DNA of 64,000 nt from a virus. The stretch lies in IMG/VR virus record IMGVR_UViG_3300028586_000750. One strand, given 5' to 3'. How positions within the stretch are numbered: position 1 is the first letter of the stretch; each line of letters begins with the position of its first letter. A program made the position numbers and the translations under genes. Below the pieces are notes generated by a model. The model was given only the letters and a program-made list of their open reading frames with translations. It did not search any database and was not told the origin of the DNA. Below, piece after piece: positions 1 through 64,000 of the stretch.

Positions 1-60
1 TTGTCTTTTGTGGTTTAATGGTTTTAGAGAGATACAAACCCTTTAGAGAGAGAAACGAAA

Positions 61-486
61 ATGACCACCCAGTACCCCGTCCTGACCTACGGAACCCTTC
101 GCCCCGGCAACCACAACTACGTGCTGCTTGACGGCTACACCACCTACGAGGCGGACGTCGACGTTGAGGGCTTCAACATGTACGTCTTCTCGGGATACCC
201 TTACGTCATTGACGGTGAGGACACCATCAAGGCGACCCTTAACTTTGTTCACGCTGACGTGTACGACGACGTGATGTACGACCTTGACATGCTTGAGGGC
301 TTCCTTGGAGAGGGTAACCCCTTCAACCACTACGACCGCATTCTTGTAGACGTGGACTTCGCTGACACGACCATCAAGGCGTGGATGTACGTTGCACGTG
401 ACGCAGTTACGGTTGCCCGCGTGAAGGACCAGCTTCGTTACTGGCCTTTTGGTGACTGGAACCTTTACAAGTCGGTTCTTGTCTAA
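61..486 (+). CDS. gamma-glutamylcyclotransferase (GGCT/AIG2-like)
   Basis: N-terminal VLTYGTLRPG motif, LDMLEG...YDRILV, AWMY; typical of the GGACT family. Confidence 0.9.
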   Translation: MTTQYPVLTYGTLRPGNHNYVLLDGYTTYEADVDVEGFNMYVFSGYPYVIDGEDTIKATLNFVHADVYDDVMYDLDMLEGFLGEGNPFNHYDRILVDVDFADTTIKAWMYVARDAVTVARVKDQLRYWPFGDWNLYKSVLV

Positions 487-497
487 CAAGCCAAAAT

Positions 498-533
498 AAA
501 GAGGGTGTCACCTAATTAGGTGACACCCTCTTT
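498..533. terminator. perfect 36-bp palindrome, likely bidirectional terminator
   Basis: aaagagggtgtcacctaa|ttaggtgacaccctcttt directly after the GGCT stop. Confidence 0.75.
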
Positions 534-573
534 TGTATATTGACGATAGTTTAATATGTAGAAGGATTAAATT

Positions 574-705
574 ATGAGCAAAATAATTATCATATCAAGC
601 ATTGCAGCGATTACTTCGGCAACTGTTGCAACGTTTGTTTGGCTAATGTATAAAGAGAACACAGAATGGGACTTGTGGACAACTGAATTCTCCACAACTA
701 CCTAA
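574..705 (+). CDS. small membrane protein (43 aa)
   Basis: Hand translation MSKIIIISSIAAITSATVATFVWLMYK...; GAAGGA RBS; below ORF-track cutoff. Confidence 0.6.
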   Translation: MSKIIIISSIAAITSATVATFVWLMYKENTEWDLWTTEFSTTT

Positions 706-728
706 TATTTAGGCGATAGATACATATT

Positions 729-1061
729 ATGAATAACATGGCTAAAGAAGCCTTTCCAAATGGTTACGCTGCTTTTCCCACTAAACCTGATGCTGTTCAA
801 GCAGAAGCAGTTGAAGAGCAGAAAAGACACGCTACTTCTAACACCGATTTGTCTGGATTAGGCGATATCGCGTATGTAGCTACGGATAGTCTACTTTCCA
901 GACAGTCCACATCAGAAAGCATTTTGGCTATAACAGAGAACAATCCTGTTTCCGATTTCCTTGAAGGAACAGGTGAACTTTTTGGAAATGCTATTGATGG
1001 TATAGGTGATATTGCTGGAAGTGTTGTTGAAGGTTTAGGCAGCTTGTTCGACGGTTTCTAA
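729..1061 (+). CDS. hypothetical protein
   Basis: ORF ending at a palindromic terminator; Gly/acidic C-terminus. Confidence 0.7.
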   Translation: MNNMAKEAFPNGYAAFPTKPDAVQAEAVEEQKRHATSNTDLSGLGDIAYVATDSLLSRQSTSESILAITENNPVSDFLEGTGELFGNAIDGIGDIAGSVVEGLGSLFDGF

Positions 1062-1110
1062 AAGACTAATGGCCCCACCAGAATTAACTGGTGGGGCCAT
1101 TAGTCTTTTA
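1059..1110. repeat. palindrome family member (CCACCAG-aattaa-CTGGTGG core), 23-bp stem
   Basis: taaaagactaatggccccaccag aattaa ctggtggggccattagtctttta between convergent genes. Confidence 0.9.
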
Positions 1111-1113
1111 GTG

Positions 1114-1296
1114 TTACTCGATTACGAAGCGGTCAGGTTCCTGAGGCACTGGAACGCCAGTTGCCTCAGCGATACGTGCATTAGCCTCAGCGATACGTGC
1201 CTCAGCACCAGCACGAGTTGCCTTGTACTTAGCACGGAAAATCATGTAAACGTAGTAAGCCACGATGATAATAGCTAGGAAGGTCCAGAAGTTCAT
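1114..1296 (-). CDS. small membrane protein with short coiled-coil repeat
   Basis: N-terminal TM helix then AEARIAEANARIAEA. Confidence 0.7.
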   Translation of the reverse strand: MNFWTFLAIIIVAYYVYMIFRAKYKATRAGAEARIAEANARIAEATGVPVPQEPDRFVIE

Positions 1297-1644
1297 TATT
1301 ACTTTCTTTTTGGCGGATAAGTTATGTGTTTATTCTAGCAGGATAAGCTAGTTCTGTCTACTCGTTTCAACTAGAAAATAAACGTTTACCTATTTGGTAA
1401 TAATTGTATAGTTGCATTAGACAAAACTCTGTTGCTCATAAACTGCCAAAGTTTTTAATAGCATTTTTAAAATTTAGGTTGGCGCCAACATCGCCAACCG
1501 CCAACTTGTGTTGAATAAGAATATGAATAAACATTTGGTAACGGGAAAAGACATTATTTAAATTATTCTCAAAAAGGTGTTGTTAATGTCGGTGCTAGTT
1601 GATAGAATAAGAGTATATCTTCTGCATCCCTACTTTGAAAGGTT

Positions 1645-1917
1645 ATGACAATGGCTGCACCACTTACTCTTCACCGTGAAGTTATGGTTGATGAGACAAC
1701 CGGCTACAAGGTTGTGGACCACAAAGAAAACACTGTTGGGTTCCTTGTGGCTAAGGAAAAGAAGAACAAGCGAGCTTGGGGCTTTGTTTTCGTTTCCGGT
1801 GAGCTAGAGCGTAAGCCTAACATCTACCGTTACGACAACAAGAAGGAAGCTCTTGAAGCTCTAGTCTTTGCTCGTTTCACTAAGACTTCTACTGGACCTA
1901 TCAAAATCGTCAAGTAA
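1645..1917 (+). CDS. hypothetical protein
   Basis: GAAAGG RBS, upstream TTGTTA-N17-TAGAAT promoter, downstream hairpin. Confidence 0.75.
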   Translation: MTMAAPLTLHREVMVDETTGYKVVDHKENTVGFLVAKEKKNKRAWGFVFVSGELERKPNIYRYDNKKEALEALVFARFTKTSTGPIKIVK

Positions 1918-2039
1918 TTCAGATGTTCCTAAGTAAACACTCAGTAATTCTATGTAATTACTGAGTGTTTACTTATAGTTACCTGTTTTAATCACTTTTT
2001 TCTGTAACTGGCGGATATTAGTATCACGTCATTACAAAA

Positions 2040-2342
2040 TTGGAGGACAGAGTAATGGACAAAGTAACACGTTATATTCATGTAACAAAAACAAATGTAG
2101 ATGAAGCTCAACCTTGGGGTTTAATTTTCAAGGGTGAAGACTTCCGAGAAATATCTTCGCTTGAAGAAGAAGATATGTTCCGCTTTCAGACAGGGCATCA
2201 AGCTCTCATGCTAGCTCTACGTCTACAAAACATGACCCCAGAAGCATCAATTGTGGTTGACCCTGAACTTGATTTAGGAATGGACCGCGAACCTGATGAA
2301 GAAGAACTACGAGAAATAGAAAGAGAACTCGTAGAAGCTTAA
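2040..2342 (+). CDS. hypothetical acidic protein
   Basis: ORF track; start uncertain (ATG at MDK alternative). Confidence 0.65.
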   Translation: MEDRVMDKVTRYIHVTKTNVDEAQPWGLIFKGEDFREISSLEEEDMFRFQTGHQALMLALRLQNMTPEASIVVDPELDLGMDREPDEEELREIERELVEA

Positions 2343-2492
2343 CTAAACACTCTCCCCGTAAAACAGTTATAAATTTTCTTCCTTAAAGTGGTGCCCCTCA
2401 GATTAGTTTCTGAGGGGCACCACTTGCTTTTCATCCATAATACTGATACGATAAAATCAATAATTCATTCACTTTAAAGAAAGAAAACAACA

Positions 2493-2840
2493 ATGAGCTT
2501 TGTTAGCATGACCATCAATGGAAAGCGTATTAACGTTCCTGGCCGCAATCTCACCATTAACGGAGATAAGATTATCGTTGACGGTAAGCAGGTTGACCTT
2601 GACGGTTTCGGTAATGACAAGGTTTTCAACATCGTAGTTGAAGGCAACGTAGACAAGGTTGATGGTGATTTCGCATCAATTGAGGTTGTCGGTGACGCTG
2701 GTTCTGTCAAAACTATGTCTGGCGATGCAACCGTTCGTGGTGATGTTACTGGTTCGGTTTCTACCATGTCCGGCGATGTACGCGTAAAGGGTGCCATTGG
2801 TGGAAATGTTTCCACCATGTCTGGCGACATCAAGAAGTAA
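2493..2840 (+). CDS. beta-solenoid repeat protein (DUF4097-like)
   Basis: Repeated (V)STMSGD(V)xVxG units. Confidence 0.7.
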   Translation: MSFVSMTINGKRINVPGRNLTINGDKIIVDGKQVDLDGFGNDKVFNIVVEGNVDKVDGDFASIEVVGDAGSVKTMSGDATVRGDVTGSVSTMSGDVRVKGAIGGNVSTMSGDIKK

Positions 2841-2905
2841 CCCATCTAATAGGGAAGCGGTAAAACTACATTTAGTCTTACCGCTTCCCTATTTTTATTT
2901 TGGTG

Positions 2906-2935
2906 TTGACGCTTTGCGTTTTATTGTGTTATCCT
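2906..2935 (+). promoter_or_regulatory. sigma70/SigA-like promoter giving a leaderless transcript
   Basis: TTGACG-N18-TATCCT, ATG 7 nt downstream of -10 with no RBS. Confidence 0.6.
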
Positions 2936-2941
2936 AAATTC

Positions 2942-3289
2942 ATGACTACATTCGTGATTGATGACCTTCGCAACTTCCGTGACGACCGCCCTGCTGTGGT
3001 GGCTCGCACCAGTGCGGATGCTCTGGCGTACCTTGAGGCGAACCAGGATGCGCATTTCACGGACATTTGGTTTGACCATGACCTTGGTGAGCCAAACGGT
3101 GAGTTGGACACGACAATGCCTGTAGTGAACTACCTCAGTGAGCGCGCTTTCTACGACAACCCTGTAAACGTGGACACTGTGTATGTTCACACGTCCAACC
3201 CTGTTGGTGCGCGTCAGATTGTCGCTAGCTTGGAGCGTTTCGGTTACAACGTCAAGAAGGTTCCCGCAGAGGTTTACTTCATCGTCTAA
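2942..3289 (+). CDS. cyclic-phosphate-processing receiver (cREC-like) domain protein
   Basis: FVIDDLR...IWFDHDLG...VHTSNPVG pattern. Confidence 0.8.
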   Translation: MTTFVIDDLRNFRDDRPAVVARTSADALAYLEANQDAHFTDIWFDHDLGEPNGELDTTMPVVNYLSERAFYDNPVNVDTVYVHTSNPVGARQIVASLERFGYNVKKVPAEVYFIV

Positions 3290-3304
3290 CACCTTTGGTA
3301 AAAG

Positions 3305-3352
3305 ACATAGTTAAGGCCCCACCAGTTAATTCTGGTGGGGCCTTAACTATGT
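3305..3352. repeat. palindrome family member, 21-bp stem
   Basis: acatagttaaggccccaccag ttaatt ctggtggggccttaactatgt. Confidence 0.9.
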
Positions 3353-3360
3353 GATTAGGT

Positions 3361-3771
3361 TTATCCGTAAATGTAGGACTTTCCGTAAGTCATAGGGTAG
3401 TCGCTGAGAAGGTCATAACCGTCTACGATGCCCACGATACGCGCTGTGCTGGTCCTGACAGCCTCTTCACCCACATCCTCACCACCGTCTGCCTCAACGG
3501 CTCCTAGAGGCTCTACAACGTACACATAGGCGCAAGGGTCTTCCTCAATTTCTTCGTCTTCAGCAACCATGCAAGCAGTTCTAGCCCACATGTACGCTTC
3601 ACAGATAGCTGTATCATTATCTGCACCAAACTCATCAGTTGTCATATAGACGTGAGCACTACGGCCATAGTTAGCGGACACGCTAAGAACTTCACCGGGA
3701 ACAAGAATATCCCCAATTTCAAGGTCAGCGTTTGTGCCGTGGTAAAAAGTCATAATTTTTCCTGTCGTCAC
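3361..3771 (-). CDS. Arr-family (rifampin ADP-ribosyltransferase-like) ART
   Basis: FYHGTNADLEIGDIL, NY...HVYMT, YVYVVEPLG match Arr signatures. Confidence 0.78.
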   Translation of the reverse strand: MTTGKIMTFYHGTNADLEIGDILVPGEVLSVSANYGRSAHVYMTTDEFGADNDTAICEAYMWARTACMVAEDEEIEEDPCAYVYVVEPLGAVEADGGEDVGEEAVRTSTARIVGIVDGYDLLSDYPMTYGKSYIYG

Positions 3772-3818
3772 CTAATAATTTATCACACCAAATGCAGCTT
3801 GTCTAACCTACCGCTGTT

Positions 3819-4637
3819 TTAGCTCAAAACAATATAGTTAGCTTGCTTACGGTTTTGGATTTTAAGGTACTTCATTCGGTGGTAACCGTCCATAAGCTTA
3901 TAGGTGTCACCAGTTTTAACAAGTATTCCAGCTATACCAGGTTTGTTGTCATAGCTCTGAGGAATTCTTGCTTCTACTTCGTTTAGGCGAGAAGCGCCGC
4001 GCACAATAATCTTATCTAACTTAACTGTTTTCTGTTCAACATGGGTGGCGGTATATAACGCACGATTACGGTGAGCACCTTGTTTAAAAATAAGTTCGTT
4101 TTCTTCATCAAGCTGACGTTTGATTGCTTGAAGCGGGGTTAAACCTTGCGTTTCTGTACCCTTACTTCGGACGTATTCCAAAATACCTTGGGTGTCTACA
4201 GCGTTAGGTTGTTTCCAATACCATTCTTGCACTTTGGACAGCATATTTGCTGTTGCATTATTTGCTGCATCAAGTTTCAACGCATTCTTGCTATTTTGGA
4301 CTAAGTTTTTAAGCTCATCAGGGAGACTATGAGTTTCATCTTTACCTAGCATGTAAAGAATTGCGTTTTCAGTAGTAGGTTGTTCAGACGAAGACAAATA
4401 TGTTGTTAACGAGTGTTCTGTTGGCTCGCTATATTCTGATGGGGTCAAGATTATTGAAGGTTTTGTTATGCCTTCAATAAGGTCGCTCTTTGGAGTAAGC
4501 GCCTTTTTCACAACACCTGTGGCTGCTTCTTGACCAGAATTATAATGAGTACCGTATTGACAATCTTTTTCATTTGCATTGCATAGTGCAGGTTTGTTTA
4601 GCCTAGTTGAGAAGTGGTAACGCGCCTGATTAGTCAT
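3819..4637 (-). CDS. ParB/Sulfiredoxin-like domain protein with N-terminal Cys/His module
   Basis: C-terminal ILVKTGDTYKLMDGYHRM; N-terminal CNANEKDCQYGTH. Confidence 0.7.
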   Translation of the reverse strand: MTNQARYHFSTRLNKPALCNANEKDCQYGTHYNSGQEAATGVVKKALTPKSDLIEGITKPSIILTPSEYSEPTEHSLTTYLSSSEQPTTENAILYMLGKDETHSLPDELKNLVQNSKNALKLDAANNATANMLSKVQEWYWKQPNAVDTQGILEYVRSKGTETQGLTPLQAIKRQLDEENELIFKQGAHRNRALYTATHVEQKTVKLDKIIVRGASRLNEVEARIPQSYDNKPGIAGILVKTGDTYKLMDGYHRMKYLKIQNRKQANYIVLS

Positions 4638-4765
4638 AGTTTATTCATAACAGGCCAGACAGAAAACATTTTTGTGTAATTGGTAGCTATTCGGTTGACA
4701 TTGCAGGAAAATCTCTGATAGGCTCTAGTTATTCAAGCAATTTCCCGTCAAAATAAGGATTAACC

Positions 4766-5104
4766 ATGATTCACATCGTTCGCGCCAACCGTAAGAACTT
4801 CTTCGTTGATGCTGAGAACAGCGGTCAGGCTATTCGCATCATGCAGTACCTGCCTTTCAACATGACTGGGGCCATTGCTGACCCGTACGAGCACGATGTC
4901 CCTGCTGGTAACATCATCTACACCAAGGATGACGGTCGTATGCCTCTTCTGGGCGGTCGTTACCTTCTCAAGATTCGTGATGAGGCTGGCTGGACTGTCG
5001 TCGCTGAGGTTATGAACGGTCCTCTTTGGACGCGCATCTTCCTTGATGCTAAGGCTCGCTACGGTGAGGACAAGGTTTCCTCTGAGTTCGTAATGAACGA
5101 CTAA
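4766..5104 (+). CDS. hypothetical protein
   Basis: TAAGGA RBS; TTGACA-N18-TAGGCT promoter at 4695-4724. Confidence 0.75.
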   Translation: MIHIVRANRKNFFVDAENSGQAIRIMQYLPFNMTGAIADPYEHDVPAGNIIYTKDDGRMPLLGGRYLLKIRDEAGWTVVAEVMNGPLWTRIFLDAKARYGEDKVSSEFVMND

Positions 5105-5110
5105 AAATAA

Positions 5111-5156
5111 AAAAGTTAAGGCCCCACTAGTTCATTCTGGTGGGGCCTTAACTTTT
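5111..5156. repeat. palindrome family member
   Basis: aaaagttaaggccccac tagttcattctg gtggggccttaactttt. Confidence 0.85.
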
Positions 5157-5225
5157 GTTGTGCTGTGTTTAAAAACTTACTTCATTTTCTGAGGTAATTT
5201 CTGTTTAGGCGATAGACTAGTTACT

Positions 5226-5513
5226 ATGTTTACAATTTTTACATTTATCCTAAGCACTATCGCTGGTATGATTGCCTACCGTTTCGCTGCTGGTCACATT
5301 GCTGCTAAAGAGACACCTGTAAGCTACAAAATAGAGTTGATTACTAAGACTGTTTTCTCTGTTGTGGGTGGTCTTATTGGTCTTGTGTTAGCTGGTGTAC
5401 TTTACGGTCTTCTTAAAGTTGCTATTCCTTTGATTATTATTGGTGGAGCAATTTACTTGTTCTTCTTGTACCGTTCTGAAATTCGTAACTTCTTAAAAAC
5501 TGGCCGTCTATAA
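5226..5513 (+). CDS. membrane protein
   Basis: Three hydrophobic segments; TAGACT -10 just upstream of ATG (leaderless). Confidence 0.75.
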   Translation: MFTIFTFILSTIAGMIAYRFAAGHIAAKETPVSYKIELITKTVFSVVGGLIGLVLAGVLYGLLKVAIPLIIIGGAIYLFFLYRSEIRNFLKTGRL

Positions 5514-5558
5514 AGTTTAAATAAGAATAGCCCCTCACTTGATTGTGAGGGGCTATTC

Positions 5559-5861
5559 TTATGCAGATTCGGTGTTAAGTTTAACACCAGTTATATCTTG
5601 GATGATGCTACCCATAACGAGTGCTTCAATGCACTTTCCTTCTAGACTAAGCGGTACACGTGGTACTTCGCTTAGCGTGGTTAGAAGGTAAATGTCTGGG
5701 ACATTATCGTATGGTGTTAACCAGTAAAGTTCTTGGTTTCGGCTGAGAACAACAGAGCGCTTGGTGCTTCTGTCGGGGAAAGGCAAGGCTTCAACTACGA
5801 AATCTTTGCCGTCGAGTGTAATAGTTTCATGTTGGTATAGATATTGGATGTCTTCGTTCAT
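5559..5861 (-). CDS. hypothetical protein
   Basis: ORF track. Confidence 0.65.
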   Translation of the reverse strand: MNEDIQYLYQHETITLDGKDFVVEALPFPDRSTKRSVVLSRNQELYWLTPYDNVPDIYLLTTLSEVPRVPLSLEGKCIEALVMGSIIQDITGVKLNTESA

Positions 5862-5962
5862 AGTGATTTATATATCGGAAGTTTCTAGAAAATTAACGCA
5901 AATGGGAAAAGACAATGGCTCTCAAACTATATGTACAGTTTGAGAGCCATTGGTAAGTTTAC

Positions 5963-6139
5963 TTACGCAGCGAGGTAAACTTCGGCAACCTCAGCCTGAG
6001 AAGCACCAGCAGGAACCTCAACAAAGTCCTGGGTGAAGATACCATCCTTGAGGATGGAGTAATAATCCTTACCTCCACGAGTTACCTCGAACTCAGCGGT
6101 AACGTTAAGAGTGTCGGTGTTGATAAGAGTAATAGCCAT
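5963..6139 (-). CDS. hypothetical protein
   Basis: AGGAG RBS before MAITLINT start. Confidence 0.7.
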   Translation of the reverse strand: MAITLINTDTLNVTAEFEVTRGGKDYYSILKDGIFTQDFVEVPAGASQAEVAEVYLAA

Positions 6140-6297
6140 TGTGGTGCTCCTAGTTAGGTTTTTGTTTTCCGGGGTGTTCCCCGCTGACATTTATTAATAT
6201 ACACGGTTTTAAGTCAAAAAGCAACTTAGCTACAGCATCCATTAGAACAATAATTCAATTAAGAAGATAAAAACAGTTTTTCCGCTACTATAGATTC

Positions 6298-6621
6298 ATG
6301 GCACAAAAGATCAACGAGCGAGACTTAATGTGGGTTCTTAATACTCACATCACAGATGGTATTTACCCTATTGACGGAGCATACCGAGTAGAACCCTATA
6401 CTAAAGAAGATAGTGGCTGGCGCTTAATTTCCGTAGGAGACACAGAAGAGTACATGGAAAACCCCATGAACTTAGTCACTATGACTTTAGATGAGGTTCT
6501 AGCTATTGAACCTTCGTTAAAACGAATTAAAGATTTACCTGTTGGTTCCGAAATTCAGCTTATCCAAGATGAACATGATGTTCGTTTTGTTGACTACGAT
6601 ACCAAAGTAGATATTTTTTAA
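6298..6621 (+). CDS. DUF2185/Imm33-like protein
   Basis: YRVEP...DSGWRLISVGDTEEYMENP.N...LP.G pattern. Confidence 0.7.
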   Translation: MAQKINERDLMWVLNTHITDGIYPIDGAYRVEPYTKEDSGWRLISVGDTEEYMENPMNLVTMTLDEVLAIEPSLKRIKDLPVGSEIQLIQDEHDVRFVDYDTKVDIF

Positions 6622-6625
6622 TATT

Positions 6626-6671
6626 AATAAGTAATGCCCTACCAGAATTAACTGGTAGGGCATTACTTATT
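6626..6671. repeat. palindrome family member, 20-bp stem
   Basis: aataagtaatgccctaccag aattaa ctggtagggcattacttatt. Confidence 0.9.
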
Positions 6672-6675
6672 TTAG

Positions 6676-7854
6676 TTAGACACCGGAGTAATCAGGTGTT
6701 CCGTCAGCATTCTTAGGAAGTGGCGTTCCATCTTCGTAAGTAGGCCAAGCTAACCTTCTTTTTGGTTGTTCTGGTGGAGTAGGCACAGCTTCTGGTTCTT
6801 GAACTGGTAAAGCAGGCTCAGATACCTCTGGGACGCTCTGTGGCGCGTTCTGCGCTTCTGTGGCGCTATCTGCGACAGGTTGGCGGCTCTCTTCCGGTTG
6901 AGGCGCTACAGGGGCGTTTACAGGCTGTGGCGCTGCGATTGGTTCTCTTTGTTGTACAGGAGAAACCTGTTGTGCAGGAGAAACTTGTTGTGCATTGCTT
7001 CCATAAGCAGGTAAGTTAACTGTTTGGACAGGTGTAGCAAAAATTACTTTTCCATGATTGTCCACAGGTTGTCCATACTTGTCATAAGCATAAGGAACAA
7101 CAATATTTCCACGATTGTCAACGAGAGTTTGTCCATTGTTGTTATCAAAAGGACGAGCAAAATTATTTACAGGTGCAATTGCTGGTTTCTTAGGACCAAA
7201 TAAGCTTACGCATAGAGGAATAAGTGCCGCTCCAACTGCGGTAAGAATAACTGTTGCCCACATAGCTCTCCAGTAGAATTCACCATAAGTAATGTGGCTA
7301 ATTACAAGAGGAAGAACAAGGAACAGTGTTGTTAAGCTGATAAGAACTAAAGTACCAATAGCTGTTGCTTTAATGGAACTGGTTTCGTATCTACGGCTAA
7401 CATTTACAAGCCATGAACCTATCAATAAGGCTAACCTCAAAAGGACAAGAACCCAGAATAGCTGGAAGAACTTGACAGCAACGAGAATGACATAAGGCTC
7501 TTCATTTGTAGTCAAGTAATCTTGCAACCAAATCTTATACAACCCTGCAAGTAGTAAGAATATTGACGTGAATAAGCCAGCCAGAGCAAAGTTGTTGCCT
7601 TTGTTTGTGGAAACTTCTGCGTCAAACCATGCAAGAAACGCTAGGACAACAACAAGTACAATTGTGGCAAGTGCTTTAACGTGAAGTTCACCAAAGCTAC
7701 CAAATAAAGCTGCTACGGCTGCAATTAATCCAGCAAAAACTACTGAACCTACAATGGTTTTTAGGACCATTCCGCGAACTTTGCTCCACAGTGGTGAAAG
7801 CTGCTCATCATTGTTGGTTGGTTGTACGCTAGTTACAGCGTTGGGAAAAGACAT
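6676..7854 (-). CDS. polytopic membrane protein with Pro/Gln-rich tail
   Basis: About 7 TM segments then low-complexity PQ/PE tail ending WPTYEDGTPLP. Confidence 0.8.
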   Translation of the reverse strand: MSFPNAVTSVQPTNNDEQLSPLWSKVRGMVLKTIVGSVVFAGLIAAVAALFGSFGELHVKALATIVLVVVLAFLAWFDAEVSTNKGNNFALAGLFTSIFLLLAGLYKIWLQDYLTTNEEPYVILVAVKFFQLFWVLVLLRLALLIGSWLVNVSRRYETSSIKATAIGTLVLISLTTLFLVLPLVISHITYGEFYWRAMWATVILTAVGAALIPLCVSLFGPKKPAIAPVNNFARPFDNNNGQTLVDNRGNIVVPYAYDKYGQPVDNHGKVIFATPVQTVNLPAYGSNAQQVSPAQQVSPVQQREPIAAPQPVNAPVAPQPEESRQPVADSATEAQNAPQSVPEVSEPALPVQEPEAVPTPPEQPKRRLAWPTYEDGTPLPKNADGTPDYSGV

Positions 7855-7948
7855 ATATTTACCTTTCGTCAACTGAGGTTGTTCAGTTATGTATGGTATA
7901 CATATCGGCCTTAACACCAAATCGCGTAAGATATAACCTTAACTGTGA

Positions 7949-9211
7949 TTACACCGTAACTTCGAGTAAAGCTAAGCTTGTAGCAAGCGTTAACTCGGCT
8001 GTAGAACTTCCCATTGTTCTTTCTAAGTAGTTATCTAAACGGCTCACATAGTCAGCGCGCTCTTCAAAGCTATAGCATTCCCAGAGATTTTTGTGCTCAA
8101 AATACAAATGAACATTCTCAGGAAGACGAGCCGAATATACGTCAATAGAAGTGGAATACTTTTTGCATTCTTTTTCAAAAGCATAATACACTTCTTCATT
8201 CAACTTATCTAAACCAGTAATAGACAATAAACCATGAAAAAAGTAGCTTGATGACTTTTTGGCGTTCTTCATTGCTGTCAAATATTCAATCAAGTCTTCT
8301 TGCTTAACATGACCGATATATGAAAGCAAATTATAACCGTCAGTGTCCGCCCATGTATCACGGAATGTTTCGGGTGCACTGGCTACACGGAAACCATTCT
8401 CATGAAGGTCAAGTTTTAGTTGTTCATCTTCGGGATAACCTGATTGAAGCAAATATTTAATGCTTCGCATAGCTTCTTGGTCTTCTTCTTTCGTACTGTC
8501 TTTAATAACTTTAAACAAAGCTAAAGCTTCAGCGTAAACGTTATCTGACCATTTTTTATCTGAGATAGAAAAACTAAACTTTTCATAAACAGCTTTTTTG
8601 ACAAATTCCTTTACTGTTACCCCACCTATTATATTTAGACTTTGGTAAAGAGGAGTCATACGATTTGGGTTGTTGAATGTTGCTGGTACTTCATATTTGT
8701 AGATATACGATTTCAACAATTCTACATTTTCATATGAATAGTTTAGGTAACTGTAAGTAGAATAATTTTCAGTTACAAGCTCATCTGGGTCCATAGTATT
8801 AGCAACATCGATTTCAACTGCTTCCTCAAATAATTTGTTTCGTGTGCTTTCTTTAAGGTTAAAAACATTCGCAAATTGTAAAATCCTAGGAATGAATTTA
8901 TAACCGTCACTATGAAGACCATTAAATACATAATCTTGTTCTGCAAGATACGCAACAGCATTAAGCACAACATCATCCCAGTATCCTTCTTCCCAGGAAG
9001 CAGTATTAAGATAATTGATTAGCATGTAATCTCTTAACAATCCACCAATAAACAATTCAGGGTATTGGGAAAAGACTTCTCTCCCATATTTACGAGTAAT
9101 GTAAAGAGATTGTGCTTTGAAATTTTCAGGCTGGCCAAGTACCGAACCTCTTTCAAAGTAAGGAAGTACGCGCTCTAAACTATCTAACTCATTTGTTGCC
9201 ATTGTAAGCAT
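7949..9211 (-). CDS. large hypothetical helical protein
   Basis: 420-aa ORF, AT-rich, Tyr/Leu-rich. Confidence 0.75.
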   Translation of the reverse strand: MLTMATNELDSLERVLPYFERGSVLGQPENFKAQSLYITRKYGREVFSQYPELFIGGLLRDYMLINYLNTASWEEGYWDDVVLNAVAYLAEQDYVFNGLHSDGYKFIPRILQFANVFNLKESTRNKLFEEAVEIDVANTMDPDELVTENYSTYSYLNYSYENVELLKSYIYKYEVPATFNNPNRMTPLYQSLNIIGGVTVKEFVKKAVYEKFSFSISDKKWSDNVYAEALALFKVIKDSTKEEDQEAMRSIKYLLQSGYPEDEQLKLDLHENGFRVASAPETFRDTWADTDGYNLLSYIGHVKQEDLIEYLTAMKNAKKSSSYFFHGLLSITGLDKLNEEVYYAFEKECKKYSTSIDVYSARLPENVHLYFEHKNLWECYSFEERADYVSRLDNYLERTMGSSTAELTLATSLALLEVTV

Positions 9212-9220
9212 TTTACCTCG

Positions 9221-10789
9221 TTAATTTTTTGCTGGATACGTTTCTGAATAAGTGTGAGTTTCAATTACTTCCATATATAAGTCTAAAGGAAGTTCCTGTT
9301 CGAAAAAGCCGTAATCTTTGGTTGTCATCCCATATTTTTTAACTTTCCTCTTGAAAGCAGCTTTTCCATCTTTGTCATAACCCGGATAAACTTTTAGATA
9401 TTCAAGCCTTAAAGAAAAAGCGTTAACTATTTCTGGTTCAGTGAAATACTGGTCGTTGTAAAAACCAGGTAAAGGATGCGTTTGCGAAGCCGCAGGGGCT
9501 AACATACTGGCAAATATTTCAGGTGCTTCCATTAAGCTACGATAAAACATTGAACGGTAATTTTTTCGCCCCTCTTGAAGAGGAAGCATGTCAAAAAGTT
9601 TCCAATAATGGTGATGTTTCATACGAGGGTTCTGCACTAAACCTTTCAATAAAATTGAATTAGGTGCCCTGCGTAAACGACCACCCTCATCATATTCATC
9701 TACTCTCTGAGACAAAGCATCCAACACTTCATCAATCATCCAATCTTCATTAAGAAGACGGACACGATAAGACCTCTCCATAGTGCTAGTACCATCAAGC
9801 ACAGTATAAAAACCTAAGTAAGGTTCATCAGGAAGGACATATCTCTTATCATAAGAAATATGTGAGTTCAAAACTTGTTTACGAGCATCAATAGGCACAT
9901 CTGTGTTATCTAAAGCACTCCTAATAATGTACTTAGGGAAATTTATTATGTCGTTCGCATTCAAACCTCTTAAATGTTCAGCAAGTAACAATGTTCTTGC
10001 TTCACTAAAGCGATAATCTGCATAGAATGTAACCTCAGCAAAACGTTTGGCGTGCGTTTCAAGTAAAGCTGTAAATGTTGCATCTGTAAGGAAAGGGTTA
10101 TCTAATGGACCCATAGTTTTATAACCCGCAACAAGATTAGCAAGCTTTTCTTGCGCTCTCGCGTTTCGTGCTGCTTTGTTAAATTTATCAGCTTCTTCAA
10201 TGAGGATATCTGAACTAAATCTTGGGTCATTACGTGGAAGATAATCAGGAATAACCCAAGGGGAACCTTCATACATTGTTGTACCGTCTAAAGGAAAAAC
10301 AATACTTTCTTCTTTTATGAAACGGAAGTTCTTCTGGTTGTACAAACTAAAATTAGGGTAAGCAACTACATCTTTTAAAGCATCAATTGCTTGCGCTGAT
10401 AACTGGAAGTTCTCGTAAGCGCGAAACGGAACTTTTTGGTCAGTCTTAGAATAAAAATCAGGCTTATAAACTATGCGTTCCAACCATTTCACAAGATGAT
10501 AGGACGCTTTCTTTTTAGTAATGTTCATATGCAAATTAGCGGAGCCAAGAAGACCTAAAAAGTTGATAGTTTGATAACTAACAAAATTAGCGAAAAAAGA
10601 CCCATCATCATCTGGGTGAGTAGCCGCATAATATTCAAGGAACTCTAAACTGTTCTGCTGGTTGATGATTGCAGATAAAGACACACCTTTAGCTTGACGG
10701 TAATCTCTTGTTTCGTTAAGAAACCAAGGGTTGTCGTCAACAAAGTCCCTTAAATCAGTAGGGTTAATTTCGTCAGGAATTAGAGGCAT
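9221..10789 (-). CDS. large hypothetical helical protein
   Basis: 522-aa ORF, AT-rich. Confidence 0.75.
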   Translation of the reverse strand: MPLIPDEINPTDLRDFVDDNPWFLNETRDYRQAKGVSLSAIINQQNSLEFLEYYAATHPDDDGSFFANFVSYQTINFLGLLGSANLHMNITKKKASYHLVKWLERIVYKPDFYSKTDQKVPFRAYENFQLSAQAIDALKDVVAYPNFSLYNQKNFRFIKEESIVFPLDGTTMYEGSPWVIPDYLPRNDPRFSSDILIEEADKFNKAARNARAQEKLANLVAGYKTMGPLDNPFLTDATFTALLETHAKRFAEVTFYADYRFSEARTLLLAEHLRGLNANDIINFPKYIIRSALDNTDVPIDARKQVLNSHISYDKRYVLPDEPYLGFYTVLDGTSTMERSYRVRLLNEDWMIDEVLDALSQRVDEYDEGGRLRRAPNSILLKGLVQNPRMKHHHYWKLFDMLPLQEGRKNYRSMFYRSLMEAPEIFASMLAPAASQTHPLPGFYNDQYFTEPEIVNAFSLRLEYLKVYPGYDKDGKAAFKRKVKKYGMTTKDYGFFEQELPLDLYMEVIETHTYSETYPAKN

Positions 10790-10860
10790 ATTTTAGAATA
10801 ATTTATTACGGTTGTAATACAAGCATACACTATACAACTCTAAAAAGCAATACAGCTAAC

Positions 10861-12189
10861 TCATACTTTTGTAATAACCAATTCACCGTTTTCAAGCACT
10901 GAATATTTTTCTAAGTCTTCATCACTAAAGCTATAAGTTTCAACAATCTGCTGGAATTCCATGTTTGCTTTTAACGCAAGAACATCAATGGTCCATAAAA
11001 CAGGAAGAGCACCGAACTCAGCAGCTAAATGAGCGTAACTCTGAATGAATTCCTTGCGTTTCTGGCTGTCATAGTAAGGGAACAATTGTTTGATAGCAGA
11101 AAAGACATATGTTGCTTGAAAGTTCTCGTCTTTACTTAAAATCTTTAACCCTTTAGCGGAAGCTCTATAACCATGTAAAGCTACTATTTTTGAAGGGCAA
11201 TCATCTTTGTTTCCAATAAGACCAAGTAGCTCTGCTTTAAATGGAGCCACCTTTAAACCAGGAACATTTTCTTCCCAATTTTGTAAGAGCAAATATGCGT
11301 CTAGGAACTCTTCTTCTGTGCGGATGTTGTTAATAAGTTTACGCATAAACTTTTTAACATGGTCTTCTTTATCTGGATGTTGATAGTTAATTGCTTGTTC
11401 GCGGTAGTAATCAACGAAAGCATGATGGTCTATACCGTATTCAAGGCAGACAGAGCGATACTTTTTAATGATACGTTCAGAAGGTTCGCATGACTTCAAT
11501 GCAGTGTTCAAAGTTAACTTTTTCGCAAGCATAGCTTTTTCAAGTATGTGCCATTTAGCTTCCGGTACAGGGAAGTTCTCTACGTAACCATCTTTATCTA
11601 AGATAAAGTTCAACATATGGGAGAACTGCCTGTCTGAAAGTTCAGGGTTCTGTACCATTGTTGGACGATGAGTACGGTAGCTTTCAAACCTTTTACTGTA
11701 GGTGTCAGCGATTTTCTTTAATGTACGTGTAGAAAAAATTGTCTCATCAACGCGGCCTAAATATTTATGAACATTTTTCAGGATGATTTTTTCTTTCAAC
11801 TCATAAGGAATGTTCTGTGCATTAATTAAGCCATCAACAAAGTTTACTTCTTCTCCCTCTGCTACACGATGCGCGAAAGGTAGAAGGATGCTTTCAGGTA
11901 TTACTGCTATCTCTTTTGTTTTCGCGGTAGAGTAATGTTTTCCATAGAAGCTGTTAGGATCTTTTGTCATGTTGACAGCTATGACTTGCTGAATGGCAAG
12001 CTTGTTCCAGTTGTCTACTTCTAATTCTGATAGGACAAACATGTTGTCCTTGTTTAAACGCTCTTGGAGAAAGACATTATTTCCGGAAGCGATATACCTT
12101 TTGAATTGGGTAACAAGATATAAGCTTTCTTTTTCGTGCGCGTCAGAGTAAGCGTTGTAACGTTCTTGCGTATCTTCGTAAGTTGCCAT
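10861..12189 (-). CDS. large hypothetical helical protein
   Basis: 442-aa ORF, AT-rich. Confidence 0.75.
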   Translation of the reverse strand: MATYEDTQERYNAYSDAHEKESLYLVTQFKRYIASGNNVFLQERLNKDNMFVLSELEVDNWNKLAIQQVIAVNMTKDPNSFYGKHYSTAKTKEIAVIPESILLPFAHRVAEGEEVNFVDGLINAQNIPYELKEKIILKNVHKYLGRVDETIFSTRTLKKIADTYSKRFESYRTHRPTMVQNPELSDRQFSHMLNFILDKDGYVENFPVPEAKWHILEKAMLAKKLTLNTALKSCEPSERIIKKYRSVCLEYGIDHHAFVDYYREQAINYQHPDKEDHVKKFMRKLINNIRTEEEFLDAYLLLQNWEENVPGLKVAPFKAELLGLIGNKDDCPSKIVALHGYRASAKGLKILSKDENFQATYVFSAIKQLFPYYDSQKRKEFIQSYAHLAAEFGALPVLWTIDVLALKANMEFQQIVETYSFSDEDLEKYSVLENGELVITKV

Positions 12190-12259
12190 ATTTATAGTTT
12201 GTTTATCGTCAAAGTGGGGTTTGCAGCTTTAGCCACAAACCCCACTTTGTTGTTAATTT

Positions 12260-12913
12260 TTAGCCGCGTGAACGCTTAGCAATCTCCTTTAGCACATCAA
12301 CAAGAGGCGCAGTGGAGATAACGGTGCGGTAGGAATACGAATTCTTGGAGTAGACATATGCTCCGTTCTTACCTACGTGAAGGAAAGTCTGACCGTAGTC
12401 GTCGTCTTCATCGAAATCATCTTCCAAAGGGAAACTCGAAACGTAGAACTCGTAACGAGGCTTCCATGCACGAGCGGCACGCTGGATGCGAGTGATAACG
12501 TCTGCAAGCTTAACGATTTCCTCGTCGGAGATTTCCTCGTCTAGACGAACAATGAAGGTGTTGAGCGAGAAGGAATAGTCCTTGTCAGTATCATGTCCAA
12601 CATGTCCGTACCGACCAAGGAAACGTGCAACACCTTCTGACTTTAGAGTTGCATCAATGAAAGGCGAGATTGTATCAACGTCACCAATACCGTTGTTCCA
12701 GTTAGCAATTCCAAGCTCACGGAAGTCATCACGGTCGAAAAGGTCAAACTTGGAAATGTTCTCGGTCCACCAAGCGGCCTTAACACGCTCACGAGCAGCA
12801 AAGATTTCGGTGGCGCGAGCGTTAAGGGCTGCACGCTTCTCGTTAATAGCGTCAAGCTCAGCCTGAACCTCTACGAACTCAGGGGCCAGTTCAAAAGACG
12901 GCGACTTACTCAT
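12260..12913 (-). CDS. hypothetical protein
   Basis: ORF with N-terminal coiled coil. Confidence 0.75.
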   Translation of the reverse strand: MSKSPSFELAPEFVEVQAELDAINEKRAALNARATEIFAARERVKAAWWTENISKFDLFDRDDFRELGIANWNNGIGDVDTISPFIDATLKSEGVARFLGRYGHVGHDTDKDYSFSLNTFIVRLDEEISDEEIVKLADVITRIQRAARAWKPRYEFYVSSFPLEDDFDEDDDYGQTFLHVGKNGAYVYSKNSYSYRTVISTAPLVDVLKEIAKRSRG

Positions 12914-13078
12914 TTGGTACCTCATTAGAATGGTGTTGCGGAAATGTTTACATTTTCATAATACTCCATGTTCGTCAGCAATGTCAACCTAATTGGTAGA
13001 AAAATTGTTGCCACAAATGTCTGATGGTTGTGTTATGATTGAGGTAACAGCTAATCTACGAAAAGGAAGGAGCCAATC

Positions 13079-13663
13079 ATGGCTAACAAAGTTGTTGTTT
13101 TTATGGACTTTGATGGGGTCATTAATTGGCATGGCACTTCCCGTAGTCAGGTCAAGAAGTATGCTGATGCTTTCGGTTACTGGCGTCGTCACTCTGTCCC
13201 TCTTGACAGTGGTGTAGCTGGTGGGTGGGGCACGCATAGCACCACTTGGCAGGATATCTCATGGTCTGCTGAGCTTGTCAAAAAGCTCATGGACCTTAAA
13301 GACGACACAGGTTATGTGTGGCGTTGGCTCAGCACTTGGGTTAATGAGACTGAGAAACTTGACCGTATCCTTGGCATCAAGTCAGATGGTTGGGTTAATT
13401 GGAACCCTTATCCGGTTCCTTCGGTTGCTGATATCTCTGCTTACCGTTGTGCTCGCAAACTTGATGTTGTTCTTGATTTTGCTAAGAACAACCCGGATAC
13501 ACCTTTTGTTTGGGTTGACGACGAGGCTGTAGACTTGTGGACAGATGACCACGCGGCTTCTATGACTGCCCCTCATTTGGTTGTTAAGCCTTGGGAGAAG
13601 TTCGGTTTGGTGAAGCATGACCTAGCGAAAATCTCTGACTTCGTTAAAATGCACTCTGTATAA
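13079..13663 (+). CDS. HAD-superfamily phosphatase (Swiss Army Knife RNA-repair type)
   Basis: FMDFDGVIN motif I, WLSTW, FVWVDDE; AAGGAG RBS. Confidence 0.85.
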   Translation: MANKVVVFMDFDGVINWHGTSRSQVKKYADAFGYWRRHSVPLDSGVAGGWGTHSTTWQDISWSAELVKKLMDLKDDTGYVWRWLSTWVNETEKLDRILGIKSDGWVNWNPYPVPSVADISAYRCARKLDVVLDFAKNNPDTPFVWVDDEAVDLWTDDHAASMTAPHLVVKPWEKFGLVKHDLAKISDFVKMHSV

Positions 13664-13724
13664 ACAAGTATTGCCCCTAATTTTAAGTTAGGGGCAATAC
13701 TTGTTTGGCTCAGGGAAAAGACAT

Positions 13725-13770
13725 ATAAGTTATGGCCTTACCAGAATTAAGTGGTAAGGCCATAACTTAT
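13725..13770. repeat. palindrome family member preceded by GGGAAAAGACA
   Basis: ataagttatggccttacca gaattaag tggtaaggccataacttat. Confidence 0.85.
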
Positions 13771-14252
13771 ATTTTGCTTGTATAGACTTTCGTTCTTCGC
13801 AAGATGGGAATTCCATCATAGAAGTTGAAACTTCTTAGCTCTAGCACAATAGGTTCTTCCTGCTTGCCACTAGTTAAGCTCAACGTGTATCCATTGTAGC
13901 CAATTCTTAGTTCAATCCTTTTGTAGCAACCTAATTTTGTAATCTGGTCGTGCTGGATGTCTACATTATTTCCATAAAAATCAGCTAAAGCGGAATGCGC
14001 AAACTTATCTAACTTTTTGACATACTTTTTAGGTACATTAGCTAGGTAATCTTCATATTCTTTCTGCGCTTTTTCCTTATCTCTTTCATTAGCTAAACTA
14101 TTTGCAACGATAAGATGAATAAAAGCTCCTGCCAAAGCGACATAAAAGACGATTTTAAAAACTTCACTAAGGTTGAGCACAATACCCAAAAAGAAAGATA
14201 CAACTAGCACTATTGCATGAATAGCGAGTAGCGCTTTTTCTAAACGGCTCAT
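13767..14252 (-). CDS. membrane protein
   Basis: Two N-terminal TM helices. Confidence 0.75.
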   Translation of the reverse strand: MSRLEKALLAIHAIVLVVSFFLGIVLNLSEVFKIVFYVALAGAFIHLIVANSLANERDKEKAQKEYEDYLANVPKKYVKKLDKFAHSALADFYGNNVDIQHDQITKLGCYKRIELRIGYNGYTLSLTSGKQEEPIVLELRSFNFYDGIPILRRTKVYTSKI

Positions 14253-14268
14253 ATTTTCCTAAGTTTTA

Positions 14269-14877
14269 TTAGTTGGAAGTTCGTGCGCGGAATTCGTCCT
14301 GAGTAACGAAGATAGTTTTACGGTACGCACGTAGCTCTTCAATACTTTCCATAATGTCATCACGAGCATCATGTGTTTTCTTTTTCTCAAACTCAAAACC
14401 ATACCATGCACGCGCAACCCCCGCGAAAGAAGTTACATCAAGGCTACGGTAGTGGATGTGGCTGTAAAGGTTAGGAAGAAAGACGCTAGTGAAATCGCGG
14501 TCAAGCTTAATACTGTTACCGCCGAACCAGGCAGAACTTGGCTCAGGCTGGAACCTGCGGATGTATTCTGTAACTTCCTGGTCAATTACATCAAGAGTTT
14601 TACCATCAGTAGTAAGACGGTCCCAAAGGCCAGTTTCACTATGCATGTTTTTAACAAAATCATTGGCCTGAGCATAAGCAGCTTCTGCGCCAGCCTTGTC
14701 ATACTTAACAACAGCTTCATAGCCTTCGTCATCAAGTAGATTTAGGTCGTTGTCTGTAACGAAACACGCAATTTGAAGTAACGTGTCATCAGAAGTAAAA
14801 GGTGACAACCCTGTTGTCTCAACATCAATCCATACAATTTTATCCATACTAAAAAGTATATCATGTGCTGACGACAT
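14269..14877 (-). CDS. orn: oligoribonuclease
   Basis: WIDVETTGL, GNSIKLDRDF, HYRSLDVTS, HDARDDIMESIEEL (DEDDh). Confidence 0.95.
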   Translation of the reverse strand: MSSAHDILFSMDKIVWIDVETTGLSPFTSDDTLLQIACFVTDNDLNLLDDEGYEAVVKYDKAGAEAAYAQANDFVKNMHSETGLWDRLTTDGKTLDVIDQEVTEYIRRFQPEPSSAWFGGNSIKLDRDFTSVFLPNLYSHIHYRSLDVTSFAGVARAWYGFEFEKKKTHDARDDIMESIEELRAYRKTIFVTQDEFRARTSN

Positions 14878-14925
14878 TATACAGAAAGCCCCATGCTTAG
14901 TAATCATGGGGGCTTTCTGTATAAA

Positions 14926-15453
14926 TTAACCTACATAGTTGCTTGGGTTGTTGACAGCAATTGATTCCTCGAAAAGACGCTTGCGTTCTGCGAACTCTGT
15001 TTCTACTTCGTTCATTGCAGCAAAGGTAAGTTCATCACGCTTGGTCTTATAATCAAGATAAGTAATTGAGTTAAGCTTCATAAGCTCATCATGCCCCTGA
15101 GGAAGACCAGCAAGTTCTGCTTTCTCAGCAAAAATTTCACGGTAACGGTTACGGAAATCCTGCTCTAGGTTATATGCGCGGGCAATAACGAGAAGGGAGT
15201 CTGAAAGGTTACATTCAGAACTGTTACGTGCCCATTCTTCTAGGACAGTCTCTGAGCCACCAGTAATCTGGCTGTGAGCTTCCCATGCGGGTGTACCTTC
15301 TAGCTCAGAAGGTAGCTGATTAATGTCCTCAGCGCCGGTAGGAATAATTACGTTCCAGCCGTCCCAAGCTAGCTCGGCGTAAGCATGGTCAGCAAAACGC
15401 TTAGCAAACGCTTGTGCTTCATCAAAGTTCATTGTGGGGTTGTTATCAGACAT
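14926..15453 (-). CDS. hypothetical protein
   Basis: ORF with AAGGA RBS. Confidence 0.75.
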   Translation of the reverse strand: MSDNNPTMNFDEAQAFAKRFADHAYAELAWDGWNVIIPTGAEDINQLPSELEGTPAWEAHSQITGGSETVLEEWARNSSECNLSDSLLVIARAYNLEQDFRNRYREIFAEKAELAGLPQGHDELMKLNSITYLDYKTKRDELTFAAMNEVETEFAERKRLFEESIAVNNPSNYVG

Positions 15454-15542
15454 AGTTATCCTTAATTGTTATATACCCCTATACTAGCATCATCTTAGAC
15501 CAATGGCAATAGGTGGTTGATACATGTGGTAGTATATTAAGT

Positions 15543-16163
15543 ATGTCCCGCCTCATTGATCATTTCGGTATTGCCCCTCCTGGTGTTTCAGGGGCGTACT
15601 GTCGTTCTTGTAATCATTATTTGACGTTCCCTGAGTTAGTTGAGCTAACACGTAAAGACAATACATGCACTGTCTGTAATGCCACTATTCATGTAGACCA
15701 GATTGGTGTTTCTTTTCAATACGAAACAGTGAAACTTGCAGAAAATTCTGATGCGGTTTTTGAACAGACATGGTTTCATGCAACCCAAAAAGAAACATGG
15801 GCTTCTACTGTTTTAGATGACGGTGTTGTAGCTCATGTTGGCAGCAGAAGGTCCGCTATTCAGCGTGCTATTGACCTTTCAAGACGTTTAAACCGTGTAG
15901 ATAAAGACTGGGTTGTTCATGAAATTAAAGTGCCTCAGACAGCTTCTGTTAGCTGGGGTGTTGAATACGATATTGACGATGATGCTGTTAAAACAGTGGA
16001 AGAGTTAGAAGATAATCACAGTTCAGACATAGTTCGCTACCTTAACATGTATGAGGATTGTGGAAGCATCAGTTTGATTACTAATCCTAATATCATTCGT
16101 ATTGTTAATAGTGAGTTCATCAGTGCAGACGCTTTGATGGATGAATACTTGAAAGAAATCTAA
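15543..16163 (+). CDS. Zn-ribbon plus possible ART-like domain protein
   Basis: CRSC...CTVC; WFHAT...AHVGS...HEIKV resembles an ADP-ribosyltransferase fold. Confidence 0.5.
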   Translation: MSRLIDHFGIAPPGVSGAYCRSCNHYLTFPELVELTRKDNTCTVCNATIHVDQIGVSFQYETVKLAENSDAVFEQTWFHATQKETWASTVLDDGVVAHVGSRRSAIQRAIDLSRRLNRVDKDWVVHEIKVPQTASVSWGVEYDIDDDAVKTVEELEDNHSSDIVRYLNMYEDCGSISLITNPNIIRIVNSEFISADALMDEYLKEI

Positions 16164-16176
16164 CGGTATTGGGGAA

Positions 16177-16224
16177 AGACAACTGTGGCCTCACCAGAAT
16201 TAACTGGTGAGGCCACAGTTGTCT
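16177..16224. repeat. palindrome family member, 21-bp stem
   Basis: agacaactgtggcctcaccag aattaa ctggtgaggccacagttgtct. Confidence 0.9.
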
Positions 16225-16227
16225 ATT

Positions 16228-16929
16228 TTAGCTGAAAATACTTACAAGTCGCTGCTTTAGAGAAACCTTAACATTATTACGGTTTTCAAATTTCTCTTTC
16301 TGCTTTGCTTCACGGAGCTTGGCATCCTTTGAAGCTTTGTTACGACGAGCGCGAGCGCTACGAAGAGCATCAACGTAGTTTCCGTAATCTTTAAGAAAAC
16401 GGTCGTAATCAGAACCCATTTCGTTGAGAACAGCATCAAGCTGAGCGCCAGTAAAGCCATACTTTGTGGCGTCCTCTAGAGGGGCATCATAAACGTCGGT
16501 AAAACGCTTTTCAGCTTCAATGTCTTTGACATAGTGAGAGTAGTATTTGTCACGAAAATGTTTTAGCTCAGTGCTAAAGAACCTTTCAATTTCCATGTGA
16601 CGGTAATGAACAACACTGATTACGAGTTCGTCAACGCTACTAAGTGAACCACCTGCGCCATATTTGAGTTCATCGCTAACATGAGGGTTCATGAGACTGG
16701 GATAGGCAACGCTCTTATACCAGTGGTCATCGCCCATTGAGTAGTTGACATCAAAGTTCTCAACAATGTAGGCAATGATTTCGGCCCTAATCTCAGTGGC
16801 CGCATCAACCATGCTGTCAAACATTTGACCAAGTGTGTCTTCGGTCACAACGATTGTGCGCTCAAAGAACTGCTGTTCGTCCTTGTAATCGTGTGAGCCA
16901 GTGACAGCTACCTTTGCGCTATATGACAT
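16228..16929 (-). CDS. hypothetical protein
   Basis: GGAG RBS before MSYSAK. Confidence 0.75.
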   Translation of the reverse strand: MSYSAKVAVTGSHDYKDEQQFFERTIVVTEDTLGQMFDSMVDAATEIRAEIIAYIVENFDVNYSMGDDHWYKSVAYPSLMNPHVSDELKYGAGGSLSSVDELVISVVHYRHMEIERFFSTELKHFRDKYYSHYVKDIEAEKRFTDVYDAPLEDATKYGFTGAQLDAVLNEMGSDYDRFLKDYGNYVDALRSARARRNKASKDAKLREAKQKEKFENRNNVKVSLKQRLVSIFS

Positions 16930-17077
16930 TGATACTCCAAATAAGTTGATAAACGTACTATACAGTTTAATCATACACTGTTAGGGCAAGAAAGCAAGTT
17001 TTTCTTTTAGTTGCAGTTTCTCAACAGTCATGTATACTGATAATATCATCTTGTAAACATACCTTTAGGATTTAATT

Positions 17078-17350
17078 ATGACTATTCACATTAATGAGCC
17101 TTTCGTTAACGGTACCGAACTGTGGCTTGCTGCGCGCGATAATGAAGACACGCAGACCGTTGATTTCTCTGTTGATGTGCCTCTGTGGTCTTTGATTGAA
17201 GGCGACGTTGAAACCCTCAATGATACTGTTGAGAGCATGGCGATTGCAGGTGAAGGATACCTTGAGGACATTAGTTACGCTGTGGTTCCTTTTACGTCAA
17301 CTCAGTATGTTCGTGTTCACGTCACTGCGGTTGTTGTCATCACGGAGTAA
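17078..17350 (+). CDS. hypothetical acidic protein
   Basis: AGGA RBS; TTGCAG..TATACT promoter upstream. Confidence 0.75.
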   Translation: MTIHINEPFVNGTELWLAARDNEDTQTVDFSVDVPLWSLIEGDVETLNDTVESMAIAGEGYLEDISYAVVPFTSTQYVRVHVTAVVVITE

Positions 17351-17543
17351 CTAGACAAAATAGATAATTAGCCTCCTACTGGGTAAAGTCCTGGTAGGAG
17401 GCTAGTTGTTTTTAGGAAAAGACCCCAATGTACAGAACCTGAGTGTAAGGTGTGAGTTAAACCAATTAACCCAAACGTTTTTGACGAATGAACCGAATAT
17501 ATATGTGAGGACAAAAAATCAAACTTATTAACATGGAGGAAAA

Positions 17544-18242
17544 ATGTTAAATAGAAATAAAAGCATTATCGGTTTACTAGGAGCAGGAATGCTTACACTA
17601 AGCTTAGCTGCATGTTCAACCCCAGCAGCAGATACAAACACTGGGACTACTTCTTCCCCATCATCTTCTTCATCTGCAAGCTCAGATGTAACCCCAACAC
17701 CAGTAGCTTCAATTAGCTCTCTAACCGGTGTTGACACTAAGGTTACTGTTGATGCTGGCTTCTTAGACGCATTAACTTCATTGGGTGTAGCACCTGGTAC
17801 TGTAGGATCAGCCACATTAACTGACGGCGTTCTTGCATTCCCAATTACAGGTGGTAACGTAGATTACTACGACCCAGCAGAAGACTACCGTCCATACGTT
17901 CAAGGTTCAATTGAACACACCGGTTCCGGTTTATCCTTAACCGCTGGTGACAAAGTTGTTGAATTGACAGACTTCCGTATTGACCCAGGAACATCACAAC
18001 TATTTGGAACAGTAACCGTTGACGGTGCTGTTGCAGCAGAAGATGCCTTCCTATTCAACTTAGACGGTACAACACTACAACCATTACAAGACAATGGTGA
18101 TGGTACAGCTACTCTTCAAGGAACTAGAGTATTAATCTCAGAAGACGCAGCACCATTGCTTAACGACACATTTGGTATCACAGATATCCAACCAGATATG
18201 CTTGTAGGTATCGCTTCAATTACTGTTAACACAGGCGCATAA
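17544..18242 (+). CDS. secreted lipoprotein, host-like
   Basis: GGAGG RBS, lipobox LAAC, Ser/Thr linker, beta-rich domain. Confidence 0.85.
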   Translation: MLNRNKSIIGLLGAGMLTLSLAACSTPAADTNTGTTSSPSSSSSASSDVTPTPVASISSLTGVDTKVTVDAGFLDALTSLGVAPGTVGSATLTDGVLAFPITGGNVDYYDPAEDYRPYVQGSIEHTGSGLSLTAGDKVVELTDFRIDPGTSQLFGTVTVDGAVAAEDAFLFNLDGTTLQPLQDNGDGTATLQGTRVLISEDAAPLLNDTFGITDIQPDMLVGIASITVNTGA

Positions 18243-18366
18243 GCTTTACTTTAAATAACCGAACCGCCCAATACCTTGCACTCTTAGGTATTGGGCGGTT
18301 CCTTGTGTTACACCAATATGCACCAAATGTCCGATATTGGTTACGGCCAATGTTGAAAGGACCACG

Positions 18367-18882
18367 ATGGATAAAGACACTATTGTTCCTCATTGTGGAT
18401 ACCCCAACCCTAAAATCGCGTTTTATAAGCCTTGGGATGCTACAAATTTAGGGTTCTCTCTCCCACATTTTTTGAAACACATTGCTATAGCAACAAAACA
18501 GTTCTTGACAATGAACCAAGTTTTTATGTTTATACTAAGCGTATTCGTTGTTATTGTAGGAATGTTTACTTACTGGGGTCCAGTGACAACAACGCAGTAT
18601 TTGTTTTCAGTCGCTTTAGTTATTTCTTTACTTCTTGGTTTTATCATTCGTATGGCGAAAAAAGATTTACGTAAAGAAAGTTTACAAGTCTGGTTTCGTG
18701 ATGCTTATGGCCTCATGGTACCTTACGATGAAATAACTATTACACTTATACATTTTGATAATGGCGAAAAAAGCTATGAAATGTCAAACGGTGGTAGTCT
18801 AGTTCGTATTAGTAACGGTTTAGTTTATGAACCGCCTTTACAAGGTAGTTATAGCCCTAAGCCGATAGAAAACCCAGCTTAA
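18367..18882 (+). CDS. membrane protein
   Basis: Two TM helices; GAAAGGA RBS. Confidence 0.7.
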   Translation: MDKDTIVPHCGYPNPKIAFYKPWDATNLGFSLPHFLKHIAIATKQFLTMNQVFMFILSVFVVIVGMFTYWGPVTTTQYLFSVALVISLLLGFIIRMAKKDLRKESLQVWFRDAYGLMVPYDEITITLIHFDNGEKSYEMSNGGSLVRISNGLVYEPPLQGSYSPKPIENPA

Positions 18883-18904
18883 TTTGTAACAGTTTGGAGG
18901 AACG

Positions 18905-19372
18905 ATGATAGGTTTACCTCCTGTTGTCTTCTTTAAAGGAATATCAGAAAATTGGATTGTATCGTCCACTAACTTCGCCACATTAACTTTAATGAAAGTT
19001 AGCGAAAGCCAAAAAATAGATACATCACTAATTTGTTCGTCTTTTCAAAGACACCCTGACACCACAGTAGATAATATTGTGCAGGAGGTGCGTGAACAAG
19101 TGATGCGCACAAACTCAAACTTCATACCTCTTCTTAACGAAGGTGAAGGACGCATTATTGGTGGCCGTGAATTTGTTATCCTTGGTGGTATTCTCGACTT
19201 ACCAGATATAGGAACAGTAATCCAAACAGCATACCTTCATTTAGATTTCTCACCTACAGAGCTAAACGTTATTGAAATCTTTTCAACTATGCTATTTGAA
19301 AATGCTTTAGATGATGAACCTGAGGTTCACGAAATGTTAGACAGAGTAATTATTGCTAACCCAATAATTTGA
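18905..19372 (+). CDS. hypothetical protein
   Basis: GGAGG RBS. Confidence 0.75.
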   Translation: MIGLPPVVFFKGISENWIVSSTNFATLTLMKVSESQKIDTSLICSSFQRHPDTTVDNIVQEVREQVMRTNSNFIPLLNEGEGRIIGGREFVILGGILDLPDIGTVIQTAYLHLDFSPTELNVIEIFSTMLFENALDDEPEVHEMLDRVIIANPII

Positions 19373-19489
19373 AAACCGCCTCACAAGGTTGTAATTCACT
19401 CATGAGGCGGTTTCTCTATTAATAACGATAACATAGATACGTTAGTTTTTAAACCAAAAAGACACCCCCACTAAGGGTGTCTTTTTGGT

Positions 19490-20044
19490 TTATGGGATTA
19501 CATCTGGGACAATTTCTTTCCAGTCAGCCCAGTTGAAAATTCTTTTGTTCTCAACAAGGTTTTGGTTATAAGGCTGGTCGTAAACAACCTGTTCCCATTC
19601 GGGTTTAATTAAACCTGTGATGTTCTGTTTATCATCAATAAGGTAATCGCCACGGATAAGCGTTTTGTCTTTAGTAATGATTGCTCTGTTACCCCACCAG
19701 TCACCATGATGTTCACGTAAAGACGATATTTTGTCTGAGGCGCAGCTTTCATTTGTGTAGATAGGTGAAGTACAAATGAAAGCGTTAACGCCTAGCTCAC
19801 GCATTTCTTTAAGAGCTTCAATGGCACCTGGTAATGGTTCAAGGTTTCGGTAGAAACCTGCTGTATGGAAAATTTCCATGACCATTTCTTGTGTTAAACC
19901 AGGGATAGTGGTGAGAAGATTAAAGTTGTCTCTTTTGGATAGTGGAGGCACAACGATGTTATATTTTTCTTCCACAACTTTATGGACGCTTCCCCCAAAA
20001 TCAACAAGTGTGTCATCTTGGTCAATAAGAAGAATTTTAGTCAA
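19490..20044 (-). CDS. 5'(3')-deoxyribonucleotidase (NT5C-type HAD)
   Basis: IDQDDTLVDF, FYRNLEPLPGA, ICTSP, DKTLIRGDYLIDD. Confidence 0.93.
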   Translation of the reverse strand: MTKILLIDQDDTLVDFGGSVHKVVEEKYNIVVPPLSKRDNFNLLTTIPGLTQEMVMEIFHTAGFYRNLEPLPGAIEALKEMRELGVNAFICTSPIYTNESCASDKISSLREHHGDWWGNRAIITKDKTLIRGDYLIDDKQNITGLIKPEWEQVVYDQPYNQNLVENKRIFNWADWKEIVPDVIP

Positions 20045-20101
20045 TGCGTTTCCTTACTTTAATAGTTTTTAATGAATGAGTTATCGGTTGTTAACCATAA
20101 A

Positions 20102-20139
20102 AACATTGCCCCACCAGTTAATTCTGGTGAGGCAATGTT
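20102..20139. repeat. palindrome family member
   Basis: aacattgccccaccag ttaatt ctggtgaggcaatgtt. Confidence 0.85.
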
Positions 20140-20155
20140 AAAGGACATATCTTGT

Positions 20156-20896
20156 TTACCTGCGGAACATAGCAAGTAGACGAAGAATTTCAATGTAAAG
20201 CCATACGAAGGCAGTGGTGATACCGAAAGCACCAACCCATTCCATGCGTTTTGGAGCTTGGTTGCGTACGCCGTTCTCAATGAACTCATAAGAAATTACA
20301 ATGGTGTATGAGGCAAGTAACGCACCTAGAATACCAATAATAATACCGAAAATGCCGAGGTCAGAACGAATACCAAAGGCACCATCTGTAAGTCCTGTGG
20401 CTGAAAGAACAAAGTTTAGAAGACTGAACAGAACATAACCTGCGAAAGCAACACCGAAAATTTTATTTAGACGAGGCGTTGTGCGGAAGACTTTGGTATG
20501 CGATAAGAACATCACTACAATGAAAACTGATGTTGTTGCAAGTAAAGCCTGAACAACAATACCAGGATACTGTAACTCTAAGCTTAACGACATAAGAGCA
20601 ACAAAGACACCTTGTAGCCCTGCGTAAGTTAATAGAACTACTGGGTTAGTAATGCGCTTGAAGCCAATAACAAGCGCTAGAACAATTGTCGCCCCAATTA
20701 GTCCATAGAAAAGACCTTGTGTAAGGAAAGGTAGTAGAACAAAAATTCCTATACCTGCACCGACGAGAACTGTTACAAAGGACATAATTGTCTTGACGAC
20801 AGTTCCTTCATAAGTCATTACCTCTGTGCCAGCATTGAAGCTAGGACGGTAGTCCTTTTGGAACGCTTCATTGTTTGTAAAGACGGGTGATGCCAT
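20156..20896 (-). CDS. Bax inhibitor-1/YccA family membrane protein
   Basis: MTYEGTVVKT, YAGLQG, QALLAT, TAFVWLYIEILRLL; 7 TM. Confidence 0.9.
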   Translation of the reverse strand: MASPVFTNNEAFQKDYRPSFNAGTEVMTYEGTVVKTIMSFVTVLVGAGIGIFVLLPFLTQGLFYGLIGATIVLALVIGFKRITNPVVLLTYAGLQGVFVALMSLSLELQYPGIVVQALLATTSVFIVVMFLSHTKVFRTTPRLNKIFGVAFAGYVLFSLLNFVLSATGLTDGAFGIRSDLGIFGIIIGILGALLASYTIVISYEFIENGVRNQAPKRMEWVGAFGITTAFVWLYIEILRLLAMFRR

Positions 20897-20947
20897 ATTT
20901 TATCTTTCTCCCAAAAGTTTCGTATATGTATTATACCAGTTTTTTGA

Positions 20948-21187
20948 TTAAGCTACACGATGCTCAGGGATGACAGTCTTAAGGTCACTGCCGGAACCTT
21001 CAACAACTTGCTCAGTTTCTGAATTAGCACTCCATCCACCGAGCTTGTGAGGCATAGCCTCTAGGTATTTAATTCGGATAGTGCGCAAACCTGCGGGGTT
21101 CTTGGTGTGCAGACGATACGTGATGCGAACACTCTTTCCGCCGACCTGCTTCTCTACAACTTTTTCTGCTACAACTGGATTTGCCAT
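20948..21187 (-). CDS. hypothetical protein
   Basis: AAGGAG RBS. Confidence 0.7.
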   Translation of the reverse strand: MANPVVAEKVVEKQVGGKSVRITYRLHTKNPAGLRTIRIKYLEAMPHKLGGWSANSETEQVVEGSGSDLKTVIPEHRVA

Positions 21188-21291
21188 TGGTGATGCTCCT
21201 TTAAATAGTATACTTTAAGCTTATACTATAAGTAACACAAAAGCAAGTTGTATATATTCCTTTTACGCATATAATCTGGTATGATAAGCAG

Positions 21292-21999
21292 ATGACAAAT
21301 AGACATAATGAGGTACTTAACCGTAACGGTCAATCAGTATCTTTACCTTCAATTCAAAAGAATTATGGGGTTAGTTCAGATCCGGTGAAAAAGGCAGCAG
21401 TCCTTAACTCTATTGTTGCTGTGTTCGTTACTGTTGGAATTATTGCTTTAAACTTACCTTACCTAATTGTTGCACTTCTTATTCCTGTAGCAGCAATGGT
21501 TTATGTATATTTCGCACAAGATTACCGTATTAACTCTTATCGTGACAAATATTTCCTTACCGTTTTAAGCCCTTGGTTCAAAGATAACTTTGGTTACCAA
21601 TTGCATACGTTTGACATTAAACGTTTCATGGATGGTATTGCAATTATTGCTACTAACAACCTTGATAAAGACGAAGAGGTTCATATTTTTGCTCGCTATG
21701 ACACCGAAAAAGACGAAATTTATGTCTCTAACGCTGTTGGGCAAGAAGGTCTAAACGAGCTTACTGACTATGCTGGTGTACGTTACAGTTCCCCACGAGT
21801 TTCACCTTTCGTAAGAAGCAAAGGTAAAGAAGGTTACATAGATGAAGCTGGTTACTTCAAGAGTGTAGACACTGGAACTGATGCCGGGTTCTTCATTGTT
21901 GCTTATTCTGCAACCTCTGATGGTAATTCAAGCTCAGACGGTGGAAGTAGCGACAGTGATAGTGGTGGAGGCGACGGCGGGGGTGGTGGCGGTGATTAA
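21292..21999 (+). CDS. membrane protein with Gly/Ser/Asp tail
   Basis: Two TM helices; C-terminal SDGGSSDSDSGGGDGGGGGGD. Confidence 0.75.
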   Translation: MTNRHNEVLNRNGQSVSLPSIQKNYGVSSDPVKKAAVLNSIVAVFVTVGIIALNLPYLIVALLIPVAAMVYVYFAQDYRINSYRDKYFLTVLSPWFKDNFGYQLHTFDIKRFMDGIAIIATNNLDKDEEVHIFARYDTEKDEIYVSNAVGQEGLNELTDYAGVRYSSPRVSPFVRSKGKEGYIDEAGYFKSVDTGTDAGFFIVAYSATSDGNSSSDGGSSDSDSGGGDGGGGGGD

Positions 22000-22042
22000 C
22001 CAATACGACATCAGATGGTATTCCACTGACATACAATACCTT

Positions 22043-22582
22043 ATGCTCATGTTAAGAAGAGCGAATTTCGGTAATGAAAGCATTCAACTAAAGACAAACG
22101 TAGTTGTCGTTGAAAAAACTCGTTATTTTAAACCATCAGCAGAAGACGCTAAGTACAATTTAACGTTCCCTTATGAAGCCCGCAACATTGTTCGTCCAAA
22201 AGAAAAGCCTTTAGAGGCTGATGAGTTACTTTATATCTTCAACCTACTTATAAAGACAGAAGCTAGCATTCGTCAACAAATTATGTTGAAAAAGAAAAAG
22301 AAGAACTCTGTTAAGTTAACATCCATTAAAGAAGAGCTAGTTCAAGAACTTCTTGTTTTGGGTAGTACGAAGTTTTTAAGGGATGCTCTGTATGTGATTA
22401 GACAAGAAGTGTTAGAGGCTAAAAAGCTTGAAAACTTCATTCCAGATATGGATGAAACTGTGTATTTGGATAATATTGTAAAATCAGTGCGCCCTTTGGA
22501 TCGTTCTTTGGTTCCTGACCCTGTTAATCATGTTAGAACTTGTTCTTGTGATTGCTGGAAAGATACTGTTTTAAATCCTTAA
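22043..22582 (+). CDS. hypothetical protein
   Basis: In-frame ATG chosen downstream of the preceding stop; start uncertain. Confidence 0.6.
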   Translation: MLMLRRANFGNESIQLKTNVVVVEKTRYFKPSAEDAKYNLTFPYEARNIVRPKEKPLEADELLYIFNLLIKTEASIRQQIMLKKKKKNSVKLTSIKEELVQELLVLGSTKFLRDALYVIRQEVLEAKKLENFIPDMDETVYLDNIVKSVRPLDRSLVPDPVNHVRTCSCDCWKDTVLNP

Positions 22583-22607
22583 AAAGGTTTCATGGTATTA
22601 TCATAAT

Positions 22608-23402
22608 ATGAAAAACAACGCACCGGGAAAAGACATAGATAACAGTCTCAATTTACCTGCGAAAGCTTATTGGGATAAGTTAGCAGCTAGTCCTGACTTC
22701 AAATTTACCTTTGATCATGAACGCCCTATTCCACTTTTTGATGTATTCATTGAAGACCTTAAAAAGGTAAACACTAAAGTTTACGGCAAGAAAAGAAAAT
22801 TTAGCGAGTTCAAAGGTTATCTTATTGGTAGCAGTTCTGTTTCCACAGGTGGAATTGGTTTAGGGATTTTAGGGTTAGCACTCTTTCCTGTAGCACCAAT
22901 GGTTACTTTTGGTTTGATTCCTTTGGGACTAATGGGTTTGGTTGCTGGCGTTCCTTTGTTATTTTATGATAAAGGAGTAACTTCAACTTATGCGTGGAAA
23001 ATGTTGCGACCTAAGTACGCAGAGGCTGTCAAAGAATGGCTTCTTACAAACAACCTTAAAGATTTAGCAGAACACCCTGATTTTGATACTTTACTTTCAA
23101 CATGCAAAGGAACATTCAAAATCACTAAAGATGTTTCATATGAAGTAACAAATGACAAAAAATTTATCTATATTGAAAAAGTCATTCGTGAAGATATCGA
23201 AGTACCTGCAAATCTTGAAGAACCAACAACATTCTTCGCTTTACCTAGCGCTGAAAGTGTTAAGAAGAAAGCTTTAACGGCTGATATAACTGCTTTACTT
23301 GATGAAGATGCTACTCAGGAAGAGCTAGATACATCCGCTCTTGCTCATTCTATTCTTGAAGCAGACGAAGAGGCAGAAGAGTTAGAAGTACCTAAAGCAT
23401 AA
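22608..23402 (+). CDS. membrane protein
   Basis: Central TM hairpin, acidic tail. Confidence 0.75.
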   Translation: MKNNAPGKDIDNSLNLPAKAYWDKLAASPDFKFTFDHERPIPLFDVFIEDLKKVNTKVYGKKRKFSEFKGYLIGSSSVSTGGIGLGILGLALFPVAPMVTFGLIPLGLMGLVAGVPLLFYDKGVTSTYAWKMLRPKYAEAVKEWLLTNNLKDLAEHPDFDTLLSTCKGTFKITKDVSYEVTNDKKFIYIEKVIREDIEVPANLEEPTTFFALPSAESVKKKALTADITALLDEDATQEELDTSALAHSILEADEEAEELEVPKA

Positions 23403-23446
23403 ATAAGTTAACCCCCACCAGAATTAACTGGTGGGGGTTAACTTAT
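23403..23446. repeat. palindrome family member, 19-bp stem
   Basis: ataagttaacccccaccag aattaa ctggtgggggttaacttat. Confidence 0.9.
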
Positions 23447-23462
23447 AGGGAGGAAGTTGGAC

Positions 23463-23708
23463 TTACTCTTCCTCATCACCGCCGAAGAGGCTGTCCCAGC
23501 AGTCGCTGTGAGTACCGGAGATAAGAAGCTCACGGTCATCAATGCTAAGCTCAGGAAAAACATCCTGAATGTAAGCCTGACGCCCCAACCATGCGTTAAG
23601 GCTTGTCTCATCAAGGTGAATAACTGAGGACTGGTTGCAAACCATGCAAGCAGGAGTAGTGAATGCAACGAGATTGCTTTCAGCGGAAACAGCCATTATT
23701 TTCTCCAA
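23463..23708 (-). CDS. small Zn-binding phage protein
   Basis: CMVC ... IQDVFPELS.DDRELLISGTHSDCW, a pattern common in actinophages. Confidence 0.7.
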   Translation of the reverse strand: MEKIMAVSAESNLVAFTTPACMVCNQSSVIHLDETSLNAWLGRQAYIQDVFPELSIDDRELLISGTHSDCWDSLFGGDEEE

Positions 23709-23779
23709 GTTAGTTTAGGTGGACTTGCTATAAATCAAGTGTATCTGATTGCAAGCATAGTTGCAACCTAAATTACAAC

Positions 23780-23947
23780 TTAATCTTCAAAAGTAGCGCG
23801 AAGGTCAGCTAGCTGGTATGCCTTCTCAAAACCTGAAATTTCAGGGTTCTGTTCAATGACTGCGCGTTCACGTTGGTATAGTTCAGCAACAGTAATTTTC
23901 TGCTCTGAGGCTTCAACTCGTTTGGCTTCTAGACTTGATTGTGACAT
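23780..23947 (-). CDS. hypothetical protein (55 aa)
   Basis: Hand translation MSQSSLEAKR...ATFED; GAAGGA RBS. Confidence 0.6.
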   Translation of the reverse strand: MSQSSLEAKRVEASEQKITVAELYQRERAVIEQNPEISGFEKAYQLADLRATFED

Positions 23948-24053
23948 TTGTCCTTCTTTCAGGTTTTTTGTAGTTATTACTCTATACTAGAGTACATTGA
24001 TATTTTTTACAACCCTAACCCGATAACTTTTATATAATAACGTCAAGGAAATT

Positions 24054-24578
24054 ATGAGTTTACCCATTAAAGCTGAAATACGTGGTTTTGATTTACCTGC
24101 ATTGATAAATGATGCAAAGCAAGTTAATGTCTTCGATCATGAGTTTCCTGAAACTGAGTTAACTATCAAAACTAAACAAGTTTCTGCGGCAACCTTATCT
24201 GAGTTCATTCGCCGTTATCCTATGGCTGCTCCTGCTCTTGTTAATGCAAAAAAGAAGACAGTAACAATTCGCCTCAACAACGAAGGCATCTTTATTGATG
24301 TGTTATTCGCTTTATTAGATGCAGAGCTAGACCTTTTGGGTAAAGACATTTCTAATAAAAAGTACGATGATACTCGTAGCTCTATAATTCGTGAATTCCG
24401 TCGTCAAGTTCCTTTTACTTCTATGACATATGGTTTCCTAGAAGATGAACTAACACGTGAAAAAATTATGATTGATACAAGTACCGAAGAATTTAAGCAA
24501 AATGTTGAAGACATTGTTGCCAAAGTTAAGGCCAAACGTAAAACTAATGGCACTCCTAAAAGAACAGGTCTAATTTAA
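24054..24578 (+). CDS. hypothetical protein
   Basis: AAGGA RBS; TAATG-coupled to next gene. Confidence 0.75.
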   Translation: MSLPIKAEIRGFDLPALINDAKQVNVFDHEFPETELTIKTKQVSAATLSEFIRRYPMAAPALVNAKKKTVTIRLNNEGIFIDVLFALLDAELDLLGKDISNKKYDDTRSSIIREFRRQVPFTSMTYGFLEDELTREKIMIDTSTEEFKQNVEDIVAKVKAKRKTNGTPKRTGLI

Positions 24579-24808
24579 TGGCATCCCAACAGCGTAAAGA
24601 AACCATTGAATACGCGGTACTTGTTATCAGCGGAGACAAGAAAAACATTGTTCCTAAAAATTCCAAAGATGAAGCGTTAGATGCTGTAGCTACTTACAAT
24701 ATGGAGACACCTTTATTTGGAGATAGTGTTGAAGCTCATCTTATTGCAAGAACCAAAACTGTCACTGTTGATTTTGGTAATTGGGGTAAAATAAAGCCTC
24801 GCTCATAA
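24578..24808 (+). CDS. hypothetical protein
   Basis: Translationally coupled. Confidence 0.7.
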   Translation: MASQQRKETIEYAVLVISGDKKNIVPKNSKDEALDAVATYNMETPLFGDSVEAHLIARTKTVTVDFGNWGKIKPRS

Positions 24809-24828
24809 TATACAAGCGAGGCTTTATT

Positions 24829-25185
24829 TTACCACTCAGATTTTACCCATTCAGGCTCTTTGACGCCCTCAGGGATTTGGACACCTTTCCAGTTACATGC
24901 AAGGTATCTAGCTGTACTGTCTGCTTTCTGGAAACAAGGAATTTTTACACCGTCAGCTTTAATCCACTCTAGCTCTAGCTGTTCTGAATTCTCATCAGTC
25001 TTAGTGAGAGAAGGCGCAAGAGTTTCAAAATTACATTCTAGGTTAGCACCTGTTTCAAAGCACATAACGTCACCTAATGATGTTCCATACCATTTAATGT
25101 TAGTATCATCGCTCCCGGCTCCACAAGCAGTGAGCGACAGTGTTGCCGCTACAACTAGACCAATAACTAGGCCAATTTTACGCAT
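24829..25185 (-). CDS. Cys-rich lipoprotein
   Basis: Lipobox LTAC; two C-x(n)-L-x-C-N-(F/W) motifs. Confidence 0.8.
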   Translation of the reverse strand: MRKIGLVIGLVVAATLSLTACGAGSDDTNIKWYGTSLGDVMCFETGANLECNFETLAPSLTKTDENSEQLELEWIKADGVKIPCFQKADSTARYLACNWKGVQIPEGVKEPEWVKSEW

Positions 25186-25288
25186 TAGGTTTTCTCTCTA
25201 CTTAACCAATAATAATACTCTTAGTTTAGCCTACTAAAAGACGTATGTCAACACACATAAAAATAACCTTTAGGTTTTACCCTAAAGG

Positions 25289-25465
25289 TTACCGCTCTCC
25301 GTTGCGAATAGCATTTTCTTTAATTGCTTTCCTAGTCCTTTGACGATTAGGACGGTTATCATGTGTTCCAGCTTTGTTACCAAAAGCTATATCACGTAAA
25401 CCTTTAGCTAACTCAGGATTAGCTACACGGTAAGATGAGCCGTTATTTTTCTTTTTCTTAGCCAT
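25289..25465 (-). CDS. small basic protein (58 aa)
   Basis: Hand translation MAKKKKNNGS...HDNRPNRQRTRKAIKK; GAAAGGA RBS. Confidence 0.65.
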   Translation of the reverse strand: MAKKKKNNGSSYRVANPELAKGLRDIAFGNKAGTHDNRPNRQRTRKAIKENAIRNGER

Positions 25466-25575
25466 AGCTTTCCTTTCTTAACTATTATGCTTATATTATA
25501 TCGGTATAAAAGTTTATCATAAATAACTAAAGAAGCCACCAACATTGTATATGTTGGTGGCTTCTTTATGCTTGT

Positions 25576-25839
25576 TTAAAGAAAAGATAGAACTACACGG
25601 TAAATTACCCATACTGCAAGCGCAGAAAGAGCAACAATGTGAAGAGCTAATGGCTTTAGAACCTTTTCAAGCTTTCTCGCTTTTGCGTGCCATTTCTGGA
25701 AAAGCTCTTCGCTCTTAGGGAACGTTAGACCATCACGCTTTGTAACAGGTTTAGTGAGCTTGATATATACAAGAGCACCAAAGAAGACAAGCTCTAAGAA
25801 CAAGGCTATTGATAGCAGGGAATAGTCGATAAAAGACAA
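25576..25839 (-). CDS. membrane protein
   Basis: Two TM helices. Confidence 0.65.
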   Translation of the reverse strand: MSFIDYSLLSIALFLELVFFGALVYIKLTKPVTKRDGLTFPKSEELFQKWHAKARKLEKVLKPLALHIVALSALAVWVIYRVVLSFL

Positions 25840-25971
25840 GTTTTTTCTCTCGGTAGAAGTTAATGAACTTTGTTAGCTACAGCTTACCTGTTTTTTAAAG
25901 GTAATGCAACCTAAAATGACGAATGGAGCAAACATTTCTGTCTACTCCATTCGTCATTTGTTCTTCAGTGC

Positions 25972-26664
25972 TTAGGCGACAAGCCAATCCGCTACAAGAG
26001 GGATTTGACGGTCAAAGGTCCACTCAGCCTCAGGGTGGAACTGAACAGCCTTGATTGTACCGTCCTCGCTTTCAAGGGCCTCTACAACACCGTCAGTGCT
26101 GTAAGCAGTACCGACAAGGCCGTAACCGAAGTCCTTAACGGACTGGTGGTGAGAGCAACGCACGTCACCCATCTGAGAAAGCATAGGGTCGTCAGTCTCA
26201 ATCGCAGTTACAGCGAAGCGGTCACGAAGCTGCGTGTAGCTCTTGTTCTTGTGGCCGTCAAAGTCCTGAATAAGGCTACCACCAAGGGCAACGTTAATGA
26301 CCTGTAGACCACGGCAGATACCGAAGACACGCTTGCCCTGTAGTGAAGCGTAACGGACAGCTTCCATCTGAATGTAGTCACCCTTTGCAGTGTGAAGACC
26401 ACCGTTAGGGTAAACCCAAGGGCCGTCGTAGAATGCAGGGTGAACGTCCTCACCACCGGGAAGAAGAACAGCGTCAACCTCATCCACAATCTTGTGGATT
26501 TCGTTGATTTCCAGGTTGGAGGCAACCTTAACGATGGGGGTTACCCCAAGCTTCTCAAAATAGGTGCCAAGCGGACCCATGATGTATTCCTTAGCATACG
26601 CGTTGAACGATGCCGAACGGCCAGAGACGCTCGATGCGTCAAGGATAAGAACCTTCTTAGTCAT
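25972..26664 (-). CDS. gamma-glutamyl-gamma-aminobutyrate hydrolase-like peptidase C26 (class I glutamine amidotransferase)
   Basis: LLPGGEDVHP, FGICRGLQ, SHHQ, AVQFHPE (Cys-His-Glu triad). Confidence 0.93.
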   Translation of the reverse strand: MTKKVLILDASSVSGRSASFNAYAKEYIMGPLGTYFEKLGVTPIVKVASNLEINEIHKIVDEVDAVLLPGGEDVHPAFYDGPWVYPNGGLHTAKGDYIQMEAVRYASLQGKRVFGICRGLQVINVALGGSLIQDFDGHKNKSYTQLRDRFAVTAIETDDPMLSQMGDVRCSHHQSVKDFGYGLVGTAYSTDGVVEALESEDGTIKAVQFHPEAEWTFDRQIPLVADWLVA

Positions 26665-26838
26665 TATCTTTTCCTTCTTCTCTCAGTGGTTTTTCTCTCT
26701 AAGTACAGTCTTACAGAGTTTCTATGATTATGCAACTGCAAATAGATTTTTCTTACAAAATCTTGGTTATTAACCTAGTATAGCAACTTATACACAGGTT
26801 GTCAACAGGTTATGCACAGTTTATTTGGCTATTTATAC

Positions 26839-27192
26839 CTACCAAGTTGTAGGATGCCAGGAATAGTATCCGTCATTACCGTACTTAGTGAAACCATTTT
26901 TCACATAAAACTTGATAACATCATCAGAAGAAACATTCTCAATCTTCTCTGGGAACAAAATTACAGGAAGCTGAACCAGCAAAGCTAGCGCTTGAATTTG
27001 GTTAAGAGCTTTAGTGCCATGCCCTTGCTTTTGCTCCTGAACAGGAACACTAATAAGTCTTACGTGAATGTGCTTGTATTTCTGTGAAACAAAAGCGTCA
27101 ACTACAGTGGATGATTTATTCAAAGCTTTCATGCGTATAAGGGAAAAGACATACTTGAAAACTAGTGCCTTAAACGCGATAAGTGAGAACAT
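26839..27192 (-). CDS. GNAT-family acetyltransferase
   Basis: VPVQEQKQGHGTKAL acetyl-CoA motif A, FYVKNGF. Confidence 0.72.
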   Translation of the reverse strand: MFSLIAFKALVFKYVFSLIRMKALNKSSTVVDAFVSQKYKHIHVRLISVPVQEQKQGHGTKALNQIQALALLVQLPVILFPEKIENVSSDDVIKFYVKNGFTKYGNDGYYSWHPTTW

Positions 27193-27252
27193 GCTTGTTA
27201 GTGTATCAGATGTGTTCTTGAAAATCTACTCTATTTATGCTAGCATGAAGAT

Positions 27253-27666
27253 ATGCGTACTTTATCTAAAAAGTTACTTATCTTACCCGTAATTGCTGGT
27301 CTAGCATTAGGCTTAGCAGCTTGTTCTAGCGAAATAAGCACAGCAGAAGATGGCACTGTTTCTGCTGCACATGCAGAGGACAATACAGCAACTAAAGATG
27401 TGAATGAGGCAGTGCAGCCTATTACATTTTCTTTCCCTGATGATAGTACCGTAAACTGCCTTTTCAGTAGTTCGAGGAGAGCGTTAGGTCTTTCCTGTGA
27501 TTGGGACAGTGCTGGTCCCGCTGGAAATACAGTTGAAAAATATCTAATTTTTGATGACATGGATGCCGAATTCACCACTAGCGTTGAAGAAATCAATGGT
27601 CAAGAAGTCCGATGCATCAACTATACTGCTGCTAACTACCGTGGAGATTTAGTCTGTGACTTATAA
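27253..27666 (+). CDS. Cys-rich lipoprotein
   Basis: Lipobox LAAC; CLF...LSCDW and CIN...LVCDL motifs. Confidence 0.8.
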   Translation: MRTLSKKLLILPVIAGLALGLAACSSEISTAEDGTVSAAHAEDNTATKDVNEAVQPITFSFPDDSTVNCLFSSSRRALGLSCDWDSAGPAGNTVEKYLIFDDMDAEFTTSVEEINGQEVRCINYTAANYRGDLVCDL

Positions 27667-28174
27667 GACATATGGTATTTATTCTCAATTCCTCATTAAA
27701 CCCCTTGATGTGCGCTTAAATTGCCATACCAAAAATAGGGATGCTATTGTTGCGGCTGATTTGCTAGTAACTAAACGCTATCTTTCCACTGCCGCTTCAA
27801 CCGTAGTTTTCATGACTATGTTTTTTAAAACCTTGTATGAAATGGAAGAAGACAGCTTCCTTAAAGCGGATGATCGTCTGGTTTCTGCTTTATTGCATGC
27901 AACTGTCTCTTACGGAAGAGTTTATGCAACTGACAAATTAGTCATTCCTGAGCATGAACTGTGTGTAGAAGAAATTGTTCAACTATTTCGCACATCTTTG
28001 TCTTCCAAGGACGATATTTACTTATCAATGGCATCATTGCCTCGTCATGATAGTAAACAGGTTGTTAAATATGCTGTGCGTATGGAAACAATGGAATATT
28101 TTGATGACGAAGATTTGATGGAATACGACGATAGCGATATTGATTCACAGAATAGGAGGATCACAAATGAGTAA
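27656..28174 (+). CDS. hypothetical protein
   Basis: Overlaps neighbours in an operon. Confidence 0.7.
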   Translation: MTYKTYGIYSQFLIKPLDVRLNCHTKNRDAIVAADLLVTKRYLSTAASTVVFMTMFFKTLYEMEEDSFLKADDRLVSALLHATVSYGRVYATDKLVIPEHELCVEEIVQLFRTSLSSKDDIYLSMASLPRHDSKQVVKYAVRMETMEYFDDEDLMEYDDSDIDSQNRRITNE

Positions 28175-28415
28175 TATTTTAGTTACTTTTGAATACAATG
28201 CAAGCACTTGGAGCTTTGCGGACGCTGAGGAACATGCAACTGTCGTTGCTCGTGACCTCGGTGGAGAAATTGACGAAACAATTTCAGATGACGACGAAGT
28301 GCACCAAATCATTGTTCTTGTAGAAGACAGTACAGTTGTTGATGTTCGTGAAGGACTATACGAACTTTCCGCAGCACAAGATGACGTAACTTACAAAGTT
28401 GAAGCAGAAGATTAA
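28167..28415 (+). CDS. hypothetical acidic protein
   Basis: AGGAGG RBS. Confidence 0.75.
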   Translation: MSNILVTFEYNASTWSFADAEEHATVVARDLGGEIDETISDDDEVHQIIVLVEDSTVVDVREGLYELSAAQDDVTYKVEAED

Positions 28416-28836
28416 TTTACCTCAGATAGCCACTAATCTTTCCGATAAGATAGACATGGTTTACAAATTTGAAGTTGAAGTACCCCTTACACAAAGCAGC
28501 ATTGAGAACATGACTGGTGCTCTTATTGATGATAAGGATTATGAGCTTCTAGGCGAGAGCTTACAGGAAGTTTCAATCAGTAAAACTCTTTATGTTGTTG
28601 AAGAAGAAGCGTTAGCTTTGTTGGTTAAAGAGGGTTTGACTGGTGATTTAGCGGATATTCGCTATGAAGAGGTATTTGCTTTGGAAGCCTACCTGTCAAA
28701 TACCCACGGTAGCGTCCCAGTGTCCCTTCTAAAGCCTTTGACTAGCTTAATCGAGGAAATACCTACACTACTCTTAGCAGCCTCGTTAGAAGGCAGTTTA
28801 CTGCGTTTTAGTCAATTTCAACCCGAAGAAAATTAG
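28399..28836 (+). CDS. hypothetical acidic protein
   Basis: ORF track; start uncertain (ATG at 28456 possible). Confidence 0.65.
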   Translation: MKQKINLPQIATNLSDKIDMVYKFEVEVPLTQSSIENMTGALIDDKDYELLGESLQEVSISKTLYVVEEEALALLVKEGLTGDLADIRYEEVFALEAYLSNTHGSVPVSLLKPLTSLIEEIPTLLLAASLEGSLLRFSQFQPEEN

Positions 28837-28931
28837 TTTCAAATAAGAGTTGCATCTAGCCAAGCTTTACCCCTATACTCGTAATAACGAGGCAAGCACC
28901 CTGCTAAGCCTCTTACGTAAAGGAAAAGCTA

Positions 28932-29063
28932 ATGAAGGTTCTCGGACTGGTCGCAGTGATGACTTCCCTTGGTTTCAGCGCGGTTACCCCCGTTGCAGAG
29001 ATTGAGACTAACGTCACCATCGTTTCCGTTTCAGGCTCTGCGGGTATCCTCGCGGACGCGTAA
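28932..29063 (+). CDS. small hydrophobic peptide (43 aa)
   Basis: Hand translation MKVLGLVAVMTSLGFSAVTP...; AAGGA RBS, own promoter and terminator. Confidence 0.55.
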   Translation: MKVLGLVAVMTSLGFSAVTPVAEIETNVTIVSVSGSAGILADA

Positions 29064-29074
29064 CCTTCGTTAGA

Positions 29075-29118
29075 AAGGAAAGGGCCTCACCAGAATTAAC
29101 TGGTGAGGCCCTTTCCTT
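29075..29118. repeat. palindrome family member, 19-bp stem
   Basis: aaggaaagggcctcaccag aattaa ctggtgaggccctttcctt. Confidence 0.9.
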
Positions 29119-29147
29119 ATGCCGTGTAAAAAGACATAGATTATGTT

Positions 29148-29927
29148 TTAGTTATCGTTGAAAGTGACAGCTAGTTCATCAAGACGAGACTGAACAGCAA
29201 TCAAGTGACGGTTAAAGCGGTAGAAACCATCTTCACTAATCCTGTCCTGAATAGCTTTAGCTTGTTCGCGGAAAACAGAAATGAGTGGAGTGTACTTTTT
29301 AACCAAATGAATAGTCATGCTTTTATTAGCGGACGTGTAGTGAAGGCTACCTGCGTTATCGTAAAAGTCAGCAAACTTCACAAGGAAAACAGGGAAGTCG
29401 TTAGTGATAGCCTCTTCAACATGCTGAGCGTAAATAGCACGTTTTTCATCTTTGGTCAATGAAGCAGCATCAGGGTTAATAGGGTTAGAGACAGCTAAAA
29501 CAATACGGCCAACTTCCGCCCCAAAACGACCTGAAAGGAATGAGATAGCTCGCATACGAACATCTTCTTCACTTAGACCCGTTGCGTCTTGACCAGCTAA
29601 ATCTTCAACAATTTCATTAGGGTGGTCCTCTACAGTGTCATGGAGGACAGCGGCAATAAGGATATCAACATCAACAATGTGATAGTAACGAAGAAGACGC
29701 AAAGTGTTACGAAGAGGATGCGTGATATAAGTATCACGAGGCAATCCACCACGGTTAGCGCGAGTGTCATCACGATGTAGGTATGATGCGATTGAAATGG
29801 ACTCGCTTAAATCATCCAAACGAGCAACATTACGTTCACGAGCTAGCTCCATGATAGCAGCAGCTAGTAACGAGCCGTCCATCTTTTTTAGTGGAAGGGA
29901 ACTGATTTTCTCATATAGTGTCTTCAT
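29148..29927 (-). CDS. RelA/SpoT-type HD hydrolase (small alarmone hydrolase/Mesh1-like)
   Basis: H...R...YITHP, AAVLHDTVED, FGAEVGRIV, VKFADFYDN. Confidence 0.87.
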   Translation of the reverse strand: MKTLYEKISSLPLKKMDGSLLAAAIMELARERNVARLDDLSESISIASYLHRDDTRANRGGLPRDTYITHPLRNTLRLLRYYHIVDVDILIAAVLHDTVEDHPNEIVEDLAGQDATGLSEEDVRMRAISFLSGRFGAEVGRIVLAVSNPINPDAASLTKDEKRAIYAQHVEEAITNDFPVFLVKFADFYDNAGSLHYTSANKSMTIHLVKKYTPLISVFREQAKAIQDRISEDGFYRFNRHLIAVQSRLDELAVTFNDN

Positions 29928-29958
29928 ATTTCATCATAACACACTTTTTATATAAAAT

Positions 29959-30399
29959 CTACCTGCGTCGTACTTTACGTAAAGACTTAACAATACCAAC
30001 AACAGCAAGAATAAGACCTAAACCAAACAGACCGGCAGAAACAAAGAACCAAATTTGCGCTTGGTCGCCAGTTCCATCAACAAGAACATCAGGGCTACCA
30101 TCAGAATAGAAAACATCTAACTTGTAAGGTCCACCCTCTTCCTTATAAGGAATTTCAGTTGTAGCAAACGATGGAGCAGCAGCTTCGTATGTGGCATCAC
30201 CAATCTCATACTCAACAGTTGGATAAATTTCATATCCGTTCTTTGTCTCTTCAAAAGCGTAGCTCTTAACTATTGAAGAGACAGATGTGGCATTCGTAGC
30301 TGTGTCTTTAATTTGTAAACCATAGCCGCCAATTGCTGCACCACCTATAAGAGTGATGAGAGTAACGATTGCTAATGTGATTGTGCTCCAAAGTCGCAT
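29959..30399 (-). CDS. DUF3592-like membrane protein
   Basis: TM - YPTVEY...V.V.Y..GSP - TM architecture. Confidence 0.7.
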   Translation of the reverse strand: MRLWSTITLAIVTLITLIGGAAIGGYGLQIKDTATNATSVSSIVKSYAFEETKNGYEIYPTVEYEIGDATYEAAAPSFATTEIPYKEEGGPYKLDVFYSDGSPDVLVDGTGDQAQIWFFVSAGLFGLGLILAVVGIVKSLRKVRRR

Positions 30400-30989
30400 T
30401 ATTTTCCTTCTTTAAAAAATTGTTGTATTTGTTGAATGTCAGTAGGAGTAATTCCTTCTGCACTATGTGGTGTGTAAGTTACATGTTTAAGACCAAGAGA
30501 CACTAATTTGTTTTCAGCTTGTTCCGTAGTTGCCGTATCATCAATCCAAACAAATTTTTGCGAGGAATTGATACTCTCTGCTTTTAATAATGCATCCAGC
30601 TTCCCCACGTCTGAACCTTTATGGTCGTTCCATTCTAGGTATCCGACTGAATGAATATTAAAAAGTTTGTCAAGCTTATTTGGTGCTTCATGTCTCCATG
30701 TTGTTAACCAAATGAAATCAACATCTTCTTGCTGTGAAAGCTCACTCAGCTTTTCTGTTGAATGTGAGTTCCAAGATATATCTACTGAACGAGAACCTAA
30801 CCCGAAAAATACACAGTCGTTTAATCGCGCATAAGAGTTCCCTAGAGTTTCCATATCCAAATGTAGACGAAATAATTCATCAAATTCAGCTTCTGAATAA
30901 AACAAAGCAGCAACACCATCAACATCGCAATATACACGATGAGGAGCTTGTAGTGCTTTTATGTCAACACCAGGAATGTAACTAGACAT
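30399..30989 (-). CDS. HAD-superfamily phosphatase (Swiss Army Knife RNA-repair type), second copy
   Basis: YCDVDGV, WLTTW, FVWIDD. Confidence 0.82.
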   Translation of the reverse strand: MSSYIPGVDIKALQAPHRVYCDVDGVAALFYSEAEFDELFRLHLDMETLGNSYARLNDCVFFGLGSRSVDISWNSHSTEKLSELSQQEDVDFIWLTTWRHEAPNKLDKLFNIHSVGYLEWNDHKGSDVGKLDALLKAESINSSQKFVWIDDTATTEQAENKLVSLGLKHVTYTPHSAEGITPTDIQQIQQFFKEGK

Positions 30990-31127
30990 ACTTCTAGCAT
31001 AACTTACAAACTTAAAACGCAGCGGAAACGGCATTTTTGTTGATATTACAAGCTAATTAAGACAAATTATGTCAGATGTTTTATATCTTGCTGATAGAGT
31101 ATGTATAGGTTTAATTGAAAGGTTATA

Positions 31128-31412
31128 ATGCAAATTCTCAAACCCAAAGTTATTGGGTCAAACCCTAAAGTACCTGATTTACTCAAAAGTTATTACGAAA
31201 AAGACATAACTTTAGATGAGTTGTCAGATGCTTTTAATACCAAAGTAAAATGGGAGCACCGTGGAGTAGAAAACTCTAACCCTAATTGGTCCGCAACAAA
31301 TACATGGGCAACAGTGCATGACGCTTTGGGTGGCTTCTTGTCACAAGACGATTATATGGTTATTGCTCAAAGTTATGAAGACTACCAGGAAAAGGTGACA
31401 GCTAATGACTAA
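31128..31412 (+). CDS. hypothetical protein
   Basis: GAAAGG RBS. Confidence 0.7.
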   Translation: MQILKPKVIGSNPKVPDLLKSYYEKDITLDELSDAFNTKVKWEHRGVENSNPNWSATNTWATVHDALGGFLSQDDYMVIAQSYEDYQEKVTAND

Positions 31413-31695
31413 TGTCGTAGATGAACAAGGCATCCGTAATTTAGCTAAAGATTATGTTGTGAACATTGTTTTAGCTATTGTGGCTATTATTGCTATTTTC
31501 TTAATTTTTGGTTTCACTTTTGGTACCGGAAGTTTTTCTTTCTTATTCTTACTCATTCCTGTTCTTCCTTTTGGTATTGTGTTTTATTTACGCATGTTAA
31601 AAAGTAAGGACAAGTTTTACAATAAAATTACTATTCATGTAAAGAAGGACGTTCCTGCTCCGGTTGAAGATGAACCAAAAACCGAGGAATTGTAA
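31405..31695 (+). CDS. membrane protein
   Basis: Two TM helices. Confidence 0.75.
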   Translation: MTNVVDEQGIRNLAKDYVVNIVLAIVAIIAIFLIFGFTFGTGSFSFLFLLIPVLPFGIVFYLRMLKSKDKFYNKITIHVKKDVPAPVEDEPKTEEL

Positions 31696-31994
31696 AAACG
31701 TATTTTAAACAAGACAGGTCGTTATAAATAATATAAGAGGTTTGTTGATCTGTATTTATCCTTTAAAATAAACACCCCCATTAACCAGGGGTGTTTATTT
31801 TTGCCCAAAAGTTGCTAAAACCATTACGAGTGTGCTACAGTATAACTATAAGGAAATGAAGAAAACGTTAACTGAGAAGATTAACCTCATGACCGCAGAT
31901 TTGCTTGAAACACTGTAACATCTCTCTTCTCTCTCCTAATTAGTGTTTCAAGCCCATTGAAAAACCCCACGAAAATATAACGTGGGGTTTTTCT

Positions 31995-33050
31995 TTGCCC
32001 AAAATGCATTTTTCTGAGCTAAAACCAAAAAATATGGATAATAGAAGTATGCGTAAATCAAAAGACACTTCTTTATCTAACCCATCCGATAAAACCGGCA
32101 TGAGTAAAAGCAGACGCGGTTCCAAGAAGAAAACTGACACCAACAATGATGTTTTGGTTCTGGGTACAACCAGTACAGGCAAAACTGTAATTCCGGGTGA
32201 CCCATCTTCTGAGTTTGACCAAATATTACTTAAATCTGAAAGCGCTTCCTCAGATGAAGTCACATATAACGCTAACAACCAAAAAGTGACAGCAGAAGAT
32301 ATCAACAAAGAGGAAGAAGCAATTGGTGGGGAACCAACACCTGTAGCAGATGAACCTGACTTTTATGCTGATGAAGAAATCAAAAACTTAGCTGTTCTCC
32401 TCGAAGCTAATACTTCTCTTTCTACTGATGAGGCAGAAAAAGTTATTAGGGATGCAAAAGCAGAAGGAAAAACTAAGAAAGAAACACAAGCATTACTTGT
32501 TGCTAAACATGATGAAAAGAAAGCAGCAGCAGAAAAAGAAGAAGAGTTAAAAACTGTTCCTGTTACAGCTTTGGCTTCTACCGCAACAGCTAATTCAACT
32601 GAAACAACAGCACAGTCTAAGAGTGAAACAACTACTAGTACGCAAACAGCGGTTCTAGAAAGAGAACCAGAGCCAGAACTTGAACCAGTTGATGAAGAAG
32701 AATACGCAATTCTTTATTACAATCAGAAGCCAAAAGATTTTGGTGCTGGAAGTAATTGGTTCTTAGCTGCTTATGCTCTTATCTCTATTCCTCTACTTTA
32801 TGCAATTAACGGAGTGTTCAATTGGATTAGTGGTATCAAGCTACCAGACGCTGCACCTAGTGTTGGAACTTTTGGTTATAATAAAGAAATTTTCTTAGCT
32901 ACTGGTGTGATTGGCTTTATCGCATTTGTTCTTGGCGTACTTGGTCTACTTACCGCTAAAAAGTATGGTTATAGCATTTGGAGGTCAGTGGTAACAGTTG
33001 TTGGCGTTATTGCTATTGCTGTAGCTGCATACATCCTCTTTGTACAGTAA
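31995..33050 (+). CDS. acidic low-complexity protein with C-terminal TM helices
   Basis: Long E/T/A-rich N-terminal region, 3 TM at C-terminus. Confidence 0.75.
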   Translation: MPKMHFSELKPKNMDNRSMRKSKDTSLSNPSDKTGMSKSRRGSKKKTDTNNDVLVLGTTSTGKTVIPGDPSSEFDQILLKSESASSDEVTYNANNQKVTAEDINKEEEAIGGEPTPVADEPDFYADEEIKNLAVLLEANTSLSTDEAEKVIRDAKAEGKTKKETQALLVAKHDEKKAAAEKEEELKTVPVTALASTATANSTETTAQSKSETTTSTQTAVLEREPEPELEPVDEEEYAILYYNQKPKDFGAGSNWFLAAYALISIPLLYAINGVFNWISGIKLPDAAPSVGTFGYNKEIFLATGVIGFIAFVLGVLGLLTAKKYGYSIWRSVVTVVGVIAIAVAAYILFVQ

Positions 33051-33058
33051 AGGGAAAA

Positions 33059-33106
33059 GACATGAGTGAGGCCCCACCAGATATCTGGTGGGGCCTCACT
33101 CATGTC
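33059..33106. repeat. palindrome family member, 22-bp stem, preceded by GGGAAAAGACA
   Basis: gacatgagtgaggccccaccag atat ctggtggggcctcactcatgtc. Confidence 0.9.
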
Positions 33107-33115
33107 TTAATTTAT

Positions 33116-33334
33116 TTAACGTACGACTTCTTCAAGCGAAAGTCCCAAAATTTCTACACTATTAATATGAACTTCAAATTGGTTACCATCATTATTGTAA
33201 CCAGTGAATTTTGTGTATCCATCTTCAACGTCAACTGTATCAACGTGCTTTGGCACAAGCTCTAAGACACGAGGGTTTCTTGCAACGACTGTTAATGTGT
33301 AATCGTTATTTTCTGCGTTAGTTTTGATAGCCAT
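33116..33334 (-). CDS. hypothetical protein
   Basis: ORF track. Confidence 0.7.
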   Translation of the reverse strand: MAIKTNAENNDYTLTVVARNPRVLELVPKHVDTVDVEDGYTKFTGYNNDGNQFEVHINSVEILGLSLEEVVR

Positions 33335-33350
33335 ATTATAATACTAGCAT

Positions 33351-33539
33351 TTATTGCTGGCCAAGCTCATTAATTTCTTTCGTCTGCTTATCCAACGTAT
33401 CTTTAGTTTCATTAGCTTTATCCACTTGTTTAGTGTAACCACCTAAAGGATTTACAGGAGCATCATTTTTATCTCCACAAGCAGTTAAACCAAATAAGCT
33501 GGCACTGACAATTAAAGTAGTTGCAAGTATACGTTTCAT
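33351..33539 (-). CDS. small lipoprotein
   Basis: Lipobox LTAC; AAGGA RBS. Confidence 0.8.
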   Translation of the reverse strand: MKRILATTLIVSASLFGLTACGDKNDAPVNPLGGYTKQVDKANETKDTLDKQTKEINELGQQ

Positions 33540-33574
33540 TTTTTCCTTTTATAATACCTGCAACTAGTATCGTA

Positions 33575-33661
33575 TTATTCTTCAGTTTTGGCGTAACTTT
33601 TAAGCATGTGCCTTCCTGTAAGAACAGCAGCGACCATGACAATGACAGTGATAATTTCCAT
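33575..33661 (-). CDS. small membrane peptide (28 aa)
   Basis: Hand translation MEIITVIVMVAAVLTGRHMLKSYAKTEE; N-terminus resembles 33850 gene. Confidence 0.5.
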   Translation of the reverse strand: MEIITVIVMVAAVLTGRHMLKSYAKTEE

Positions 33662-33849
33662 ATCCCTATTCTAGCATAAGAAAATGTGAAGTGACAGTTA
33701 AGTAAAACTACGCATTCATCAGGCAATTCTGTTGTTTTTCTTACTTATGTGCGATACTATATATAGAGATTACAAATGTAACGGCGGCGTCGAGAGTAAC
33801 CCTTCTGGCGTCGTTATTTTATGCCCACAAGGCTATTGGAGAAAATCAA

Positions 33850-34026
33850 ATGGGAATTATTGTCACTGTCATTATTATCGCTGCTATTGTTGCTATCGCA
33901 TCAAAGCTTGGAGCGAAAAAGACTAAAGACCAAGAAGCATATGCAAATTATCTTCAAAGAGAACATGGTGTTTACACGGAGCGTCCTGACAATCGCTACG
34001 CACACATGATGAACGCTGGTCGTTAA
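33850..34026 (+). CDS. small membrane protein (58 aa)
   Basis: Hand translation MGIIVTVIIIAAIVAIASKLG...; GGAG RBS. Confidence 0.65.
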   Translation: MGIIVTVIIIAAIVAIASKLGAKKTKDQEAYANYLQREHGVYTERPDNRYAHMMNAGR

Positions 34027-34030
34027 AACA

Positions 34031-34058
34031 AAACCCCACCAATTACTTGGTGGGGTTT
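34031..34058. repeat. short palindrome family member
   Basis: aaaccccaccaa ttac ttggtggggttt. Confidence 0.75.
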
Positions 34059-34074
34059 CTTGTATATTCAACTG

Positions 34075-35016
34075 TTAAGAAAAAATATCAATCTGTTCAG
34101 TTTTTGTTGCTCTATATGGAACAAATGGTGTCGTAGGGTGTTCTTGCCACATGTCCGCTGGTTCACTCTTCTTTGTATCTTTCCAAGTTTCTTTAGCTGA
34201 ACCTTGAATTTGGTAATAATAACCATCACCGCTCACAGCCCAAACTGATGGTTTGTTCTTAGCCGCGTTAGAAGTTACAGAATCACCACTTGTTTTTAAA
34301 GCTTCTGGTACACCCTTGGAGAAAGCTCCATCTTTAAGAACATGTACTTCTGCTACTTCTGATAACGAAAGACTCATACTTGAATTGTAAAGGCTTACTC
34401 TAGAATGTCTAGGTTGACCAGATTCTGCACGAATGAAACTTCCTTTACTTAATTTACTAAAGAAGGAGTCTCGCTTAATACCTGGGATTAGACCATCGCC
34501 AGCACCATCATAAATTATTGAACCTGAAAGTGTTTTGATAGCTACAGGGGTGCCATATGGTACTTCTCTTAGCACTCGGTACGACTGATTGTAGGAGTCG
34601 TCAGTATTATCGAAAACGAAGCTATGTGTTGCATTATCTTCAACAAAACTGTTGAAAGCTTCATAACCTGGTTTAAGCACAGGATTGTTTTCAATGATTT
34701 CTTTACGGTAAGCAACAGCTTCTTCAAAACGACGTTTGATTTCTAGCTCTTCTGCAAAAGTATGAGGCTTATATTTTTCAATATAAAGTTCATGGCGACC
34801 TGCTGATGTTGCATCGTATGCTTTTTGGTCATGAGCAAGAAGTTGTTTTGCTTCACTTAGCTCTTCAAGGTTTGAAGCTAAATCGCATGCTTTTTTAGAC
34901 TCAAGAAGGTTAGAAGCGGCCAAGCTTGGGCTGAGAATTACAGCCGTAGCATTAGTCACCCCGTGGACACGACAAGTTGCTTTGTTTTTTGCTCTACAGA
35001 TAGTTGGATTACTCAT
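34075..35016 (-). CDS. hypothetical protein with N-terminal Cys/His module
   Basis: CRAKNKATCRVHG at N-terminus. Confidence 0.75.
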   Translation of the reverse strand: MSNPTICRAKNKATCRVHGVTNATAVILSPSLAASNLLESKKACDLASNLEELSEAKQLLAHDQKAYDATSAGRHELYIEKYKPHTFAEELEIKRRFEEAVAYRKEIIENNPVLKPGYEAFNSFVEDNATHSFVFDNTDDSYNQSYRVLREVPYGTPVAIKTLSGSIIYDGAGDGLIPGIKRDSFFSKLSKGSFIRAESGQPRHSRVSLYNSSMSLSLSEVAEVHVLKDGAFSKGVPEALKTSGDSVTSNAAKNKPSVWAVSGDGYYYQIQGSAKETWKDTKKSEPADMWQEHPTTPFVPYRATKTEQIDIFS

Positions 35017-35101
35017 AAGTTATATCTATCATAATTTTCTGTGAAAAACACATGTGGGGCACCCTATTTTTAATAAGGTGCCCCAACATTATATAATTAT
35101 G

Positions 35102-36247
35102 TTACTTGGTGCTTGGAGTGTATGAGTAAATAGTTGCCCAGTCAATCAATACGTGACCTGCCGTTGTTTTGGCAGGAATTTTCCCATCGGCTGTTTCTAC
35201 TTGCATTACCCAATGCATTTTTGCGGTAGGAATAGACTCTGTTGTTGAACCAACTGCAACACCATCAATGTAGTAAGTTAATCTTTCAGGTGTCCAGTCA
35301 ATTGTGTATGTATGCCAATCTGTGTATTTAGCATTCGTTTCTACAACCATGCAGTTATTGGCTGGTGCTCCAACGCAATGGTTGTAACCGCGTACGTTAC
35401 CGTTTAGTTCGCCTTCTGGGAAGTCAATTTCTCCATCGTTCCAGTTGTTGTCATCTGACCACAGTAGGAAAGCTGTTTTATATCCTTCTAAGCTGTCTGT
35501 TTTCATACGGACACTGAAACGACCGTATTGTTGTCCGCCCCATTGTTCGTTAACAAGAGGAATAGGCGCTGCTGTTTTAGGTCGACCATCTGCACCTGTG
35601 TGTAGGTACATGTCTAATTTGCTATCGTTAACTGAAATAATACTTTGGTCATAGTCACCATTTTTGAAAGTGTCAGTGAAACCATTGTAGCTCATCCACC
35701 ATCTTGCGTAAGGACCAGGGAAACCACCTGTAGCTACAGGGGTGTTAAAATCCTCGCTGTGGGTCTGAGTCCAGCCAGGCAGGTTTCCCTTAGGCATTGA
35801 TGGGTCGGCGCTCACAGTGGACGCTGGTGGCGCTACAGTAAAGGTTTTGGCGTTATCGCCACCTACTGTCACCCATTGGCCGTTATATAGGACGCAAGCA
35901 AAATAGTTATAAGTTCCAGCAGGTAAAGTCTTCGTCTTTGTTAATGTAGTACCTGTAGTGCTTATAGTCACATTATAACTTTCAGCAAAATCAACATTTT
36001 TATTAGAAGCATCACGAGCACAAATGCTAGCTGATGCTACCTTTGTTGTAAAAGATGATTTGATTGTTGCTTTAGCTGTAACGCTGTTTCCGGTTACATT
36101 TGCGCTCAGGTTTGAGACAGTAAATTTTGGAGTTGCAGCCGAAGCTGGAGTTGCAATCGTCAAAGCTAAAGTAGAAGCAGCTAAAAGGGCTAACCCAGTT
36201 TTAGCTAGAACTTTACGTCTAGGTTTGGTTGTTTTCAGAAGGGACAT
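35102..36247 (-). CDS. secreted GH16 glycoside hydrolase (beta-glucanase-like)
   Basis: Signal peptide ending ASA; YGRFSVRMK, GEIDFPEG (E-x-D-x-x-E catalytic motif), WHTYTIDWTP. Confidence 0.88.
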   Translation of the reverse strand: MSLLKTTKPRRKVLAKTGLALLAASTLALTIATPASAATPKFTVSNLSANVTGNSVTAKATIKSSFTTKVASASICARDASNKNVDFAESYNVTISTTGTTLTKTKTLPAGTYNYFACVLYNGQWVTVGGDNAKTFTVAPPASTVSADPSMPKGNLPGWTQTHSEDFNTPVATGGFPGPYARWWMSYNGFTDTFKNGDYDQSIISVNDSKLDMYLHTGADGRPKTAAPIPLVNEQWGGQQYGRFSVRMKTDSLEGYKTAFLLWSDDNNWNDGEIDFPEGELNGNVRGYNHCVGAPANNCMVVETNAKYTDWHTYTIDWTPERLTYYIDGVAVGSTTESIPTAKMHWVMQVETADGKIPAKTTAGHVLIDWATIYSYTPSTK

Positions 36248-36426
36248 AGAACAAGTCTTTCATGATGGGAAGCTATTTTTAACTTCCCTACTATTATCTG
36301 ACGCTATGTACCCCAAATAGGGCTAAGACGGGTGAGGAAAGGATTAGTAATAGGTGATACGTAAGGTGATACAAAAGCGGGTGAGGGTTATGCCTTAAGC
36401 AAAACCCTCACCCGCTAACTTCTATA

Positions 36427-36654
36427 TTAAGCCTTTTCCGTATCAAACGAAATTAAGTGTTCCCATGAAATACGCAAACGCTTAGTTTTATTACTAGTGT
36501 CCGCATACTCAAAAATCATATAATGCGGGTTTTCTGAGTTAAGCAACTTAATAAAAGGTGGCACTTTAACTAGGCGAGCAGCCAAAGGCGTCAAAACAAT
36601 GTTTACCTTATAAATATTGTTCGTTCGGACAACATCTTCCATATATTCAGTCAT
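36427..36654 (-). CDS. hypothetical protein
   Basis: Coupled to tyrS stop (TAATG). Confidence 0.65.
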   Translation of the reverse strand: MTEYMEDVVRTNNIYKVNIVLTPLAARLVKVPPFIKLLNSENPHYMIFEYADTSNKTKRLRISWEHLISFDTEKA

Positions 36655-37874
36655 TATAGATTTCCTTTTTCAACAAGAACAAAACGGTTTTTACCTCTTT
36701 TAAGAAGAACCGTTCCTTCAAGAGTAACATCACCAACAGCTTTCAACCCATTAATAGAGATACCACCATCTTTAATCAAACGACGAGCATCAGACAAACT
36801 AGAAGCAAGTTCAGCGTCAACCAAAGTTTTTGTCAAAACGTTACCAGAAGCAACAACACCAATTTCATGACCCAAAGCAGCTACACCTTGTTCATCAAGC
36901 TCAGTGAAAGCTTTCTTGCCAAAAAGGACATTGGTTACATCGCGTACAGTGTTAGCTTTAACTTCACCATGAACAAGCTTAGTTACCTCAAAGGCCAAAG
37001 CTTTCTGGGCTGCACGTTTGAATGGAGCATCTGCAACTTCTTTTTCAAGTGCTTCAATATCTTCACGAGGAAGAAGAGTAAAGATTTTAAGAAAATCAAT
37101 TACACTATCATCTGCGGTGTTAAGCCAGAACTGGAAGAACTCAAAGACGCTAGTCTTGTTCTCATCAAGCCAAATAGCACCGTTCTCTGTTTTACCAAAC
37201 TTTTTACCTGTTGCTTTGTTAACAACAAGGGGTGTGGTAAAGACATGAGCTTCTTGCCCGTCCATACGGCGAATAAGACTTGCACCGGCTGTGCTGTTAC
37301 CCCATTGGTCGCTACCGCAAAGCTGTAATGTTACACCTTTCTCACGGAATAAGTGTAGGAAGTCGTATGCCTGAATTAGAGAGTAACTGAACTCTGCAAA
37401 ACTAATACCAGTTGTCTCTAGACGTGACTGGACAAAACCTCGGGAAATCATTTGCGCTGTAGGAACATTCTTACCTACAGTCATAAGGAACTCAATGAAA
37501 TTGATATCTTTGAACCAGTCATGGTTATCAACAATTTCAAAATCTTGTCCAGCAAAAATCTGCTTGTATTGCTCAACAATAGCTGCTTTGTTACTGTTAA
37601 TTACATCACGTGTTTTGAGGTTACGTTCATCTTTTTTACCATCAGGGTCACCAATAAGACCTGTGGCTCCACCGACTAGAAGAACAGCTTCATGGCCATG
37701 GTTAATGAAATGCTTAACGAGCATTGCTGAGGCAAGATTACCAATGGTCATGGAATCAGCACTAGGGTCCACACCCCAGTAGAACTTACGAGAACCTTCA
37801 TCTAGGCGCGTAATATCGTCTAAAGTAGACTGATTGGCTAATCCTCGCCAAATCAGTTCTTCTGAAAGTTTCAT
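36654..37874 (-). CDS. tyrS: tyrosyl-tRNA synthetase
   Basis: YWGVDPSADSMTIGN, GGATGLIGDP, QAYDF, GSDQWGN, KFGKT, C-terminal S4-like domain. Confidence 0.97.
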   Translation of the reverse strand: MKLSEELIWRGLANQSTLDDITRLDEGSRKFYWGVDPSADSMTIGNLASAMLVKHFINHGHEAVLLVGGATGLIGDPDGKKDERNLKTRDVINSNKAAIVEQYKQIFAGQDFEIVDNHDWFKDINFIEFLMTVGKNVPTAQMISRGFVQSRLETTGISFAEFSYSLIQAYDFLHLFREKGVTLQLCGSDQWGNSTAGASLIRRMDGQEAHVFTTPLVVNKATGKKFGKTENGAIWLDENKTSVFEFFQFWLNTADDSVIDFLKIFTLLPREDIEALEKEVADAPFKRAAQKALAFEVTKLVHGEVKANTVRDVTNVLFGKKAFTELDEQGVAALGHEIGVVASGNVLTKTLVDAELASSLSDARRLIKDGGISINGLKAVGDVTLEGTVLLKRGKNRFVLVEKGNL

Positions 37875-37972
37875 TATTCCTCAAATGTAGTAGTTGAACT
37901 TTCATCATAGCAGTTTTATGCTTAAAAGTAAAATATGGTTACAAGCAACTTTAGCTTGTAACCATATTTTAT

Positions 37973-39016
37973 TTACCACTTCACAGGAACATAATCTGGG
38001 TTTGTTTTCATACGGATAAGGTCTTTTAGCCCTTGTACCATAAGAGAATTAGTTGTGCTATGAATATAATCTCGTTCAATGACTAGTTGTGAAATGAACT
38101 GTGTTAAGTTCATAATAGGAATTTCATTGCCCCAAAGCGCGTTATCAATCACACCTTCACCTTTTGTAGTAGGCATAAAAACAACAACCGGTTTAATTAC
38201 CGATTTTGGAAAATGCTGTTGCATGGTTTTTGTAATTCTGGATAAATGGTCATCTGTCCAAGTGGCTTCACCAATAAGCGCACCAGTAGGTACATCCTCA
38301 CAATAAAGTTGATAACCTTTTGAGTAATAACGCACATCACCGGATTTGAAGTTTTTAACATCTACAATATAGACTGTGTTACCAGTCATAAGGATGCAGT
38401 CAAATTCTTTGTTATTTGCAGCGGGTTTAAAGTCAGATTGAAGCGGATGAGGCACTGACCATACAGTTTGGAAGCGTTTAATAAGGCCAGAGGCATCTAA
38501 AGCTTTTGCAAAGTTTTTCCTGTTTCGGACAGGTACCCAATATTTTTTATCATACTCTGTAGACTCACCTGGATTTGGTGTTCTCATGCCAGGAGTTCCT
38601 ATCATGGCGTGCACCTTAGGCAACATACGAGCATCCAAAGTGTTAGGTTCATACCCCGTGATACGACCGGGAGCGGTAGCTTGAGCTATAGGTTCGATTA
38701 CAATAGGTTTTGCAGCAGCAACATTGGCGTCAGATGAAGTTTTGGCTTTAGCAACAAAAGCTTTACGCTCAGGAACAGGGTCATGTTCACTCCAACCAGT
38801 GGCTGCAATAATTGCTTTCTTCTTCCTAAGAAGTCTAATAATAGGGAAAGTAACAAACGTCTTGTTAAACCCAATTACCATAATGCAAGCAGCAATGATG
38901 GACACAATAATGATTTTGTCATCATAGGCAGACCTAGTAAACAATGTTTCTGCGATAATTAAACGCCAAGCGAACATCCAACTCATTTTAATAATATGGA
39001 CAAATTTTATAATCAT
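37973..39016 (-). CDS. membrane-anchored NERD-like PD-(D/E)xK nuclease
   Basis: N-terminal TM; EFDCILMTGNTVYIVDVKNFK. Confidence 0.72.
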   Translation of the reverse strand: MIIKFVHIIKMSWMFAWRLIIAETLFTRSAYDDKIIIVSIIAACIMVIGFNKTFVTFPIIRLLRKKKAIIAATGWSEHDPVPERKAFVAKAKTSSDANVAAAKPIVIEPIAQATAPGRITGYEPNTLDARMLPKVHAMIGTPGMRTPNPGESTEYDKKYWVPVRNRKNFAKALDASGLIKRFQTVWSVPHPLQSDFKPAANNKEFDCILMTGNTVYIVDVKNFKSGDVRYYSKGYQLYCEDVPTGALIGEATWTDDHLSRITKTMQQHFPKSVIKPVVVFMPTTKGEGVIDNALWGNEIPIMNLTQFISQLVIERDYIHSTTNSLMVQGLKDLIRMKTNPDYVPVKW

Positions 39017-39408
39017 ATGCTTCCTGCAATTGTTAATGTAAGTGATTAAACTTATTTTTAGCTTATTTATCTACCTTACTATATATAGGAGAATTATGCT
39101 AGTTAAATTTGCTTGAAAAGGTTATTAAATGAATTTAACTATTTTTCCCGATACTATCTTTAGACTATTAGACAAAATATACTTATATACAGTACGTTAA
39201 TGCTAAACATATCATAATGATAGTTGTTTTAGCGTTGAATATATCATTTTATTAAATGGATCTACAATGGTTGTTTGCAATGTACAACAAAGCAAACTAT
39301 AAATTAATAAGCTTTGCAGGTTAAAGTAAGTAAAATGTTTCATTGACGCAAGATTGTACCAACTTAGACAGCAAAAAGGTTCAAGCAATAAAGTCTATGG
39401 AGGACAAA

Positions 39409-40695
39409 ATGAATAAGAAAACAACTTGCCTGACAGTGGTAACAAGTTTCTCATTAGGGCTAGCCCTTTTCGCAGCGCCTGTTACCGCTTTTGCTGATGT
39501 GTTGGAGGACGAAACATCAGCAAATATTTCCCAAACCAATACTGCACCTAGCGCCCCAACTAATGTAACTTTTTATGAACAGAACAGTTACCCAGTATGG
39601 CTAAAATGGACAGCCAGCGTTGATGATACTGATTATAATTTGAAGTATTACATTTATCGTGATGGAATGCCTTTATCCAAAGTTGATTCATTTGCAAATG
39701 CACAAGAAGGTGTAGATTTTAGCGCCGAACCAGGTATGACTTACACTTATACTGTAGCTAGCAAAGATAGCTCAGGTAACATATCACCAATGAGTAATTC
39801 CGTTACTGTAACTATTCCTAAAGCTGATACTTCACCAACTTCACCTGTTCTTACTTCCATTAATGTAAATAGTGATTTTATTCTTTTCAGTCTGGAAGCT
39901 ACAGACGATAACGATGTTCCTTCATATGACATTTATGTTAACGGTAGCTTATATGAACGTGGTTATTCCGGAACTGAATACACGTTGTATTTAACTCCTG
40001 GCGAAACTTTTGAAATTAGCGCTATCGCTAGAGACAGTAAAAACAATACTTCTTCTGCTTCAAATAGCTTATATGCAACTGGTGATTTTGGAACAATAGT
40101 AACACCAGCACCAGGGCCTCTGGCTTCATCACCCTTAACTGATTTCAGAACTGAATATGTTGGACATAACGTTACATACTTCTCTTGGTCATCAGGAAAC
40201 ATACCTGCATATGACCTTGGTGCTTACGATATTTACCGAAATGGGGTAAAAATTGACACTGTTTGGGGTAATGGTTCAGATAGAAGTTCCTATACAGACA
40301 AAACAGCAGAAGCTAATACAACATACACATACAATGTTGTTGCTCATGATTGGAGAAATACGAATTATGACTTATCTGAGTCTTATGCTATTTCTACACC
40401 TGCGGACCCTAACGGATTAGACACTATTGCGCCTTCTAATATTTTGTTAAACTACTATTACTACAGCAGCTACATGGGTTTGCAGATGACATGGACGCAC
40501 GCAGTTGATAACTTCGGTTCTGTTGAGTACCAGATTTACCGTGATGGGGTACTTATCCACACCCAAATAGACACAACATATTTCAATGACCAAGATGTTA
40601 TGCCTGGTTCAACTTACAACTACACTGTAGTGACTGTTGATAGCTCTGGTAATACTGGTACTCCTTTGGAAATACCAAACGTACAAATTTATTAA
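39409..40695 (+). CDS. secreted fibronectin type III repeat protein
   Basis: Signal peptide (AFA); about 4 FN3 units PSAPTNV..W..S.D...YYIYRDG...YTYTV. Confidence 0.88.
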   Translation: MNKKTTCLTVVTSFSLGLALFAAPVTAFADVLEDETSANISQTNTAPSAPTNVTFYEQNSYPVWLKWTASVDDTDYNLKYYIYRDGMPLSKVDSFANAQEGVDFSAEPGMTYTYTVASKDSSGNISPMSNSVTVTIPKADTSPTSPVLTSINVNSDFILFSLEATDDNDVPSYDIYVNGSLYERGYSGTEYTLYLTPGETFEISAIARDSKNNTSSASNSLYATGDFGTIVTPAPGPLASSPLTDFRTEYVGHNVTYFSWSSGNIPAYDLGAYDIYRNGVKIDTVWGNGSDRSSYTDKTAEANTTYTYNVVAHDWRNTNYDLSESYAISTPADPNGLDTIAPSNILLNYYYYSSYMGLQMTWTHAVDNFGSVEYQIYRDGVLIHTQIDTTYFNDQDVMPGSTYNYTVVTVDSSGNTGTPLEIPNVQIY

Positions 40696-40707
40696 TAGGC
40701 CATAGTT

Positions 40708-40739
40708 AAAGGCCCCACCAGTTATCTGGTGGGGCCTTT
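40708..40739. repeat. palindrome family member
   Basis: aaaggccccaccag ttat ctggtggggccttt. Confidence 0.85.
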
Positions 40740-40775
40740 TCCGATATATAAAACATACAAACATATAAGGTATCT

Positions 40776-41210
40776 ATGAAAACTGCATTTTGTACTAAAC
40801 GCGCCATAATGGTACTTGCTTTAGCTTTAAGCGGAACGGCACTATTAAGTGGGTGCGGAGGCGGGTTTACCGCTTTGCCTGACGAAGAACGGTACCAATA
40901 TATCAATGAAGCTAAAGATATAGCAGAACCAGAAAGTGCTGGAAAAATAACTACTGGGGGTTACGATACGGGAGACGGAATTTTCTCACCTTCATCATAC
41001 CGCGTAACAATTGAAGGCAAAGATACTTATAATATTTTGAAAGAAAGATTAAAGAAAGCACCTGACAATGGATGTCAAGAATCCGCTGACATGACATATG
41101 TATCTTGCGAAATTAAACAAGCTGATAGTAAAATTACTAGAGAGACAGTAAATGCTACTCGAACCAGATTTGAAATTGTAGATACAATGAGTGGACGTGA
41201 TGCAGAATAG
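40776..41210 (+). CDS. lipoprotein
   Basis: Lipobox LSGC. Confidence 0.78.
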   Translation: MKTAFCTKRAIMVLALALSGTALLSGCGGGFTALPDEERYQYINEAKDIAEPESAGKITTGGYDTGDGIFSPSSYRVTIEGKDTYNILKERLKKAPDNGCQESADMTYVSCEIKQADSKITRETVNATRTRFEIVDTMSGRDAE

Positions 41211-41286
41211 CAGTTAAGCACCCATTGACAATACACCTATATCAATGGTAATGTAATAAGACATAATATTAAGGATATATGTTTAT

Positions 41287-41550
41287 ATGATCAAACCCGC
41301 CCGTGTCTATGTTGAATGTTCTGTGGATAACACTCGTAGCAAGATGACTGAGGATGACCTTCATGCTGTTGCTATTAATTTCGCTTCACAAGTCCATGGA
41401 GTTATCACAGACAGACTCATCACCGATGATGACTTGTGGTGGCGAGTAGTCATTGATGCTTACGCGGAAGACAAGCGTCTTGACCGTATTGCTAACCAAA
41501 CCATCCAACAGTATCCTTATGTTGACATTGGATGGTTTGATAGGGACTAA
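41287..41550 (+). CDS. hypothetical protein
   Basis: TTGACA-N18-TAATGT promoter at 41225-41254. Confidence 0.7.
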   Translation: MIKPARVYVECSVDNTRSKMTEDDLHAVAINFASQVHGVITDRLITDDDLWWRVVIDAYAEDKRLDRIANQTIQQYPYVDIGWFDRD

Positions 41551-41807
41551 ACTTCGTCTTCAACATATCCAATGTGTTGAGAGTTGAATTGGAACATATC
41601 ATGTGGGTCTGCATACCATTTGATTTCTAGAACTTCAAGACGTGCAGTTTTACCAGAAGACATGCTGATAAGTAGGTTATCACCTACTTGAATTGGTTTA
41701 TTGGCATGCCCAACACCGCTAATCTGCCATTTTTCACGGTCAACTTCAAGCTGACGTAAAGCCCAACCCCATGCTTTTTTACTAACTGTAAAATCATATG
41801 TTTGCAT
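41547..41807 (-). CDS. hypothetical protein
   Basis: AAGGA RBS. Confidence 0.7.
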   Translation of the reverse strand: MQTYDFTVSKKAWGWALRQLEVDREKWQISGVGHANKPIQVGDNLLISMSSGKTARLEVLEIKWYADPHDMFQFNSQHIGYVEDEV

Positions 41808-42096
41808 TCTTGATCCTTTTGTTTATTAAACAAATGTTATCATGATTATTGCTTATGGTCAAGCTGTATGCTCCGGCTAAGCTTGTTTTTGTTTGTTTTG
41901 ATAAGCGTATAGCTTATACATCGCTTTGATAAGCTATACGCTTATCAAAAACCACAATATGTCACATTTTAGCAACATATAATATGTTACTAGAAAAGCT
42001 TGGACTAATTTACATGCCAAGCTTTTCTTTTATATTCCTGTTGCACAACCGCTTTTGGAGTGCTAGACTAAATTTAATCATTCACCGCTACACCAT

Positions 42097-42378
42097 TTGG
42101 AGAAAATAATGTACGTAACTCACGATGACATTCTTAAGGCTGCTCTTCTTTCCCTGAACATCCAGGGTGACAAGAACTTCAAGCGCGCGCAGCTTATCAG
42201 CGTCGAGACTGAGGTAGCAGCAACCAGCCTCCAGGAAGGTAAACTTAAGGTTGAGCTTACCGGACACTTTAAGCTTGGTGAGCGTACGGAGTATTTCTAC
42301 TTCTCGCGTGAGGGTTACGATGCTGTCAAGTTCCTTGACATTGCTATCCGTGAGGCAATGGGTAACCGCCGTTACTAA
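42097..42378 (+). CDS. hypothetical protein
   Basis: ORF track; ATG at MYV alternative start. Confidence 0.7.
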   Translation: MEKIMYVTHDDILKAALLSLNIQGDKNFKRAQLISVETEVAATSLQEGKLKVELTGHFKLGERTEYFYFSREGYDAVKFLDIAIREAMGNRRY

Positions 42379-42487
42379 ATCTTAAACATTTTGGCCCCTA
42401 CCTTGTCTTAGGTAGGGGCCAAAATGTTTTTCCAAGCACAAAAAGCTGTGGCCGCTTCTATCTTTAGAAGCGGCCACAGCTTTTTCA

Positions 42488-42820
42488 TTACTTAGCTGGC
42501 TCGTAGTAAACGACCTCGTAAGTCTTCCTTACCATTTCTGTGAACACGATATGTACGTTGGGATTACCCCAATCGCGGAAGTGGTCGACACCGTACAGGT
42601 TGTCATTTAGAGCAACACCGTAAACCTTACCATCACGGATACGAGTTGCGGTGTAGTACACCTTCCACTCGTCCAGTCCAGTGACGTAGGTGCTAGTAAT
42701 TTCTAGCCCAGTGAAGCCAGGCAGGAAACGACTGTGCTCGCCATTACGTAGCGTACCGGCCTCTGCGTTGAAGGCGCGCTTAACGTCCCTCATACGGAGC
42801 TTCATGGTTGCAGTCATCAT
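42488..42820 (-). CDS. hypothetical protein
   Basis: AAGGA RBS. Confidence 0.7.
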   Translation of the reverse strand: MMTATMKLRMRDVKRAFNAEAGTLRNGEHSRFLPGFTGLEITSTYVTGLDEWKVYYTATRIRDGKVYGVALNDNLYGVDHFRDWGNPNVHIVFTEMVRKTYEVVYYEPAK

Positions 42821-43133
42821 CTTTCCTTAGGTTTAGTGTTTACTGACTTGTTCAAAGATATCAGTAGTGTCAACGAAAGTCAACCTACCTAATAATGACA
42901 GGACACTAAATTAGTTAGTTATTTGGATAAAAAACACGCAATCCGGATATGGTTAAGAAAAATTTTGTACAATTAAGTTTTTTGTAAAAGCACTCTCACC
43001 AGCATGTATTGTTTGTAACCCATTTGAGGGTAAATAAGTGTTTTAAATAAAAATAACAAACGCTATTTTTATAACAGAAAAGCACCGATACTCATGTAGA
43101 ACATTTACACGATTAAAGGAGGGACATATAACA

Positions 43134-46070
43134 ATGTCAAATCGTAAAGTAGTCTCAACCCGAAAAAGAATTATTGCAGGGACACTAACAACGCTATTAG
43201 CGTGTGGTGGTTTTGTTGGAATGGCCGCAACACAGGCATCAGCAGCAACATGGGCGGACCAAGCAAACAGTTCAGCTAAAGAATTACCAACAGCCGCATC
43301 AGCTTATAGCAACAAAGGAATAAGAGTAGCAGACGGAATTAATCCACCAACAAACTCATGGATTTCAGGAGCAGTTTTCGTAGGAGACGGAACACCTAAA
43401 CCAACATTTACAGGTTCCACATCATTTAAAACGTATGATGACAGTTTTGGCGTATTCATGCCTAATATTGTTGCAACACCAAAAACAGTGTTCGGTATGT
43501 ATTCCGATGATAACCAAATCAAATTCAAACCAGCCGGAGCGTCCAGCTACCAGTTAACAAGAATTGATGACATTTCCGCTGACCTAACCTATATGAACGG
43601 TTCACAAAAAGTTGGTACAGTCACATCAGCAGAAGGCTGGCCTTATGTTCAATACAAAGCAAACACAGCACAACAAGTAAAAGTTACAGCACCAAACGCT
43701 ATAACTAAAATTGATGGTGGTTACACTTTTAAAGACAACAATGGTACAACCTACAGAGTTATTACCAGTGCAACTTTGACTGACGGTAACTTAAACCTCA
43801 AAGCAGGCCAAATGGCTCATGTTTATGCGGTACCAAAAAACGCATCAGCGGATGAAATCAAAACTCTCGATGCAGGCGCTGTAGAACTAACAGGTAGTAA
43901 CACCAGTTACGCTATCACCAATGGTGAAGCTGTAACAGAGTTCACATTAAAAACAGTAGATAATAAACCAACTGTGTTTGCATCTATGCCTCACCAAGAT
44001 AAAATAACTAGTAACGGCACCACTTTAAAAAGTACCTACGAAAACCTTCAAGGAACAATGGACTTACTTAGTGGTAACAAGTTTACATACGCTATTCCAG
44101 CGCTTGCAACTCCACTTGATTTAGACCTTTCAGGTATGAGTGATGAAGAAAAGACAACACTTAAAGCTCAAATTCGTGCTGACATTCCAACAGTAACTAA
44201 ATTTGATGCCGAAGGTTCATATTATGGTGGTAAGTACCTTGAACGTGCTGTTCAGGTTTACCGTTTAGCTAAGCAGCTTGATATGAAAACGGAAAGCGCA
44301 ACATTGAAAACAGCTATCACCGCTGAGCTAGACATGTGGATGGACCCTGACCGTTGCGAAACAGAGTCAACTAAATGCTTTACCTATGATGAACTTCTTA
44401 AAGGTGTTGTTGGGCAAAAAGCAGAATATGGTTCTGATACAGAATTTAATGACCATTACTTCCACTATGGTTACTTCTTATATGCTGCGGGAGCTATGGC
44501 ATTAGATGACCCAACATTAGTTTCTAAATATAAGACTGTTGCTGACATTCTTGCTGCTGATATTGCTAATACACAAGATACTGACACAGCAATTGAACGT
44601 CGCAACTTTGATGATTATGCAGGCCACTCATGGGCTTCTGGTGTTTCACCATTCCAAGATGGAAATAACCAAGAGTCAACTAGTGAAGCAACAAATGCTT
44701 GGATTGGTCTTAACCTTTGGGCTACTGCTTCTGGTAACACCGAGTTAGCTACAGAAGCACAATGGATGTTCTCTAACGAAGCTCGCACAGCAGTTCAATA
44801 TTACCTAAATCCTACAAAAAGAGACGGCTTCACGTCGCCTCATCTATCCATGGTTTGGGGAGGTAAAGCAGACTATGCAACATGGTTCAGCGGCCAAGCA
44901 TCAGCTATTACAGGCATTCAAGTTATTCCTGTGGCACCAGCACATATTGCATATTTGAAGAGCGTAGGAGACGCGCAACTTGATGTACTTAGCGATAGCG
45001 TATTTGGAGCTAACAACGAAAATGTTTCAGGTCAACCATTGGTTGATTGGACTGTTGCGTTAACAGCAATGAATGACCAAGAACGTGCTGAATTACTTTA
45101 TGGTAAATTGAAGGACAGTGACATTGATAATGGTAATACTCGTTCTTACTTGTATGCTCTTATTCATTCCGCTGGCGCAGTTGAGTCTGCGCCAGTTATT
45201 CCAAGTAACCCTTCTGAACCAACTACACCCGTGACACCACCCGTAGTTACTCCACCTGTTACTCCACCAGTAACAACCCCCGAGCCAACTACACCACCAG
45301 TAGATAGTGGTAAAGCATCTGCAACAGGCTCATTAACTGATACTGCTGACGGTGACCACACTGTATCTGAAAATGGAAGTATCACACAAAAACTATCTTA
45401 TACAGGGTTAACACCTAATAATGATTATGTTGTTATTACAGAACTGTTTGATACCAAAACTGGTGCAATTGTTGGCGTAAAAGACAAAGTATTCCGCCCA
45501 GCAACAGCAACAGGTGAAACAAGTTTGGCCTTTAGCTACAGCGATAACTTTAAAGGTAAAACAATTGTGGCACATACTCGTTTGTTAGGGCCTGGTGGCG
45601 CTGTAATTGCTAACTTGAATAAAACAAGTGATACAAACCAGATTGTTACTTTCAGTGGTGGACAAACAACACCACCAGTTGTTACCCCACCTGTAACAAC
45701 CCCCGAGGTACCATCCGGTTCTCCTAAGTTTACTTCTGAGCTAACTGATGCTTCTGATGGTGACCACAATGCTAAAAATGGTGCAGAGTTAAAACAAACA
45801 GTTAACTATACAAACCTTAATGCAGGTCAAGATTACGTTATTGTTGTTGAACTGTTGGATGCTACAACTCAACAACCTGTGGGTGTGGTAAAAGACAAAG
45901 TATTCCGTCCATCAACATCAAATGGAACAACCACTTTGAGCGTTCCAACAAGTAACTCACAGAATGGTAAAACCGTATTCGCCAAAGTACGCTTTCTAGG
46001 GCCTGCTGGGGCAGAGTTCAGTAATGTTACTACTGAACTAAATGCAAAACAATCAGTTAAGTTAGGTTAA
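43134..46070 (+). CDS. secreted GH81 endo-1,3-beta-glucanase with PT linkers and two C-terminal VaFE-like repeats
   Basis: Signal peptide (ASA), PPTNSW, FNDHYFHYGYFLYAA, HSWASG, GNNQESTSEA; duplicated LTD.(A/S)DGDH...Y.GL domain; AAGGAGG RBS. Confidence 0.9.
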   Translation: MSNRKVVSTRKRIIAGTLTTLLACGGFVGMAATQASAATWADQANSSAKELPTAASAYSNKGIRVADGINPPTNSWISGAVFVGDGTPKPTFTGSTSFKTYDDSFGVFMPNIVATPKTVFGMYSDDNQIKFKPAGASSYQLTRIDDISADLTYMNGSQKVGTVTSAEGWPYVQYKANTAQQVKVTAPNAITKIDGGYTFKDNNGTTYRVITSATLTDGNLNLKAGQMAHVYAVPKNASADEIKTLDAGAVELTGSNTSYAITNGEAVTEFTLKTVDNKPTVFASMPHQDKITSNGTTLKSTYENLQGTMDLLSGNKFTYAIPALATPLDLDLSGMSDEEKTTLKAQIRADIPTVTKFDAEGSYYGGKYLERAVQVYRLAKQLDMKTESATLKTAITAELDMWMDPDRCETESTKCFTYDELLKGVVGQKAEYGSDTEFNDHYFHYGYFLYAAGAMALDDPTLVSKYKTVADILAADIANTQDTDTAIERRNFDDYAGHSWASGVSPFQDGNNQESTSEATNAWIGLNLWATASGNTELATEAQWMFSNEARTAVQYYLNPTKRDGFTSPHLSMVWGGKADYATWFSGQASAITGIQVIPVAPAHIAYLKSVGDAQLDVLSDSVFGANNENVSGQPLVDWTVALTAMNDQERAELLYGKLKDSDIDNGNTRSYLYALIHSAGAVESAPVIPSNPSEPTTPVTPPVVTPPVTPPVTTPEPTTPPVDSGKASATGSLTDTADGDHTVSENGSITQKLSYTGLTPNNDYVVITELFDTKTGAIVGVKDKVFRPATATGETSLAFSYSDNFKGKTIVAHTRLLGPGGAVIANLNKTSDTNQIVTFSGGQTTPPVVTPPVTTPEVPSGSPKFTSELTDASDGDHNAKNGAELKQTVNYTNLNAGQDYVIVVELLDATTQQPVGVVKDKVFRPSTSNGTTTLSVPTSNSQNGKTVFAKVRFLGPAGAEFSNVTTELNAKQSVKLG

Positions 46071-46236
46071 CTAGGTTAGTTCTAAATTAAAAAGAAGCGG
46101 TGTCTTACAAAATATTGTAAGACACCGCTTCTTTTTAAACGTTTAAACTAGTGATCTTAATAAAGATCCATCTGATTAAATAGAAATGGTGTTGTTCGCT
46201 CTCATAAAAACGAACAACACCATAACTTTTTAACTA

Positions 46237-47979
46237 TTAAATATTACCAATCTTTTTGGTATTCGTTGGAACATTAATAAGCTTTGCAATATCCGCTGGG
46301 ATAGGTGTAGCAACACTTACGTTATTTGTTTCATCAGCAGTCATACTGCTAAGAGGAAGAACTGTTTTAGTTATAGCGTTCTTCCATGTTGGATTAATAT
46401 TTTTGTTTAATGCTTCTGGTGTATCATAGCGAATGAAATCACCTGTTGAGTCAGGTGTTACACCCCATGCAACAACAGTGTTTTGACCAGTCTGAGCACG
46501 AACATTGAATAAGTTGCCTGTTAACGTAATGTTTTTAGGAGCGGCATTCAAAGCGTAGAACTGGAACCCTTTAGTGGCACCAAAAGTGTTGTTAGCAATG
46601 GTGATATCTTTTGTTACCCATGAAACAGTAGGGTCTGGTAACGGTTGACGTGGGTCATGACCAGGAACTTTAGTGTCTGAGGCTAAACGACTATCTTGTG
46701 CTACACGAACAGCGAAGCGAGAGTTATTTTCAAACTCGTTATTGTAAACTTTTACGTCACCAGTGCCCACAATGGTTAAACCATCTGTTTGGTTACTGGA
46801 ACTGTTGTTGGCAACAATAACTTTTTGAGACAATTCAAGAGAAATACCTGTTGAACTGTTGTTATTAGTAATGCTGTTGGTAATAGACGCGTTGTAAACG
46901 GATTCGTCTAACCAAATACCTGCACCCCAGTTGTTACTTGAATAAAGGTTGTCAATTTTAACATCACGTGAACGTGTGATTTTGAAACCGCCAGCCACTG
47001 GTGCTTGTTTGAATTGCTGGAAATTGTTTTGTTCAATACGTGAGTTCGTGAAGGATGAACCGTATGCTGCGTTAGAACCTAAACCAAGCATTCCGCTTCT
47101 TAGAATAGTTACATGGTCAACTTTAGCATTGTTGTTACTCATGCTAAGACCAAGGTATGCGTTGTCTTCTATTTGAAGGTTTTGTGCTGTAGCGTTAATG
47201 TTAACCATACGGACAGCAGCTTGGTCTTCACTTGTTGAAGCGTAACGTCTTACACCAAAACCTTGAAGTGTTGTTCCTGCTGAGTTAACCATGATACCGG
47301 CACTCAAGTTGCTTATACGAACTTCTTTACCTACGGGACTTGTTCCAATAATAACTTTTTTAGCCACAGTATCAACGTAGAAAGTATTACTTTTAACTTC
47401 TGCGGCAGTGGCTACTTGTGTCATCTGCACACCATTAATGAACACTTGGTCACGTTTAGACGCTAAAGGATGGTCTTTATGTACGTAACGTGGGTTATCT
47501 GCGATACCATCAATTACTGATGATGGGAAGAAGGACCAAGGGGTTGACCATGTTGTACCATTTTGTGTCCATGTGGTTACTTTTTGCGAACCATCAAACC
47601 ATACAGTTTCTTTAGGATAAGCCTGAATGGTAAGAGGTTTGCTGTAAGGGACATTAATGCTTTCGTTGTACTCACCTGCACGTACAACAACCGTTTGACC
47701 TGCTTTAGCTTTTGTAACAGCAGCTTGAACTGTTTTTAATGGGCTTGCTAGCGTCCCTGCGGCTGTATCAGAGCCTGTTGGAGCTACAACAAGTGCAGTA
47801 GAAGGGACAGCATAGTTTGTCGTTCCTAGCTTAGCTGAGCCTTGCGTTGATGATGGTCCAGTTACAGGTAGCGTTGCAGCGTTTGCACCGGTTACTGTAA
47901 TTAGCGGAGAAACAAGAAGAGCGATAGTTATAGCACCTACCGCTCGTTTCTTTTTACTAAAAATAGATAGTTGTTTCAT
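46237..47979 (-). CDS. secreted right-handed parallel beta-helix protein (pectin-lyase-like fold)
   Basis: Signal peptide (ANA); VAPTGSD..AGT...PLKT, VVVRAGEY, N-rich I.NN repeats. Confidence 0.83.
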   Translation of the reverse strand: MKQLSIFSKKKRAVGAITIALLVSPLITVTGANAATLPVTGPSSTQGSAKLGTTNYAVPSTALVVAPTGSDTAAGTLASPLKTVQAAVTKAKAGQTVVVRAGEYNESINVPYSKPLTIQAYPKETVWFDGSQKVTTWTQNGTTWSTPWSFFPSSVIDGIADNPRYVHKDHPLASKRDQVFINGVQMTQVATAAEVKSNTFYVDTVAKKVIIGTSPVGKEVRISNLSAGIMVNSAGTTLQGFGVRRYASTSEDQAAVRMVNINATAQNLQIEDNAYLGLSMSNNNAKVDHVTILRSGMLGLGSNAAYGSSFTNSRIEQNNFQQFKQAPVAGGFKITRSRDVKIDNLYSSNNWGAGIWLDESVYNASITNSITNNNSSTGISLELSQKVIVANNSSSNQTDGLTIVGTGDVKVYNNEFENNSRFAVRVAQDSRLASDTKVPGHDPRQPLPDPTVSWVTKDITIANNTFGATKGFQFYALNAAPKNITLTGNLFNVRAQTGQNTVVAWGVTPDSTGDFIRYDTPEALNKNINPTWKNAITKTVLPLSSMTADETNNVSVATPIPADIAKLINVPTNTKKIGNI

Positions 47980-48165
47980 TGTTGAATTACCTTTCCTCAT
48001 GGTATTTTTTTGAATACAAAATGAACCCTTAATATGGGTGCACTCTATCCCCGTTTTAAATATCTGCATTTTGTTTAAGACCGCAACATAATAGGAAAAG
48101 TCTGGTATCAAAATGGTTAACACTTTAATACCAGACTTTTCCTAGAAAACTTTAGATAAGAATAG

Positions 48166-48414
48166 TTATTCTCCAAAAATAGCTACTCTTGCTGTTCCCA
48201 TAGCTTCTACAATCTTATCTTCCGCCCAAGATACAATAGCTTCTTTTTCATCTTCTGAGTAAATAACTTCAGAGTCGCTGACTCTATAGTTATATAAGTA
48301 TTCGTTGATAGTAGACCAACTCGTATCGCCTTCACCTGATAGCCAGTTGTTAAGAATGACGTGAGCTAATTTATCTACGGTTTCTTTATGGTCTTCATAC
48401 TTTACATCTGACAT
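48166..48414 (-). CDS. hypothetical protein
   Basis: AAGGA RBS before MSDVKY. Confidence 0.7.
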   Translation of the reverse strand: MSDVKYEDHKETVDKLAHVILNNWLSGEGDTSWSTINEYLYNYRVSDSEVIYSEDEKEAIVSWAEDKIVEAMGTARVAIFGE

Positions 48415-48544
48415 TATTTTCCTTTGTTTATGCGGGATATTACTCAATCTTACCATTTTTTGTCACATAAATCAACTTATGGTTTTGTTTGTTTCTACCT
48501 GTGTCTGGTCTATTTTTGTTTTTCTGTTTGTTTGAATTAGACAT

Positions 48545-48580
48545 AAAAAATACCCCCCATTATAAAAATGGGGGGTATTT
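48545..48580 (-). terminator. intrinsic terminator closing the ncRNA transcript
   Basis: aaatacccccatt..aatggggggtattt hairpin followed by T-run on the minus strand. Confidence 0.75.
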
Positions 48581-48929
48581 CGTAGCGAGTGTCAGCTTTA
48601 GCTCATGACTTCTGCCGCTGTCTTCACTACTACAGATTTTCACTGTTTGCCTCTTGCCACCTTCGGGTCTGAGCCAGTCCCTAATGGAGGATAGTATCCG
48701 CCGACACGTCCTTTGGTCTGTTTGCCTTGGTTATACAAACACAATACTTATTTTTATCCGTTATTCCTGGTGTCCCTCCCTTGCCACCATTACAGCAGCC
48801 GAGTTTGACTCAAAGTATTTTACAGTTTTTACCTATGCAGTTAACAACTCACTGTCAGTTTCTACGGTTTCACGATAACCGCCAACGGAACATCTTTCAG
48901 GCGCGACCCGTCAATTTGTTCACTCACAG
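48581..48929 (-). ncRNA. large ornate structured RNA, ROOL-like
   Basis: No ORF on this strand; 5'/3' closing helix GTGAGT/ACTCGC, long-range GTGTCGGC/GCTGACAC and GGCTCA/TGAGCT helices, many hairpins; directly 3' of tRNA-Lys. Family assignment is from recalled similarity only. Confidence 0.55.
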
Positions 48930-49002
48930 TGCCCTCTCAGGGACTCGAACCCTGGACCCAACGATTAAGAGTCGCTTGCTCTACCAACTGAGCTAAAAAG
49001 GC
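48930..49002 (-). tRNA. tRNA-Lys(CUU)
   Basis: Full cloverleaf, anticodon loop CT-CTT-AA, GGTTCGAGTCC. Confidence 0.95.
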
Positions 49003-49220
49003 GTAAATAGTGGAGAAAATGGGAACTTCCCTACATTTTCTGCACTAGACTTGGTTTTCCACTCGGGGCTATGTCAAGCCCCTGCCATCGGATTTGCTGT
49101 CTGTTACGATAAGCTCCCGGCCCGTTCCGAAGTGTACCTTTAGTATCGGTTGAATAAGTTCAAATCAGATTCAAACAAAACTAAAGTTGTTTATGTAAAT
49201 CTCTTTTGTGTTATAAGTTA

Positions 49221-49249
49221 AGTTTAACAGACCTTCATAGCAATGTCAA
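49221..49249 (-). promoter_or_regulatory. SigA-like promoter for the tRNA-Lys/ncRNA transcript
   Basis: TTGACA-N17-TAAACT. Confidence 0.75.
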
Positions 49250-49380
49250 ACTATTTTGTTAAATTTAAGTCCAGTTAGAGGCCAGTGTCATCATAATGAT
49301 GTAAAGAGCTTTCTAAGTACCAGGACTTAGTAGAGGCTACCTTTCCCCTATGGGGCACCTGCATTACTGGAACAGTCAAT

Positions 49381-49500
49381 AAAAGTAAGATGAATTAAAG
49401 ATTCGAACTTTCCAGCAGAGTGTACACTCCGTCCAAGCATCCACGGAATCGAACCGTGTTCCTAGCTACTGTGGCCTACGTTGTATCTTCACTTACTTTT
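49381..49500 (-). ncRNA. structured RNA with two T-loop hairpins
   Basis: Closing stem AAAAGTAAG.TGAA/TTCA.CTTACTTTT enclosing CACGG-TTCGATT-CCGTG and AAAG-TTCGAAT-CTTT. Confidence 0.5.
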
Positions 49501-49502
49501 CG

Positions 49503-49575
49503 CTGGGGTAACTGGACTCGAACCAGTAACCTTAAAGTTAACAGCTTTCTGCTCTGCCAATTGAGCTATACCCCA
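49503..49575 (-). tRNA. tRNA-Asn(GUU)
   Basis: Cloverleaf TGGGGTA/TACCCCA, loop CT-GTT-AA, G73. Confidence 0.95.
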
Positions 49576-49783
49576 ATGAAGGATAATCTAATGACATCTT
49601 AGGGCTGGTCCACGTCCTTATCGCTCGCCTGCCGGAATTACTGACTTTGCAGCATTGACCTTCGCCGTATTTGGCTCTGTCATTACTTCTCTCACCTAGG
49701 AAAGAAGGGTGTTGGCTCTATTGTTTTATAGTATTTCATTTAGGAAGACTTACCTATTTGTGTGCTTCCTTGCTTATGTATCT

Positions 49784-49813
49784 ACAATAGCACGCTTTCG
49801 TCAACCATGTCAA
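49784..49813 (-). promoter_or_regulatory. SigA-like promoter upstream of the ncRNA island
   Basis: TTGACA-N18-TATTGT. Confidence 0.65.
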
Positions 49814-49848
49814 CTCAAAAGCAAACTATTTTGAAAAAAGTTTTGAGC

Positions 49849-50202
49849 TTAATCTAGACGGTATGCAACAAGGGTTGCACGTGATGGATTGAACTGGGTA
49901 ACAAAACGCCACCCTGCGCAATCGCGTAGCCCAATACCAATAAGCGTATAATGCTCAGCATCCAACGAGTTAGAATCAGTTGTAAGCATTAGCTGAGGGC
50001 TACCCTTTTCAAACTCATCAAAAGGATGCTCAACAAAGACATAATTAATATTAGCCTCTACAGTGTCAATTTCCCAAACACGTAGGTTATTCTTTTTAGT
50101 AAGAAGCTTTACAGACTTAACCTTAATATCACCTTCATGCATTACTGCGGTTTTGCGATACACAGGTGTCACTTGTAGCCTTTTAACAAGGGGGTTGCGC
50201 AT
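49849..50202 (-). CDS. hypothetical protein
   Basis: GAGAG RBS. Confidence 0.7.
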   Translation of the reverse strand: MRNPLVKRLQVTPVYRKTAVMHEGDIKVKSVKLLTKKNNLRVWEIDTVEANINYVFVEHPFDEFEKGSPQLMLTTDSNSLDAEHYTLIGIGLRDCAGWRFVTQFNPSRATLVAYRLD

Positions 50203-50316
50203 TTTTATCTCTCAATTCTATTGAATAATATATGATTTAAGACTAACATAGTTGATGATATAGTTCAAGCCCCAACAAATATTATGTTGGGGCTTGAACT
50301 ATAGTTTTGTGCTGAT

Positions 50317-51318
50317 TTAACGTTTGAAGAAACCTGCGACAGTTTTTGCTAGACGAGCGGCAGGAGGCGTGTAACCTTCTGGTAGCTTATCTTCATTAAC
50401 AATTCTTGGTCTTCCGTTAGAAGGTGCTGGACTTGTGCTTTGTTCAGTTTTTACTTCTGATTTAGGTTCAGCGGTTTTAACGGTTTTCTTTCTACTCTTC
50501 TTGCTCTCGCCATAAGCTTCAAAAGTCCCTTCTTTATATCCATGAGCTTTATCAATTGCAGAACCGAAAGCTTTTAATCTCATGCTTTCTGCAAGCATTT
50601 CCTCTTGGTACATTCTTTGGCCTGGTCCACCTAACAAATATGAACGGTACAAAGATTGTCCTCGTTCATTGAAATTAAAACCATTATTTTTGCGTAGGGT
50701 TGTAATATGGGCATCTGCTTCTTGTGCAGTTAAAGCTCTCTTATGAGACAAGTCAACTACTTTTTTGAATTCTTCTTTTACAATTGTAGCTTTTCTTTGT
50801 ACTTCTGCTGAATATAAAGCTCTTTCTCCAACAAAACCATTATCAAAAGTAACATGTGTAGCTGTAACTTCTTTTTCTGCTGTAATAACAGGTTGACGTG
50901 CTTTTAACACACGAGGAGCATTTACTCTTTCTTCTTCTTTGCGCCAGTGCTCTTCAATTTGTCTGACCATCGCGCGGTCAGGGTAACCTAAACGTTCTTG
51001 ACGTTTGTCATAAGCAGCTTGACTTTTACGCTGTCTTGCTTGCACATTTTCAGGTAAATTATATACTCGATCTTCTTCTTCACGATGTTTAGCATAAGCA
51101 TCTTTCATTTCTTGTGGAAGAGCTTCAAAGTCTTCAACATCTTTTAATGTGATATCTTTTTTATTTGTCTTTCGGGCTGCATCATCATTTTTCCAGTCTT
51201 GGGTTAACGTAACTGTTATTGCCTCAACGTGTTTTCCACCGTTACGACATTCTTTTTTAGCAGGACAAGTAACCCATTGACCTTCTTTTGCACCAGATTT
51301 GGCAACATGCACGCTCAT
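50317..51318 (-). CDS. hypothetical protein with N-terminal Cys/His module
   Basis: HVAK...WVTCPAKKECRNGGKH; AAGGAG RBS. Confidence 0.78.
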   Translation of the reverse strand: MSVHVAKSGAKEGQWVTCPAKKECRNGGKHVEAITVTLTQDWKNDDAARKTNKKDITLKDVEDFEALPQEMKDAYAKHREEEDRVYNLPENVQARQRKSQAAYDKRQERLGYPDRAMVRQIEEHWRKEEERVNAPRVLKARQPVITAEKEVTATHVTFDNGFVGERALYSAEVQRKATIVKEEFKKVVDLSHKRALTAQEADAHITTLRKNNGFNFNERGQSLYRSYLLGGPGQRMYQEEMLAESMRLKAFGSAIDKAHGYKEGTFEAYGESKKSRKKTVKTAEPKSEVKTEQSTSPAPSNGRPRIVNEDKLPEGYTPPAARLAKTVAGFFKR

Positions 51319-51412
51319 ATTTTCTCCTTTAAAGCTGTATTACTTTATATATAACGGCGAAAGCCTTCCCTATAAATAGGGAAGGCTTTTCTTATGAGAG
51401 TTTTTTGTTGCG

Positions 51413-51895
51413 TTAGCGCTTCGGGGTGGCCTCATTGATGACCTTGTGCTGGTCGGTCGTGTAAATGACACGCTTGACACCGGCCTCTTCCAGAAGCTTC
51501 GTGCAGTTCTCGCAGGGGCGCGAGAAACGCGGTCGGCCCTGCTTGTCCACGCGAGCAACGTAGATGGTAGCGCCACGAGGGTCAGGAACGCGGCTCAGCG
51601 CGTCAGCCTCCGCGTGAGTGCTGATGTTGGGGTCGTACTCAGTGCTCTCGCTGACGGTCGTGTGACGGCTGCGGTAGCGGTTAATGCCCACCGAAAGGAC
51701 GCGGCCACCACGAACAACAACTGCACCGTGCTGACGGTTAACGTCGGAAGTCTCAGCAACCTTAGTGGCAAGGTCAAGGAAGGAACGCTGGCTGCGCGAA
51801 AGAGGGGTGTGGGGAAGCTCGAACGTACCAAGACGGTTCGCGTTTCCCTTGAACAGTCGGTTCCTCGGCGGGGCGCACATTTCCTGAAAAGACAT
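51413..51895 (-). CDS. cytidine/deoxycytidylate deaminase-like Zn enzyme
   Basis: HGAVVV, HAEADAL, SRPCENC; start uncertain. Confidence 0.88.
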   Translation of the reverse strand: MSFQEMCAPPRNRLFKGNANRLGTFELPHTPLSRSQRSFLDLATKVAETSDVNRQHGAVVVRGGRVLSVGINRYRSRHTTVSESTEYDPNISTHAEADALSRVPDPRGATIYVARVDKQGRPRFSRPCENCTKLLEEAGVKRVIYTTDQHKVINEATPKR

Positions 51896-52053
51896 TTCCG
51901 TGTAACTTTCTCTCATAAATTTAACGGTTGATACTCTTAGTGTAGCAAGCTGTACTGAGGAATGCAACTTCGCAAGCAAACTTTTGGAAAATATTTGAAA
52001 AAAAGTTTTGGCCTCTCAATCGGATATGACTGAGAGGCCAAAACTAAATGTGG

Positions 52054-52509
52054 TTATTTGATTTTTACAACACCAAGAGACATGTATTCGTTTGAGTGTC
52101 TAATGATTGCTTCCATATCTTCTGCATGGTAGATAAGACCGTTATTACCTAACCAAACAGGTGAATGCGTTTTAGTATGACCGACCACGTTGAACAGTTC
52201 TTTATCCACAACGATAACGCTTCCTTTAGTGAAGGAATAGTTCCATTTGGTGAAAGCTGAATAAAATGCGAAATCTGCAATCGATAGGTTCTTGTGTTTT
52301 TCACCTGCGATTGTAACAAAGTTAAATGTGCCACGTTTTAGGCTTTGGGAAAGGACATATCCGTAGTTAACGTTTTTGCCCGCAATGATTTTGACTTTGG
52401 AACGGTTGCGAATAACAGTATTAAGGTCATCAATTTGAGGAACTAACCCTGAATGGCACCCTGACATATCATTTAGAGTATAGGCATTAACTTTCATGGC
52501 AAAACTCAC
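52054..52509 (-). CDS. hypothetical protein
   Basis: Coupled to upstream gene. Confidence 0.65.
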   Translation of the reverse strand: MSFAMKVNAYTLNDMSGCHSGLVPQIDDLNTVIRNRSKVKIIAGKNVNYGYVLSQSLKRGTFNFVTIAGEKHKNLSIADFAFYSAFTKWNYSFTKGSVIVVDKELFNVVGHTKTHSPVWLGNNGLIYHAEDMEAIIRHSNEYMSLGVVKIK

Positions 52510-52913
52510 TTGTTGTGAATATCAAGCTTGGGAACAAGCTTTAGAAGGCCCTCTGGGATAAGGCTATTAGTCCACTCACCGTCAACAGGAGAAACAATAT
52601 AGGTATCCCCGGTCTGGTTCCATACAGCATAATCCGCTGTGTCAGCAAGAACGCGCACATGTGGACGATTAGGGTTGAAGTTGCTGAAAGTGGTTACAAC
52701 AAGCTTGCTACCAACAACACTAAGGTTCTCAGGGTTCACATGTGGGTAAGTTCCAATAATATCAGCTACATAGAAGTTAGTATCATGGTCACCCTTTAGC
52801 TTCTGGTGCCCTTCTTTGAATGATAGACAAAGAGCATCTAGCGTATCAGGTTCGTCATCAAGACGCACAACAGTAATACGGGGAAGTTCAGTTTCAATGT
52901 GGATGTAAGACAT
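52506..52913 (-). CDS. hypothetical protein
   Basis: AGGA RBS. Confidence 0.7.
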   Translation of the reverse strand: MSYIHIETELPRITVVRLDDEPDTLDALCLSFKEGHQKLKGDHDTNFYVADIIGTYPHVNPENLSVVGSKLVVTTFSNFNPNRPHVRVLADTADYAVWNQTGDTYIVSPVDGEWTNSLIPEGLLKLVPKLDIHNK

Positions 52914-52928
52914 TATTTTCCTAAATAG

Positions 52929-53162
52929 TTATTCGTCAACAATACCGAGTAAATCAGCTAGGGTTTCACGATTATCCGTGTCATCCCAACCCCAACAACG
53001 GCCTGAGTTAAGTAATGCAGCATTTTTTGGGTCTGAAAAAATTGTTTTAACTTTCTCAATATCTTCGTCTTGTAGAACAACAAAGAATTCTTGCTTGATG
53101 TCAAGCAGATCATCATCAGTTAACGTTTTGCGTCCTGGTCGGTTACGACGGCTTTCAGCCAT
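52929..53162 (-). CDS. hypothetical protein
   Basis: GGAG RBS. Confidence 0.7.
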   Translation of the reverse strand: MAESRRNRPGRKTLTDDDLLDIKQEFFVVLQDEDIEKVKTIFSDPKNAALLNSGRCWGWDDTDNRETLADLLGIVDE

Positions 53163-53493
53163 TTATTACTCCAATAATTAAGTTTGATGTGCAACCAGCT
53201 TACCAGTATTGAAAACATTTGTCAAGAACTGGTTAAACAAGTAATGCGTCAAATCATTGAGACTTGACGCATTACTTGTAATACCTTTAGGAAAGAATAG
53301 TTCCCAAAGTTTGTTTCTATCATAAGTAAGGATTCTAACTTTTCGGCTTCTCTGCTTGCGCTCCACCTATGTGAAAAGTTACAACTGACGTAGCACTATT
53401 CTTACTACTACTCGACATTTCCATGAGCATGCCAAGCTTCCAACATAATTCCGTTTCAAGCAGTGTATTAAGCTGCTATCCATTCGTCATGGG

Positions 53494-53576
53494 TACTCCA
53501 GGTGGGACTCGAACCCACACGTCCTTTCGGACAAAGCATTTTGAGTGCTTCGCGTCTGCCATTCCGCCACTAGAGC
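53494..53576 (-). tRNA. tRNA-Leu(CAA)
   Basis: Class II cloverleaf, AAGCA-CTCAAAA-TGCTT, variable arm GTCC-GAAA-GGAC. Confidence 0.95.
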
Positions 53577-53726
53577 ATATTTGGTAACTTGCGTTACCGT
53601 GTTGCTCTCTATACATATACTATAACACGTTTTTGGAAGGTATGCAACCTATTTACAATTTTTCTTCTAAAAAGACAAGTGGAGGGCAACTTAAATTAAG
53701 TTGCCCTCCACTTTAGTAGTCACTAA

Positions 53727-55265
53727 TTATTTCACGAATGAAACACCAGTTGTTGTTTTGTCATATTGAGGCCAGGTTGTACCATTTGATGGACCATAGA
53801 AGGAAGATTTTAATGTTCCGTTCTTTGTGTCAATTTCAAGTGTACGTACTGGGTTTGTGGTGTTTGAATGGAATGTTCCTAAGTAAGAAACAATTTTGTT
53901 ACCGTTCACACCAGTGTCTTCGCGGTATCCTGCTTCACCGACGTGACCAGAAACAACAATTTTGATGTTTGCGTACTGCTTAATCAAGTTGTCGTAAACG
54001 TATTGTGCAGAATTTGAACCATAGCTTGCTGATTGGTCAATTGTTGAGCCGCCATTCAAGTAAGAATGAGTTGATACAACAACATTGTAGTCAGGGTGTG
54101 AAGCTACAACTGTTTTAGCCCAGTCAACAACTTCTGTTCTTGGCCATAGTTCAAGATTTAGCATAAGCCATTTTTGGCCTGCTGCGTCAAAGGTTTGGTA
54201 AGCGTTATCAACTTTACCTGCTTCAAAGGTTGTAATACCTGGGTAACGGTTTACGTTGAAGTAAGTGTTGAATGTTGTTGTGTTGCGAACCAAAGTTCTT
54301 GTGTTCTTTGGGTCTGCTGCTCCACCACCGACACCTACTGCTGCTGTGTCATGGTTACCAATTGTTAATGCGTTAGGAATTTTGTTGTCATCTAGCACTC
54401 TCATAGCTTTTGATGCAACTTCGTATTGGTCATGAGTTGGGGTGTCCCAGTTCACAACGTCACCTGTGTGTTCTACGAAACGTAGGTCAAGGTTTTCTTT
54501 GTTGTTAACTAACCATTGTGTTCTGTTAATAAATCTGCTGTCTTTTCCAACTTCCTGTTGTGTGTCAGGGATGACTGCGATTGAGAACTTACCGTCAGCG
54601 TCTTGTGGGCTTAATGGCGCTGGGGTTGGTGTAACTGGTGGTGTAACCACTGGTGGGGTCACAGGAGGCGTTACAGGGGGTGTAACAGGTACTGTAGCTG
54701 CTGGCATTGCCCAGAAGATTGTTCCTTCTGCTGTCCAACCTGCTGCTTTAAGAGCATCTTTATCAGCTTGTGTTGTTGCGTAACGGTGCTTGCTTCCAAG
54801 AATGAAACGGTCTACAGGAATACCGCAATCAATCTTTTTAGGTGAAGCATAGAAGTTGATACCTTGGTCAACGTAATCATATTTTGTTTTGGCACTTTCG
54901 TATTCGTTTGAACCTGACCATTTTGGAATGTAAACAAAGTCACCTTTTTTAAACATGCGGTAAACAGGAACTAGTCCTTCTTTTTCTTTACCTGCTGCTT
55001 TGAACGACACACCTTTATCTACAGTAAAACCATTGTTAACTTTAGCTTTAGCAATCTCATTTGCATTAGATGTAAGCAACGATGCATTTGATGTTGGGTT
55101 AACTGATTGGTAGATATCTGTTGTCATTCCAGCACATACGGTGCTGGACGCGGGTGTGGTTGCTGCGTTTGCTGTTACCGCACCCATTGGTAAGAATGCC
55201 AATGTTAAAGCTACTGCGCCAAACTTTTTCCAATTTTTGGCAGAGTTCTTGTTTTGTTTTTTCAT
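53727..55265 (-). CDS. secreted calcineurin-like metallophosphoesterase with N-terminal DUF5648-like domain and PT linker
   Basis: Signal peptide (ANA); IPDTQ, HTGDVV, IGNHD, THSY, VSGH motifs; VPVYRM...GW.AEG..FW repeats. Confidence 0.87.
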   Translation of the reverse strand: MKKQNKNSAKNWKKFGAVALTLAFLPMGAVTANAATTPASSTVCAGMTTDIYQSVNPTSNASLLTSNANEIAKAKVNNGFTVDKGVSFKAAGKEKEGLVPVYRMFKKGDFVYIPKWSGSNEYESAKTKYDYVDQGINFYASPKKIDCGIPVDRFILGSKHRYATTQADKDALKAAGWTAEGTIFWAMPAATVPVTPPVTPPVTPPVVTPPVTPTPAPLSPQDADGKFSIAVIPDTQQEVGKDSRFINRTQWLVNNKENLDLRFVEHTGDVVNWDTPTHDQYEVASKAMRVLDDNKIPNALTIGNHDTAAVGVGGGAADPKNTRTLVRNTTTFNTYFNVNRYPGITTFEAGKVDNAYQTFDAAGQKWLMLNLELWPRTEVVDWAKTVVASHPDYNVVVSTHSYLNGGSTIDQSASYGSNSAQYVYDNLIKQYANIKIVVSGHVGEAGYREDTGVNGNKIVSYLGTFHSNTTNPVRTLEIDTKNGTLKSSFYGPSNGTTWPQYDKTTTGVSFVK

Positions 55266-55425
55266 TTAAACTTTTCTCCTCGTAAATGAACTACTACATA
55301 TATCTGTTGCTGTGAAGACTTTCAGGGGCTATCCAGAAAAATACTTTTATATTGTTTCTTCGACGCTTTCTGGATAGCCAAAAGGCCCCTACTAAATTTA
55401 GTAGGGGCCTTTTGGAGTAAATTAC

Positions 55426-55902
55426 TTAGAAATCTAGTCCAACAGCTAGATAGATAGTGAACCCACCTGAACGCCAGAACATGAAAGAACCAGTTCCTAC
55501 GCCTTCTGCCATATGAACCCATTCCCAACCATCAATGTCATCGTTGCTTGCATGACCACGGTAGTCGCCGTGCTGCTTGTGACGAAGGATGACAGGAACC
55601 CCGTAGTCTGCGGGAAGGTCAGCAGCAGACTTGACCTCAGCGCCAATGTTTTCGTCAGCTTCAAACGTAACAACATCACGGGTGGCGTCAACAAGCTCTA
55701 GAGTATCAACAAGGTGACCTTCTGGGGTGAGCAGAGGAACAAAGGTATCGCTTTCTCCCCCGTAGATATATCCAATACGCCCATCCTTCTCGGTGATGTC
55801 AGTTGTGGACTGTGCGAAGAGCGCAGGGAAACCGGCTACGGCAAAAATTGCTTTGTCGCCAGCTTTAAGTTCGGACGGGTTTGCGATGTGAATGATAGCC
55901 AT
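55426..55902 (-). CDS. hypothetical protein
   Basis: AAGGAG RBS. Confidence 0.75.
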   Translation of the reverse strand: MAIIHIANPSELKAGDKAIFAVAGFPALFAQSTTDITEKDGRIGYIYGGESDTFVPLLTPEGHLVDTLELVDATRDVVTFEADENIGAEVKSAADLPADYGVPVILRHKQHGDYRGHASNDDIDGWEWVHMAEGVGTGSFMFWRSGGFTIYLAVGLDF

Positions 55903-55928
55903 TAGTTGCTCCTTATTTAGGTAGTTTC

Positions 55929-55957
55929 ACTGTATCACAGTAAATACAGGTTAGCAA
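55929..55957 (-). promoter_or_regulatory. SigA-like promoter with TGTCTTTTC immediately upstream of -35
   Basis: TTGCTA-N17-TACAGT. Confidence 0.6.
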
Positions 55958-56009
55958 TGTGAAAAGACAAAGCGGGGTGCCTCATATTTAGAGGCACCCC
56001 GCTAGTAAG

Positions 56010-56186
56010 TTATTCGATTTCTACTTTAGTAGCTGGTTCTACGTGAAGGTCACCATGCTCTGTTTTAATTCGCACGTGACCGGGAATTGCTTTGGATGGC
56101 TCTGCATCTTCAATGGCACGGGAAAGATTTCCCTGTGAGCCAATGATGAAGTCTCCACCTTTTACCTCGTCGTATCTAACAATCAT
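56010..56186 (-). CDS. hypothetical protein (58 aa)
   Basis: Hand translation MIVRYDEVKGGDFIIG...KVEIE. Confidence 0.6.
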   Translation of the reverse strand: MIVRYDEVKGGDFIIGSQGNLSRAIEDAEPSKAIPGHVRIKTEHGDLHVEPATKVEIE

Positions 56187-56262
56187 AAGTTTTCTCTTCT
56201 CTCAGGTTAAATAAAAAACGCTACAGCCCTATACCGTAATGTGCATATAGGACTGTAGCGGT

Positions 56263-56402
56263 GTATAGCTTCTAATTCCTTCACAAGGAAACTATACGCA
56301 AAATTCTGCACCCTGTTGCCACAGGATAAGGAATGCAGTGAACAGCCTCAACTACGGCTCTTGCTGTTCTCGTCAAATCAGGGTGGCAACCCTGGCCGTA
56401 GA
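56263..56402 (-). ncRNA. predicted pseudoknotted RNA 3' of tRNA-Leu(UAA)
   Basis: CTACGGC/GCCGTAG crossed by GAACAGC/GCTGTTC, plus three further hairpins before the terminator. Confidence 0.45.
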
Positions 56403-56407
56403 TTTCG

Positions 56408-56489
56408 TAGCTCAGGTGGGACTCGAACCCACAATCCTTGCGGCACTTGATTTTAAGTCAAGCGTGTATGCCAATTCCACCACTAAGCC
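56408..56489 (-). tRNA. tRNA-Leu(UAA)
   Basis: Class II cloverleaf, CTTGA-CTTAAAA-TCAAG. Confidence 0.95.
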
Positions 56490-56624
56490 ATAGTGTGTGT
56501 TCCGCCTTACCTTTGTAAGACCTTACGGAAAGAAACACATTCCCGTTACCCAACATCATCACTTAATGTGTCCCTATGCTTTTATTTACATAAAAGAGGC
56601 AGATGAGCGGTCAGATAACCCTTG

Positions 56625-56699
56625 AGGGATCGACGAGATTCGAACTCGCGCCTTCAGTTTGGAAGACTGACATGCTATGACCGCTAACACTACGTTCCC
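56625..56699 (-). tRNA. tRNA-Gly(UCC)
   Basis: TCAGT-CTTCCAA-ACTGA, U73; one acceptor mismatch. Confidence 0.92.
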
Positions 56700-56706
56700 A
56701 TACCAT

Positions 56707-56772
56707 ACAGACAAACAGGAATTTAACCTGTGACCTTGCTCACCACACGCTCTAACACTGAGCTATTATCTG
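56707..56772 (-). ncRNA. tRNA-like RNA with truncated anticodon arm
   Basis: Acceptor CAGATAA/TTGTCTG, D stem GCTC/GAGC, T arm ACAGG/CCTGT; anticodon arm only 11 nt. Confidence 0.75.
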
Positions 56773-56874
56773 TACTATGCAACGGCGTTCAAATCCGTTC
56801 CTCTTCGCTTGCTTGCGAATTGTGCTATCTATACACTATACAAGTTTGTTATAATTCACTATGTAATTATTTTG

Positions 56875-56948
56875 TTGCGGGAGAGGGATTTGAACCCTCG
56901 ACCTCTAGATTATGAGCCTAGCGAGCTACCGAACTGCTCCACCCCGCT
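56875..56948 (-). tRNA. tRNA-Met(CAU), initiator-like
   Basis: GCGGGGTGGAGCAG...CTCATAA...; 1:72 mismatch, A11:U24; TTGACA-N18-TAGAAT promoter at 56962-56991. Confidence 0.92.
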
Positions 56949-57130
56949 TCGTTATGTTTCTATTCTAGCACACTTTATGTATTCATGTCAACTTATTTTG
57001 TCAACTTTATGTGCTTAAAGTTTTAGTGTGAGACTACCTCTTATTTCTCATTCTCACCCCAGCGCGTTATTAACTCACCTATCAAGTCTACCATCCTAAC
57101 CCCGAAAGGTTAGGACCGCTGGCCCTCGCG

Positions 57131-57199
57131 TTCCTTCACATAGAATTGAACTATGGACATTCCAAAAAGTTGGACGCTCTACCACTGAGCTATGAAGGA
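57131..57199 (-). ncRNA. tRNA-like RNA with 4-nt anticodon loop
   Basis: TCCTTCA/TGAAGGA acceptor, AGCTCAGTGGTAGAGC D arm, TCCAA-CTTT-TTGGA, CATAG-TTCAATT-CTATG. Confidence 0.8.
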
Positions 57200-57377
57200 C
57201 TTACTAATGATCTCAACTTAGTTAGGTTGAAAGAGCAGTTCCGTAGGATACATCACTCCTGCAAACAAGGTAGCTAACCTGTAAGTTGCAGTCAACTAAT
57301 AACTAAACCATTCAAAGGAATGTGCCGTTCCTTAATGGCTCTCCAACTATAATGGCACACAGTTGAAGCATGAATCG

Positions 57378-57460
57378 TTTCCCTGGCAGGACTCGAACCT
57401 ACACTACACCGGCTATAAATAACTATGCCTAGCTGCCTTGACCAATTTGGCTACAGGGAA
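57378..57460 (-). ncRNA. tRNA-like RNA with expanded (14-nt) anticodon loop
   Basis: TTCCCTG/CAGGGAA acceptor, GCC/GGC D stem, GCTA-N14-TAGC, GTAGG-TTCGAGT-CCTGC. Confidence 0.75.
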
Positions 57461-57811
57461 ATAATAAGATTAACGACAGGGTTTAATACCTGCATTTTAA
57501 GGCCGTAGCCACTTACACAATGTAAGATGTTTTACTTAAACTACGTCAACCTAAATCGCTATTGTTTTATCTAAACTATATCTGTTAAAAATAGTTTTTG
57601 TGGCTGTAGGTCCGTTGATGAACCTGTCTCCATTTTTTGGAATAAACTTTCACGTTCAAACCAGAAAAGTTGTTTTCGTAAACTAACAGCCTTCCACCGA
57701 GATTTTGTGCTATTGTCCTCGGTTAATCCGCTCAGTGCAGCAATGGAGCTACCATATCTTTGCACTATTTATCTTGCGGTTTATCTTGATATTTCTTTAT
57801 AAGATACTTCT

Positions 57812-57840
57812 ATACTATCACACGATTTTAAGTAAATCAA
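57812..57840 (-). promoter_or_regulatory. SigA-like promoter with TGTCTTTTC immediately upstream of -35
   Basis: TTGATT-N17-TAGTAT. Confidence 0.6.
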
Positions 57841-57867
57841 TGTGAAAAGACATTTTCTTCAAAATAT

Positions 57868-58065
57868 CTTTGCCCCCACCACAGGACTTGAACCTGTAAA
57901 AGAGGCGCTAAATCGCGGCCTCTTGTTTTGCCAGCTAAACTAGACGGGGATAAGAACTAATTGGTCTTTCACTTATTCTGAAAGCATATTTAGTTCTAAG
58001 TTGGTAACTCACTCGTTACCCTTTCAATACTTTAACTCTACACCATGCTACTGACAAAAGTCAAA
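57868..58065 (-). repeat. copy A of ~195-bp duplicated promoter-leader-tRNA-like unit
   Basis: Near-identical to 58484-58676. Confidence 0.95.
57873..57949 (-). ncRNA. tRNA-like RNA with 13-nt anticodon loop
   Basis: CCCCGTC/GGTGGGG, GTTT/AAAC, AGAGG-CCGCGATTTAGCG-CCTCT, ACAGG-TTCAAGT-CCTGT. Confidence 0.8.
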
Positions 58066-58402
58066 CTAGAACAAAGTTTGCTTTAAGAATTTCTAGAGCC
58101 TGCTTAGTATAGTTAAGATTTGACTTGATGCGAAGGTTAGTCTGGAAAGCAAAAAGCATTTCGTTAGAAGAAACTAGGGCCTCTTCCATACTCACACCTT
58201 CTGGGGTCATAGCAGAAAGCTGTTCCCACTGCTCAAAACGCAGTACCTCTAGCTGAATGATTTGCTCCTGAACAGCCTCTACAAGCTCAAGAACATCCTC
58301 AGTCTGAGAACCGGAAGCCTGAATTGCAACTGCCTTATCCTTAACCCTGCTGATGAAAGTATCAGTGTTTAGCTGGTTCAGCTTTGCTACTACGTTGGTC
58401 AT
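58061..58402 (-). CDS. coiled-coil protein, paralog of 58672-59001
   Basis: MTNVVAKLNQL / MTNVATRLEYL; shared QEQIIQLEVL..EQWE.L.AM.P. Confidence 0.8.
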   Translation of the reverse strand: MTNVVAKLNQLNTDTFISRVKDKAVAIQASGSQTEDVLELVEAVQEQIIQLEVLRFEQWEQLSAMTPEGVSMEEALVSSNEMLFAFQTNLRIKSNLNYTKQALEILKANFVLV

Positions 58403-58483
58403 ATGCTTAGTCTTTCTCTCGATGAAACCGTTTAATTAACACATGCTCAATTTATGAACATCACATAAGACACTATTTTGTGT

Positions 58484-58676
58484 CTTTGCTCCCACCACAG
58501 GACTTGAACCTGTAAAAGAGACTACGCGGCCTCTTGTTTTGCCAGCTAAACTAGACGGGAATAAGAACTAATTGGTCTTTCACTTATTCTGAAAGCATAT
58601 TTAGTTCTAGGTTAGCAACTCACTCGTCACCCTTTCAATACTTTAACTCTACACCACGCCACTGACAAAAGTCAAA
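58484..58676 (-). repeat. copy B of ~195-bp duplicated unit
   Basis: Near-identical to 57868-58065. Confidence 0.95.
58489..58560 (-). ncRNA. tRNA-like RNA with 8-nt anticodon loop
   Basis: TCCCGTC/GGTGGGA, AGAGG-CCGCGTAG-TCTCT, ACAGG-TTCAAGT-CCTGT. Confidence 0.8.
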
Positions 58677-59001
58677 TACCAAACTTAGTTTTTAGTTTAT
58701 TCATAATTTCTTGGTTAATATCAATATAAGCTTGGATTTGCATGTAACGCTGAGTGGGTAGCAAAAGCTCTAGCGAACCCATTGACCCATCTTCAACTGC
58801 GGGAGCCATGGCTTGAAGCTCTTCCCACTGGTCTAGAAGAAGTATCTCTAGTTGAATAATTTCTTCCTGCAACTGCATAACAATTGCAGAATACGCCTCA
58901 GGCCCTTTATTTGCGCTAGAAATCTCCACAAGAACGCTAGAGAGATTATTCATCACAAAATTATTAGATAGGTATTCAAGCCTTGTTGCTACATTAGTCA
59001 T
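58672..59001 (-). CDS. coiled-coil protein, paralog of 58061-58402
   Basis: Shared QEEIIQLEIL..DQWEEL.AM.P segment. Confidence 0.8.
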   Translation of the reverse strand: MTNVATRLEYLSNNFVMNNLSSVLVEISSANKGPEAYSAIVMQLQEEIIQLEILLLDQWEELQAMAPAVEDGSMGSLELLLPTQRYMQIQAYIDINQEIMNKLKTKFGI

Positions 59002-59022
59002 AGTTTTCTTTCTTTATTTCGG

Positions 59023-59556
59023 TTACTTGCTTAGGACAAGGGGTGTGTTGGTTTCGTTACGACGCTGAGCCTTAGCATCCTGGCGCTGTACCTTAACAAG
59101 GTCAATCGCAGCGTCAATGGATGTATCATCCTTAAGATGGTTTAGAGCATGACCGTTACCAAGCTTAAGCTTGGACTGCTCGGCAAGGAACGAACGAAGA
59201 GCATTCCCGTACTTGTGAGTGAAAGTAAACTCATCAGGTAACACGTAAGGCTGCATCTTCTCTGCAAGGAAGTTACGACGCTCAGCATCATTCTCGAGAG
59301 CGTTAAAAGTTACAGTGTCGCTCTTAATGGTCGCAAGGATGTGGTCGAACATGGAGCCGTGCTCTTTCCATCGAGCACGCTCAACAGCGGCACGCTCAGC
59401 CTTGTAAGCATACTCTGCCGCAGTAATCTTACGAGCCTTGTCTTGCTTGTAATCGTAAATAATATCCTTAATAACCATTTCCCAAATAAACCAACAAATG
59501 AGAGCTACATAGATAACGGGAAGCAGTAGCACTAGAAGAATAATAGGATTAAACAT
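59023..59556 (-). CDS. membrane-anchored hypothetical protein
   Basis: N-terminal TM then coiled coil. Confidence 0.75.
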   Translation of the reverse strand: MFNPIILLVLLLPVIYVALICWFIWEMVIKDIIYDYKQDKARKITAAEYAYKAERAAVERARWKEHGSMFDHILATIKSDTVTFNALENDAERRNFLAEKMQPYVLPDEFTFTHKYGNALRSFLAEQSKLKLGNGHALNHLKDDTSIDAAIDLVKVQRQDAKAQRRNETNTPLVLSK

Positions 59557-59695
59557 AATTTTGACGGTACTTTCTCATAAAGTGTTCGTGGTTAAGCGGT
59601 ATAAAGTAATCGTAGCACGACATTTCCAGTAGCGCAACCAAGTGTAGATACAGCTTTTGTTTGCCTGATTACATATTTTCTGTTATAAATAAAAC

Positions 59696-60397
59696 ATGTC
59701 ATCTTTTCCCCAAAACTGCAAAGCGAAAGACCCTCTTAAATGCCGTCATCATTCACCTTTCAAAAATTCTTTACCACAAGCAGAGAAAACTGTTAAGACT
59801 AAGAAAGCACCTGAACTTGTTGTGTCTCGTGGCGTAAAAGTTATCAAAGGTAAATTCCAATCCGGAGACTTTGCCAAAGGTTTCAATACACCTGACAGCA
59901 TTAATGGTTATTACGACGGTTCATGGGAAGAAGTTGAAAAACTTGTTAAGAAGCACCGTAAAGACTTTGAACCTGGTACAGGTAGCGTTGATAACGACGT
60001 AATCCTTGTAAACGTACCCGCTAAAGGCTTCTATACAGCCATCACAGCGATTGACGATGACAATAAGCATCTTGTAGAAGAGAAAGATTATGTCCGCCGT
60101 GAAGGCGAAAAATCAGTTGGTATCAAAACAATTAAAGGAAAGAAAGAACCAGCTAAGTTTGTAAAAGTTGTTTGTTATCGTGCAGATGTTTTAGCACAAG
60201 ATGATGGTCGTACAACTGATGCTGAATGGGAGATTGTAGCAATTAATGCTCAATCTGATGAGTACACACCTATGCACCCAACTACAATGTTACGTAATGC
60301 TAATCATGATGAAGGTGGAACGTTAAGAGAATACTCAGATAAAGATTGGTCTGACGCTTATTCTTACTGGGACACGCATGCTTACCTTGAAGATTAA
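59696..60397 (+). CDS. hypothetical protein with N-terminal Cys/His module
   Basis: CKAKDPLKCRHH; TATAAATA just upstream of ATG. Confidence 0.78.
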   Translation: MSSFPQNCKAKDPLKCRHHSPFKNSLPQAEKTVKTKKAPELVVSRGVKVIKGKFQSGDFAKGFNTPDSINGYYDGSWEEVEKLVKKHRKDFEPGTGSVDNDVILVNVPAKGFYTAITAIDDDNKHLVEEKDYVRREGEKSVGIKTIKGKKEPAKFVKVVCYRADVLAQDDGRTTDAEWEIVAINAQSDEYTPMHPTTMLRNANHDEGGTLREYSDKDWSDAYSYWDTHAYLED

Positions 60398-60406
60398 CTA
60401 GACATA

Positions 60407-60450
60407 ACTAAGTAATGCCCCACCAAATATTTGGTGGGGCATTACTTAGT
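60407..60450. repeat. palindrome family member, 20-bp stem
   Basis: actaagtaatgccccaccaa atat ttggtggggcattacttagt. Confidence 0.85.
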
Positions 60451-60826
60451 TTGCAACCTGCGTATCAGTTGTCGTGTACTCTTCCATTTTTTGAGTAAGA
60501 CGAGAAAGTTCAGGTCCACTGTGAAAACTGTAAGCCTGGAAAATCCTGTCTAGGTACTCTTTATGCTTACTATCAAGTTTACTAGTGTCACCTACAGGCC
60601 ATGTAGTTAGAATATATGCGCCTTTGTGATAAGACATAAGTTCCGTATAGCGTGGACCTGTTTTGGTATGTGTGAAATATTCAGAGAATAGTGGCACATA
60701 AAGTGCACGCTGATAAAGAGTGTCAGCTAGGAAACAAAGTTTATGCAACTTCATTGAAGACATACCCTGGTCATTACGCTTATGCGAAATGAAATACTGA
60801 GCTACATCTTGGATTGATAACGTCAT
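60446..60826 (-). CDS. Panacea-domain (DUF4065/SocA-like) antitoxin
   Basis: DVAQYFI...MSSMKLHKLCFLA..LY...LF.E.F....GP; ELSRLT. Confidence 0.82.
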   Translation of the reverse strand: MTLSIQDVAQYFISHKRNDQGMSSMKLHKLCFLADTLYQRALYVPLFSEYFTHTKTGPRYTELMSYHKGAYILTTWPVGDTSKLDSKHKEYLDRIFQAYSFHSGPELSRLTQKMEEYTTTDTQVAN

Positions 60827-60952
60827 TATCTGCTTTCTTTATTGACAAAATTATTTATGTATCAATTAAACCATTTTTGATAAAAGTTGTCAAGCTCAGT
60901 TTATTCCAAAACTAAAGGGACTGTCTACTTTAGGTAGACAATCCCTTTTAGC

Positions 60953-61114
60953 TTAATAACTTAATTGAACCGTGTTACTATCTGGTGCAATTTCTACAAC
61001 TTCAATATCATACCAAGCCACTGGATCATCTTGGTAATCATCATAAGTGTAATATGTTACAGGTAAATCTTTTGGTAACTTTTGTAGCTTTTCAATCAAT
61101 TCATTTACAGTCAT
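60953..61114 (-). CDS. small hypothetical protein (53 aa)
   Basis: Hand translation MTVNELIEKLQKLPKDLPV...; same opening pattern as 62294-62446. Confidence 0.65.
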   Translation of the reverse strand: MTVNELIEKLQKLPKDLPVTYYTYDDYQDDPVAWYDIEVVEIAPDSNTVQLSY

Positions 61115-61240
61115 TTCTTTTCCTTATCTTGTTATAGTTTAATCTAACTCAATACTAGATAAAGTAAAGTTGATGCAAATAAGGTGGTAGATACTTTTTC
61201 AAATATCTACCACCTTACTAAACATAATCTGGGATTATGT

Positions 61241-61636
61241 TCAATCTTTCTTCTCGGTTACAAATACTTCGTATCCCCAACCGTAGTAGCCGTTGTCACT
61301 ACCAGAGCTACGAACAATTTCTGTTTTGATTCCTTCGGCATAAACAAACATGCGAAGCGTTGCTTCGTCAGGTCCGCTTGTGTTGAACTCGTCAACAACT
61401 TCTACGTTCGTGATGACCTGTGTAGGTGCATCGTTAGGTGCGTCAACTGACCAGTATCCGTTTGAACAACCGCCACATCCGTAAGACTCTGTTGCCTTAA
61501 GAATAGTACCGTTGTCAAGTACAAACTCAATTGAGTCTGTGTGGTATGGTGCTTTGATTTTGCGTGTTTCTACAATACGTCGTCCAACCATAATCTTGCG
61601 AAGACGGTCAGTGTCGTTGTATGTAATTTCATTCAT
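61241..61636 (-). CDS. hypothetical actinophage-type protein
   Basis: YGCGGCSNG...DNGYYGWGY; AGGAG RBS. Confidence 0.75.
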   Translation of the reverse strand: MNEITYNDTDRLRKIMVGRRIVETRKIKAPYHTDSIEFVLDNGTILKATESYGCGGCSNGYWSVDAPNDAPTQVITNVEVVDEFNTSGPDEATLRMFVYAEGIKTEIVRSSGSDNGYYGWGYEVFVTEKKD

Positions 61637-61890
61637 GTTTTTCTCCTAATTGGTTTTGTGTTTTCTATATCCAAAATAGTTTTTACACAGTTCCAAAATA
61701 AGGAGGTTACTGAATTATTTAATTTTAAAGTTTGTTATGGATGCCGAAATCCGTTCCATACCCAGACCCGCTAGTTCTGTTTCTGGTTTAGCCTGCGCAG
61801 CCACTCAACACCAGCAGAGCTTTTACTTTTCACTGGAATTCATCCGAGAGGCGTAAAAGAACCTTTAACATAATTTTGTTAATGCCGCAG

Positions 61891-61972
61891 TGCTCCCGGT
61901 GGGACTTGAACCCACACTTCTTGCGAAACTTGATTTTAAGTCAAGCGTGTCTGCCAATTCCACCACAAGAGC
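61891..61972 (-). tRNA. tRNA-Leu(UAA), second copy
   Basis: Class II cloverleaf, CTTGA-CTTAAAA-TCAAG. Confidence 0.95.
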
Positions 61973-62104
61973 ATATGGTACCGTTAGCTTCGCGCATGCA
62001 TTCGCTTAGCTGAAAAAGGGAAGTGAGCCACGGTTCCGTACCGCTCACCGACTGTAGTAGTCCCGTAGGACACTACCCAGCAATTATAGTCATTTTCATG
62101 ACCG

Positions 62105-62178
62105 TGGACCTGATGGGACTCGAACCCACAACATTCTGCGTGCAAGGCAGACGCTCTACCAATTGGAGCTACAAGCCC
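62105..62178 (-). tRNA. tRNA-Ala(UGC)
   Basis: TCTGC-CTTGCAC-GCAGA, G3:U70 identity pair. Confidence 0.96.
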
Positions 62179-62293
62179 GTATTATCTCTATTTAATTAGA
62201 TGAGGTTGGTCCGAAACTTGTTCTCCCGGCATCCCCTCGTTCTTTAATTATTCTAGCACATAATATCTGCATATACCAACTATTTTGTTACTT

Positions 62294-62446
62294 TTAGTCA
62301 GATAAATGAATTGAGTCGCGCATAGTTGTTTGAACATCAGCAACGCTAACCCACTGCGAAGGCCCCTCATCGTTTAACATAGGGACATAGACATCTGCGT
62401 TTTCTGGTAGCTCTTGAAGCTGTGCAATTAAATCTTTTACTCGCAT
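62294..62446 (-). CDS. small hypothetical protein (50 aa)
   Basis: Hand translation MRVKDLIAQLQELPENADV...; AAGGA RBS. Confidence 0.65.
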   Translation of the reverse strand: MRVKDLIAQLQELPENADVYVPMLNDEGPSQWVSVADVQTTMRDSIHLSD

Positions 62447-62491
62447 TATTTATCCTTTTCTTTAGTATAACGGATTTAAATTTTTATTATC

Positions 62492-62962
62492 TTATTTATT
62501 TTTCCACGGCTTACCATTAGTTTGTTGGCTATGGCAATTTGGGCATAAAAATCTTAGATTGGGCGCACGATTATCATAGTTGCGCCCATTTATATGGTCA
62601 ATTTCAAGTACAATAGGTTTACCATTATATTCTGAACCAATGCCGCAACCCTCACAGATATGCAATCTTCCAATATCCAGTAGTGCTCGGCGCAAATGAA
62701 CAGTTTTAGTTTTCCATTTATTAGCCTCTTCGAGGACCAAAATATCTTCAGGTGCTAACCGTTTTGCAGCTTGTTTGCCCTTCATGTGACCTTGACCTGT
62801 AAAGTGCGAGATATCAATACCAGCATTTATAATACGTCGTTTGATATGACTTTGGCTACCACCAGCGAGTGGTATCCCAAGTTCTCTTAAAACAGCCGCA
62901 ATACTAAAACTATCTGCAACAGCTTTAGCAAGAGTTTCTGTAGTGTACTTGTATTTGGTCAC
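62492..62962 (-). CDS. HNH endonuclease
   Basis: CEGC...LEIDHINGRNYDNRAPNLRFLCPNCH; GTG start, leaderless. Confidence 0.93.
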   Translation of the reverse strand: MTKYKYTTETLAKAVADSFSIAAVLRELGIPLAGGSQSHIKRRIINAGIDISHFTGQGHMKGKQAAKRLAPEDILVLEEANKWKTKTVHLRRALLDIGRLHICEGCGIGSEYNGKPIVLEIDHINGRNYDNRAPNLRFLCPNCHSQQTNGKPWKNK

Positions 62963-62986
62963 AGTCTAATTTTACCATAACATTAG

Positions 62987-63057
62987 GAACAGTAGTGGGA
63001 CTCGAACCCACATGCACCGCTAAAGTGCGGCGTAGTTTACCATTAGCTTATACTGTC
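62987..63057 (-). ncRNA. tRNA-like RNA with 8-nt (or 6-nt) anticodon loop
   Basis: GACAGTA/TACTGTT acceptor, CGCCG-CACTTTAG-CGGTG, GTGGG-TTCGAGT-CCCAC. Confidence 0.75.
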
Positions 63058-63311
63058 GAGAACCAATTTCTTGGACCCCTTTTTCAGTTGAGGCAGGTTT
63101 TCGAAGCCCTGCATACCGCTCTCACGCGCATTATCCCATTTTATGCTATCTCAACAGCACCATTGCTTCTATCCGCTGCCCGTCCTGTCTCAGGTACCTT
63201 GATTGAGGACTTCTTGCTTCTTTTCACTTTAGGTGTTTTGTTAATGAAGGGTGTACATTTCCTTCATTAATAAAACTATACTACTTTAAATCTACCTTGT
63301 CAAGTTCATTT

Positions 63312-63830
63312 TCAAACTTTATTTGAAGATTTTGCTGCTTCCCAGCCAGCTTTTGCGGCAACGGAACGAGGGTCAGTTAAAGCCTCAATTTGTTTCGCCA
63401 AAGCATTACCCAAAGCTTCCAATGGCTTTACGATTTCGGACCAAGGAGCGGCAACATGAATGTCTCGTGTAAGGATGCGTCCTGAATGACCGTCACCCCA
63501 AATGATAACAGGGGCAACCAAAGCGCCATTGATACCAAAGCTCAAATCATGAGTGTAACGGAAATCAAAAAGGTCTTCGTCATCATCAGTCATACGCTCT
63601 TTTAGAAGCTCTTCGTCAGTGAACGAGGTAATGTTAGCAGAGGAAAGATAAGCCCAGTTCTCATTCAACCATTCAAGCACTTCTACTAAAGTCCAGTCAA
63701 AGTCCCAAATTGTTTTTCCTGCAACACGAATGACAAGGTTTCCCCATGTACAGTTAGCTGCTGAGTCAGCAACAGACTGGTCTTTATCAAATGACAACGA
63801 CCAGTCAAATAAACCTTCATTGGTTGACAT
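63312..63830 (-). CDS. hypothetical acidic protein
   Basis: AGGAG RBS before MSTNEG. Confidence 0.75.
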   Translation of the reverse strand: MSTNEGLFDWSLSFDKDQSVADSAANCTWGNLVIRVAGKTIWDFDWTLVEVLEWLNENWAYLSSANITSFTDEELLKERMTDDDEDLFDFRYTHDLSFGINGALVAPVIIWGDGHSGRILTRDIHVAAPWSEIVKPLEALGNALAKQIEALTDPRSVAAKAGWEAAKSSNKV

Positions 63831-63918
63831 ATAGTTTACTCCTAAGTAGATAATTCTATGGGTTAAAAAGTTTAGGCTTATGATGAACACTTTTTACATG
63901 TTCATCATAAGCCTATGT

Positions 63919-64000
63919 TGGCACTTTAGGTGGGATTTGAACCCACATGTCCTTTCGGACAAGGCACCTTTGAAAGCGCCTCTCGTCTGCATTCCGCCAC
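63919..64000 (-). ncRNA. Leu-type tRNA-like RNA with 10-nt anticodon loop (5' end outside window)
   Basis: GTGGCGGAATG.CAGACG D arm, AGGCG-CTTTCAAAGG-TGCCT, same GTCC-GAAA-GGAC variable arm as tRNA-Leu(CAA), encoded CCA. Confidence 0.75.

Follow-up and report, generated by a model that had tools for sequence, protein, structure and literature searches.

Five predicted exported enzymes and binding proteins of apparent actinobacterial descent on a 0.79-Mb, probably phage-like replicon

The window analysed here, a stretch of 64,000 nucleotides from the IMG/VR record IMGVR_UViG_3300028586_000750, belongs to a replicon of 0.79 Mb, which has a relative of 0.885 Mb. Between 35.1 and 55.3 kb it holds five intact ORFs with Sec-type signal peptides, encoding a GH16 enzyme, an FN3-repeat protein, a GH81 enzyme with two T-Q ester domains, a beta-helix enzyme and a protein joining DUF5648 to a metallophosphoesterase. 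All five lie at the coordinates given beforehand in a preliminary description of this DNA, which had reported five large exported proteins within 20 kb. The features of the region are:

35102..36247, minus strand: predicted secreted GH16 enzyme, 381 aa (PF00722)
36654..37874, minus strand: tyrosyl-tRNA synthetase (TyrRS), a context gene that serves as a kinship marker of the replicon (TIGR00234, 316 bits)
39343..40695, plus strand: predicted secreted FN3/Ig-like repeat protein, ~430 aa (Pfam fn3 and RGI_lyase beta-sheet domains)
40776..41210, plus strand: predicted lipoprotein (heuristic call) with lipobox LLSGC, directly 3' of the FN3 gene
43134..46070, plus strand: predicted secreted enzyme of the GH81 endo-beta-1,3-glucanase type, 978 aa (PF17652)
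46091..46223, minus strand: two long GC-rich hairpins, with stems of 20 and 17 pairs, where the GH81 and beta-helix genes converge
46237..48000, minus strand: predicted secreted right-handed beta-helix glycan-active enzyme, ~587 aa from M42 (Pfam Beta_helix)
48929..63057, minus strand for every tRNA gene: array of 10-11 such genes (ARAGORN, Rfam), interrupted by small ORFs and an HNH endonuclease
53727..55265, minus strand: predicted secreted DUF5648 domain, Pro/Thr linker and metallophosphoesterase (Pfam)

While the coordinates held, two of the gene starts did not: the FN3 gene most likely begins at M19 or M23 (39397-39409) instead of 39343, and the beta-helix gene at M42 (~48000) instead of 48123. 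The neighbouring genes are small, as had been described, with a median ORF of 125 aa, and the tRNA genes at 48.9-63 kb overlap the 3' part of the five-gene stretch. Scanning 19.9 kb (34500-54400) yielded 27 terminator-like sites, compared with 15.6 ± 4.2 in shuffled sequences, and the paired hairpins at 46091..46223 are probably bidirectional terminators. The five genes are scattered, separately terminated units outside any structural or lysis cassette. Host contamination in a chimeric contig, a risk raised in the preliminary description, does not account for them, because GC is ~40% throughout the window and, in three related elements, each orthologue follows the GC of the element that carries it.

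Signal peptides were called in all five proteins with a home-made n-region/h-region/AxA script, a heuristic rule, together with reading of the sequences; the predicted cleavage context AxA|AT is common to four of the five. A C-terminal LPXTG anchor is absent from all five, and a heuristic scan found no lipobox in any of them. Elsewhere in the window the same script called at least five lipobox lipoproteins, which are not mentioned in the preliminary description. The predicted lipoprotein beside the FN3 gene has no family match in Pfam, NCBIfam or PHROG searches.

The GH16 protein consists of a signal peptide (residues 1-37, ASA|AT), a beta-rich N-terminal domain at ~38-140 without a family match, and the GH16 domain at ~145-381 (PF00722, 65 bits against a cut-off of 22, 7.8e-18). 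Its motif EIDFPE, at residues 273-278, is the six-residue 'bulge' form of E-x-D-x-(x)-E. Matches to lichenases and laminarinases of known structure are weak (PDB, E 1e-6 to 1e-2), with the HMMER alignment to lichenases displaced by two columns at the catalytic motif, and the NCBIfam matches BglS, ExoK and EglC all remain far under their cut-offs; beta-1,3-glucan, the substrate assumed in the preliminary description, is thus a candidate at most. In the Atlas its neighbours (scores 0.91-0.96) are without exception GH16 clusters of Actinobacteria, which we regard as a lead only. The closest viral relative is a domain of a phage tail protein: the C-terminal domain of the minor tail protein of Curtobacterium phage Kithara is 27% identical over ~240 residues (E 1e-19), and the W-x-DGEIDFPE block of the Kithara/Shrew protein (PQ868964.1 gp31) is identical to that of the window protein, although Pfam does not recognise the domain there. 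The Kithara/Shrew protein, a virion tail component whose gene is surrounded by structural genes, lacks a signal peptide, whereas the window protein is predicted to be a free secreted form, and the N-terminal domains of the two differ. In the FN3 protein, Pfam and NCBIfam recognised no catalytic domain; NCBIfam matched it to the FN3 region of exoglucanase CbhB (4.5e-26), and a PHROG match to 'major tail protein' is limited to the repeat domains.

The kinship of the GH16 domain with a tail protein, together with the frequency of beta-helix folds in tailspikes, would suit proteins that act in lysis or in the virion, either as endolysin-like wall hydrolases with signal peptides or as tail depolymerases whose N-termini stay uncleaved. 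Sec-exported endolysins do exist in phages of Gram-positive bacteria. Such a role is nevertheless very improbable for the set as a whole: a tail-attachment domain is missing from all five N-termini, Pfam and NCBIfam searches found no peptidoglycan hydrolase domain in any of the proteins, all five carry canonical cleavable AxA sites by the heuristic rule, and the scattered genes form no structural or lysis cassette. The signal peptides, which the preliminary description had cited against a tailspike role, and the absence of a wall anchor and a tail-attachment domain support that description in this respect.

The GH81 protein begins with a signal peptide (residues 1-37), followed by a catalytic region at ~60-690 and two T-Q ester (VaFE-repeat) domains. 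Family membership is clear in Pfam (PF17652, 165.4 bits against a cut-off of 25.6, 2.9e-48; TQ, 2.4e-12) and against the PDB, where 6fop matches residues 71-605 at E 8.4e-50 and BH0236 at ~1e-38. The blocks NDHYFHYGY (439-447) and QESTSE (513-518) align with those of both enzymes, and the catalytic acids are presumably Asp in NDHxFHYGY and both Glu residues in QESxSE. All catalytic motifs quoted earlier, EIDFPE included, are intact and in their expected places. Orthologues in the three related loci (L001-L003) share 71-93% amino acid identity over the whole protein (72-92% in the best tblastn segment), and the signal peptide is kept in all four sequences, the window's included. The catalytic part has dN/dS values of 0.009-0.056, obtained at saturated dS, and is under very strong purifying selection. 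Like the known enzymes from Clostridium thermocellum (Lam81A, 6fop), Bacillus halodurans (BH0236, 5t49/5upi) and Rhizomucor miehei (4k35), the window GH81 has the three-domain catalytic core, keeps the NDHxFHYGY and NNQESxSE blocks and is predicted to be secreted; unlike them, it sits on a giant replicon of 40% GC. The description of GH81 as rare in phages proved accurate, since tblastn against 50,697 phage records matched a single record, and that only over the T-Q region (residues 746-950).

The Pro/Thr linkers of the PVTPP type, at residues 693-723 and 845-861 of the GH81 protein and 188-217 of the phosphoesterase, had been called near-identical. They are alike as peptides, but their DNA differs at synonymous sites and therefore does not represent a recent copy.

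The signal peptide of the beta-helix protein ends in ANA|AT, and Pfam assigns Beta_helix (2.7e-20), NosD and DUF1565. Its AF2 model (pLDDT 90.9) has as best fold match the GH120 enzyme XylC (3vst, E 6e-18, TMq 0.61), followed by GH141, GH136, capsule lyases and phage depolymerases; none of the 50,697 phage records contains a match to the protein. The phosphoesterase comprises a signal peptide (1-34, ANA|AT), DUF5648 at 51-186 (PF18885, 6.2e-18), the linker, and the metallophosphoesterase domain at ~225-512 (PF00149, 1.3e-7, 32.7 bits against a cut-off of 21.5), with a model (pLDDT 87.7) that matches generic dimetal phosphoesterase folds. It has 6106 relatives at E<=1e-3, many of them with the same architecture. 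D234, Q236, G268, D269, G303, H305, H400 and H441 are invariant, and the GD, GNHD, H400 and H441 elements of the dimetal motifs with them; the first motif reads D-T-Q instead of DxH and the last GHxG instead of GHxH. As Q236 is invariant in 36 sequences, the pattern indicates a conserved variant of the PF00149 dimetal site. According to published descriptions, DUF5648 is a three-bladed propeller that recognises glycans in toxins directed against O-antigen, and the putative wall-binding domain of an endolysin. The same PF18885 add-on stands beside the killing or catalytic domain in the Bacteroidales toxins BSAP-2/-3, in GH70 enzymes and in an enterococcal GH25 prophage endolysin; in the window protein, unlike in these, it is N-terminal to a dimetal phosphoesterase. 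Among the relatives of the window, DUF5648 is fused to a beta-helix (P0244) and, in L001, to another protein adjoining GH81.

Several lines of evidence indicate that the enzymes come from Actinobacteria. The closest GH81 homologues are three metagenome-only clusters at 84-97% identity, and the next-best matches, at <=53%, are led among named organisms by Lapillicoccus, followed by Nocardioides and Dermatophilaceae. A phylogeny against actinobacterial homologues, as proposed in the preliminary description, places the GH81 clade of the elements within an actinobacterial clade, apart from the GH81 of Saccharimonadia. The beta-helix protein is 79% identical to a homologue on the 885-kb relative contig and then ~50% identical to Microbacteriaceae proteins (Frondihabitans, Subtercola, Frigoribacterium, Clavibacter). 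Named relatives of the phosphoesterase include Microbacterium and Labedella, although its best match (63%) is a Clostridiales MAG and no actinobacterium; the GH16 neighbours add their lead. Homologues of the exported enzymes have signal peptides as well. The 40% GC of the replicon is far from actinobacterial GC. The five genes were probably captured from donors of the Micrococcales type, after which they would have drifted to the low GC of the replicon while being maintained by selection.

The gene content of the window is typical of large tailed phages, with small phage-only families, a homing endonuclease, a tRNA array and nucleotide metabolism. PHROG matches were obtained for 17 of the 85 window ORFs, several of them to phage-only families without known function. 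The ORF at 2900-3289 matches 12 records, 11 of which are Streptomyces or Gordonia phages, and the ORF at 61241-61636 matches two Microbacterium phages only. The HNH endonuclease in the tRNA array belongs to phrog_10822 (6e-47), and genes of the nucleotide-metabolism type encode a dCMP deaminase, NT5C and an HD-domain hydrolase (HD_4, SpoT/RelA type). A search covering ~8% of the replicon, that is the window, plus 69 kb of related loci (L001-L003) found no capsid, portal, terminase or tail gene. Searches of IMG/VR found no relative, and megablast against phage records gave none. It also exceeds 735 kb, the largest known phage genome according to the accessible part of a 2026 review (PMC13282480). 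The earlier identification of the carrier as a phage is, from the phage-only families and the actinophage matches, no more than plausible.

The TyrRS gene points in another direction, towards an ultra-small, Saccharibacteria-related cell living as an episymbiont on Actinobacteria, in which the five proteins would be an ordinary secretome, built from host-lineage genes, that grazes on or attacks the host surface. The enzyme is closest to Saccharibacteria TyrRS, with 56-65% identity among the 80 loci kept, its relatives are graded and lie on contigs of 0.69-0.92 Mb, and in the tree it falls into a separate clade of 10 rows. The replicon resembles Saccharibacteria (TM7) genomes in size and GC, the window encodes many predicted exported proteins and lipoproteins, and of 401 Saccharimonadia genomes sampled, 13 carry a GH81. 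We nevertheless consider such a cell improbable. The GH81 is of different descent, being only ~35% identical to that of Saccharimonadia, and no GTDB species representative has a TyrRS closer than 65% among the loci kept. Among ~100 window ORFs, TyrRS and one exonuclease are the only ones with homologues in a complete Saccharibacteria genome (796 kb), and the 69 kb of related loci have almost none there. The 133 kb of window and related loci contain no housekeeping gene other than TyrRS; Pfam (E<=1e-5) assigned 16 of 50 window ORFs, one of them a translation gene, compared with 43 of 67, many of them housekeeping, in a 60-kb control. The window also departs from Saccharibacteria in how densely its genes are packed, how long they are and how its tRNAs are arranged: ORF cover is 0.83 against 0.89-0.96 in 12 windows of the Saccharibacteria genome, the median ORF 125 aa against 150-308 aa, and strand switches number 44 against 15-34, while the window tRNAs are unlike the isoacceptors of that genome and the small ORFs match actinophage genes. 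A Saccharibacteria chromosome was rejected as a candidate on shared core genes and architecture, with two real proteins shared and an architecture outside the 12-window range. Most probably, then, the replicon is no cell but a giant phage-like element whose host is an actinobacterium.

As to the target of the enzymes, the preliminary description had proposed a cross-kingdom function. On this view the five would be auxiliary metabolic genes carried by a giant phage, and the infected cell would export their products to break down beta-glucans of fungi, algae or plants and to draw on organic phosphate, which would sustain a lengthy and expensive infection. Beta-1,3-glucanases are the type enzymes of family GH81, as the PDB matches illustrate, and actinobacterial GH81 homologues bear a C-terminal CBM6, typical of nutrient-acquiring glucanases. 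Frondihabitans, Frigoribacterium, Subtercola and Clavibacter, the donor-like genera, are plant- or lichen-associated. A 0.79-Mb genome demands much phosphate, and CAZymes with signal peptides are known in prophages (3261 of 64,678, in the accessible part of PMC13507307). On balance we find this explanation unlikely. In place of the CBM6 of its 46-53% identical actinobacterial relatives, the window GH81 has two T-Q ester stalk domains behind Pro/Thr linkers; the GH16 domain has a relative in a phage tail enzyme, DUF5648 suggests that glycans on bacterial surfaces are recognised, and Pfam and NCBIfam searches found no sugar or phosphate uptake gene near the five genes. To regard beta-1,3-glucan as foreign to Actinobacteria goes too far, since Cellulomonas produces a glycocalyx of curdlan-type beta-1,3-glucan (accessible part of PMC3544764). 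These observations weaken the cross-kingdom proposal, and with the beta-helix fold, which resembles capsule depolymerases, they suggest a bacterial surface or matrix target as at least as likely as a eukaryotic wall. Against a bacterial target stands the fact that characterised GH81 enzymes act on beta-1,3-glucan, mainly a eukaryotic polymer.

In the reading we prefer, the products of the five genes would be functional as enzymes or as binding proteins, free of any wall anchor, and the cell that carries the replicon would export them via the general Sec pathway. Outside the cell, GH81 would cut beta-1,3-glucan and the GH16 and beta-helix enzymes other glycans, while the DUF5648 module may steer the phosphoesterase to a glycan-rich surface, where phosphate esters would be cleaved. 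The most likely substrates would be polymers that the host or neighbouring bacteria bear on the cell surface or release around them, such as curdlan-type glycocalyx, wall glycopolymers or biofilm matrix; the enzyme set would then remodel or dissolve the surroundings of the carrier cell's envelope, with feeding on the freed sugars and phosphate as a possible side benefit. Taken whole, an exported, actinobacterial-derived set acting on bacterial surface or matrix polymers has in our judgement about an even chance of being correct. More tentatively, the carrier could be the largest phage yet (0.79 Mb, relatives to 0.885 Mb), infecting Micrococcales-type Actinobacteria and exporting host-captured glycanases and a glycan-targeted phosphoesterase before lysis to reshape the exterior of its host (glycocalyx, matrix).

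If the carrier is viral, a giant phage would act on the surroundings of its host cell before lysis, beyond the cell interior; if it is a cell, the finding is ordinary, and what would then deserve interest is how odd the genes of such a cell are. The set also provides substrate leads for two little-known modules, the GH16 variant shared with Curtobacterium phage tail proteins and the DUF5648-guided phosphoesterase, whose architecture is widespread, with 6106 relatives. Host-derived CAZyme genes on mobile or viral genomes, with products thought to act outside the cell, have parallels in the GH32 levanases of Bacillus phages (accessible part of PMC4595243) and in the CAZymes of soil prophages, of which, in the part of PMC13507307 available, 5% have signal peptides. 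The window departs from these cases in that the catalytic part of GH81 and the beta-helix protein are without a match among the 50,697 phage records, and in that five exported proteins are clustered within 20 kb, which, if the carrier is viral as we infer, would by phage standards be unusually many.

The five large exported proteins described between 35.1 and 55.3 kb are all present, so that this observation of the preliminary description is borne out:

35102..36247, GH16 protein
39343..40695, FN3 protein
43134..46070, GH81 protein
46237..48000, beta-helix protein
53727..55265, phosphoesterase with a DUF5648 domain

A simple rule-based scan recognised signal peptides in all five by their basic n-region, hydrophobic core and AxA site, with the cleavage context AxA followed directly by AT in four, and a sequence motif scan found no LPXTG anchor in the five proteins. 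The probable start of the beta-helix gene is M42, judged against a 585-aa orthologue, and that of the FN3 gene is M19 or M23. The GH81 signal peptide is retained in all four orthologues compared (the window and L001–L003, three related metagenome loci), and the cellular homologues of the exported enzymes also carry signal peptides, the nearest GH81 group being alike even past the cleavage site. Sec export of the five proteins, as judged by this simple scan, is well supported. Terminator-like sites number 27, compared with 15.6 ± 4.2 in shuffles, and the strong hairpins between the exported-protein genes suggest that each is transcribed as its own unit. Small ORFs with a lipobox, at least five in number (17544-18242, 24829-25185, 27253-27666, 33351-33539 and 40776-41210), encode predicted lipoproteins, the third matching the phage family phrog_3641 and the last lying directly 3' of the FN3 gene. 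Envelope-directed genes, secreted proteins and lipoproteins together, make up about one tenth of the window's genes.

The GH81 protein contains the Pfam C-terminal domain PF17652 (2.9e-48) and two T-Q ester domains. Both catalytic motifs that had been read from the sequence were found, NDHYFHYGY at residues 439-447 and QESTSE at 513-518, and both blocks are retained in the alignments with Clostridium thermocellum GH81 (6fop; residues 71-605, 8.4e-50) and Bacillus halodurans BH0236 (about 1e-38). The closest sequences are three metagenome-only clusters with identities of 97, 94 and 84%; the next-best matches reach at most 53%, Lapillicoccus being the first named, followed at lower rank by Nocardioides, Dermatophilaceae, Nostocoides, Frigoribacterium and Frondihabitans. 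Most actinobacterial relatives have a CBM6 at the position where the window's protein has its T-Q domains. In a maximum-likelihood tree of 54 sequences (quick method, SH-aLRT support), the clade formed by the window, L001–L003 and P0003, a relative from the homologue searches, is nested within an actinobacterial clade and adjoins the Lapillicoccus group with starred support, and 12 Saccharimonadia sequences are placed elsewhere, apart from it. The linkers that GH81 was said to share with the phosphoesterase in near-identical form are indeed alike as peptides (PVTPP-type; GH81 693-723 and 845-861, phosphoesterase 188-217), but their codons differ, and a recent linker duplication is therefore rejected.

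The contigs that carry the L001–L003 orthologues measure 885, 94 and 180 kb, and among these loci and the window the GH81 protein is 71-93% identical over its full length. Between the window and L001, the catalytic part is 97.5% identical as protein but only 82.8% as DNA, and dN/dS is 0.009-0.056 for pairs with estimable dS, dS being at least 1.4. The G+C content is 40.5% in the window, 48.9% in L001, 46.4% in L002 and 53.6% in L003, and the GH81 gene tracks that of its own locus, which excludes contamination and shows that the gene has resided there for long. A chimeric contig or host contamination is likewise rejected, given the even base composition of the window (about 40% G+C throughout, range 0.36-0.45, exported genes 0.39-0.43), nearest cellular homologues at about 50% identity, and orthologues in three related elements. 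The wide G+C spread despite the GH81 identity suggests strong compositional drift inside one element family. Within ±10 kb of GH81 there is no synteny with L001–L003, two exceptions aside: L001 has a DUF5648 protein beside GH81, and L002 has pieces of the tRNA region.

The GH16 protein (PF00722, 7.8e-18) is divergent, with weak PDB matches to lichenases and laminarinases and NCBIfam matches to BglS, ExoK and EglC far under their cut-offs; its Atlas neighbours, which we treat as a lead only, are all actinobacterial GH16 clusters. The reported EIDFPE is present at residues 273-278 and represents the six-residue form of the catalytic motif. Over residues 137-373 it aligns with gp31, a minor tail protein of Curtobacterium phage Kithara, in that protein's C-terminal domain (27% identity, E 1e-19), and the two have a W-x-DGEIDFPE block in common. 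In the phage, the gp31 gene has the head-to-tail adaptor on one side and the tape measure on the other; whereas gp31 is a tail protein, the window's GH16 is a free counterpart bearing a signal peptide. The FN3 protein combines Pfam fn3 and RGI-lyase beta-sheet domains.

The beta-helix protein matches Pfam Beta_helix, NosD and DUF1565, and its confident model (pLDDT 90.9) finds the GH120 beta-xylosidase XylC as best fold match (E 6e-18, TMq 0.61), followed by GH141, GH136, a Klebsiella capsule lyase and phage depolymerases. Judged by this model, it is predicted to be a glycan-active beta-helix without an assigned family. A homologue on the 885-kb relative contig is 79% identical, proteins of Frondihabitans, Subtercola, Frigoribacterium and Clavibacter are about 50% identical, and the phage records searched gave no match.

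In the phosphoesterase, DUF5648 (6.2e-18) is joined to a Metallophos domain (1.3e-7). There are 6106 relatives with E≤1e-3, of which 280 reach E≤1e-30; many share the architecture, and those named include Microbacterium, Labedella, a Clostridiales MAG (63%) and an Archangiaceae MAG. Across 36 aligned members of the family, the residues D234, Q236, G268, D269, G303, H305, H400 and H441 never vary, which argues that the predicted dimetal site is a conserved variant, with D-x-Q and GHxG instead of D-x-H and GHxH. The model (pLDDT 87.7) gives general dimetal matches (Lmo2642, purple acid phosphatases, GpdQ, 5'-nucleotidase) that indicate no single substrate, and the PDB sequence search returned only a spurious linker match. 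In O-antigen-targeting Bacteroidales toxins and in GH70 enzymes, DUF5648 is reported to be a three-bladed propeller that recognises glycans, and in an enterococcal prophage endolysin it has been described as a putative wall-binding domain. Its position beside GH81 in L001 and its fusion to the beta-helix in P0244, another relative, point to a module that is shuffled among these exported enzymes.

The genetic code of the window is standard, with 82 of 102 ORFs ending in TAA. An alternative code behind the small ORFs was rejected, as reading any stop codon as sense raises ORF cover from 0.83 to only 0.87-0.89. The 12-mer GGGAAAAGACAT occurs in six exact copies on the plus strand (1543, 7843, 13713, 22625, 27141, 33052) and in none on the minus strand, a polarity independent of gene direction; near-copies lie at 5904, 9067, 11097, 51884 and 57842, and the repeat is sparser beyond 33 kb. 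Intergenic GC-rich hairpins at 1077, 6641, 13740, 16193, 23417 and 29089 form a family: all carry ACCAGAATTAACTGGT close to the loop, between complementary arms of the GGCC type, and they may be terminators whose conserved apex possibly binds a protein. Two ORFans, 34075-35016 (313 aa) and 50317-51318 (333 aa), have no family match in Pfam, PHROGs or NCBIfam and show, by eye, a similar N-terminal Cys-x(6-7)-Cys-Arg-x-(His/Gly)-Gly. Neither the Atlas nor PDB sequence searches produced a match for the large ORFs at 9221-12189, and a 136-aa ORF (3361-3771) matches rifampin ADP-ribosyltransferase (Arr) models and phrog_17296 weakly, far under cut-off. Further features are as follows, the first four being nucleotide-related genes typical of large phages:

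14269-14907, oligoribonuclease, above the NCBIfam cut-off
29148-29927, HD-domain hydrolase, weak HD_4 (SpoT/RelA-type) matches
19490-20044, 5'-deoxynucleotidase, from family search
51413-51979, dCMP deaminase, from family search
48929-63057, all minus strand, tRNA genes, 10 (ARAGORN) or 11 (Rfam)

The nature of the carrier is the most interesting point, and the window alone cannot decide it. A cellular origin is brought into play by the tyrosyl-tRNA synthetase (TyrRS) gene, which has identical copies on 791- and 788-kb contigs and relatives on contigs of 689 kb (79%) and 696 kb (72%). It is 56-65% identical to those in the best 80 genome loci of 512 relatives, where the named loci are almost all Saccharibacteria, one having a proteobacterial label. 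In the TyrRS tree, the window falls in a clade of 10 apart from 88 other rows, sister and nested positions not being separable as the tree has no outgroup. This distinct clade is internally diverse and found on unbinned contigs only, some of 0.69-0.79 Mb; it is the mark of an entire family of large replicons of this kind. The 80 Saccharibacteria loci show no synteny around TyrRS. Speaking against a Saccharibacteria cell, a comparison of all window ORFs of at least 50 aa with one complete 796-kb Saccharibacteria genome yielded homologues for just two, TyrRS (61%) and an exonuclease of RNase T type (33%), and the related loci, 69 kb in all, yielded almost none. Against twelve 64-kb windows of that genome, ORF cover is 0.83 versus 0.89-0.96, the median ORF 125 aa versus 150-308, and strand switches 44 versus 15-34. 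A 60-kb control stretch gave Pfam matches (E≤1e-5) in 43 of 67 ORFs, including IF-2, FtsA/Z, four tRNA synthetases, ribosomal proteins, RF1 and SecA, compared with 16 of 50 scanned ORFs in the window, where TyrRS is the only translation gene. The 10-11 tRNA genes stand within 14 kb, compared with 39 across 796 kb, and are unlike the matching Saccharibacteria isoacceptors. We consider a cell an improbable carrier.

In favour of a phage-like element, PHROG matches cover 17 of 85 window ORFs, several being phage-only families of unknown function. For ORF 2900-3289, 11 of 12 matched records are Streptomyces or Gordonia phages, ORF 61241-61636 matches two Microbacterium phages only, and an HNH endonuclease is of phage type. 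Near GH81, L001 (17872-21045) has an R2K ATP-grasp gene, NucS and the ECF sigma factor SigK with an RskA-type anti-sigma factor, and L003 (65-6270) a TelA/TerD/StiP/PRTase tellurite-resistance-type cluster; NucS and the SigK/RskA pair we take to be of actinobacterial flavour. The tRNA genes include two for tRNA-Leu(TAA), two with irregular anticodon loops (58488-58560, 62986-63057) and two called by Rfam without ARAGORN (57131-57199, 57378-57460). They read TTA (twice), TTG, GGA, GCA and others, codons common in the window; codons of this type are rare in high-GC hosts, and the set would fit a low-GC element within an actinobacterium. Weighing against a phage, no capsid, portal, terminase or tail genes were found in the 133 kb of window and related loci, and IMG/VR yielded no relatives when scanned for GH81, for TyrRS and for an exact 40-mer. 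Known phage genomes reach 735 kb at the upper end according to one account (PMC13282480), and the replicon, at 0.79 Mb, is larger; the literature searched contained no described phage or element of such size with these features. On balance, the carrier is probably a phage-like element, virus or other extrachromosomal element, the weight left over from this and the cell going to something unknown.

The preliminary description had interpreted the five proteins as a secretome against eukaryotic beta-glucans, and this is partly supported. Its cross-kingdom premise, that beta-1,3-glucan is foreign to Actinobacteria, is too strong, because Cellulomonas makes a curdlan-type glycocalyx and a storage glucan (as related in PMC3544764, citing Kenyon 2005). 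No sign was found of a virion or lysis role for any of the five proteins. A Microbacteriaceae phage must direct a tail enzyme at some polymer on the surface of its host, and the relationship of GH16 to such a tail protein, together with the DUF5648 module and the capsule-depolymerase-like beta-helix, makes bacterial surface or matrix polymers the most likely targets, with GH81 contributing, as its share, what would be cleavage of beta-1,3-glucan. Nutrient scavenging could coexist with surface action. Host-derived CAZymes on a mobile or viral genome are an already known kind. The GH81 catalytic domain was not found in the phage records searched, nor were reports of GH81 in phages found in the literature searched; what sets this case apart from known systems is the presence of these families, GH81 and the beta-helix, and the number of exported proteins.

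Follow-up and report, generated by a model that had tools for sequence, protein, structure and literature searches.

The tRNA-Lys transcription unit

The window (the whole stretch of 64,000 nt analyzed here, from IMG/VR virus record IMGVR_UViG_3300028586_000750) belongs to an ORFan-rich genome with tRNA arrays, a TyrRS and secreted glycoside hydrolases; no capsid or terminase gene was seen within its 64 kb. The tRNA cluster comprises at least 10 tRNA genes in the window, as identified by ARAGORN and Rfam. It includes a minus-strand unit of about 670 nt, in which a leader, a tRNA-Lys gene and a conserved stretch, referred to below as the element, lie between a promoter (49249-49221) and an intrinsic terminator (48581-48547). 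The features of the unit are as follows.

49221..49249, minus strand: sigma-70-like promoter, TTGACA-17-TAAACT with extended TG
49003..49215, minus strand: 5' leader of the tRNA-Lys precursor, ~210 nt, with a conserved core at 49048-49167
48930..49002, minus strand: tRNA-Lys(CUU) gene, boundary with the element at 48929/30 (ARAGORN; Rfam tRNA model, 66 bits)
48582..48929, minus strand: the element, body of the ncRNA, 348 nt (~350 nt), conserved and abundant, supported by RNA contigs and conservation
48547..48581, minus strand: intrinsic terminator, G-C-rich stem followed by a U tract

This arrangement agrees with a preliminary description of the locus, which had placed an RNA directly behind tRNA-Lys and had bracketed the two with a promoter and a terminator. 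The tRNA-Lys gene does not encode the CCA end, and the element begins right after the discriminator base. The junction ACTGTGAGTG is also present in L004, a 617-kb contig of a distant relative, where a terminator of different sequence occupies the equivalent place (L004 11752-11789). The leader core is 83% identical in L004, and the leader folds with a z-score of -2.58. The nonamer GGTGGCAAG, described earlier as a twice-repeated motif, indeed has exactly two copies in the 64-kb window, and both lie within the element (48780-88 and 48653-61), with about 0.5 copies expected by chance. The element has no paralogues elsewhere in the 64-kb window.

The promoter at 49221-49249 is not universal, since its region is replaced in the relative L001 (alignment columns 477-630 deleted or replaced). 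There, at L001:5949-6000 as compared with window 49216-49380, ~110 nt including the tRNA-Lys promoter are missing and ~50 nt of unrelated sequence stand in their place; the tRNA-Asn promoter may drive the tRNA-Lys unit in this strain. One RNA contig from the window's locus (48971-49249) extends into the promoter, so some transcription also comes in from upstream.

The tRNA-Asn unit (window 49358-49790, minus strand) has its own promoter-like site at 49813-49784, a conserved leader of ~200 nt and, 3' of the tRNA, a tRNA-like domain of 120 nt (49381-49500). It is 98-100% identical in L001 and in a further relative, L003, and an RNA contig (49358-49581, depth 17) covers the tRNA-Asn together with the tRNA-like domain. 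A tRNA-like T-arm, GGGGTTCGATTCCCC, was found at L004:10960-11010, just upstream of the tRNA-Lys leader of that contig, and gives a partial match to a tmRNA 3' end (E = 0.009).

Relatives, conservation and non-coding status

The 333-aa protein encoded in the neighborhood of the unit forms only four clusters among 5.8 billion proteins, and the contigs reached through it measure up to 791, 788 and 617 kb. The element-bearing contigs of 791, 788 and 617 kb come from leaf-litter and straw metagenomes. The record size for a phage genome has been given as 735 kb (PMC7162821); if the 791- and 788-kb contigs are phage genomes, they exceed the record cited in that paper.

The copies fall into two lineages. 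Lineage A consists of the window, L001 and L003, with the gene order of the window. Lineage B consists of L004, L005 and L006, in which the leader core, tRNA-Lys, element and terminator follow an IleRS gene, and the gene downstream of the unit is unrelated to the downstream gene of the window (no alignment at E<=100). The tRNA and the RNA behind it are thus kept as a module across different gene contexts.

The unrelated downstream genes bear on the possibility that the element is a cis-regulatory leader (T-box-like, riboswitch or attenuator) gating read-through into the next gene. Such a role would account for the strong terminator at its end; aminoacyl-tRNA synthetase genes lie nearby in L004, and UGGU/GGUGG motifs recall those of T-boxes. 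A cis-regulatory role is nevertheless extremely improbable because the downstream genes differ between the lineages. In addition, no T-box or riboswitch model matched at E<=10, and the RNA follows a tRNA in what is probably a single transcript.

Within lineage A the element is nearly invariant. L001 differs from the window at one position (347/348 identical). In L003 all 348 positions are identical to those of the window, an identity to which recent recombination could have contributed in part. The flanking DNA of L003 differs from that of the window by 4.9%, and the flanking genes by 3.8% (96-aa product), 4.6% (628-aa), 7.1% (117-aa) and 12.6% (333-aa); a divergence equal to the 4.9% of the flanks would have put about 17 changes into the element, where 0 are seen (P ~4e-8). 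The element of L004 is 80% identical to that of the window, with the tRNA at 86%, a dCMP deaminase gene at 79%, the 333-aa neighbor protein at only 35% and nearly everything else unalignable. In this comparison, rewritten hairpins or segments alternate with stretches of 33, 22, 20 and 16 nt that are unchanged. Strong purifying selection, accompanied by compensatory changes, acts on the element.

Apart from chance matches of 19-22 nt, scans of IMG/VR, of JGI metagenome contigs and of GTDB genome contigs gave no further homologue of the element. Among INPHARED phages the tRNA was matched and the element was not. No homologue was detected by nhmmer in the 20-kb neighborhoods of TyrRS and IleRS genes of more distant relatives, and an exact-protein look-up with the 96-aa neighbor gave no match. 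With only two diverged lineages known to carry the element, the power to detect covariation is low.

As stated in the preliminary description, the transcript holds no open reading frame. No credible ORF spans the element on either strand, and the RNA strand has none longer than 34 aa. Two ORFs on the plus strand (74 and 89 aa) lack support, and the longer one overlaps the tRNA. Substitutions relative to L004 lack 3-base periodicity (counts of 18, 26 and 26), and any reading frame would be disrupted by the four internal indel columns (1, 1, 1 and 2 nt). A protein-coding element was rejected on these grounds.

Accumulation and folding of the RNA

The stretch is contained in 20 public runs from leaf-litter and straw metagenomes, including 6 leaf-litter metatranscriptomes. 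Four RNA runs (X15, X16, X17 and X18) were compared over positions 48000-50300. In three of them, all leaf-litter metatranscriptomes, the element was assembled as a separate contig of 319-347 nt, 100% identical to the window, as listed here with mean contig depths.

X15: element contig 48574-48920, depth 72; leader/tRNA depth 2
X17: element contig 48602-48916, depth 480; leader/tRNA depth 4.1
X18: element contig 48585-48903, depth 470; leader/tRNA depth 3.5

The leader and tRNA contigs of these runs have depths of 2-5 (leader contigs within 48934-49204, 2-4.7 only) and the flanking protein genes 0-4, so that the element contig is 36-134-fold deeper than its neighbors; these depths are per-contig means of assembled contigs and as such a poor measure of expression. 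DNA carry-over cannot account for a step of this size between adjacent contigs. The element accumulates well above the rest of its precursor (72, 480 and 470 against 2-5). Non-coding and strongly conserved, it exists as a discrete RNA of high abundance. The proposal of a discrete structured RNA behind tRNA-Lys, against which the lack of a stable transcript from this interval was to count, is thereby upheld. Run X16 yielded a leader/tRNA contig and no element contig, a kind of gap that proves nothing.

The element contigs stop 9-26 nt short of the tRNA 3' end. Their opposite ends range from 7 nt within the terminator stem to 21 nt short of it. Only one contig (48910-49117) spans the junction with the tRNA, reaching less than 31 nt into the element. 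Contigs by themselves do not prove ends or strand; the X17 element contig carries Illumina adapters at both ends (48602 and 48916), in an orientation matching that of the minus-strand tRNA-Asn contig, which hints at fixed ends and a minus-strand RNA, these being contig data from a library of unstated type.

In minimum free energy (MFE) the element does not surpass shuffled sequence (z-scores of 0.09 in the window and 0.30 in L004). Of its two strands, the minus strand gives by far the more stable fold (-88 vs -68 kcal/mol for the plus strand). Folds computed independently for the window and L004 have 64 of about 100 pairs in common. When only the window is folded, 33 predicted pairs vary in L004 and 24 of them stay standard pairs, 11 with changes on both sides; with the partners slid, 78 of 202 (39%) stay paired (Fisher p = 3e-4). 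The RNAalifold consensus contains 14 double-change pairs, compared with 4.7 in shuffles and 0-3 with slid partners, a count biased in its own favor by fitting to the same alignment. Three helices have two or more double changes, against 0.6 expected. Some 16 helices are predicted by the consensus, along with one large junction and one or two small ones. In the window/L004 alignment no pseudoknot exceeded the level of shuffled controls. Most core helices are invariant between the two copies and hence outside the reach of a covariation test. The principal predicted parts, written as RNA, are the following.

48864..48882, minus strand: 5' hairpin GCGGUU-AUCGUGA-AACCGU with invariant loop; closing pair G-U becomes A-U in L004
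48626..48841, minus strand: central multi-helix domain, predicted independently from the window and L004
48688..48712, minus strand: covarying hairpin AGGA-c-GUGUC / GAUAC-ua-UCCU; inner stem ACAAU/GUUGU in L004
48657..48687, minus strand: variable-hairpin arm; base CCAUU/GGUGG becomes CCGUU/GGCGG in L004
48593..48620, minus strand: 3' hairpin with invariant loop GAAGUCAUGAGCU; stem CAGC/GCUG becomes CAAA/UUUG in L004

Comparison of the two copies indicates that several of these hairpins are maintained by compensatory change. In the hairpin at 48688-48712 all five inner pairs are kept, three through changes on both sides and two through a change on one side; a helix like it arose in 1 of 60 column shuffles. 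The tip of the variable arm (48657-48687) is wholly different in L004, where a hairpin is still predicted to form. The central domain would be closed by the long-range pairing of ACUGCAUAGGU (48841-31) with AUCUGUAGUAGU (48637-26), together with ACUGU (48826-22) and ACAGU (48646-42); this closing helix appears in both folds, and covariation cannot speak for or against it, as both strands are invariant. The loop GAAGUCAUGAGCU contains the sole conserved 6-nt palindrome, UCAUGA (48603-48608), which could also pair with the invariant UCGUGA loop (48870-48875) of the hairpin at 48864-48882. In the modeled fold, these invariant loops are possible sites of tertiary contacts or of contacts between molecules.

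Some helices proposed earlier fit this model and others do not. The hairpins CGGTT/AACCG and GTTTG/CAAAC are present in the MFE fold. The pairing GTGAGT/ACTCGC, thought to close the whole domain, occurs in the MFE fold of the window and keeps five of six pairs in L004, yet is absent from the fold of L004 itself. A long-range helix between GTGTCGGC and GCTGACAC is broken in L004, and its GTGTC pairs instead locally with GATAC, covarying to ACAAT/GTTGT. The second long-range helix, GGCTCA-GAC/GTC-A-TGAGCT, has no counterpart in L004, and the GAGT/ACTC hairpin is broken there.

The results on selection bear on whether the element could be a functionless 3' trailer of the tRNA that accumulates because the terminator hairpin and local structure shield it from exonucleases. 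The high abundance, the end at the terminator and the fold-energy z-score near 0 would all suit a by-product of this kind. Selection on the element makes it unlikely: no change was seen in 348 nt where 17 were expected, 80% of positions and identical blocks of 33 nt persist across lineages whose spacers cannot be aligned, and compensatory changes keep the hairpins while the terminator itself is free to change sequence.

Relation to known RNAs and proposed role

Covariance models of Rfam 15 were searched at the gathering threshold and then with permissive filters and E<=10 on 48300-49500 and on L004 10800-11900. At the gathering threshold only tRNAs were found, with no ROOL or GOLLD; at E<=10 both the window and the L004 copy gave nothing beyond tRNA except terminator-hairpin noise. 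ROOL, GOLLD, T-box, ribozyme, RNase P, tmRNA, 6S and SRP models were thus all without a match at E<=10, and ARAGORN identified no tmRNA. As judged by these models, the element is not ROOL, GOLLD, a T-box or a member of any other Rfam family; for T-boxes the unrelated downstream genes of the two lineages point the same way.

ROOL and GOLLD are RNAs of phages and prophages that lie near tRNA genes and are abundant (PMC5737381; bioRxiv 10.1101/2024.12.08.627333), and some GOLLD copies are directly downstream of a tRNA or have tRNAs in their linker (bioRxiv 10.1101/2024.12.08.627333). [quoted passage not shown] The element resembles ROOL (RF03087), a large ncRNA that adjoins or follows tRNA genes, probably shares their transcript and can reach extreme abundance, in lying directly 3' of tRNA-Lys in the tRNA cluster of a phage-like genome; with GOLLD (RF01998) it shares the setting of phage tRNA islands. 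The element occupies the niche of these RNAs: it lies in a tRNA island within a phage-like genome, is apparently transcribed together with a tRNA and reaches high abundance.

The preliminary description had gone further and likened the element to a compact ROOL. The element does share the genomic niche of ROOL and GOLLD; the likeness found no confirmation in the covariance-model searches, membership in either family lacks support, and a compact or highly diverged member of either is very unlikely. Two diverged copies gave no covariance-model match to either family at the gathering threshold or at E<=10, and the homologue contradicts two of the long-range helices proposed earlier. The element is also much shorter (~350 nt) than ROOL (~581 nt) and less than half the length of GOLLD (>800 nt). 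Neither the six junctions and three pseudoknots of ROOL nor the conserved 3' core of GOLLD is seen in the element, and no pseudoknot is supported in its predicted fold.

Phage ribozymes linked to tRNAs are known. In both lineages the element begins exactly at the 3' end of the tRNA, as would be expected if its 5' part were a self-cleaving ribozyme (HDV-like or theta-like) trimming the tRNA 3' trailer, with the rest as passenger. That explanation is barely plausible, given that no ribozyme family matched at E<=10 and that a ribozyme of 70-100 nt would leave conservation over the whole 350 nt unexplained.

Stable RNAs cut from tRNA precursors include the species 1 and 2 RNAs of phage T4 (rnaC and rnaD, of the T4 tRNA cluster) and the 3'ETS-leuZ sponge of E. 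coli. They share a transcript with a tRNA, are released by tRNA processing and accumulate as discrete RNAs, a course also proposed for the element. The element exceeds them two- to fivefold in length and is predicted to adopt a conserved multi-helix fold. A base-pairing regulator or sponge of the 3'ETS-leuZ type, derived from a tRNA spacer and acting through the invariant single-stranded blocks on host or phage RNAs, would have the same biogenesis, and the long invariant blocks could be seed regions. We consider such a role distinctly unlikely, since ~350 nt with many conserved helices far exceeds the known spacer-derived sponges and since shuffled sequences pair at least as well as the element does with the leader and tRNA-Lys of its own unit.

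The element probably represents a new family of stable, structured, trans-acting ncRNA of ~320-385 nt that is cut from a tRNA-Lys precursor. It would be transcribed as the 3' part of a leader-tRNA-Lys-RNA-terminator unit and freed by tRNA 3'-end processing, with its own 3' end at or just before the intrinsic terminator. The leader would then be degraded and the element RNA would accumulate to levels tens to more than 100 times higher. Its fold, supported in part, would comprise a short 5' hairpin domain, a central multi-helix domain with a long-range closing helix and a 3' hairpin with an invariant loop. The element does not look like an mRNA or a cis-regulator, and most likely it would function in trans as a folded particle, either bound to protein or assembled with itself. 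We rate it as a new family within a known kind, and by sequence and structure we assign it to neither ROOL nor GOLLD, and probably to none of the tRNA-precursor RNAs named above.

A more specific version of this proposal is possible, if on balance improbable: the element could be a third and much smaller class of phage RNA, beside ROOL and GOLLD, that is made with a tRNA and self-assembles into an RNA-only particle. ROOL itself forms an RNA-only homo-octameric cage. In the element, contacts would be made through invariant loops, for example through UCAUGA or through its pairing with UCGUGA. If so, phage-like genomes that are among the largest known (0.6-0.8 Mb) would produce an RNA of this type along with a tRNA.

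Large, highly structured RNAs of bacteria and phages are rare, and each new class has so far led to new biochemistry, such as ribozymes and the assemblies of OLE, ROOL and GOLLD. For the element, evidence of expression is at hand from the outset, and its ~350 nt are small enough for chemical probing and cryo-EM. It extends the pairing of a tRNA with a large RNA beyond ROOL and GOLLD, suggesting that such pairs serve some general function linked to tRNA islands, and offers a compact model for asking what the RNAs of these islands do.

The sources of the element are phage-like genomes of 0.6-0.8 Mb from decomposing plant litter that encode their own tRNAs and tRNA synthetases. The TyrRS of the window (36654-37874, minus strand) is closest to that of Candidatus Saccharibacteria (60-64% identity), and the lineage-B IleRS (L004:7608-10796) is closest to that of Microbacteriaceae (~55% identity); these affinities point to different donors or are clues to the host. 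On a related contig of 696 kb, the region L034:1901-4913 encodes a tRNA with a CTA anticodon, designated tRNA-Pyl by ARAGORN, which may be an amber suppressor, and also two tRNA-like genes with abnormal anticodon loops. Near the tRNA island of the window are genes for GH16, GH81 and pectate-lyase-like beta-helix proteins (35102-36247, 43134-46070 and 46237-48123), an unusual cargo that fits a plant-litter habitat.

Follow-up and report, generated by a model that had tools for sequence, protein, structure and literature searches.

Why would a phage keep tRNA-shaped genes that lack a normal anticodon loop? The question is raised by the tRNA island of a very large uncultured phage (IMG/VR record IMGVR_UViG_3300028586_000750), of which we analysed a stretch of 64,000 nt, hereafter the window. 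At least seven such genes, t1 to t7, lie there among ordinary tRNA genes, all on the minus strand, as are the promoters, leaders and hairpins described below. The original prediction had counted seven of them beside eight normal tRNAs, and both numbers hold: ARAGORN finds the eight, and all seven exceed the Rfam tRNA threshold (RF00005, gathering score 29 bits) with 32-59 bits (t1 44.7, t2 59.2, t3 43.1, t4 39.0, t5 37.2, t6 35.5, and 32.4 for full-length t7, taken from a sister assembly, L001:9825-9909). ARAGORN was also expected to report cloverleafs without a defined anticodon. It does so for t5 and t6, which it labels 'tRNA-???', the only two of the seven that it calls in the window.

As predicted, none of the seven has a 7-nt anticodon loop, and their 7-bp acceptor stems are intact (49/49 pairs, six of them G-U). 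The T stems are fully paired as well (35/35), but the claim of canonical T arms fails for t1, whose T loop, TTAAATT, is non-canonical, its A56 being matched by U19 of the D loop. The D arm is kept in 24 of 26 pairs, with one mismatch each in t6 and t7 and the loss of one of G18/G19 in t7. What had been taken for damage to the anticodon stem-loop is better described as its replacement: in the predicted MFE folds, six of the seven arms are closed hairpins with 4-6-nt loops, and t1 has a stub of 11 nt. Neither can present an anticodon, and the architecture is non-decoding.

The arms differ from one element to the next. In t1 (56707..56772), the arm is cut to 11 nt, and the acceptor, D and T stems are complete (7/7, 4/4 and 5/5 pairs). 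The near-perfect tRNA body of t2 (57131..57199) carries a 5-bp anticodon stem with a 4-nt loop, CTTT; all of its 21 stem pairs are Watson-Crick, and its MFE fold is the cloverleaf (z = -2.6). As for t3 (57378..57460), its body is class II-like, with a 3-bp D stem, an 11-nt D loop and an overall length that suits a class II tRNA. Its anticodon stem is unpaired, however, and this middle region, previously credited with a 14-nt loop, refolds in the MFE structure into a hairpin of 7 bp with 4 nt in the loop. Similarly, the 13 nt ascribed to the loop of t4 (57873..57949) form part of an extended arm of 5 bp, a bulged C, 3 bp and a 6-nt loop. Its paralog t5 (58489..58560), 93% identical, has a shortened arm (5-7-bp stem, 6-8-nt loop); the differences fall mostly in that arm, together with a compensatory change of pair 1:72. 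The anticodon arm of t6 (62987..63057) pairs either as a 6-bp stem around a 6-nt loop or as a 5-bp stem around an 8-nt loop, with A rather than U at position 33; the variable region of t6 is 3 nt long. Finally, t7 (63919..64000), whose 5' end lies 6 nt past the window edge, has a class II body derived from tRNA-Leu(CAA), a discriminator G and an encoded CCA, with seven Watson-Crick acceptor pairs; its loop, predicted to be 10 nt long, is the 8-nt TTTCAAAG on a 5-bp stem.

These genes might be redundant duplicates, now being eliminated after loss of the anticodon loop. The island duplicates tRNA genes freely (three copies of Leu(TAA) are identical, and one Leu(CAA) matches them except at one anticodon base), an HNH homing endonuclease gene adjoins t6, and t7 has lesions beyond its anticodon arm. 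We nevertheless regard such decay as unlikely. Independent assemblies of six or more other samples show exactly the same indel states of the anticodon arms, which are therefore not assembly artefacts, one of the explanations that the original prediction had named as its possible undoing. The window differs from strain L007 at 212 of 14,293 nt (~1.5%), of which none falls in the 454 nt of the tRNA-like bodies and three in the 66 nt of the odd loops, compared with 2/470 in normal tRNAs and 75/4174 (1.8%) in intergenic DNA. At the intergenic rate, the absence of differences from the bodies has a probability of 3e-4, and bodies and loops differ by Fisher's test (0.002). The only strain SNP in t1 lies inside its 11-nt stub, that of t3 turns a G-U pair of the middle hairpin into G-C, and t2 shows no difference in any strain. 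The bodies are thus kept rather than decaying, as had been proposed, and the structure is under selection in the population. All acceptor and T stems are free of uncompensated mismatches, and t7, which matches the tRNA-Leu(CAA) at 53494-53576 at 69 of 85 positions when its full copy (L001:9825-9909) is compared, has acquired a compensatory acceptor change since duplication. As the SNP test reaches significance for the seven-element set only, t1, t2, t3 and t7 could singly be young pseudogenes, and we found no ortholog of these four in a second phage lineage.

That second, deeply diverged megaphage lineage (L015) carries positional orthologs of t6 and of t4/t5, identified as such by the homologous leaders that precede them, although the proteins neighbouring these RNAs are only 25-36% identical between the lineages. 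Both orthologs retain the non-canonical arm, and compensatory substitutions occur in their acceptor, T-arm and anticodon stems. In the t6 ortholog (L015:5611-5682), both bases have changed in 8 of 22 stem pairs, and paired cells make up 97.7%; in the t4/t5 ortholog (L015:9856-9931), the extended helix is kept and 3 of 24 stem pairs are compensatory. Loop sequences differ instead (ACTTTA in t6 versus AATTGT, GATTTA in t4/t5 versus GTTACTT). Covarying stems with variable loops were the outcome specified beforehand for selected RNAs, and both pairs of orthologs bear it out. The two orthologs also show no differences (0/148) among strains of their own lineage that are 4.3-4.7% apart. The covariation comes from two lineages only, with just two distinct sequences for t6, and since compensatory pairs arise between any two true tRNAs, the argument for selection across the two lineages relies on the leader and the odd arm that they have in common. 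For t4, t5 and t6, decay as pseudogenes is already largely refuted. The architectures of t4/t5 and t6 are older than the split of the lineages, and they are thus inherited designs rather than recent, recurrent lesions. The earlier idea that the same lesion arose repeatedly has to be narrowed accordingly, t4 and t5 being moreover paralogs of one unit.

The original prediction had overlooked that some of these elements end longer conserved non-coding units with promoters and structured leaders of their own. At least t4, t5 and t6 are the 3' modules of such promoter-leader-tRNA-like units. In unit A, a promoter-like TTGACA-17-TATAGT (63275..63303; 11/12 consensus) precedes a conserved, structured leader of 177 nt (63059..63235) and t6. 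The leader holds a three-way junction that includes a T-arm-like hairpin (63093-63112), is 72% identical to L015:5433-5609 (nhmmer E = 1e-55), has a constant nhmmer score across all strains within each lineage and matches no Rfam family at E <= 10. Of the 59 pairs predicted for leader and t6 together, 16 show compensatory changes, and roughly half of the 16 lie in the leader. Unit B exists in two copies, each with a promoter-like TTGACT-18-TAGAGT (58035..58064 for t4, its TTGAC box also found in the L015 ortholog; 58646..58675 for t5). The t4 leader (57951..58027) folds into a hairpin and a long-range helix around a second hairpin; it is 73% identical to L015:9782-9854 (nhmmer E = 1e-18), with compensatory pairs in RNAalifold. 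The t5 leader (58562..58638; nhmmer E = 1e-22) is 95% identical to it. The ORFs flanking t4 and t5 are paralogs that are only 31% identical, as against 93-95% for their RNA units. Both copies also end in a hairpin directly 3' of the tRNA-like module, read from the sequence as an 11-bp inverted repeat after t4 (57846..57871), a possible terminator or 3' processing stop, and a 7-bp one after t5 (58467..58486). A strong terminator hairpin (18 bp and a T run) follows t7 directly (63873..63915). As for t1, it belongs to a Met-t1-Gly-Leu operon behind a promoter-like TTGACA-18-TAGAAT (with TG; 56962..56991; 11/12 consensus). Small ORFs are interleaved with the RNAs.

Such an organization makes it conceivable, at perhaps one chance in four, that the tRNA-like modules are processing or stability handles, the real products being the conserved leaders or else the adjoining tRNAs and mRNAs. 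By attracting RNase P, RNase Z and CCA addition, the module would set the ends of the transcript and protect it, and the unneeded anticodon would be closed off against miscoding. There are precedents in tRNA punctuation, in tRNA-linked sRNAs and in murid herpesvirus 68, whose tRNA-like RNAs are joined to other small RNAs, including miRNAs, in one transcript. The leaders of units A and B are as strongly conserved in sequence and structure as the tRNA-like parts, the loop sequences vary freely, and the interleaved ORFs would fit as well. In addition, a spacer of 7 nt separates t1 from the tRNA-Gly downstream of it, and another of 7 nt separates the L015 ortholog of t6 from a downstream tRNA-Leu, an arrangement resembling dimeric tRNA precursors. 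However, RNase P requires only the acceptor/T-arm helix and the elbow, which leaves the compensatory upkeep of the anticodon-arm helix and the conserved extended helix of t4 unexplained. The leader helix of unit B leaves 2 nt before the acceptor stem begins, a spacing that disfavours RNase P, and we found no trans target for the leader motifs within the window.

Could some of the elements decode after all, in an unusual manner? The 8-nt loops available to t5, t6 and t7 recall +1 frameshift-suppressor and quadruplet-decoding tRNAs such as sufD, SufB2, sufJ and engineered qtRNAs, and frameshifting had been suggested for 8-nt-loop members. ARAGORN proposes four-base anticodons for t6 (CTTT) and t7 (TCAA), and the t7 loop, UU-UCAA-AG, has U33 and A37 correctly placed. 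We consider this highly improbable. The 8-nt loop of the t6 ortholog, CAATTGTG, differs from that of t6, leaving no conserved quadruplet; t6 lacks U33; and MFE folds can reduce the loops to 4-6 nt. Within the window, we found no gene shifted by +1 that has a fitting quadruplet; just one gene pair there has a long +1 overlap, and it contains no in-frame AAAG, TTGA or TATG. Furthermore, the four elements without 8-nt loops, t1 to t4, are beyond the reach of this explanation.

Alternatively, some members might be charged by synthetases to which the anticodon is irrelevant (LeuRS, AlaRS). They would then deliver or sequester the amino acid away from decoding on the ribosome, or else tie up the synthetase or EF-Tu. 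Bacterial LeuRS recognizes its tRNAs independently of the anticodon but needs A73, and both t7 and an L015 element (18610-18692) have tRNA-Leu class II bodies, the latter with A73. The phage also has a TyrRS gene, and its tRNA-Leu genes are unusually numerous. A neighbouring 123-nt element carries the alanine determinants G3:U70 and A73. This, too, seems improbable: t7 has G73, a D-stem mismatch and a lost G18/G19; the discriminator is not conserved between t6 orthologs (C versus A); the t4/t5 bodies resemble Gln- or Asn-type tRNAs, whose synthetases need the anticodon; and no aminoacyl-transferase gene was seen within the window.

Other tRNA-like RNAs offer instructive parallels. Both mascRNA (RF01684) and the tRNA-like RNAs of murid herpesvirus 68 are non-coding, matured by tRNA enzymes, and keep acceptor and T arms and elbow without decoding. 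They belong to eukaryotes or their viruses and to Pol III or RNase Z biology, whereas processing of t1-t7 is presumed; they have no sequence relation to t1-t7, the mascRNA model giving only a sub-threshold match, on a normal tRNA-Leu. Some phage-encoded tRNAs are known to evade anticodon nucleases by means of substitutions in the anticodon loop (van den Berg et al. 2023, PMC10264068; Burman et al. 2024, PMC11464382). They share with t1-t7 the cloverleaf body, 7-bp acceptor stem, T arm and D-arm elbow, the location in a tRNA island and the concentration of change in the anticodon arm, but they keep a 7-nt loop and still decode, unlike our elements with their 4-6-nt loops, 11-nt stub or extended helix. 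YrlA, a bacterial and phage Y RNA-like RNA, is a tRNA mimic encoded near RNA-repair genes (Chen et al. 2014, PMC4201824). It is permuted, its 5' and 3' ends forming a Ro-binding stem where those of t1-t7 form a normal acceptor stem, and it travels with an Rsr/Ro60 gene; no TROVE protein occurs among the ORFs tested in the window, and Rfam Y RNA gave no match. The ornate ROOL and GOLLD RNAs are likewise conserved structured RNAs of unknown function beside phage tRNAs, in some cases joined to them covalently (Kretsch et al. 2024 preprint, 10.1101/2024.12.08.627333), but they are ~600-800 nt long, form multimeric cages and are not tRNA-shaped; neither Rfam model matched in the window. We found no published description of such anticodon-less phage tRNA look-alikes.

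The proposal that all seven are functional non-coding RNAs derived from tRNAs and maintained by selection, rather than decoders or pseudogenes in decay, stands in our judgement at even chances. Arm retention, compensatory pairs and the SNP pattern support the selected non-decoding mimics originally envisaged, and elements kept by selection are probably working RNAs. Each retains the parts read by maturation and tRNA-binding machineries, namely the 7-bp acceptor stem, the T arm and the D-arm elbow, and would be excised and stabilized as tRNAs are, through RNase P, 3' trimming and CCA addition. Its closed arm would make it a poor substrate for enzymes acting on a 7-nt anticodon loop. Genes for RNA repair and tRNAs abound in the surroundings (two HAD_SAK_2 domains, RNase T, TyrRS), HD_4 and Panacea hits there fall below Pfam's cut-offs, and PADLOC found nothing on this DNA. 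It is tempting to speculate, from sequence and predicted structure, that the most likely use of these RNAs, about as likely as that of processing handles and still tentative, is as L-shaped competitors. They might occupy proteins that read the tRNA elbow or acceptor end, with host tRNA-directed defence nucleases or toxins as candidate targets.

Seven minus-strand genes of the megaphage window, t1 to t7, have the shape of a tRNA but no 7-nt anticodon loop. The Rfam tRNA model RF00005, whose gathering threshold is 29 bits, matches all of them at the predicted positions: t1 at 56707-56772 (44.7 bits), t2 at 57131-57199 (59.2), t3 at 57378-57460 (43.1), t4 at 57873-57949 (39.0), t5 at 58489-58560 (37.2), t6 at 62987-63057 (35.5) and t7 at 63919-64000 (32.4 bits once completed from a sister assembly). 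Pair counts bear out, with small corrections, the original prediction of paired 7-bp acceptors, T arms and missing 7-nt loops. Over the seven elements, standard pairs make up 49/49 positions of the acceptor stem, 35/35 of the T stem and 24/26 of the D stem. A descriptor combining a T arm with a fully paired 7-bp acceptor found 24 matches in the window versus one to five in shuffled copies. Six T loops read TTCRANT, and that of t1 reads TTAAATT with a matching U19. In t1 (56707-56772, minus strand), U19 of the D loop and A56 of the T loop stand in place of the G19-C56 elbow pair that is universal in tRNAs, which looks like compensation within a tertiary contact.

None of the seven has the canonical anticodon arm, with a stem of 5 bp, a 7-nt loop, U33 and a purine at position 37; instead, they have loops of 4, 6 or 8 nt, an extended helix or, in t1, an 11-nt stub. 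Minimum-energy folds place a closed hairpin there in six elements: 5 bp and a 4-nt loop in t2, 7 bp and a 4-nt loop in t3, a 5-bp stem prolonged beyond a bulge by 3 bp and capped by a 6-nt loop in t4, 7 bp and a 6-nt loop in t5, 6 bp and a 6-nt loop in t6, and 8-9 bp and a 4-nt loop in t7. The exception is t1, which folds with the 11-nt stub only. The RNAs are 66-88 nt long. An identity look-up of two window proteins recovered this locus in six or more further samples, and the concern that the odd loops might be assembly indels is excluded by lengths and indel states that are identical in all other assemblies of the locus.

Were the elements pseudogenes, one would expect relaxed constraint, with changes at the neutral rate in all arms and uncompensated mismatches. 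We compared the window with L007, a strain of the same phage, over 14,293 aligned positions, 212 of which differ. Differences affect 75 of 4174 intergenic sites (1.8%), 132 of 9129 coding sites (1.45%), 2 of 470 sites in normal tRNAs (0.43%), none of 454 in the tRNA-like bodies (0%) and 3 of 66 in their odd anticodon regions (4.5%). At the intergenic rate, bodies without any change would have a probability of 3e-4, and bodies differ from odd loops with a Fisher P of 0.002, a significance that holds for the set of seven and not for any one element. The three changes in the odd regions are structurally harmless: one turns a G-U into a G-C pair in the hairpin of t3, one affects the first base of the t4 loop and one is located in the t1 stub.

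Through the DUF3228 protein of the island we reached a second, deeply diverged megaphage lineage (L015, L021 and L078) with its own tRNA island. Identity between the lineages is 68% for the DUF3228 protein, 36% for a 109-aa neighbour and 25% for a 177-aa neighbour. The L021 locus lies on contigs of ~785 kb, and with two independent assemblies of about that size this lineage would be among the largest phage genomes. L015 harbours three aberrant elements that score with RF00005 (5611-5682, 9856-9931 and 18610-18692), the first two of which are positional orthologs of window elements. A 177-nt leader precedes L015:5611-5682 and shares 72% identity with the stretch upstream of t6 (nhmmer E = 1e-55); the leader of L015:9856-9931 is 73% identical to those of t4 and t5. 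The t6 orthologs are only 63% identical, yet 97.7% of their stem cells are paired. They have the same 6-bp/6-nt arm design and 3-nt variable region, with unlike loop sequences. Of their 22 stem pairs, eight have both partners exchanged: the acceptor and the T stem account for three each, the D stem and the anticodon stem for one each. The t4/t5 family shows three compensatory pairs relative to its ortholog, two of them in the anticodon helix. Two unrelated true tRNAs likewise appear compensatory when aligned, and for this reason we place the weight on the leaders and the odd arm that the orthologs share; neither is easily explained except by common descent under constraint. The bulge and 3-bp extension of t4 are also present in the ortholog, where the loop is GTTACTT versus GATTTA. 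The ortholog comparison proposed in the original prediction thus reveals, for t6 and t4/t5, odd arms that are kept, stems that are compensated and loops that vary. Between strains of the second lineage, which are 4.3-4.7% apart, 0 of 148 positions differ over both orthologs, and normal tRNAs are similarly conserved (1-2 differences in 706). As a separate observation, this lineage carries two tRNAs of the amber-suppressor type with a CTA anticodon (L015:10718-10789 and L078:11244-11315), which hints at TAG recoding.

The unchanged bodies in both populations and the compensatory changes between orthologs argue against pseudogenes for the set as a whole, and strongly so for t4, t5 and t6. Relaxed constraint finds some room in t1, t2, t3 and t7, which have no ortholog in the second lineage; for t7, however, the acceptor stem has changed in a compensatory manner since its split from tRNA-Leu(CAA). 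Purifying selection maintains a conserved, non-decoding tRNA architecture, and t1-t7 as a set are probably selected non-decoding RNAs.

Other explanations that would return these genes to decoding, or to known RNA families, fared poorly. The idea that the members with 8-nt loops are frameshifting tRNAs is unsupported, as the loops are unconserved, t6 lacks U33 and no matching shifted gene was found in the window. There is no conserved four-base anticodon for quadruplet or +1 decoding, the loops of t6 and its ortholog being unlike (CACTTTAG versus CAATTGTG), and t6 has A33 instead of U33. A formal quadruplet layout, with an 8-nt loop and U33, occurs in t7 only. No +1-shifted gene at a cognate quadruplet was found in the 64-kb window of this genome of at least 350 kb, and the sole window gene pair with a long +1 overlap has no in-frame AAAG, TTGA or TATG. 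As for intron-containing tRNAs, the intron mode of ARAGORN gives arbitrary readings at non-canonical positions, such as a 'tRNA-Stop (tta)' with a 4-nt intron for t4; we reject them because no way of splicing such inserts out is known in bacteria or phages.

Several tRNA mimics are already known, namely YrlA, mascRNA, the herpesvirus tRNA-like RNAs and the tRNA-like domain of tmRNA. Models of YrlA, tmRNA, ROOL and GOLLD have no matches in the window, and their topology differs. Rfam Y RNA models gave no match at E <= 10 in 48000-64000, and no TROVE domain was detected in the ORFs scanned. YrlA has a permuted tRNA-like domain and a linked Rsr/Ro60 gene, whereas the ends of t1-t7 form a normal acceptor stem. 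mascRNA-type RNAs are matured by RNase P and RNase Z, receive a CCA end and stay uncharged; the recognition elements involved, acceptor, T arm and elbow, are present in t1-t7 as well.

The window comes from a very large uncultured phage, whose genes are also present on metagenome contigs of up to 350 kb. It codes for a TyrRS, an RNase T-like exonuclease, a deaminase, an HNH endonuclease and two HAD domains of the kind known from RNA-repair proteins. ARAGORN reports eight ordinary minus-strand tRNAs in the window and flags two more as 'tRNA-???'. Close and distant BLAST searches of 56300-64000 against 50,697 phage records returned generic tRNA matches only and no phage relative, and protein and DNA-pattern scans of IMG/VR yielded no relatives. 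Over 26 kb of island, comprising the window from 48 kb and 10 kb past its end, about half of the tRNA-shaped genes are non-decoding. Of the 12 normal tRNAs in its readable stretch, seven are for Leu. tRNA-Leu(TAA) is present in three identical copies, at 61890-61972 and, in the sister assembly L001 that extends past the window end, at L001:4171-4253 and L001:4739-4821; tRNA-Leu(CAA) differs from them only in the first anticodon base. New isoacceptors seem to arise through duplication and anticodon switching. A cytidine/dCMP-deaminase-fold protein (51413-51979, minus strand) shares the island with a tRNA-Leu(AAG) carrying A34 (L001:9537-9621), and the two may form a private A-to-I wobble-editing pair.

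Among the proteins, a 126-aa island product (60446-60826, minus strand) matches the Panacea antitoxin domain just under the cutoff (24.5 versus 25.7 bits), as does a 259-aa protein (29148-29927, minus strand) the HD_4 domain of RelA/SpoT hydrolase type. Both domains are associated with toxins that hit tRNA acceptor ends. PADLOC gave no matches for ten neighbouring proteins. The DUF3228 gene (59696-60397, plus strand) lies within the tRNA islands of both lineages and adjoins a CysRS gene on contig L014. The AlphaFold model of its product (pLDDT 82) resembles uncharacterised apicomplexan proteins only (2pd0, 4fbd) and therefore gives no clue to function.

At least three of the elements are found in dedicated transcription units. 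One of the units has two copies, and each begins where a small ORF, one of a paralogous pair, has its stop codon. A copy consists of a promoter-like site (TTGACT-18-TAGAGT), a leader of ~77 nt, t4 or t5, and a hairpin. The leader forms a hairpin followed by a long-range helix around a second hairpin. The paralogous ORFs are 31% identical, whereas the RNA copies are 93-95% identical, which fits strong constraint or gene conversion acting on the RNA. The other unit comprises a TTGACA-17-TATAGT site, the 177-nt leader and t6. In the RNAalifold prediction this leader has a three-way junction, and calling it 'tRNA-like' is only our reading, because the leader alone matches no Rfam family and not even weakly a tRNA. 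A scan of GTDB genomes for its motif found nothing, and sequences complementary to leader or loop motifs, sought as trans targets, occurred only at chance level. An HNH endonuclease gene (62492-62962, minus strand) lies 24 nt past t6; at this place the second lineage has a tRNA-Leu(CAA), 7 nt downstream of the t6 ortholog. The tRNA island seems to have taken up a homing endonuclease here. As for the others, t1 lies within a Met-t1-Gly-Leu operon, 7 nt upstream of tRNA-Gly, and t7 comes after tRNA-Leu(AAG), with an 18-bp terminator directly behind it.

Past the window end, the island holds additional non-canonical members. About 870 nt beyond it lies a 123-nt element reduced to an acceptor stem and a T arm (L001:8842-8964), with G3:U70 and A73, which are alanine determinants; it matches tmRNA weakly (19.6 bits) and receives no tmRNA call from ARAGORN. 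A 93-nt tRNA-like element (L001:6089-6181; 33.9 bits) has an anticodon 'loop' of ~30 nt containing a hairpin; removal of 23 nt would leave CTGAAAC, a loop of Phe(GAA) type, and its acceptor pairs 1-2 are mismatched. The tRNA model misses further elements that combine a canonical T arm and an unbroken 7-bp acceptor with bodies of 56-147 nt, at L001:5209-5305 and 9257-9351, and at L015:3908-3996, 4006-4061, 4080-4226 and 14963-15084; in the L015 elements, strain differences are interior, with none in acceptor or T arms. An 830-kb contig in a Pyrinomonadaceae MAG (L092, G001:C1:346000-365999), a third megaphage-like sequence that has the look of a megaphage binned in error or of a giant prophage, bears a dense island of ~25 tRNAs and three aberrant tRNA-likes. 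One of the three is t4-like, and its middle region is aberrant; the two others are its neighbours. Finally, a lone tRNA-like gene on a Desulfosarcina MAG chromosome (L089:2206-2284), with no tRNA genes within 8 kb, has a closed anticodon arm of ~16 bp and the D stem GTTT/AAAC of t4, and may be a bacterial relative of the capped-arm design.

Many tRNA-binding proteins, like RNase P, the CCA-adding enzyme and the 3'-end processing machinery, read the very parts kept in t1-t7, so the RNAs are probably excised and stabilised like tRNAs. The closed arm would retain the L-shape and remove the anticodon and the 7-nt loop used by anticodon nucleases and loop-modifying enzymes. The pattern fits two uses about equally: the RNAs might be free L-shaped competitors for tRNA-binding proteins, or they might serve as handles for the processing or stability of the conserved leaders and of the RNAs next to them. 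A decoy role is plausible because many defence nucleases cleave the anticodon arm (PMC10264068, PMC11464382, PMC12445682, PMC13056530) and RNA-repair genes lie nearby; taken on its own, this mechanism would be a tentative and rather doubtful candidate. It is possible that Leu-type members act as charged carriers, although G73 counts against this for t7. A rather unlikely reading is a megaphage family of 'anticodon-capped' decoys, stable and L-shaped, matured by the host's enzymes, uncleavable in the anticodon loop and absorbing tRNA-directed nucleases or acceptor-end toxins. If it existed, it would add an RNA-based anti-defence layer beside the replacement tRNAs and RNA-repair enzymes of the phage.

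In the open-access literature, we found no account of phage-encoded tRNA mimics that have a closed anticodon arm, are conserved between lineages and reside in leader-tRNA-like units. The elements are short enough to be synthesised and assayed against RNase P, the CCA-adding enzyme, synthetases and tRNA-directed defence nucleases. As tRNA finders miss such genes or call them 'undetermined', tRNA counts for huge phages mix two kinds of genes. Current accounts of phage tRNA genes invoke codon supply or the replacement of host tRNAs lost to defence nucleases. Non-decoding genes as tightly conserved as real tRNAs, in dedicated RNA units common to distant megaphage lineages, point to a second, non-decoding phage use of the tRNA fold.
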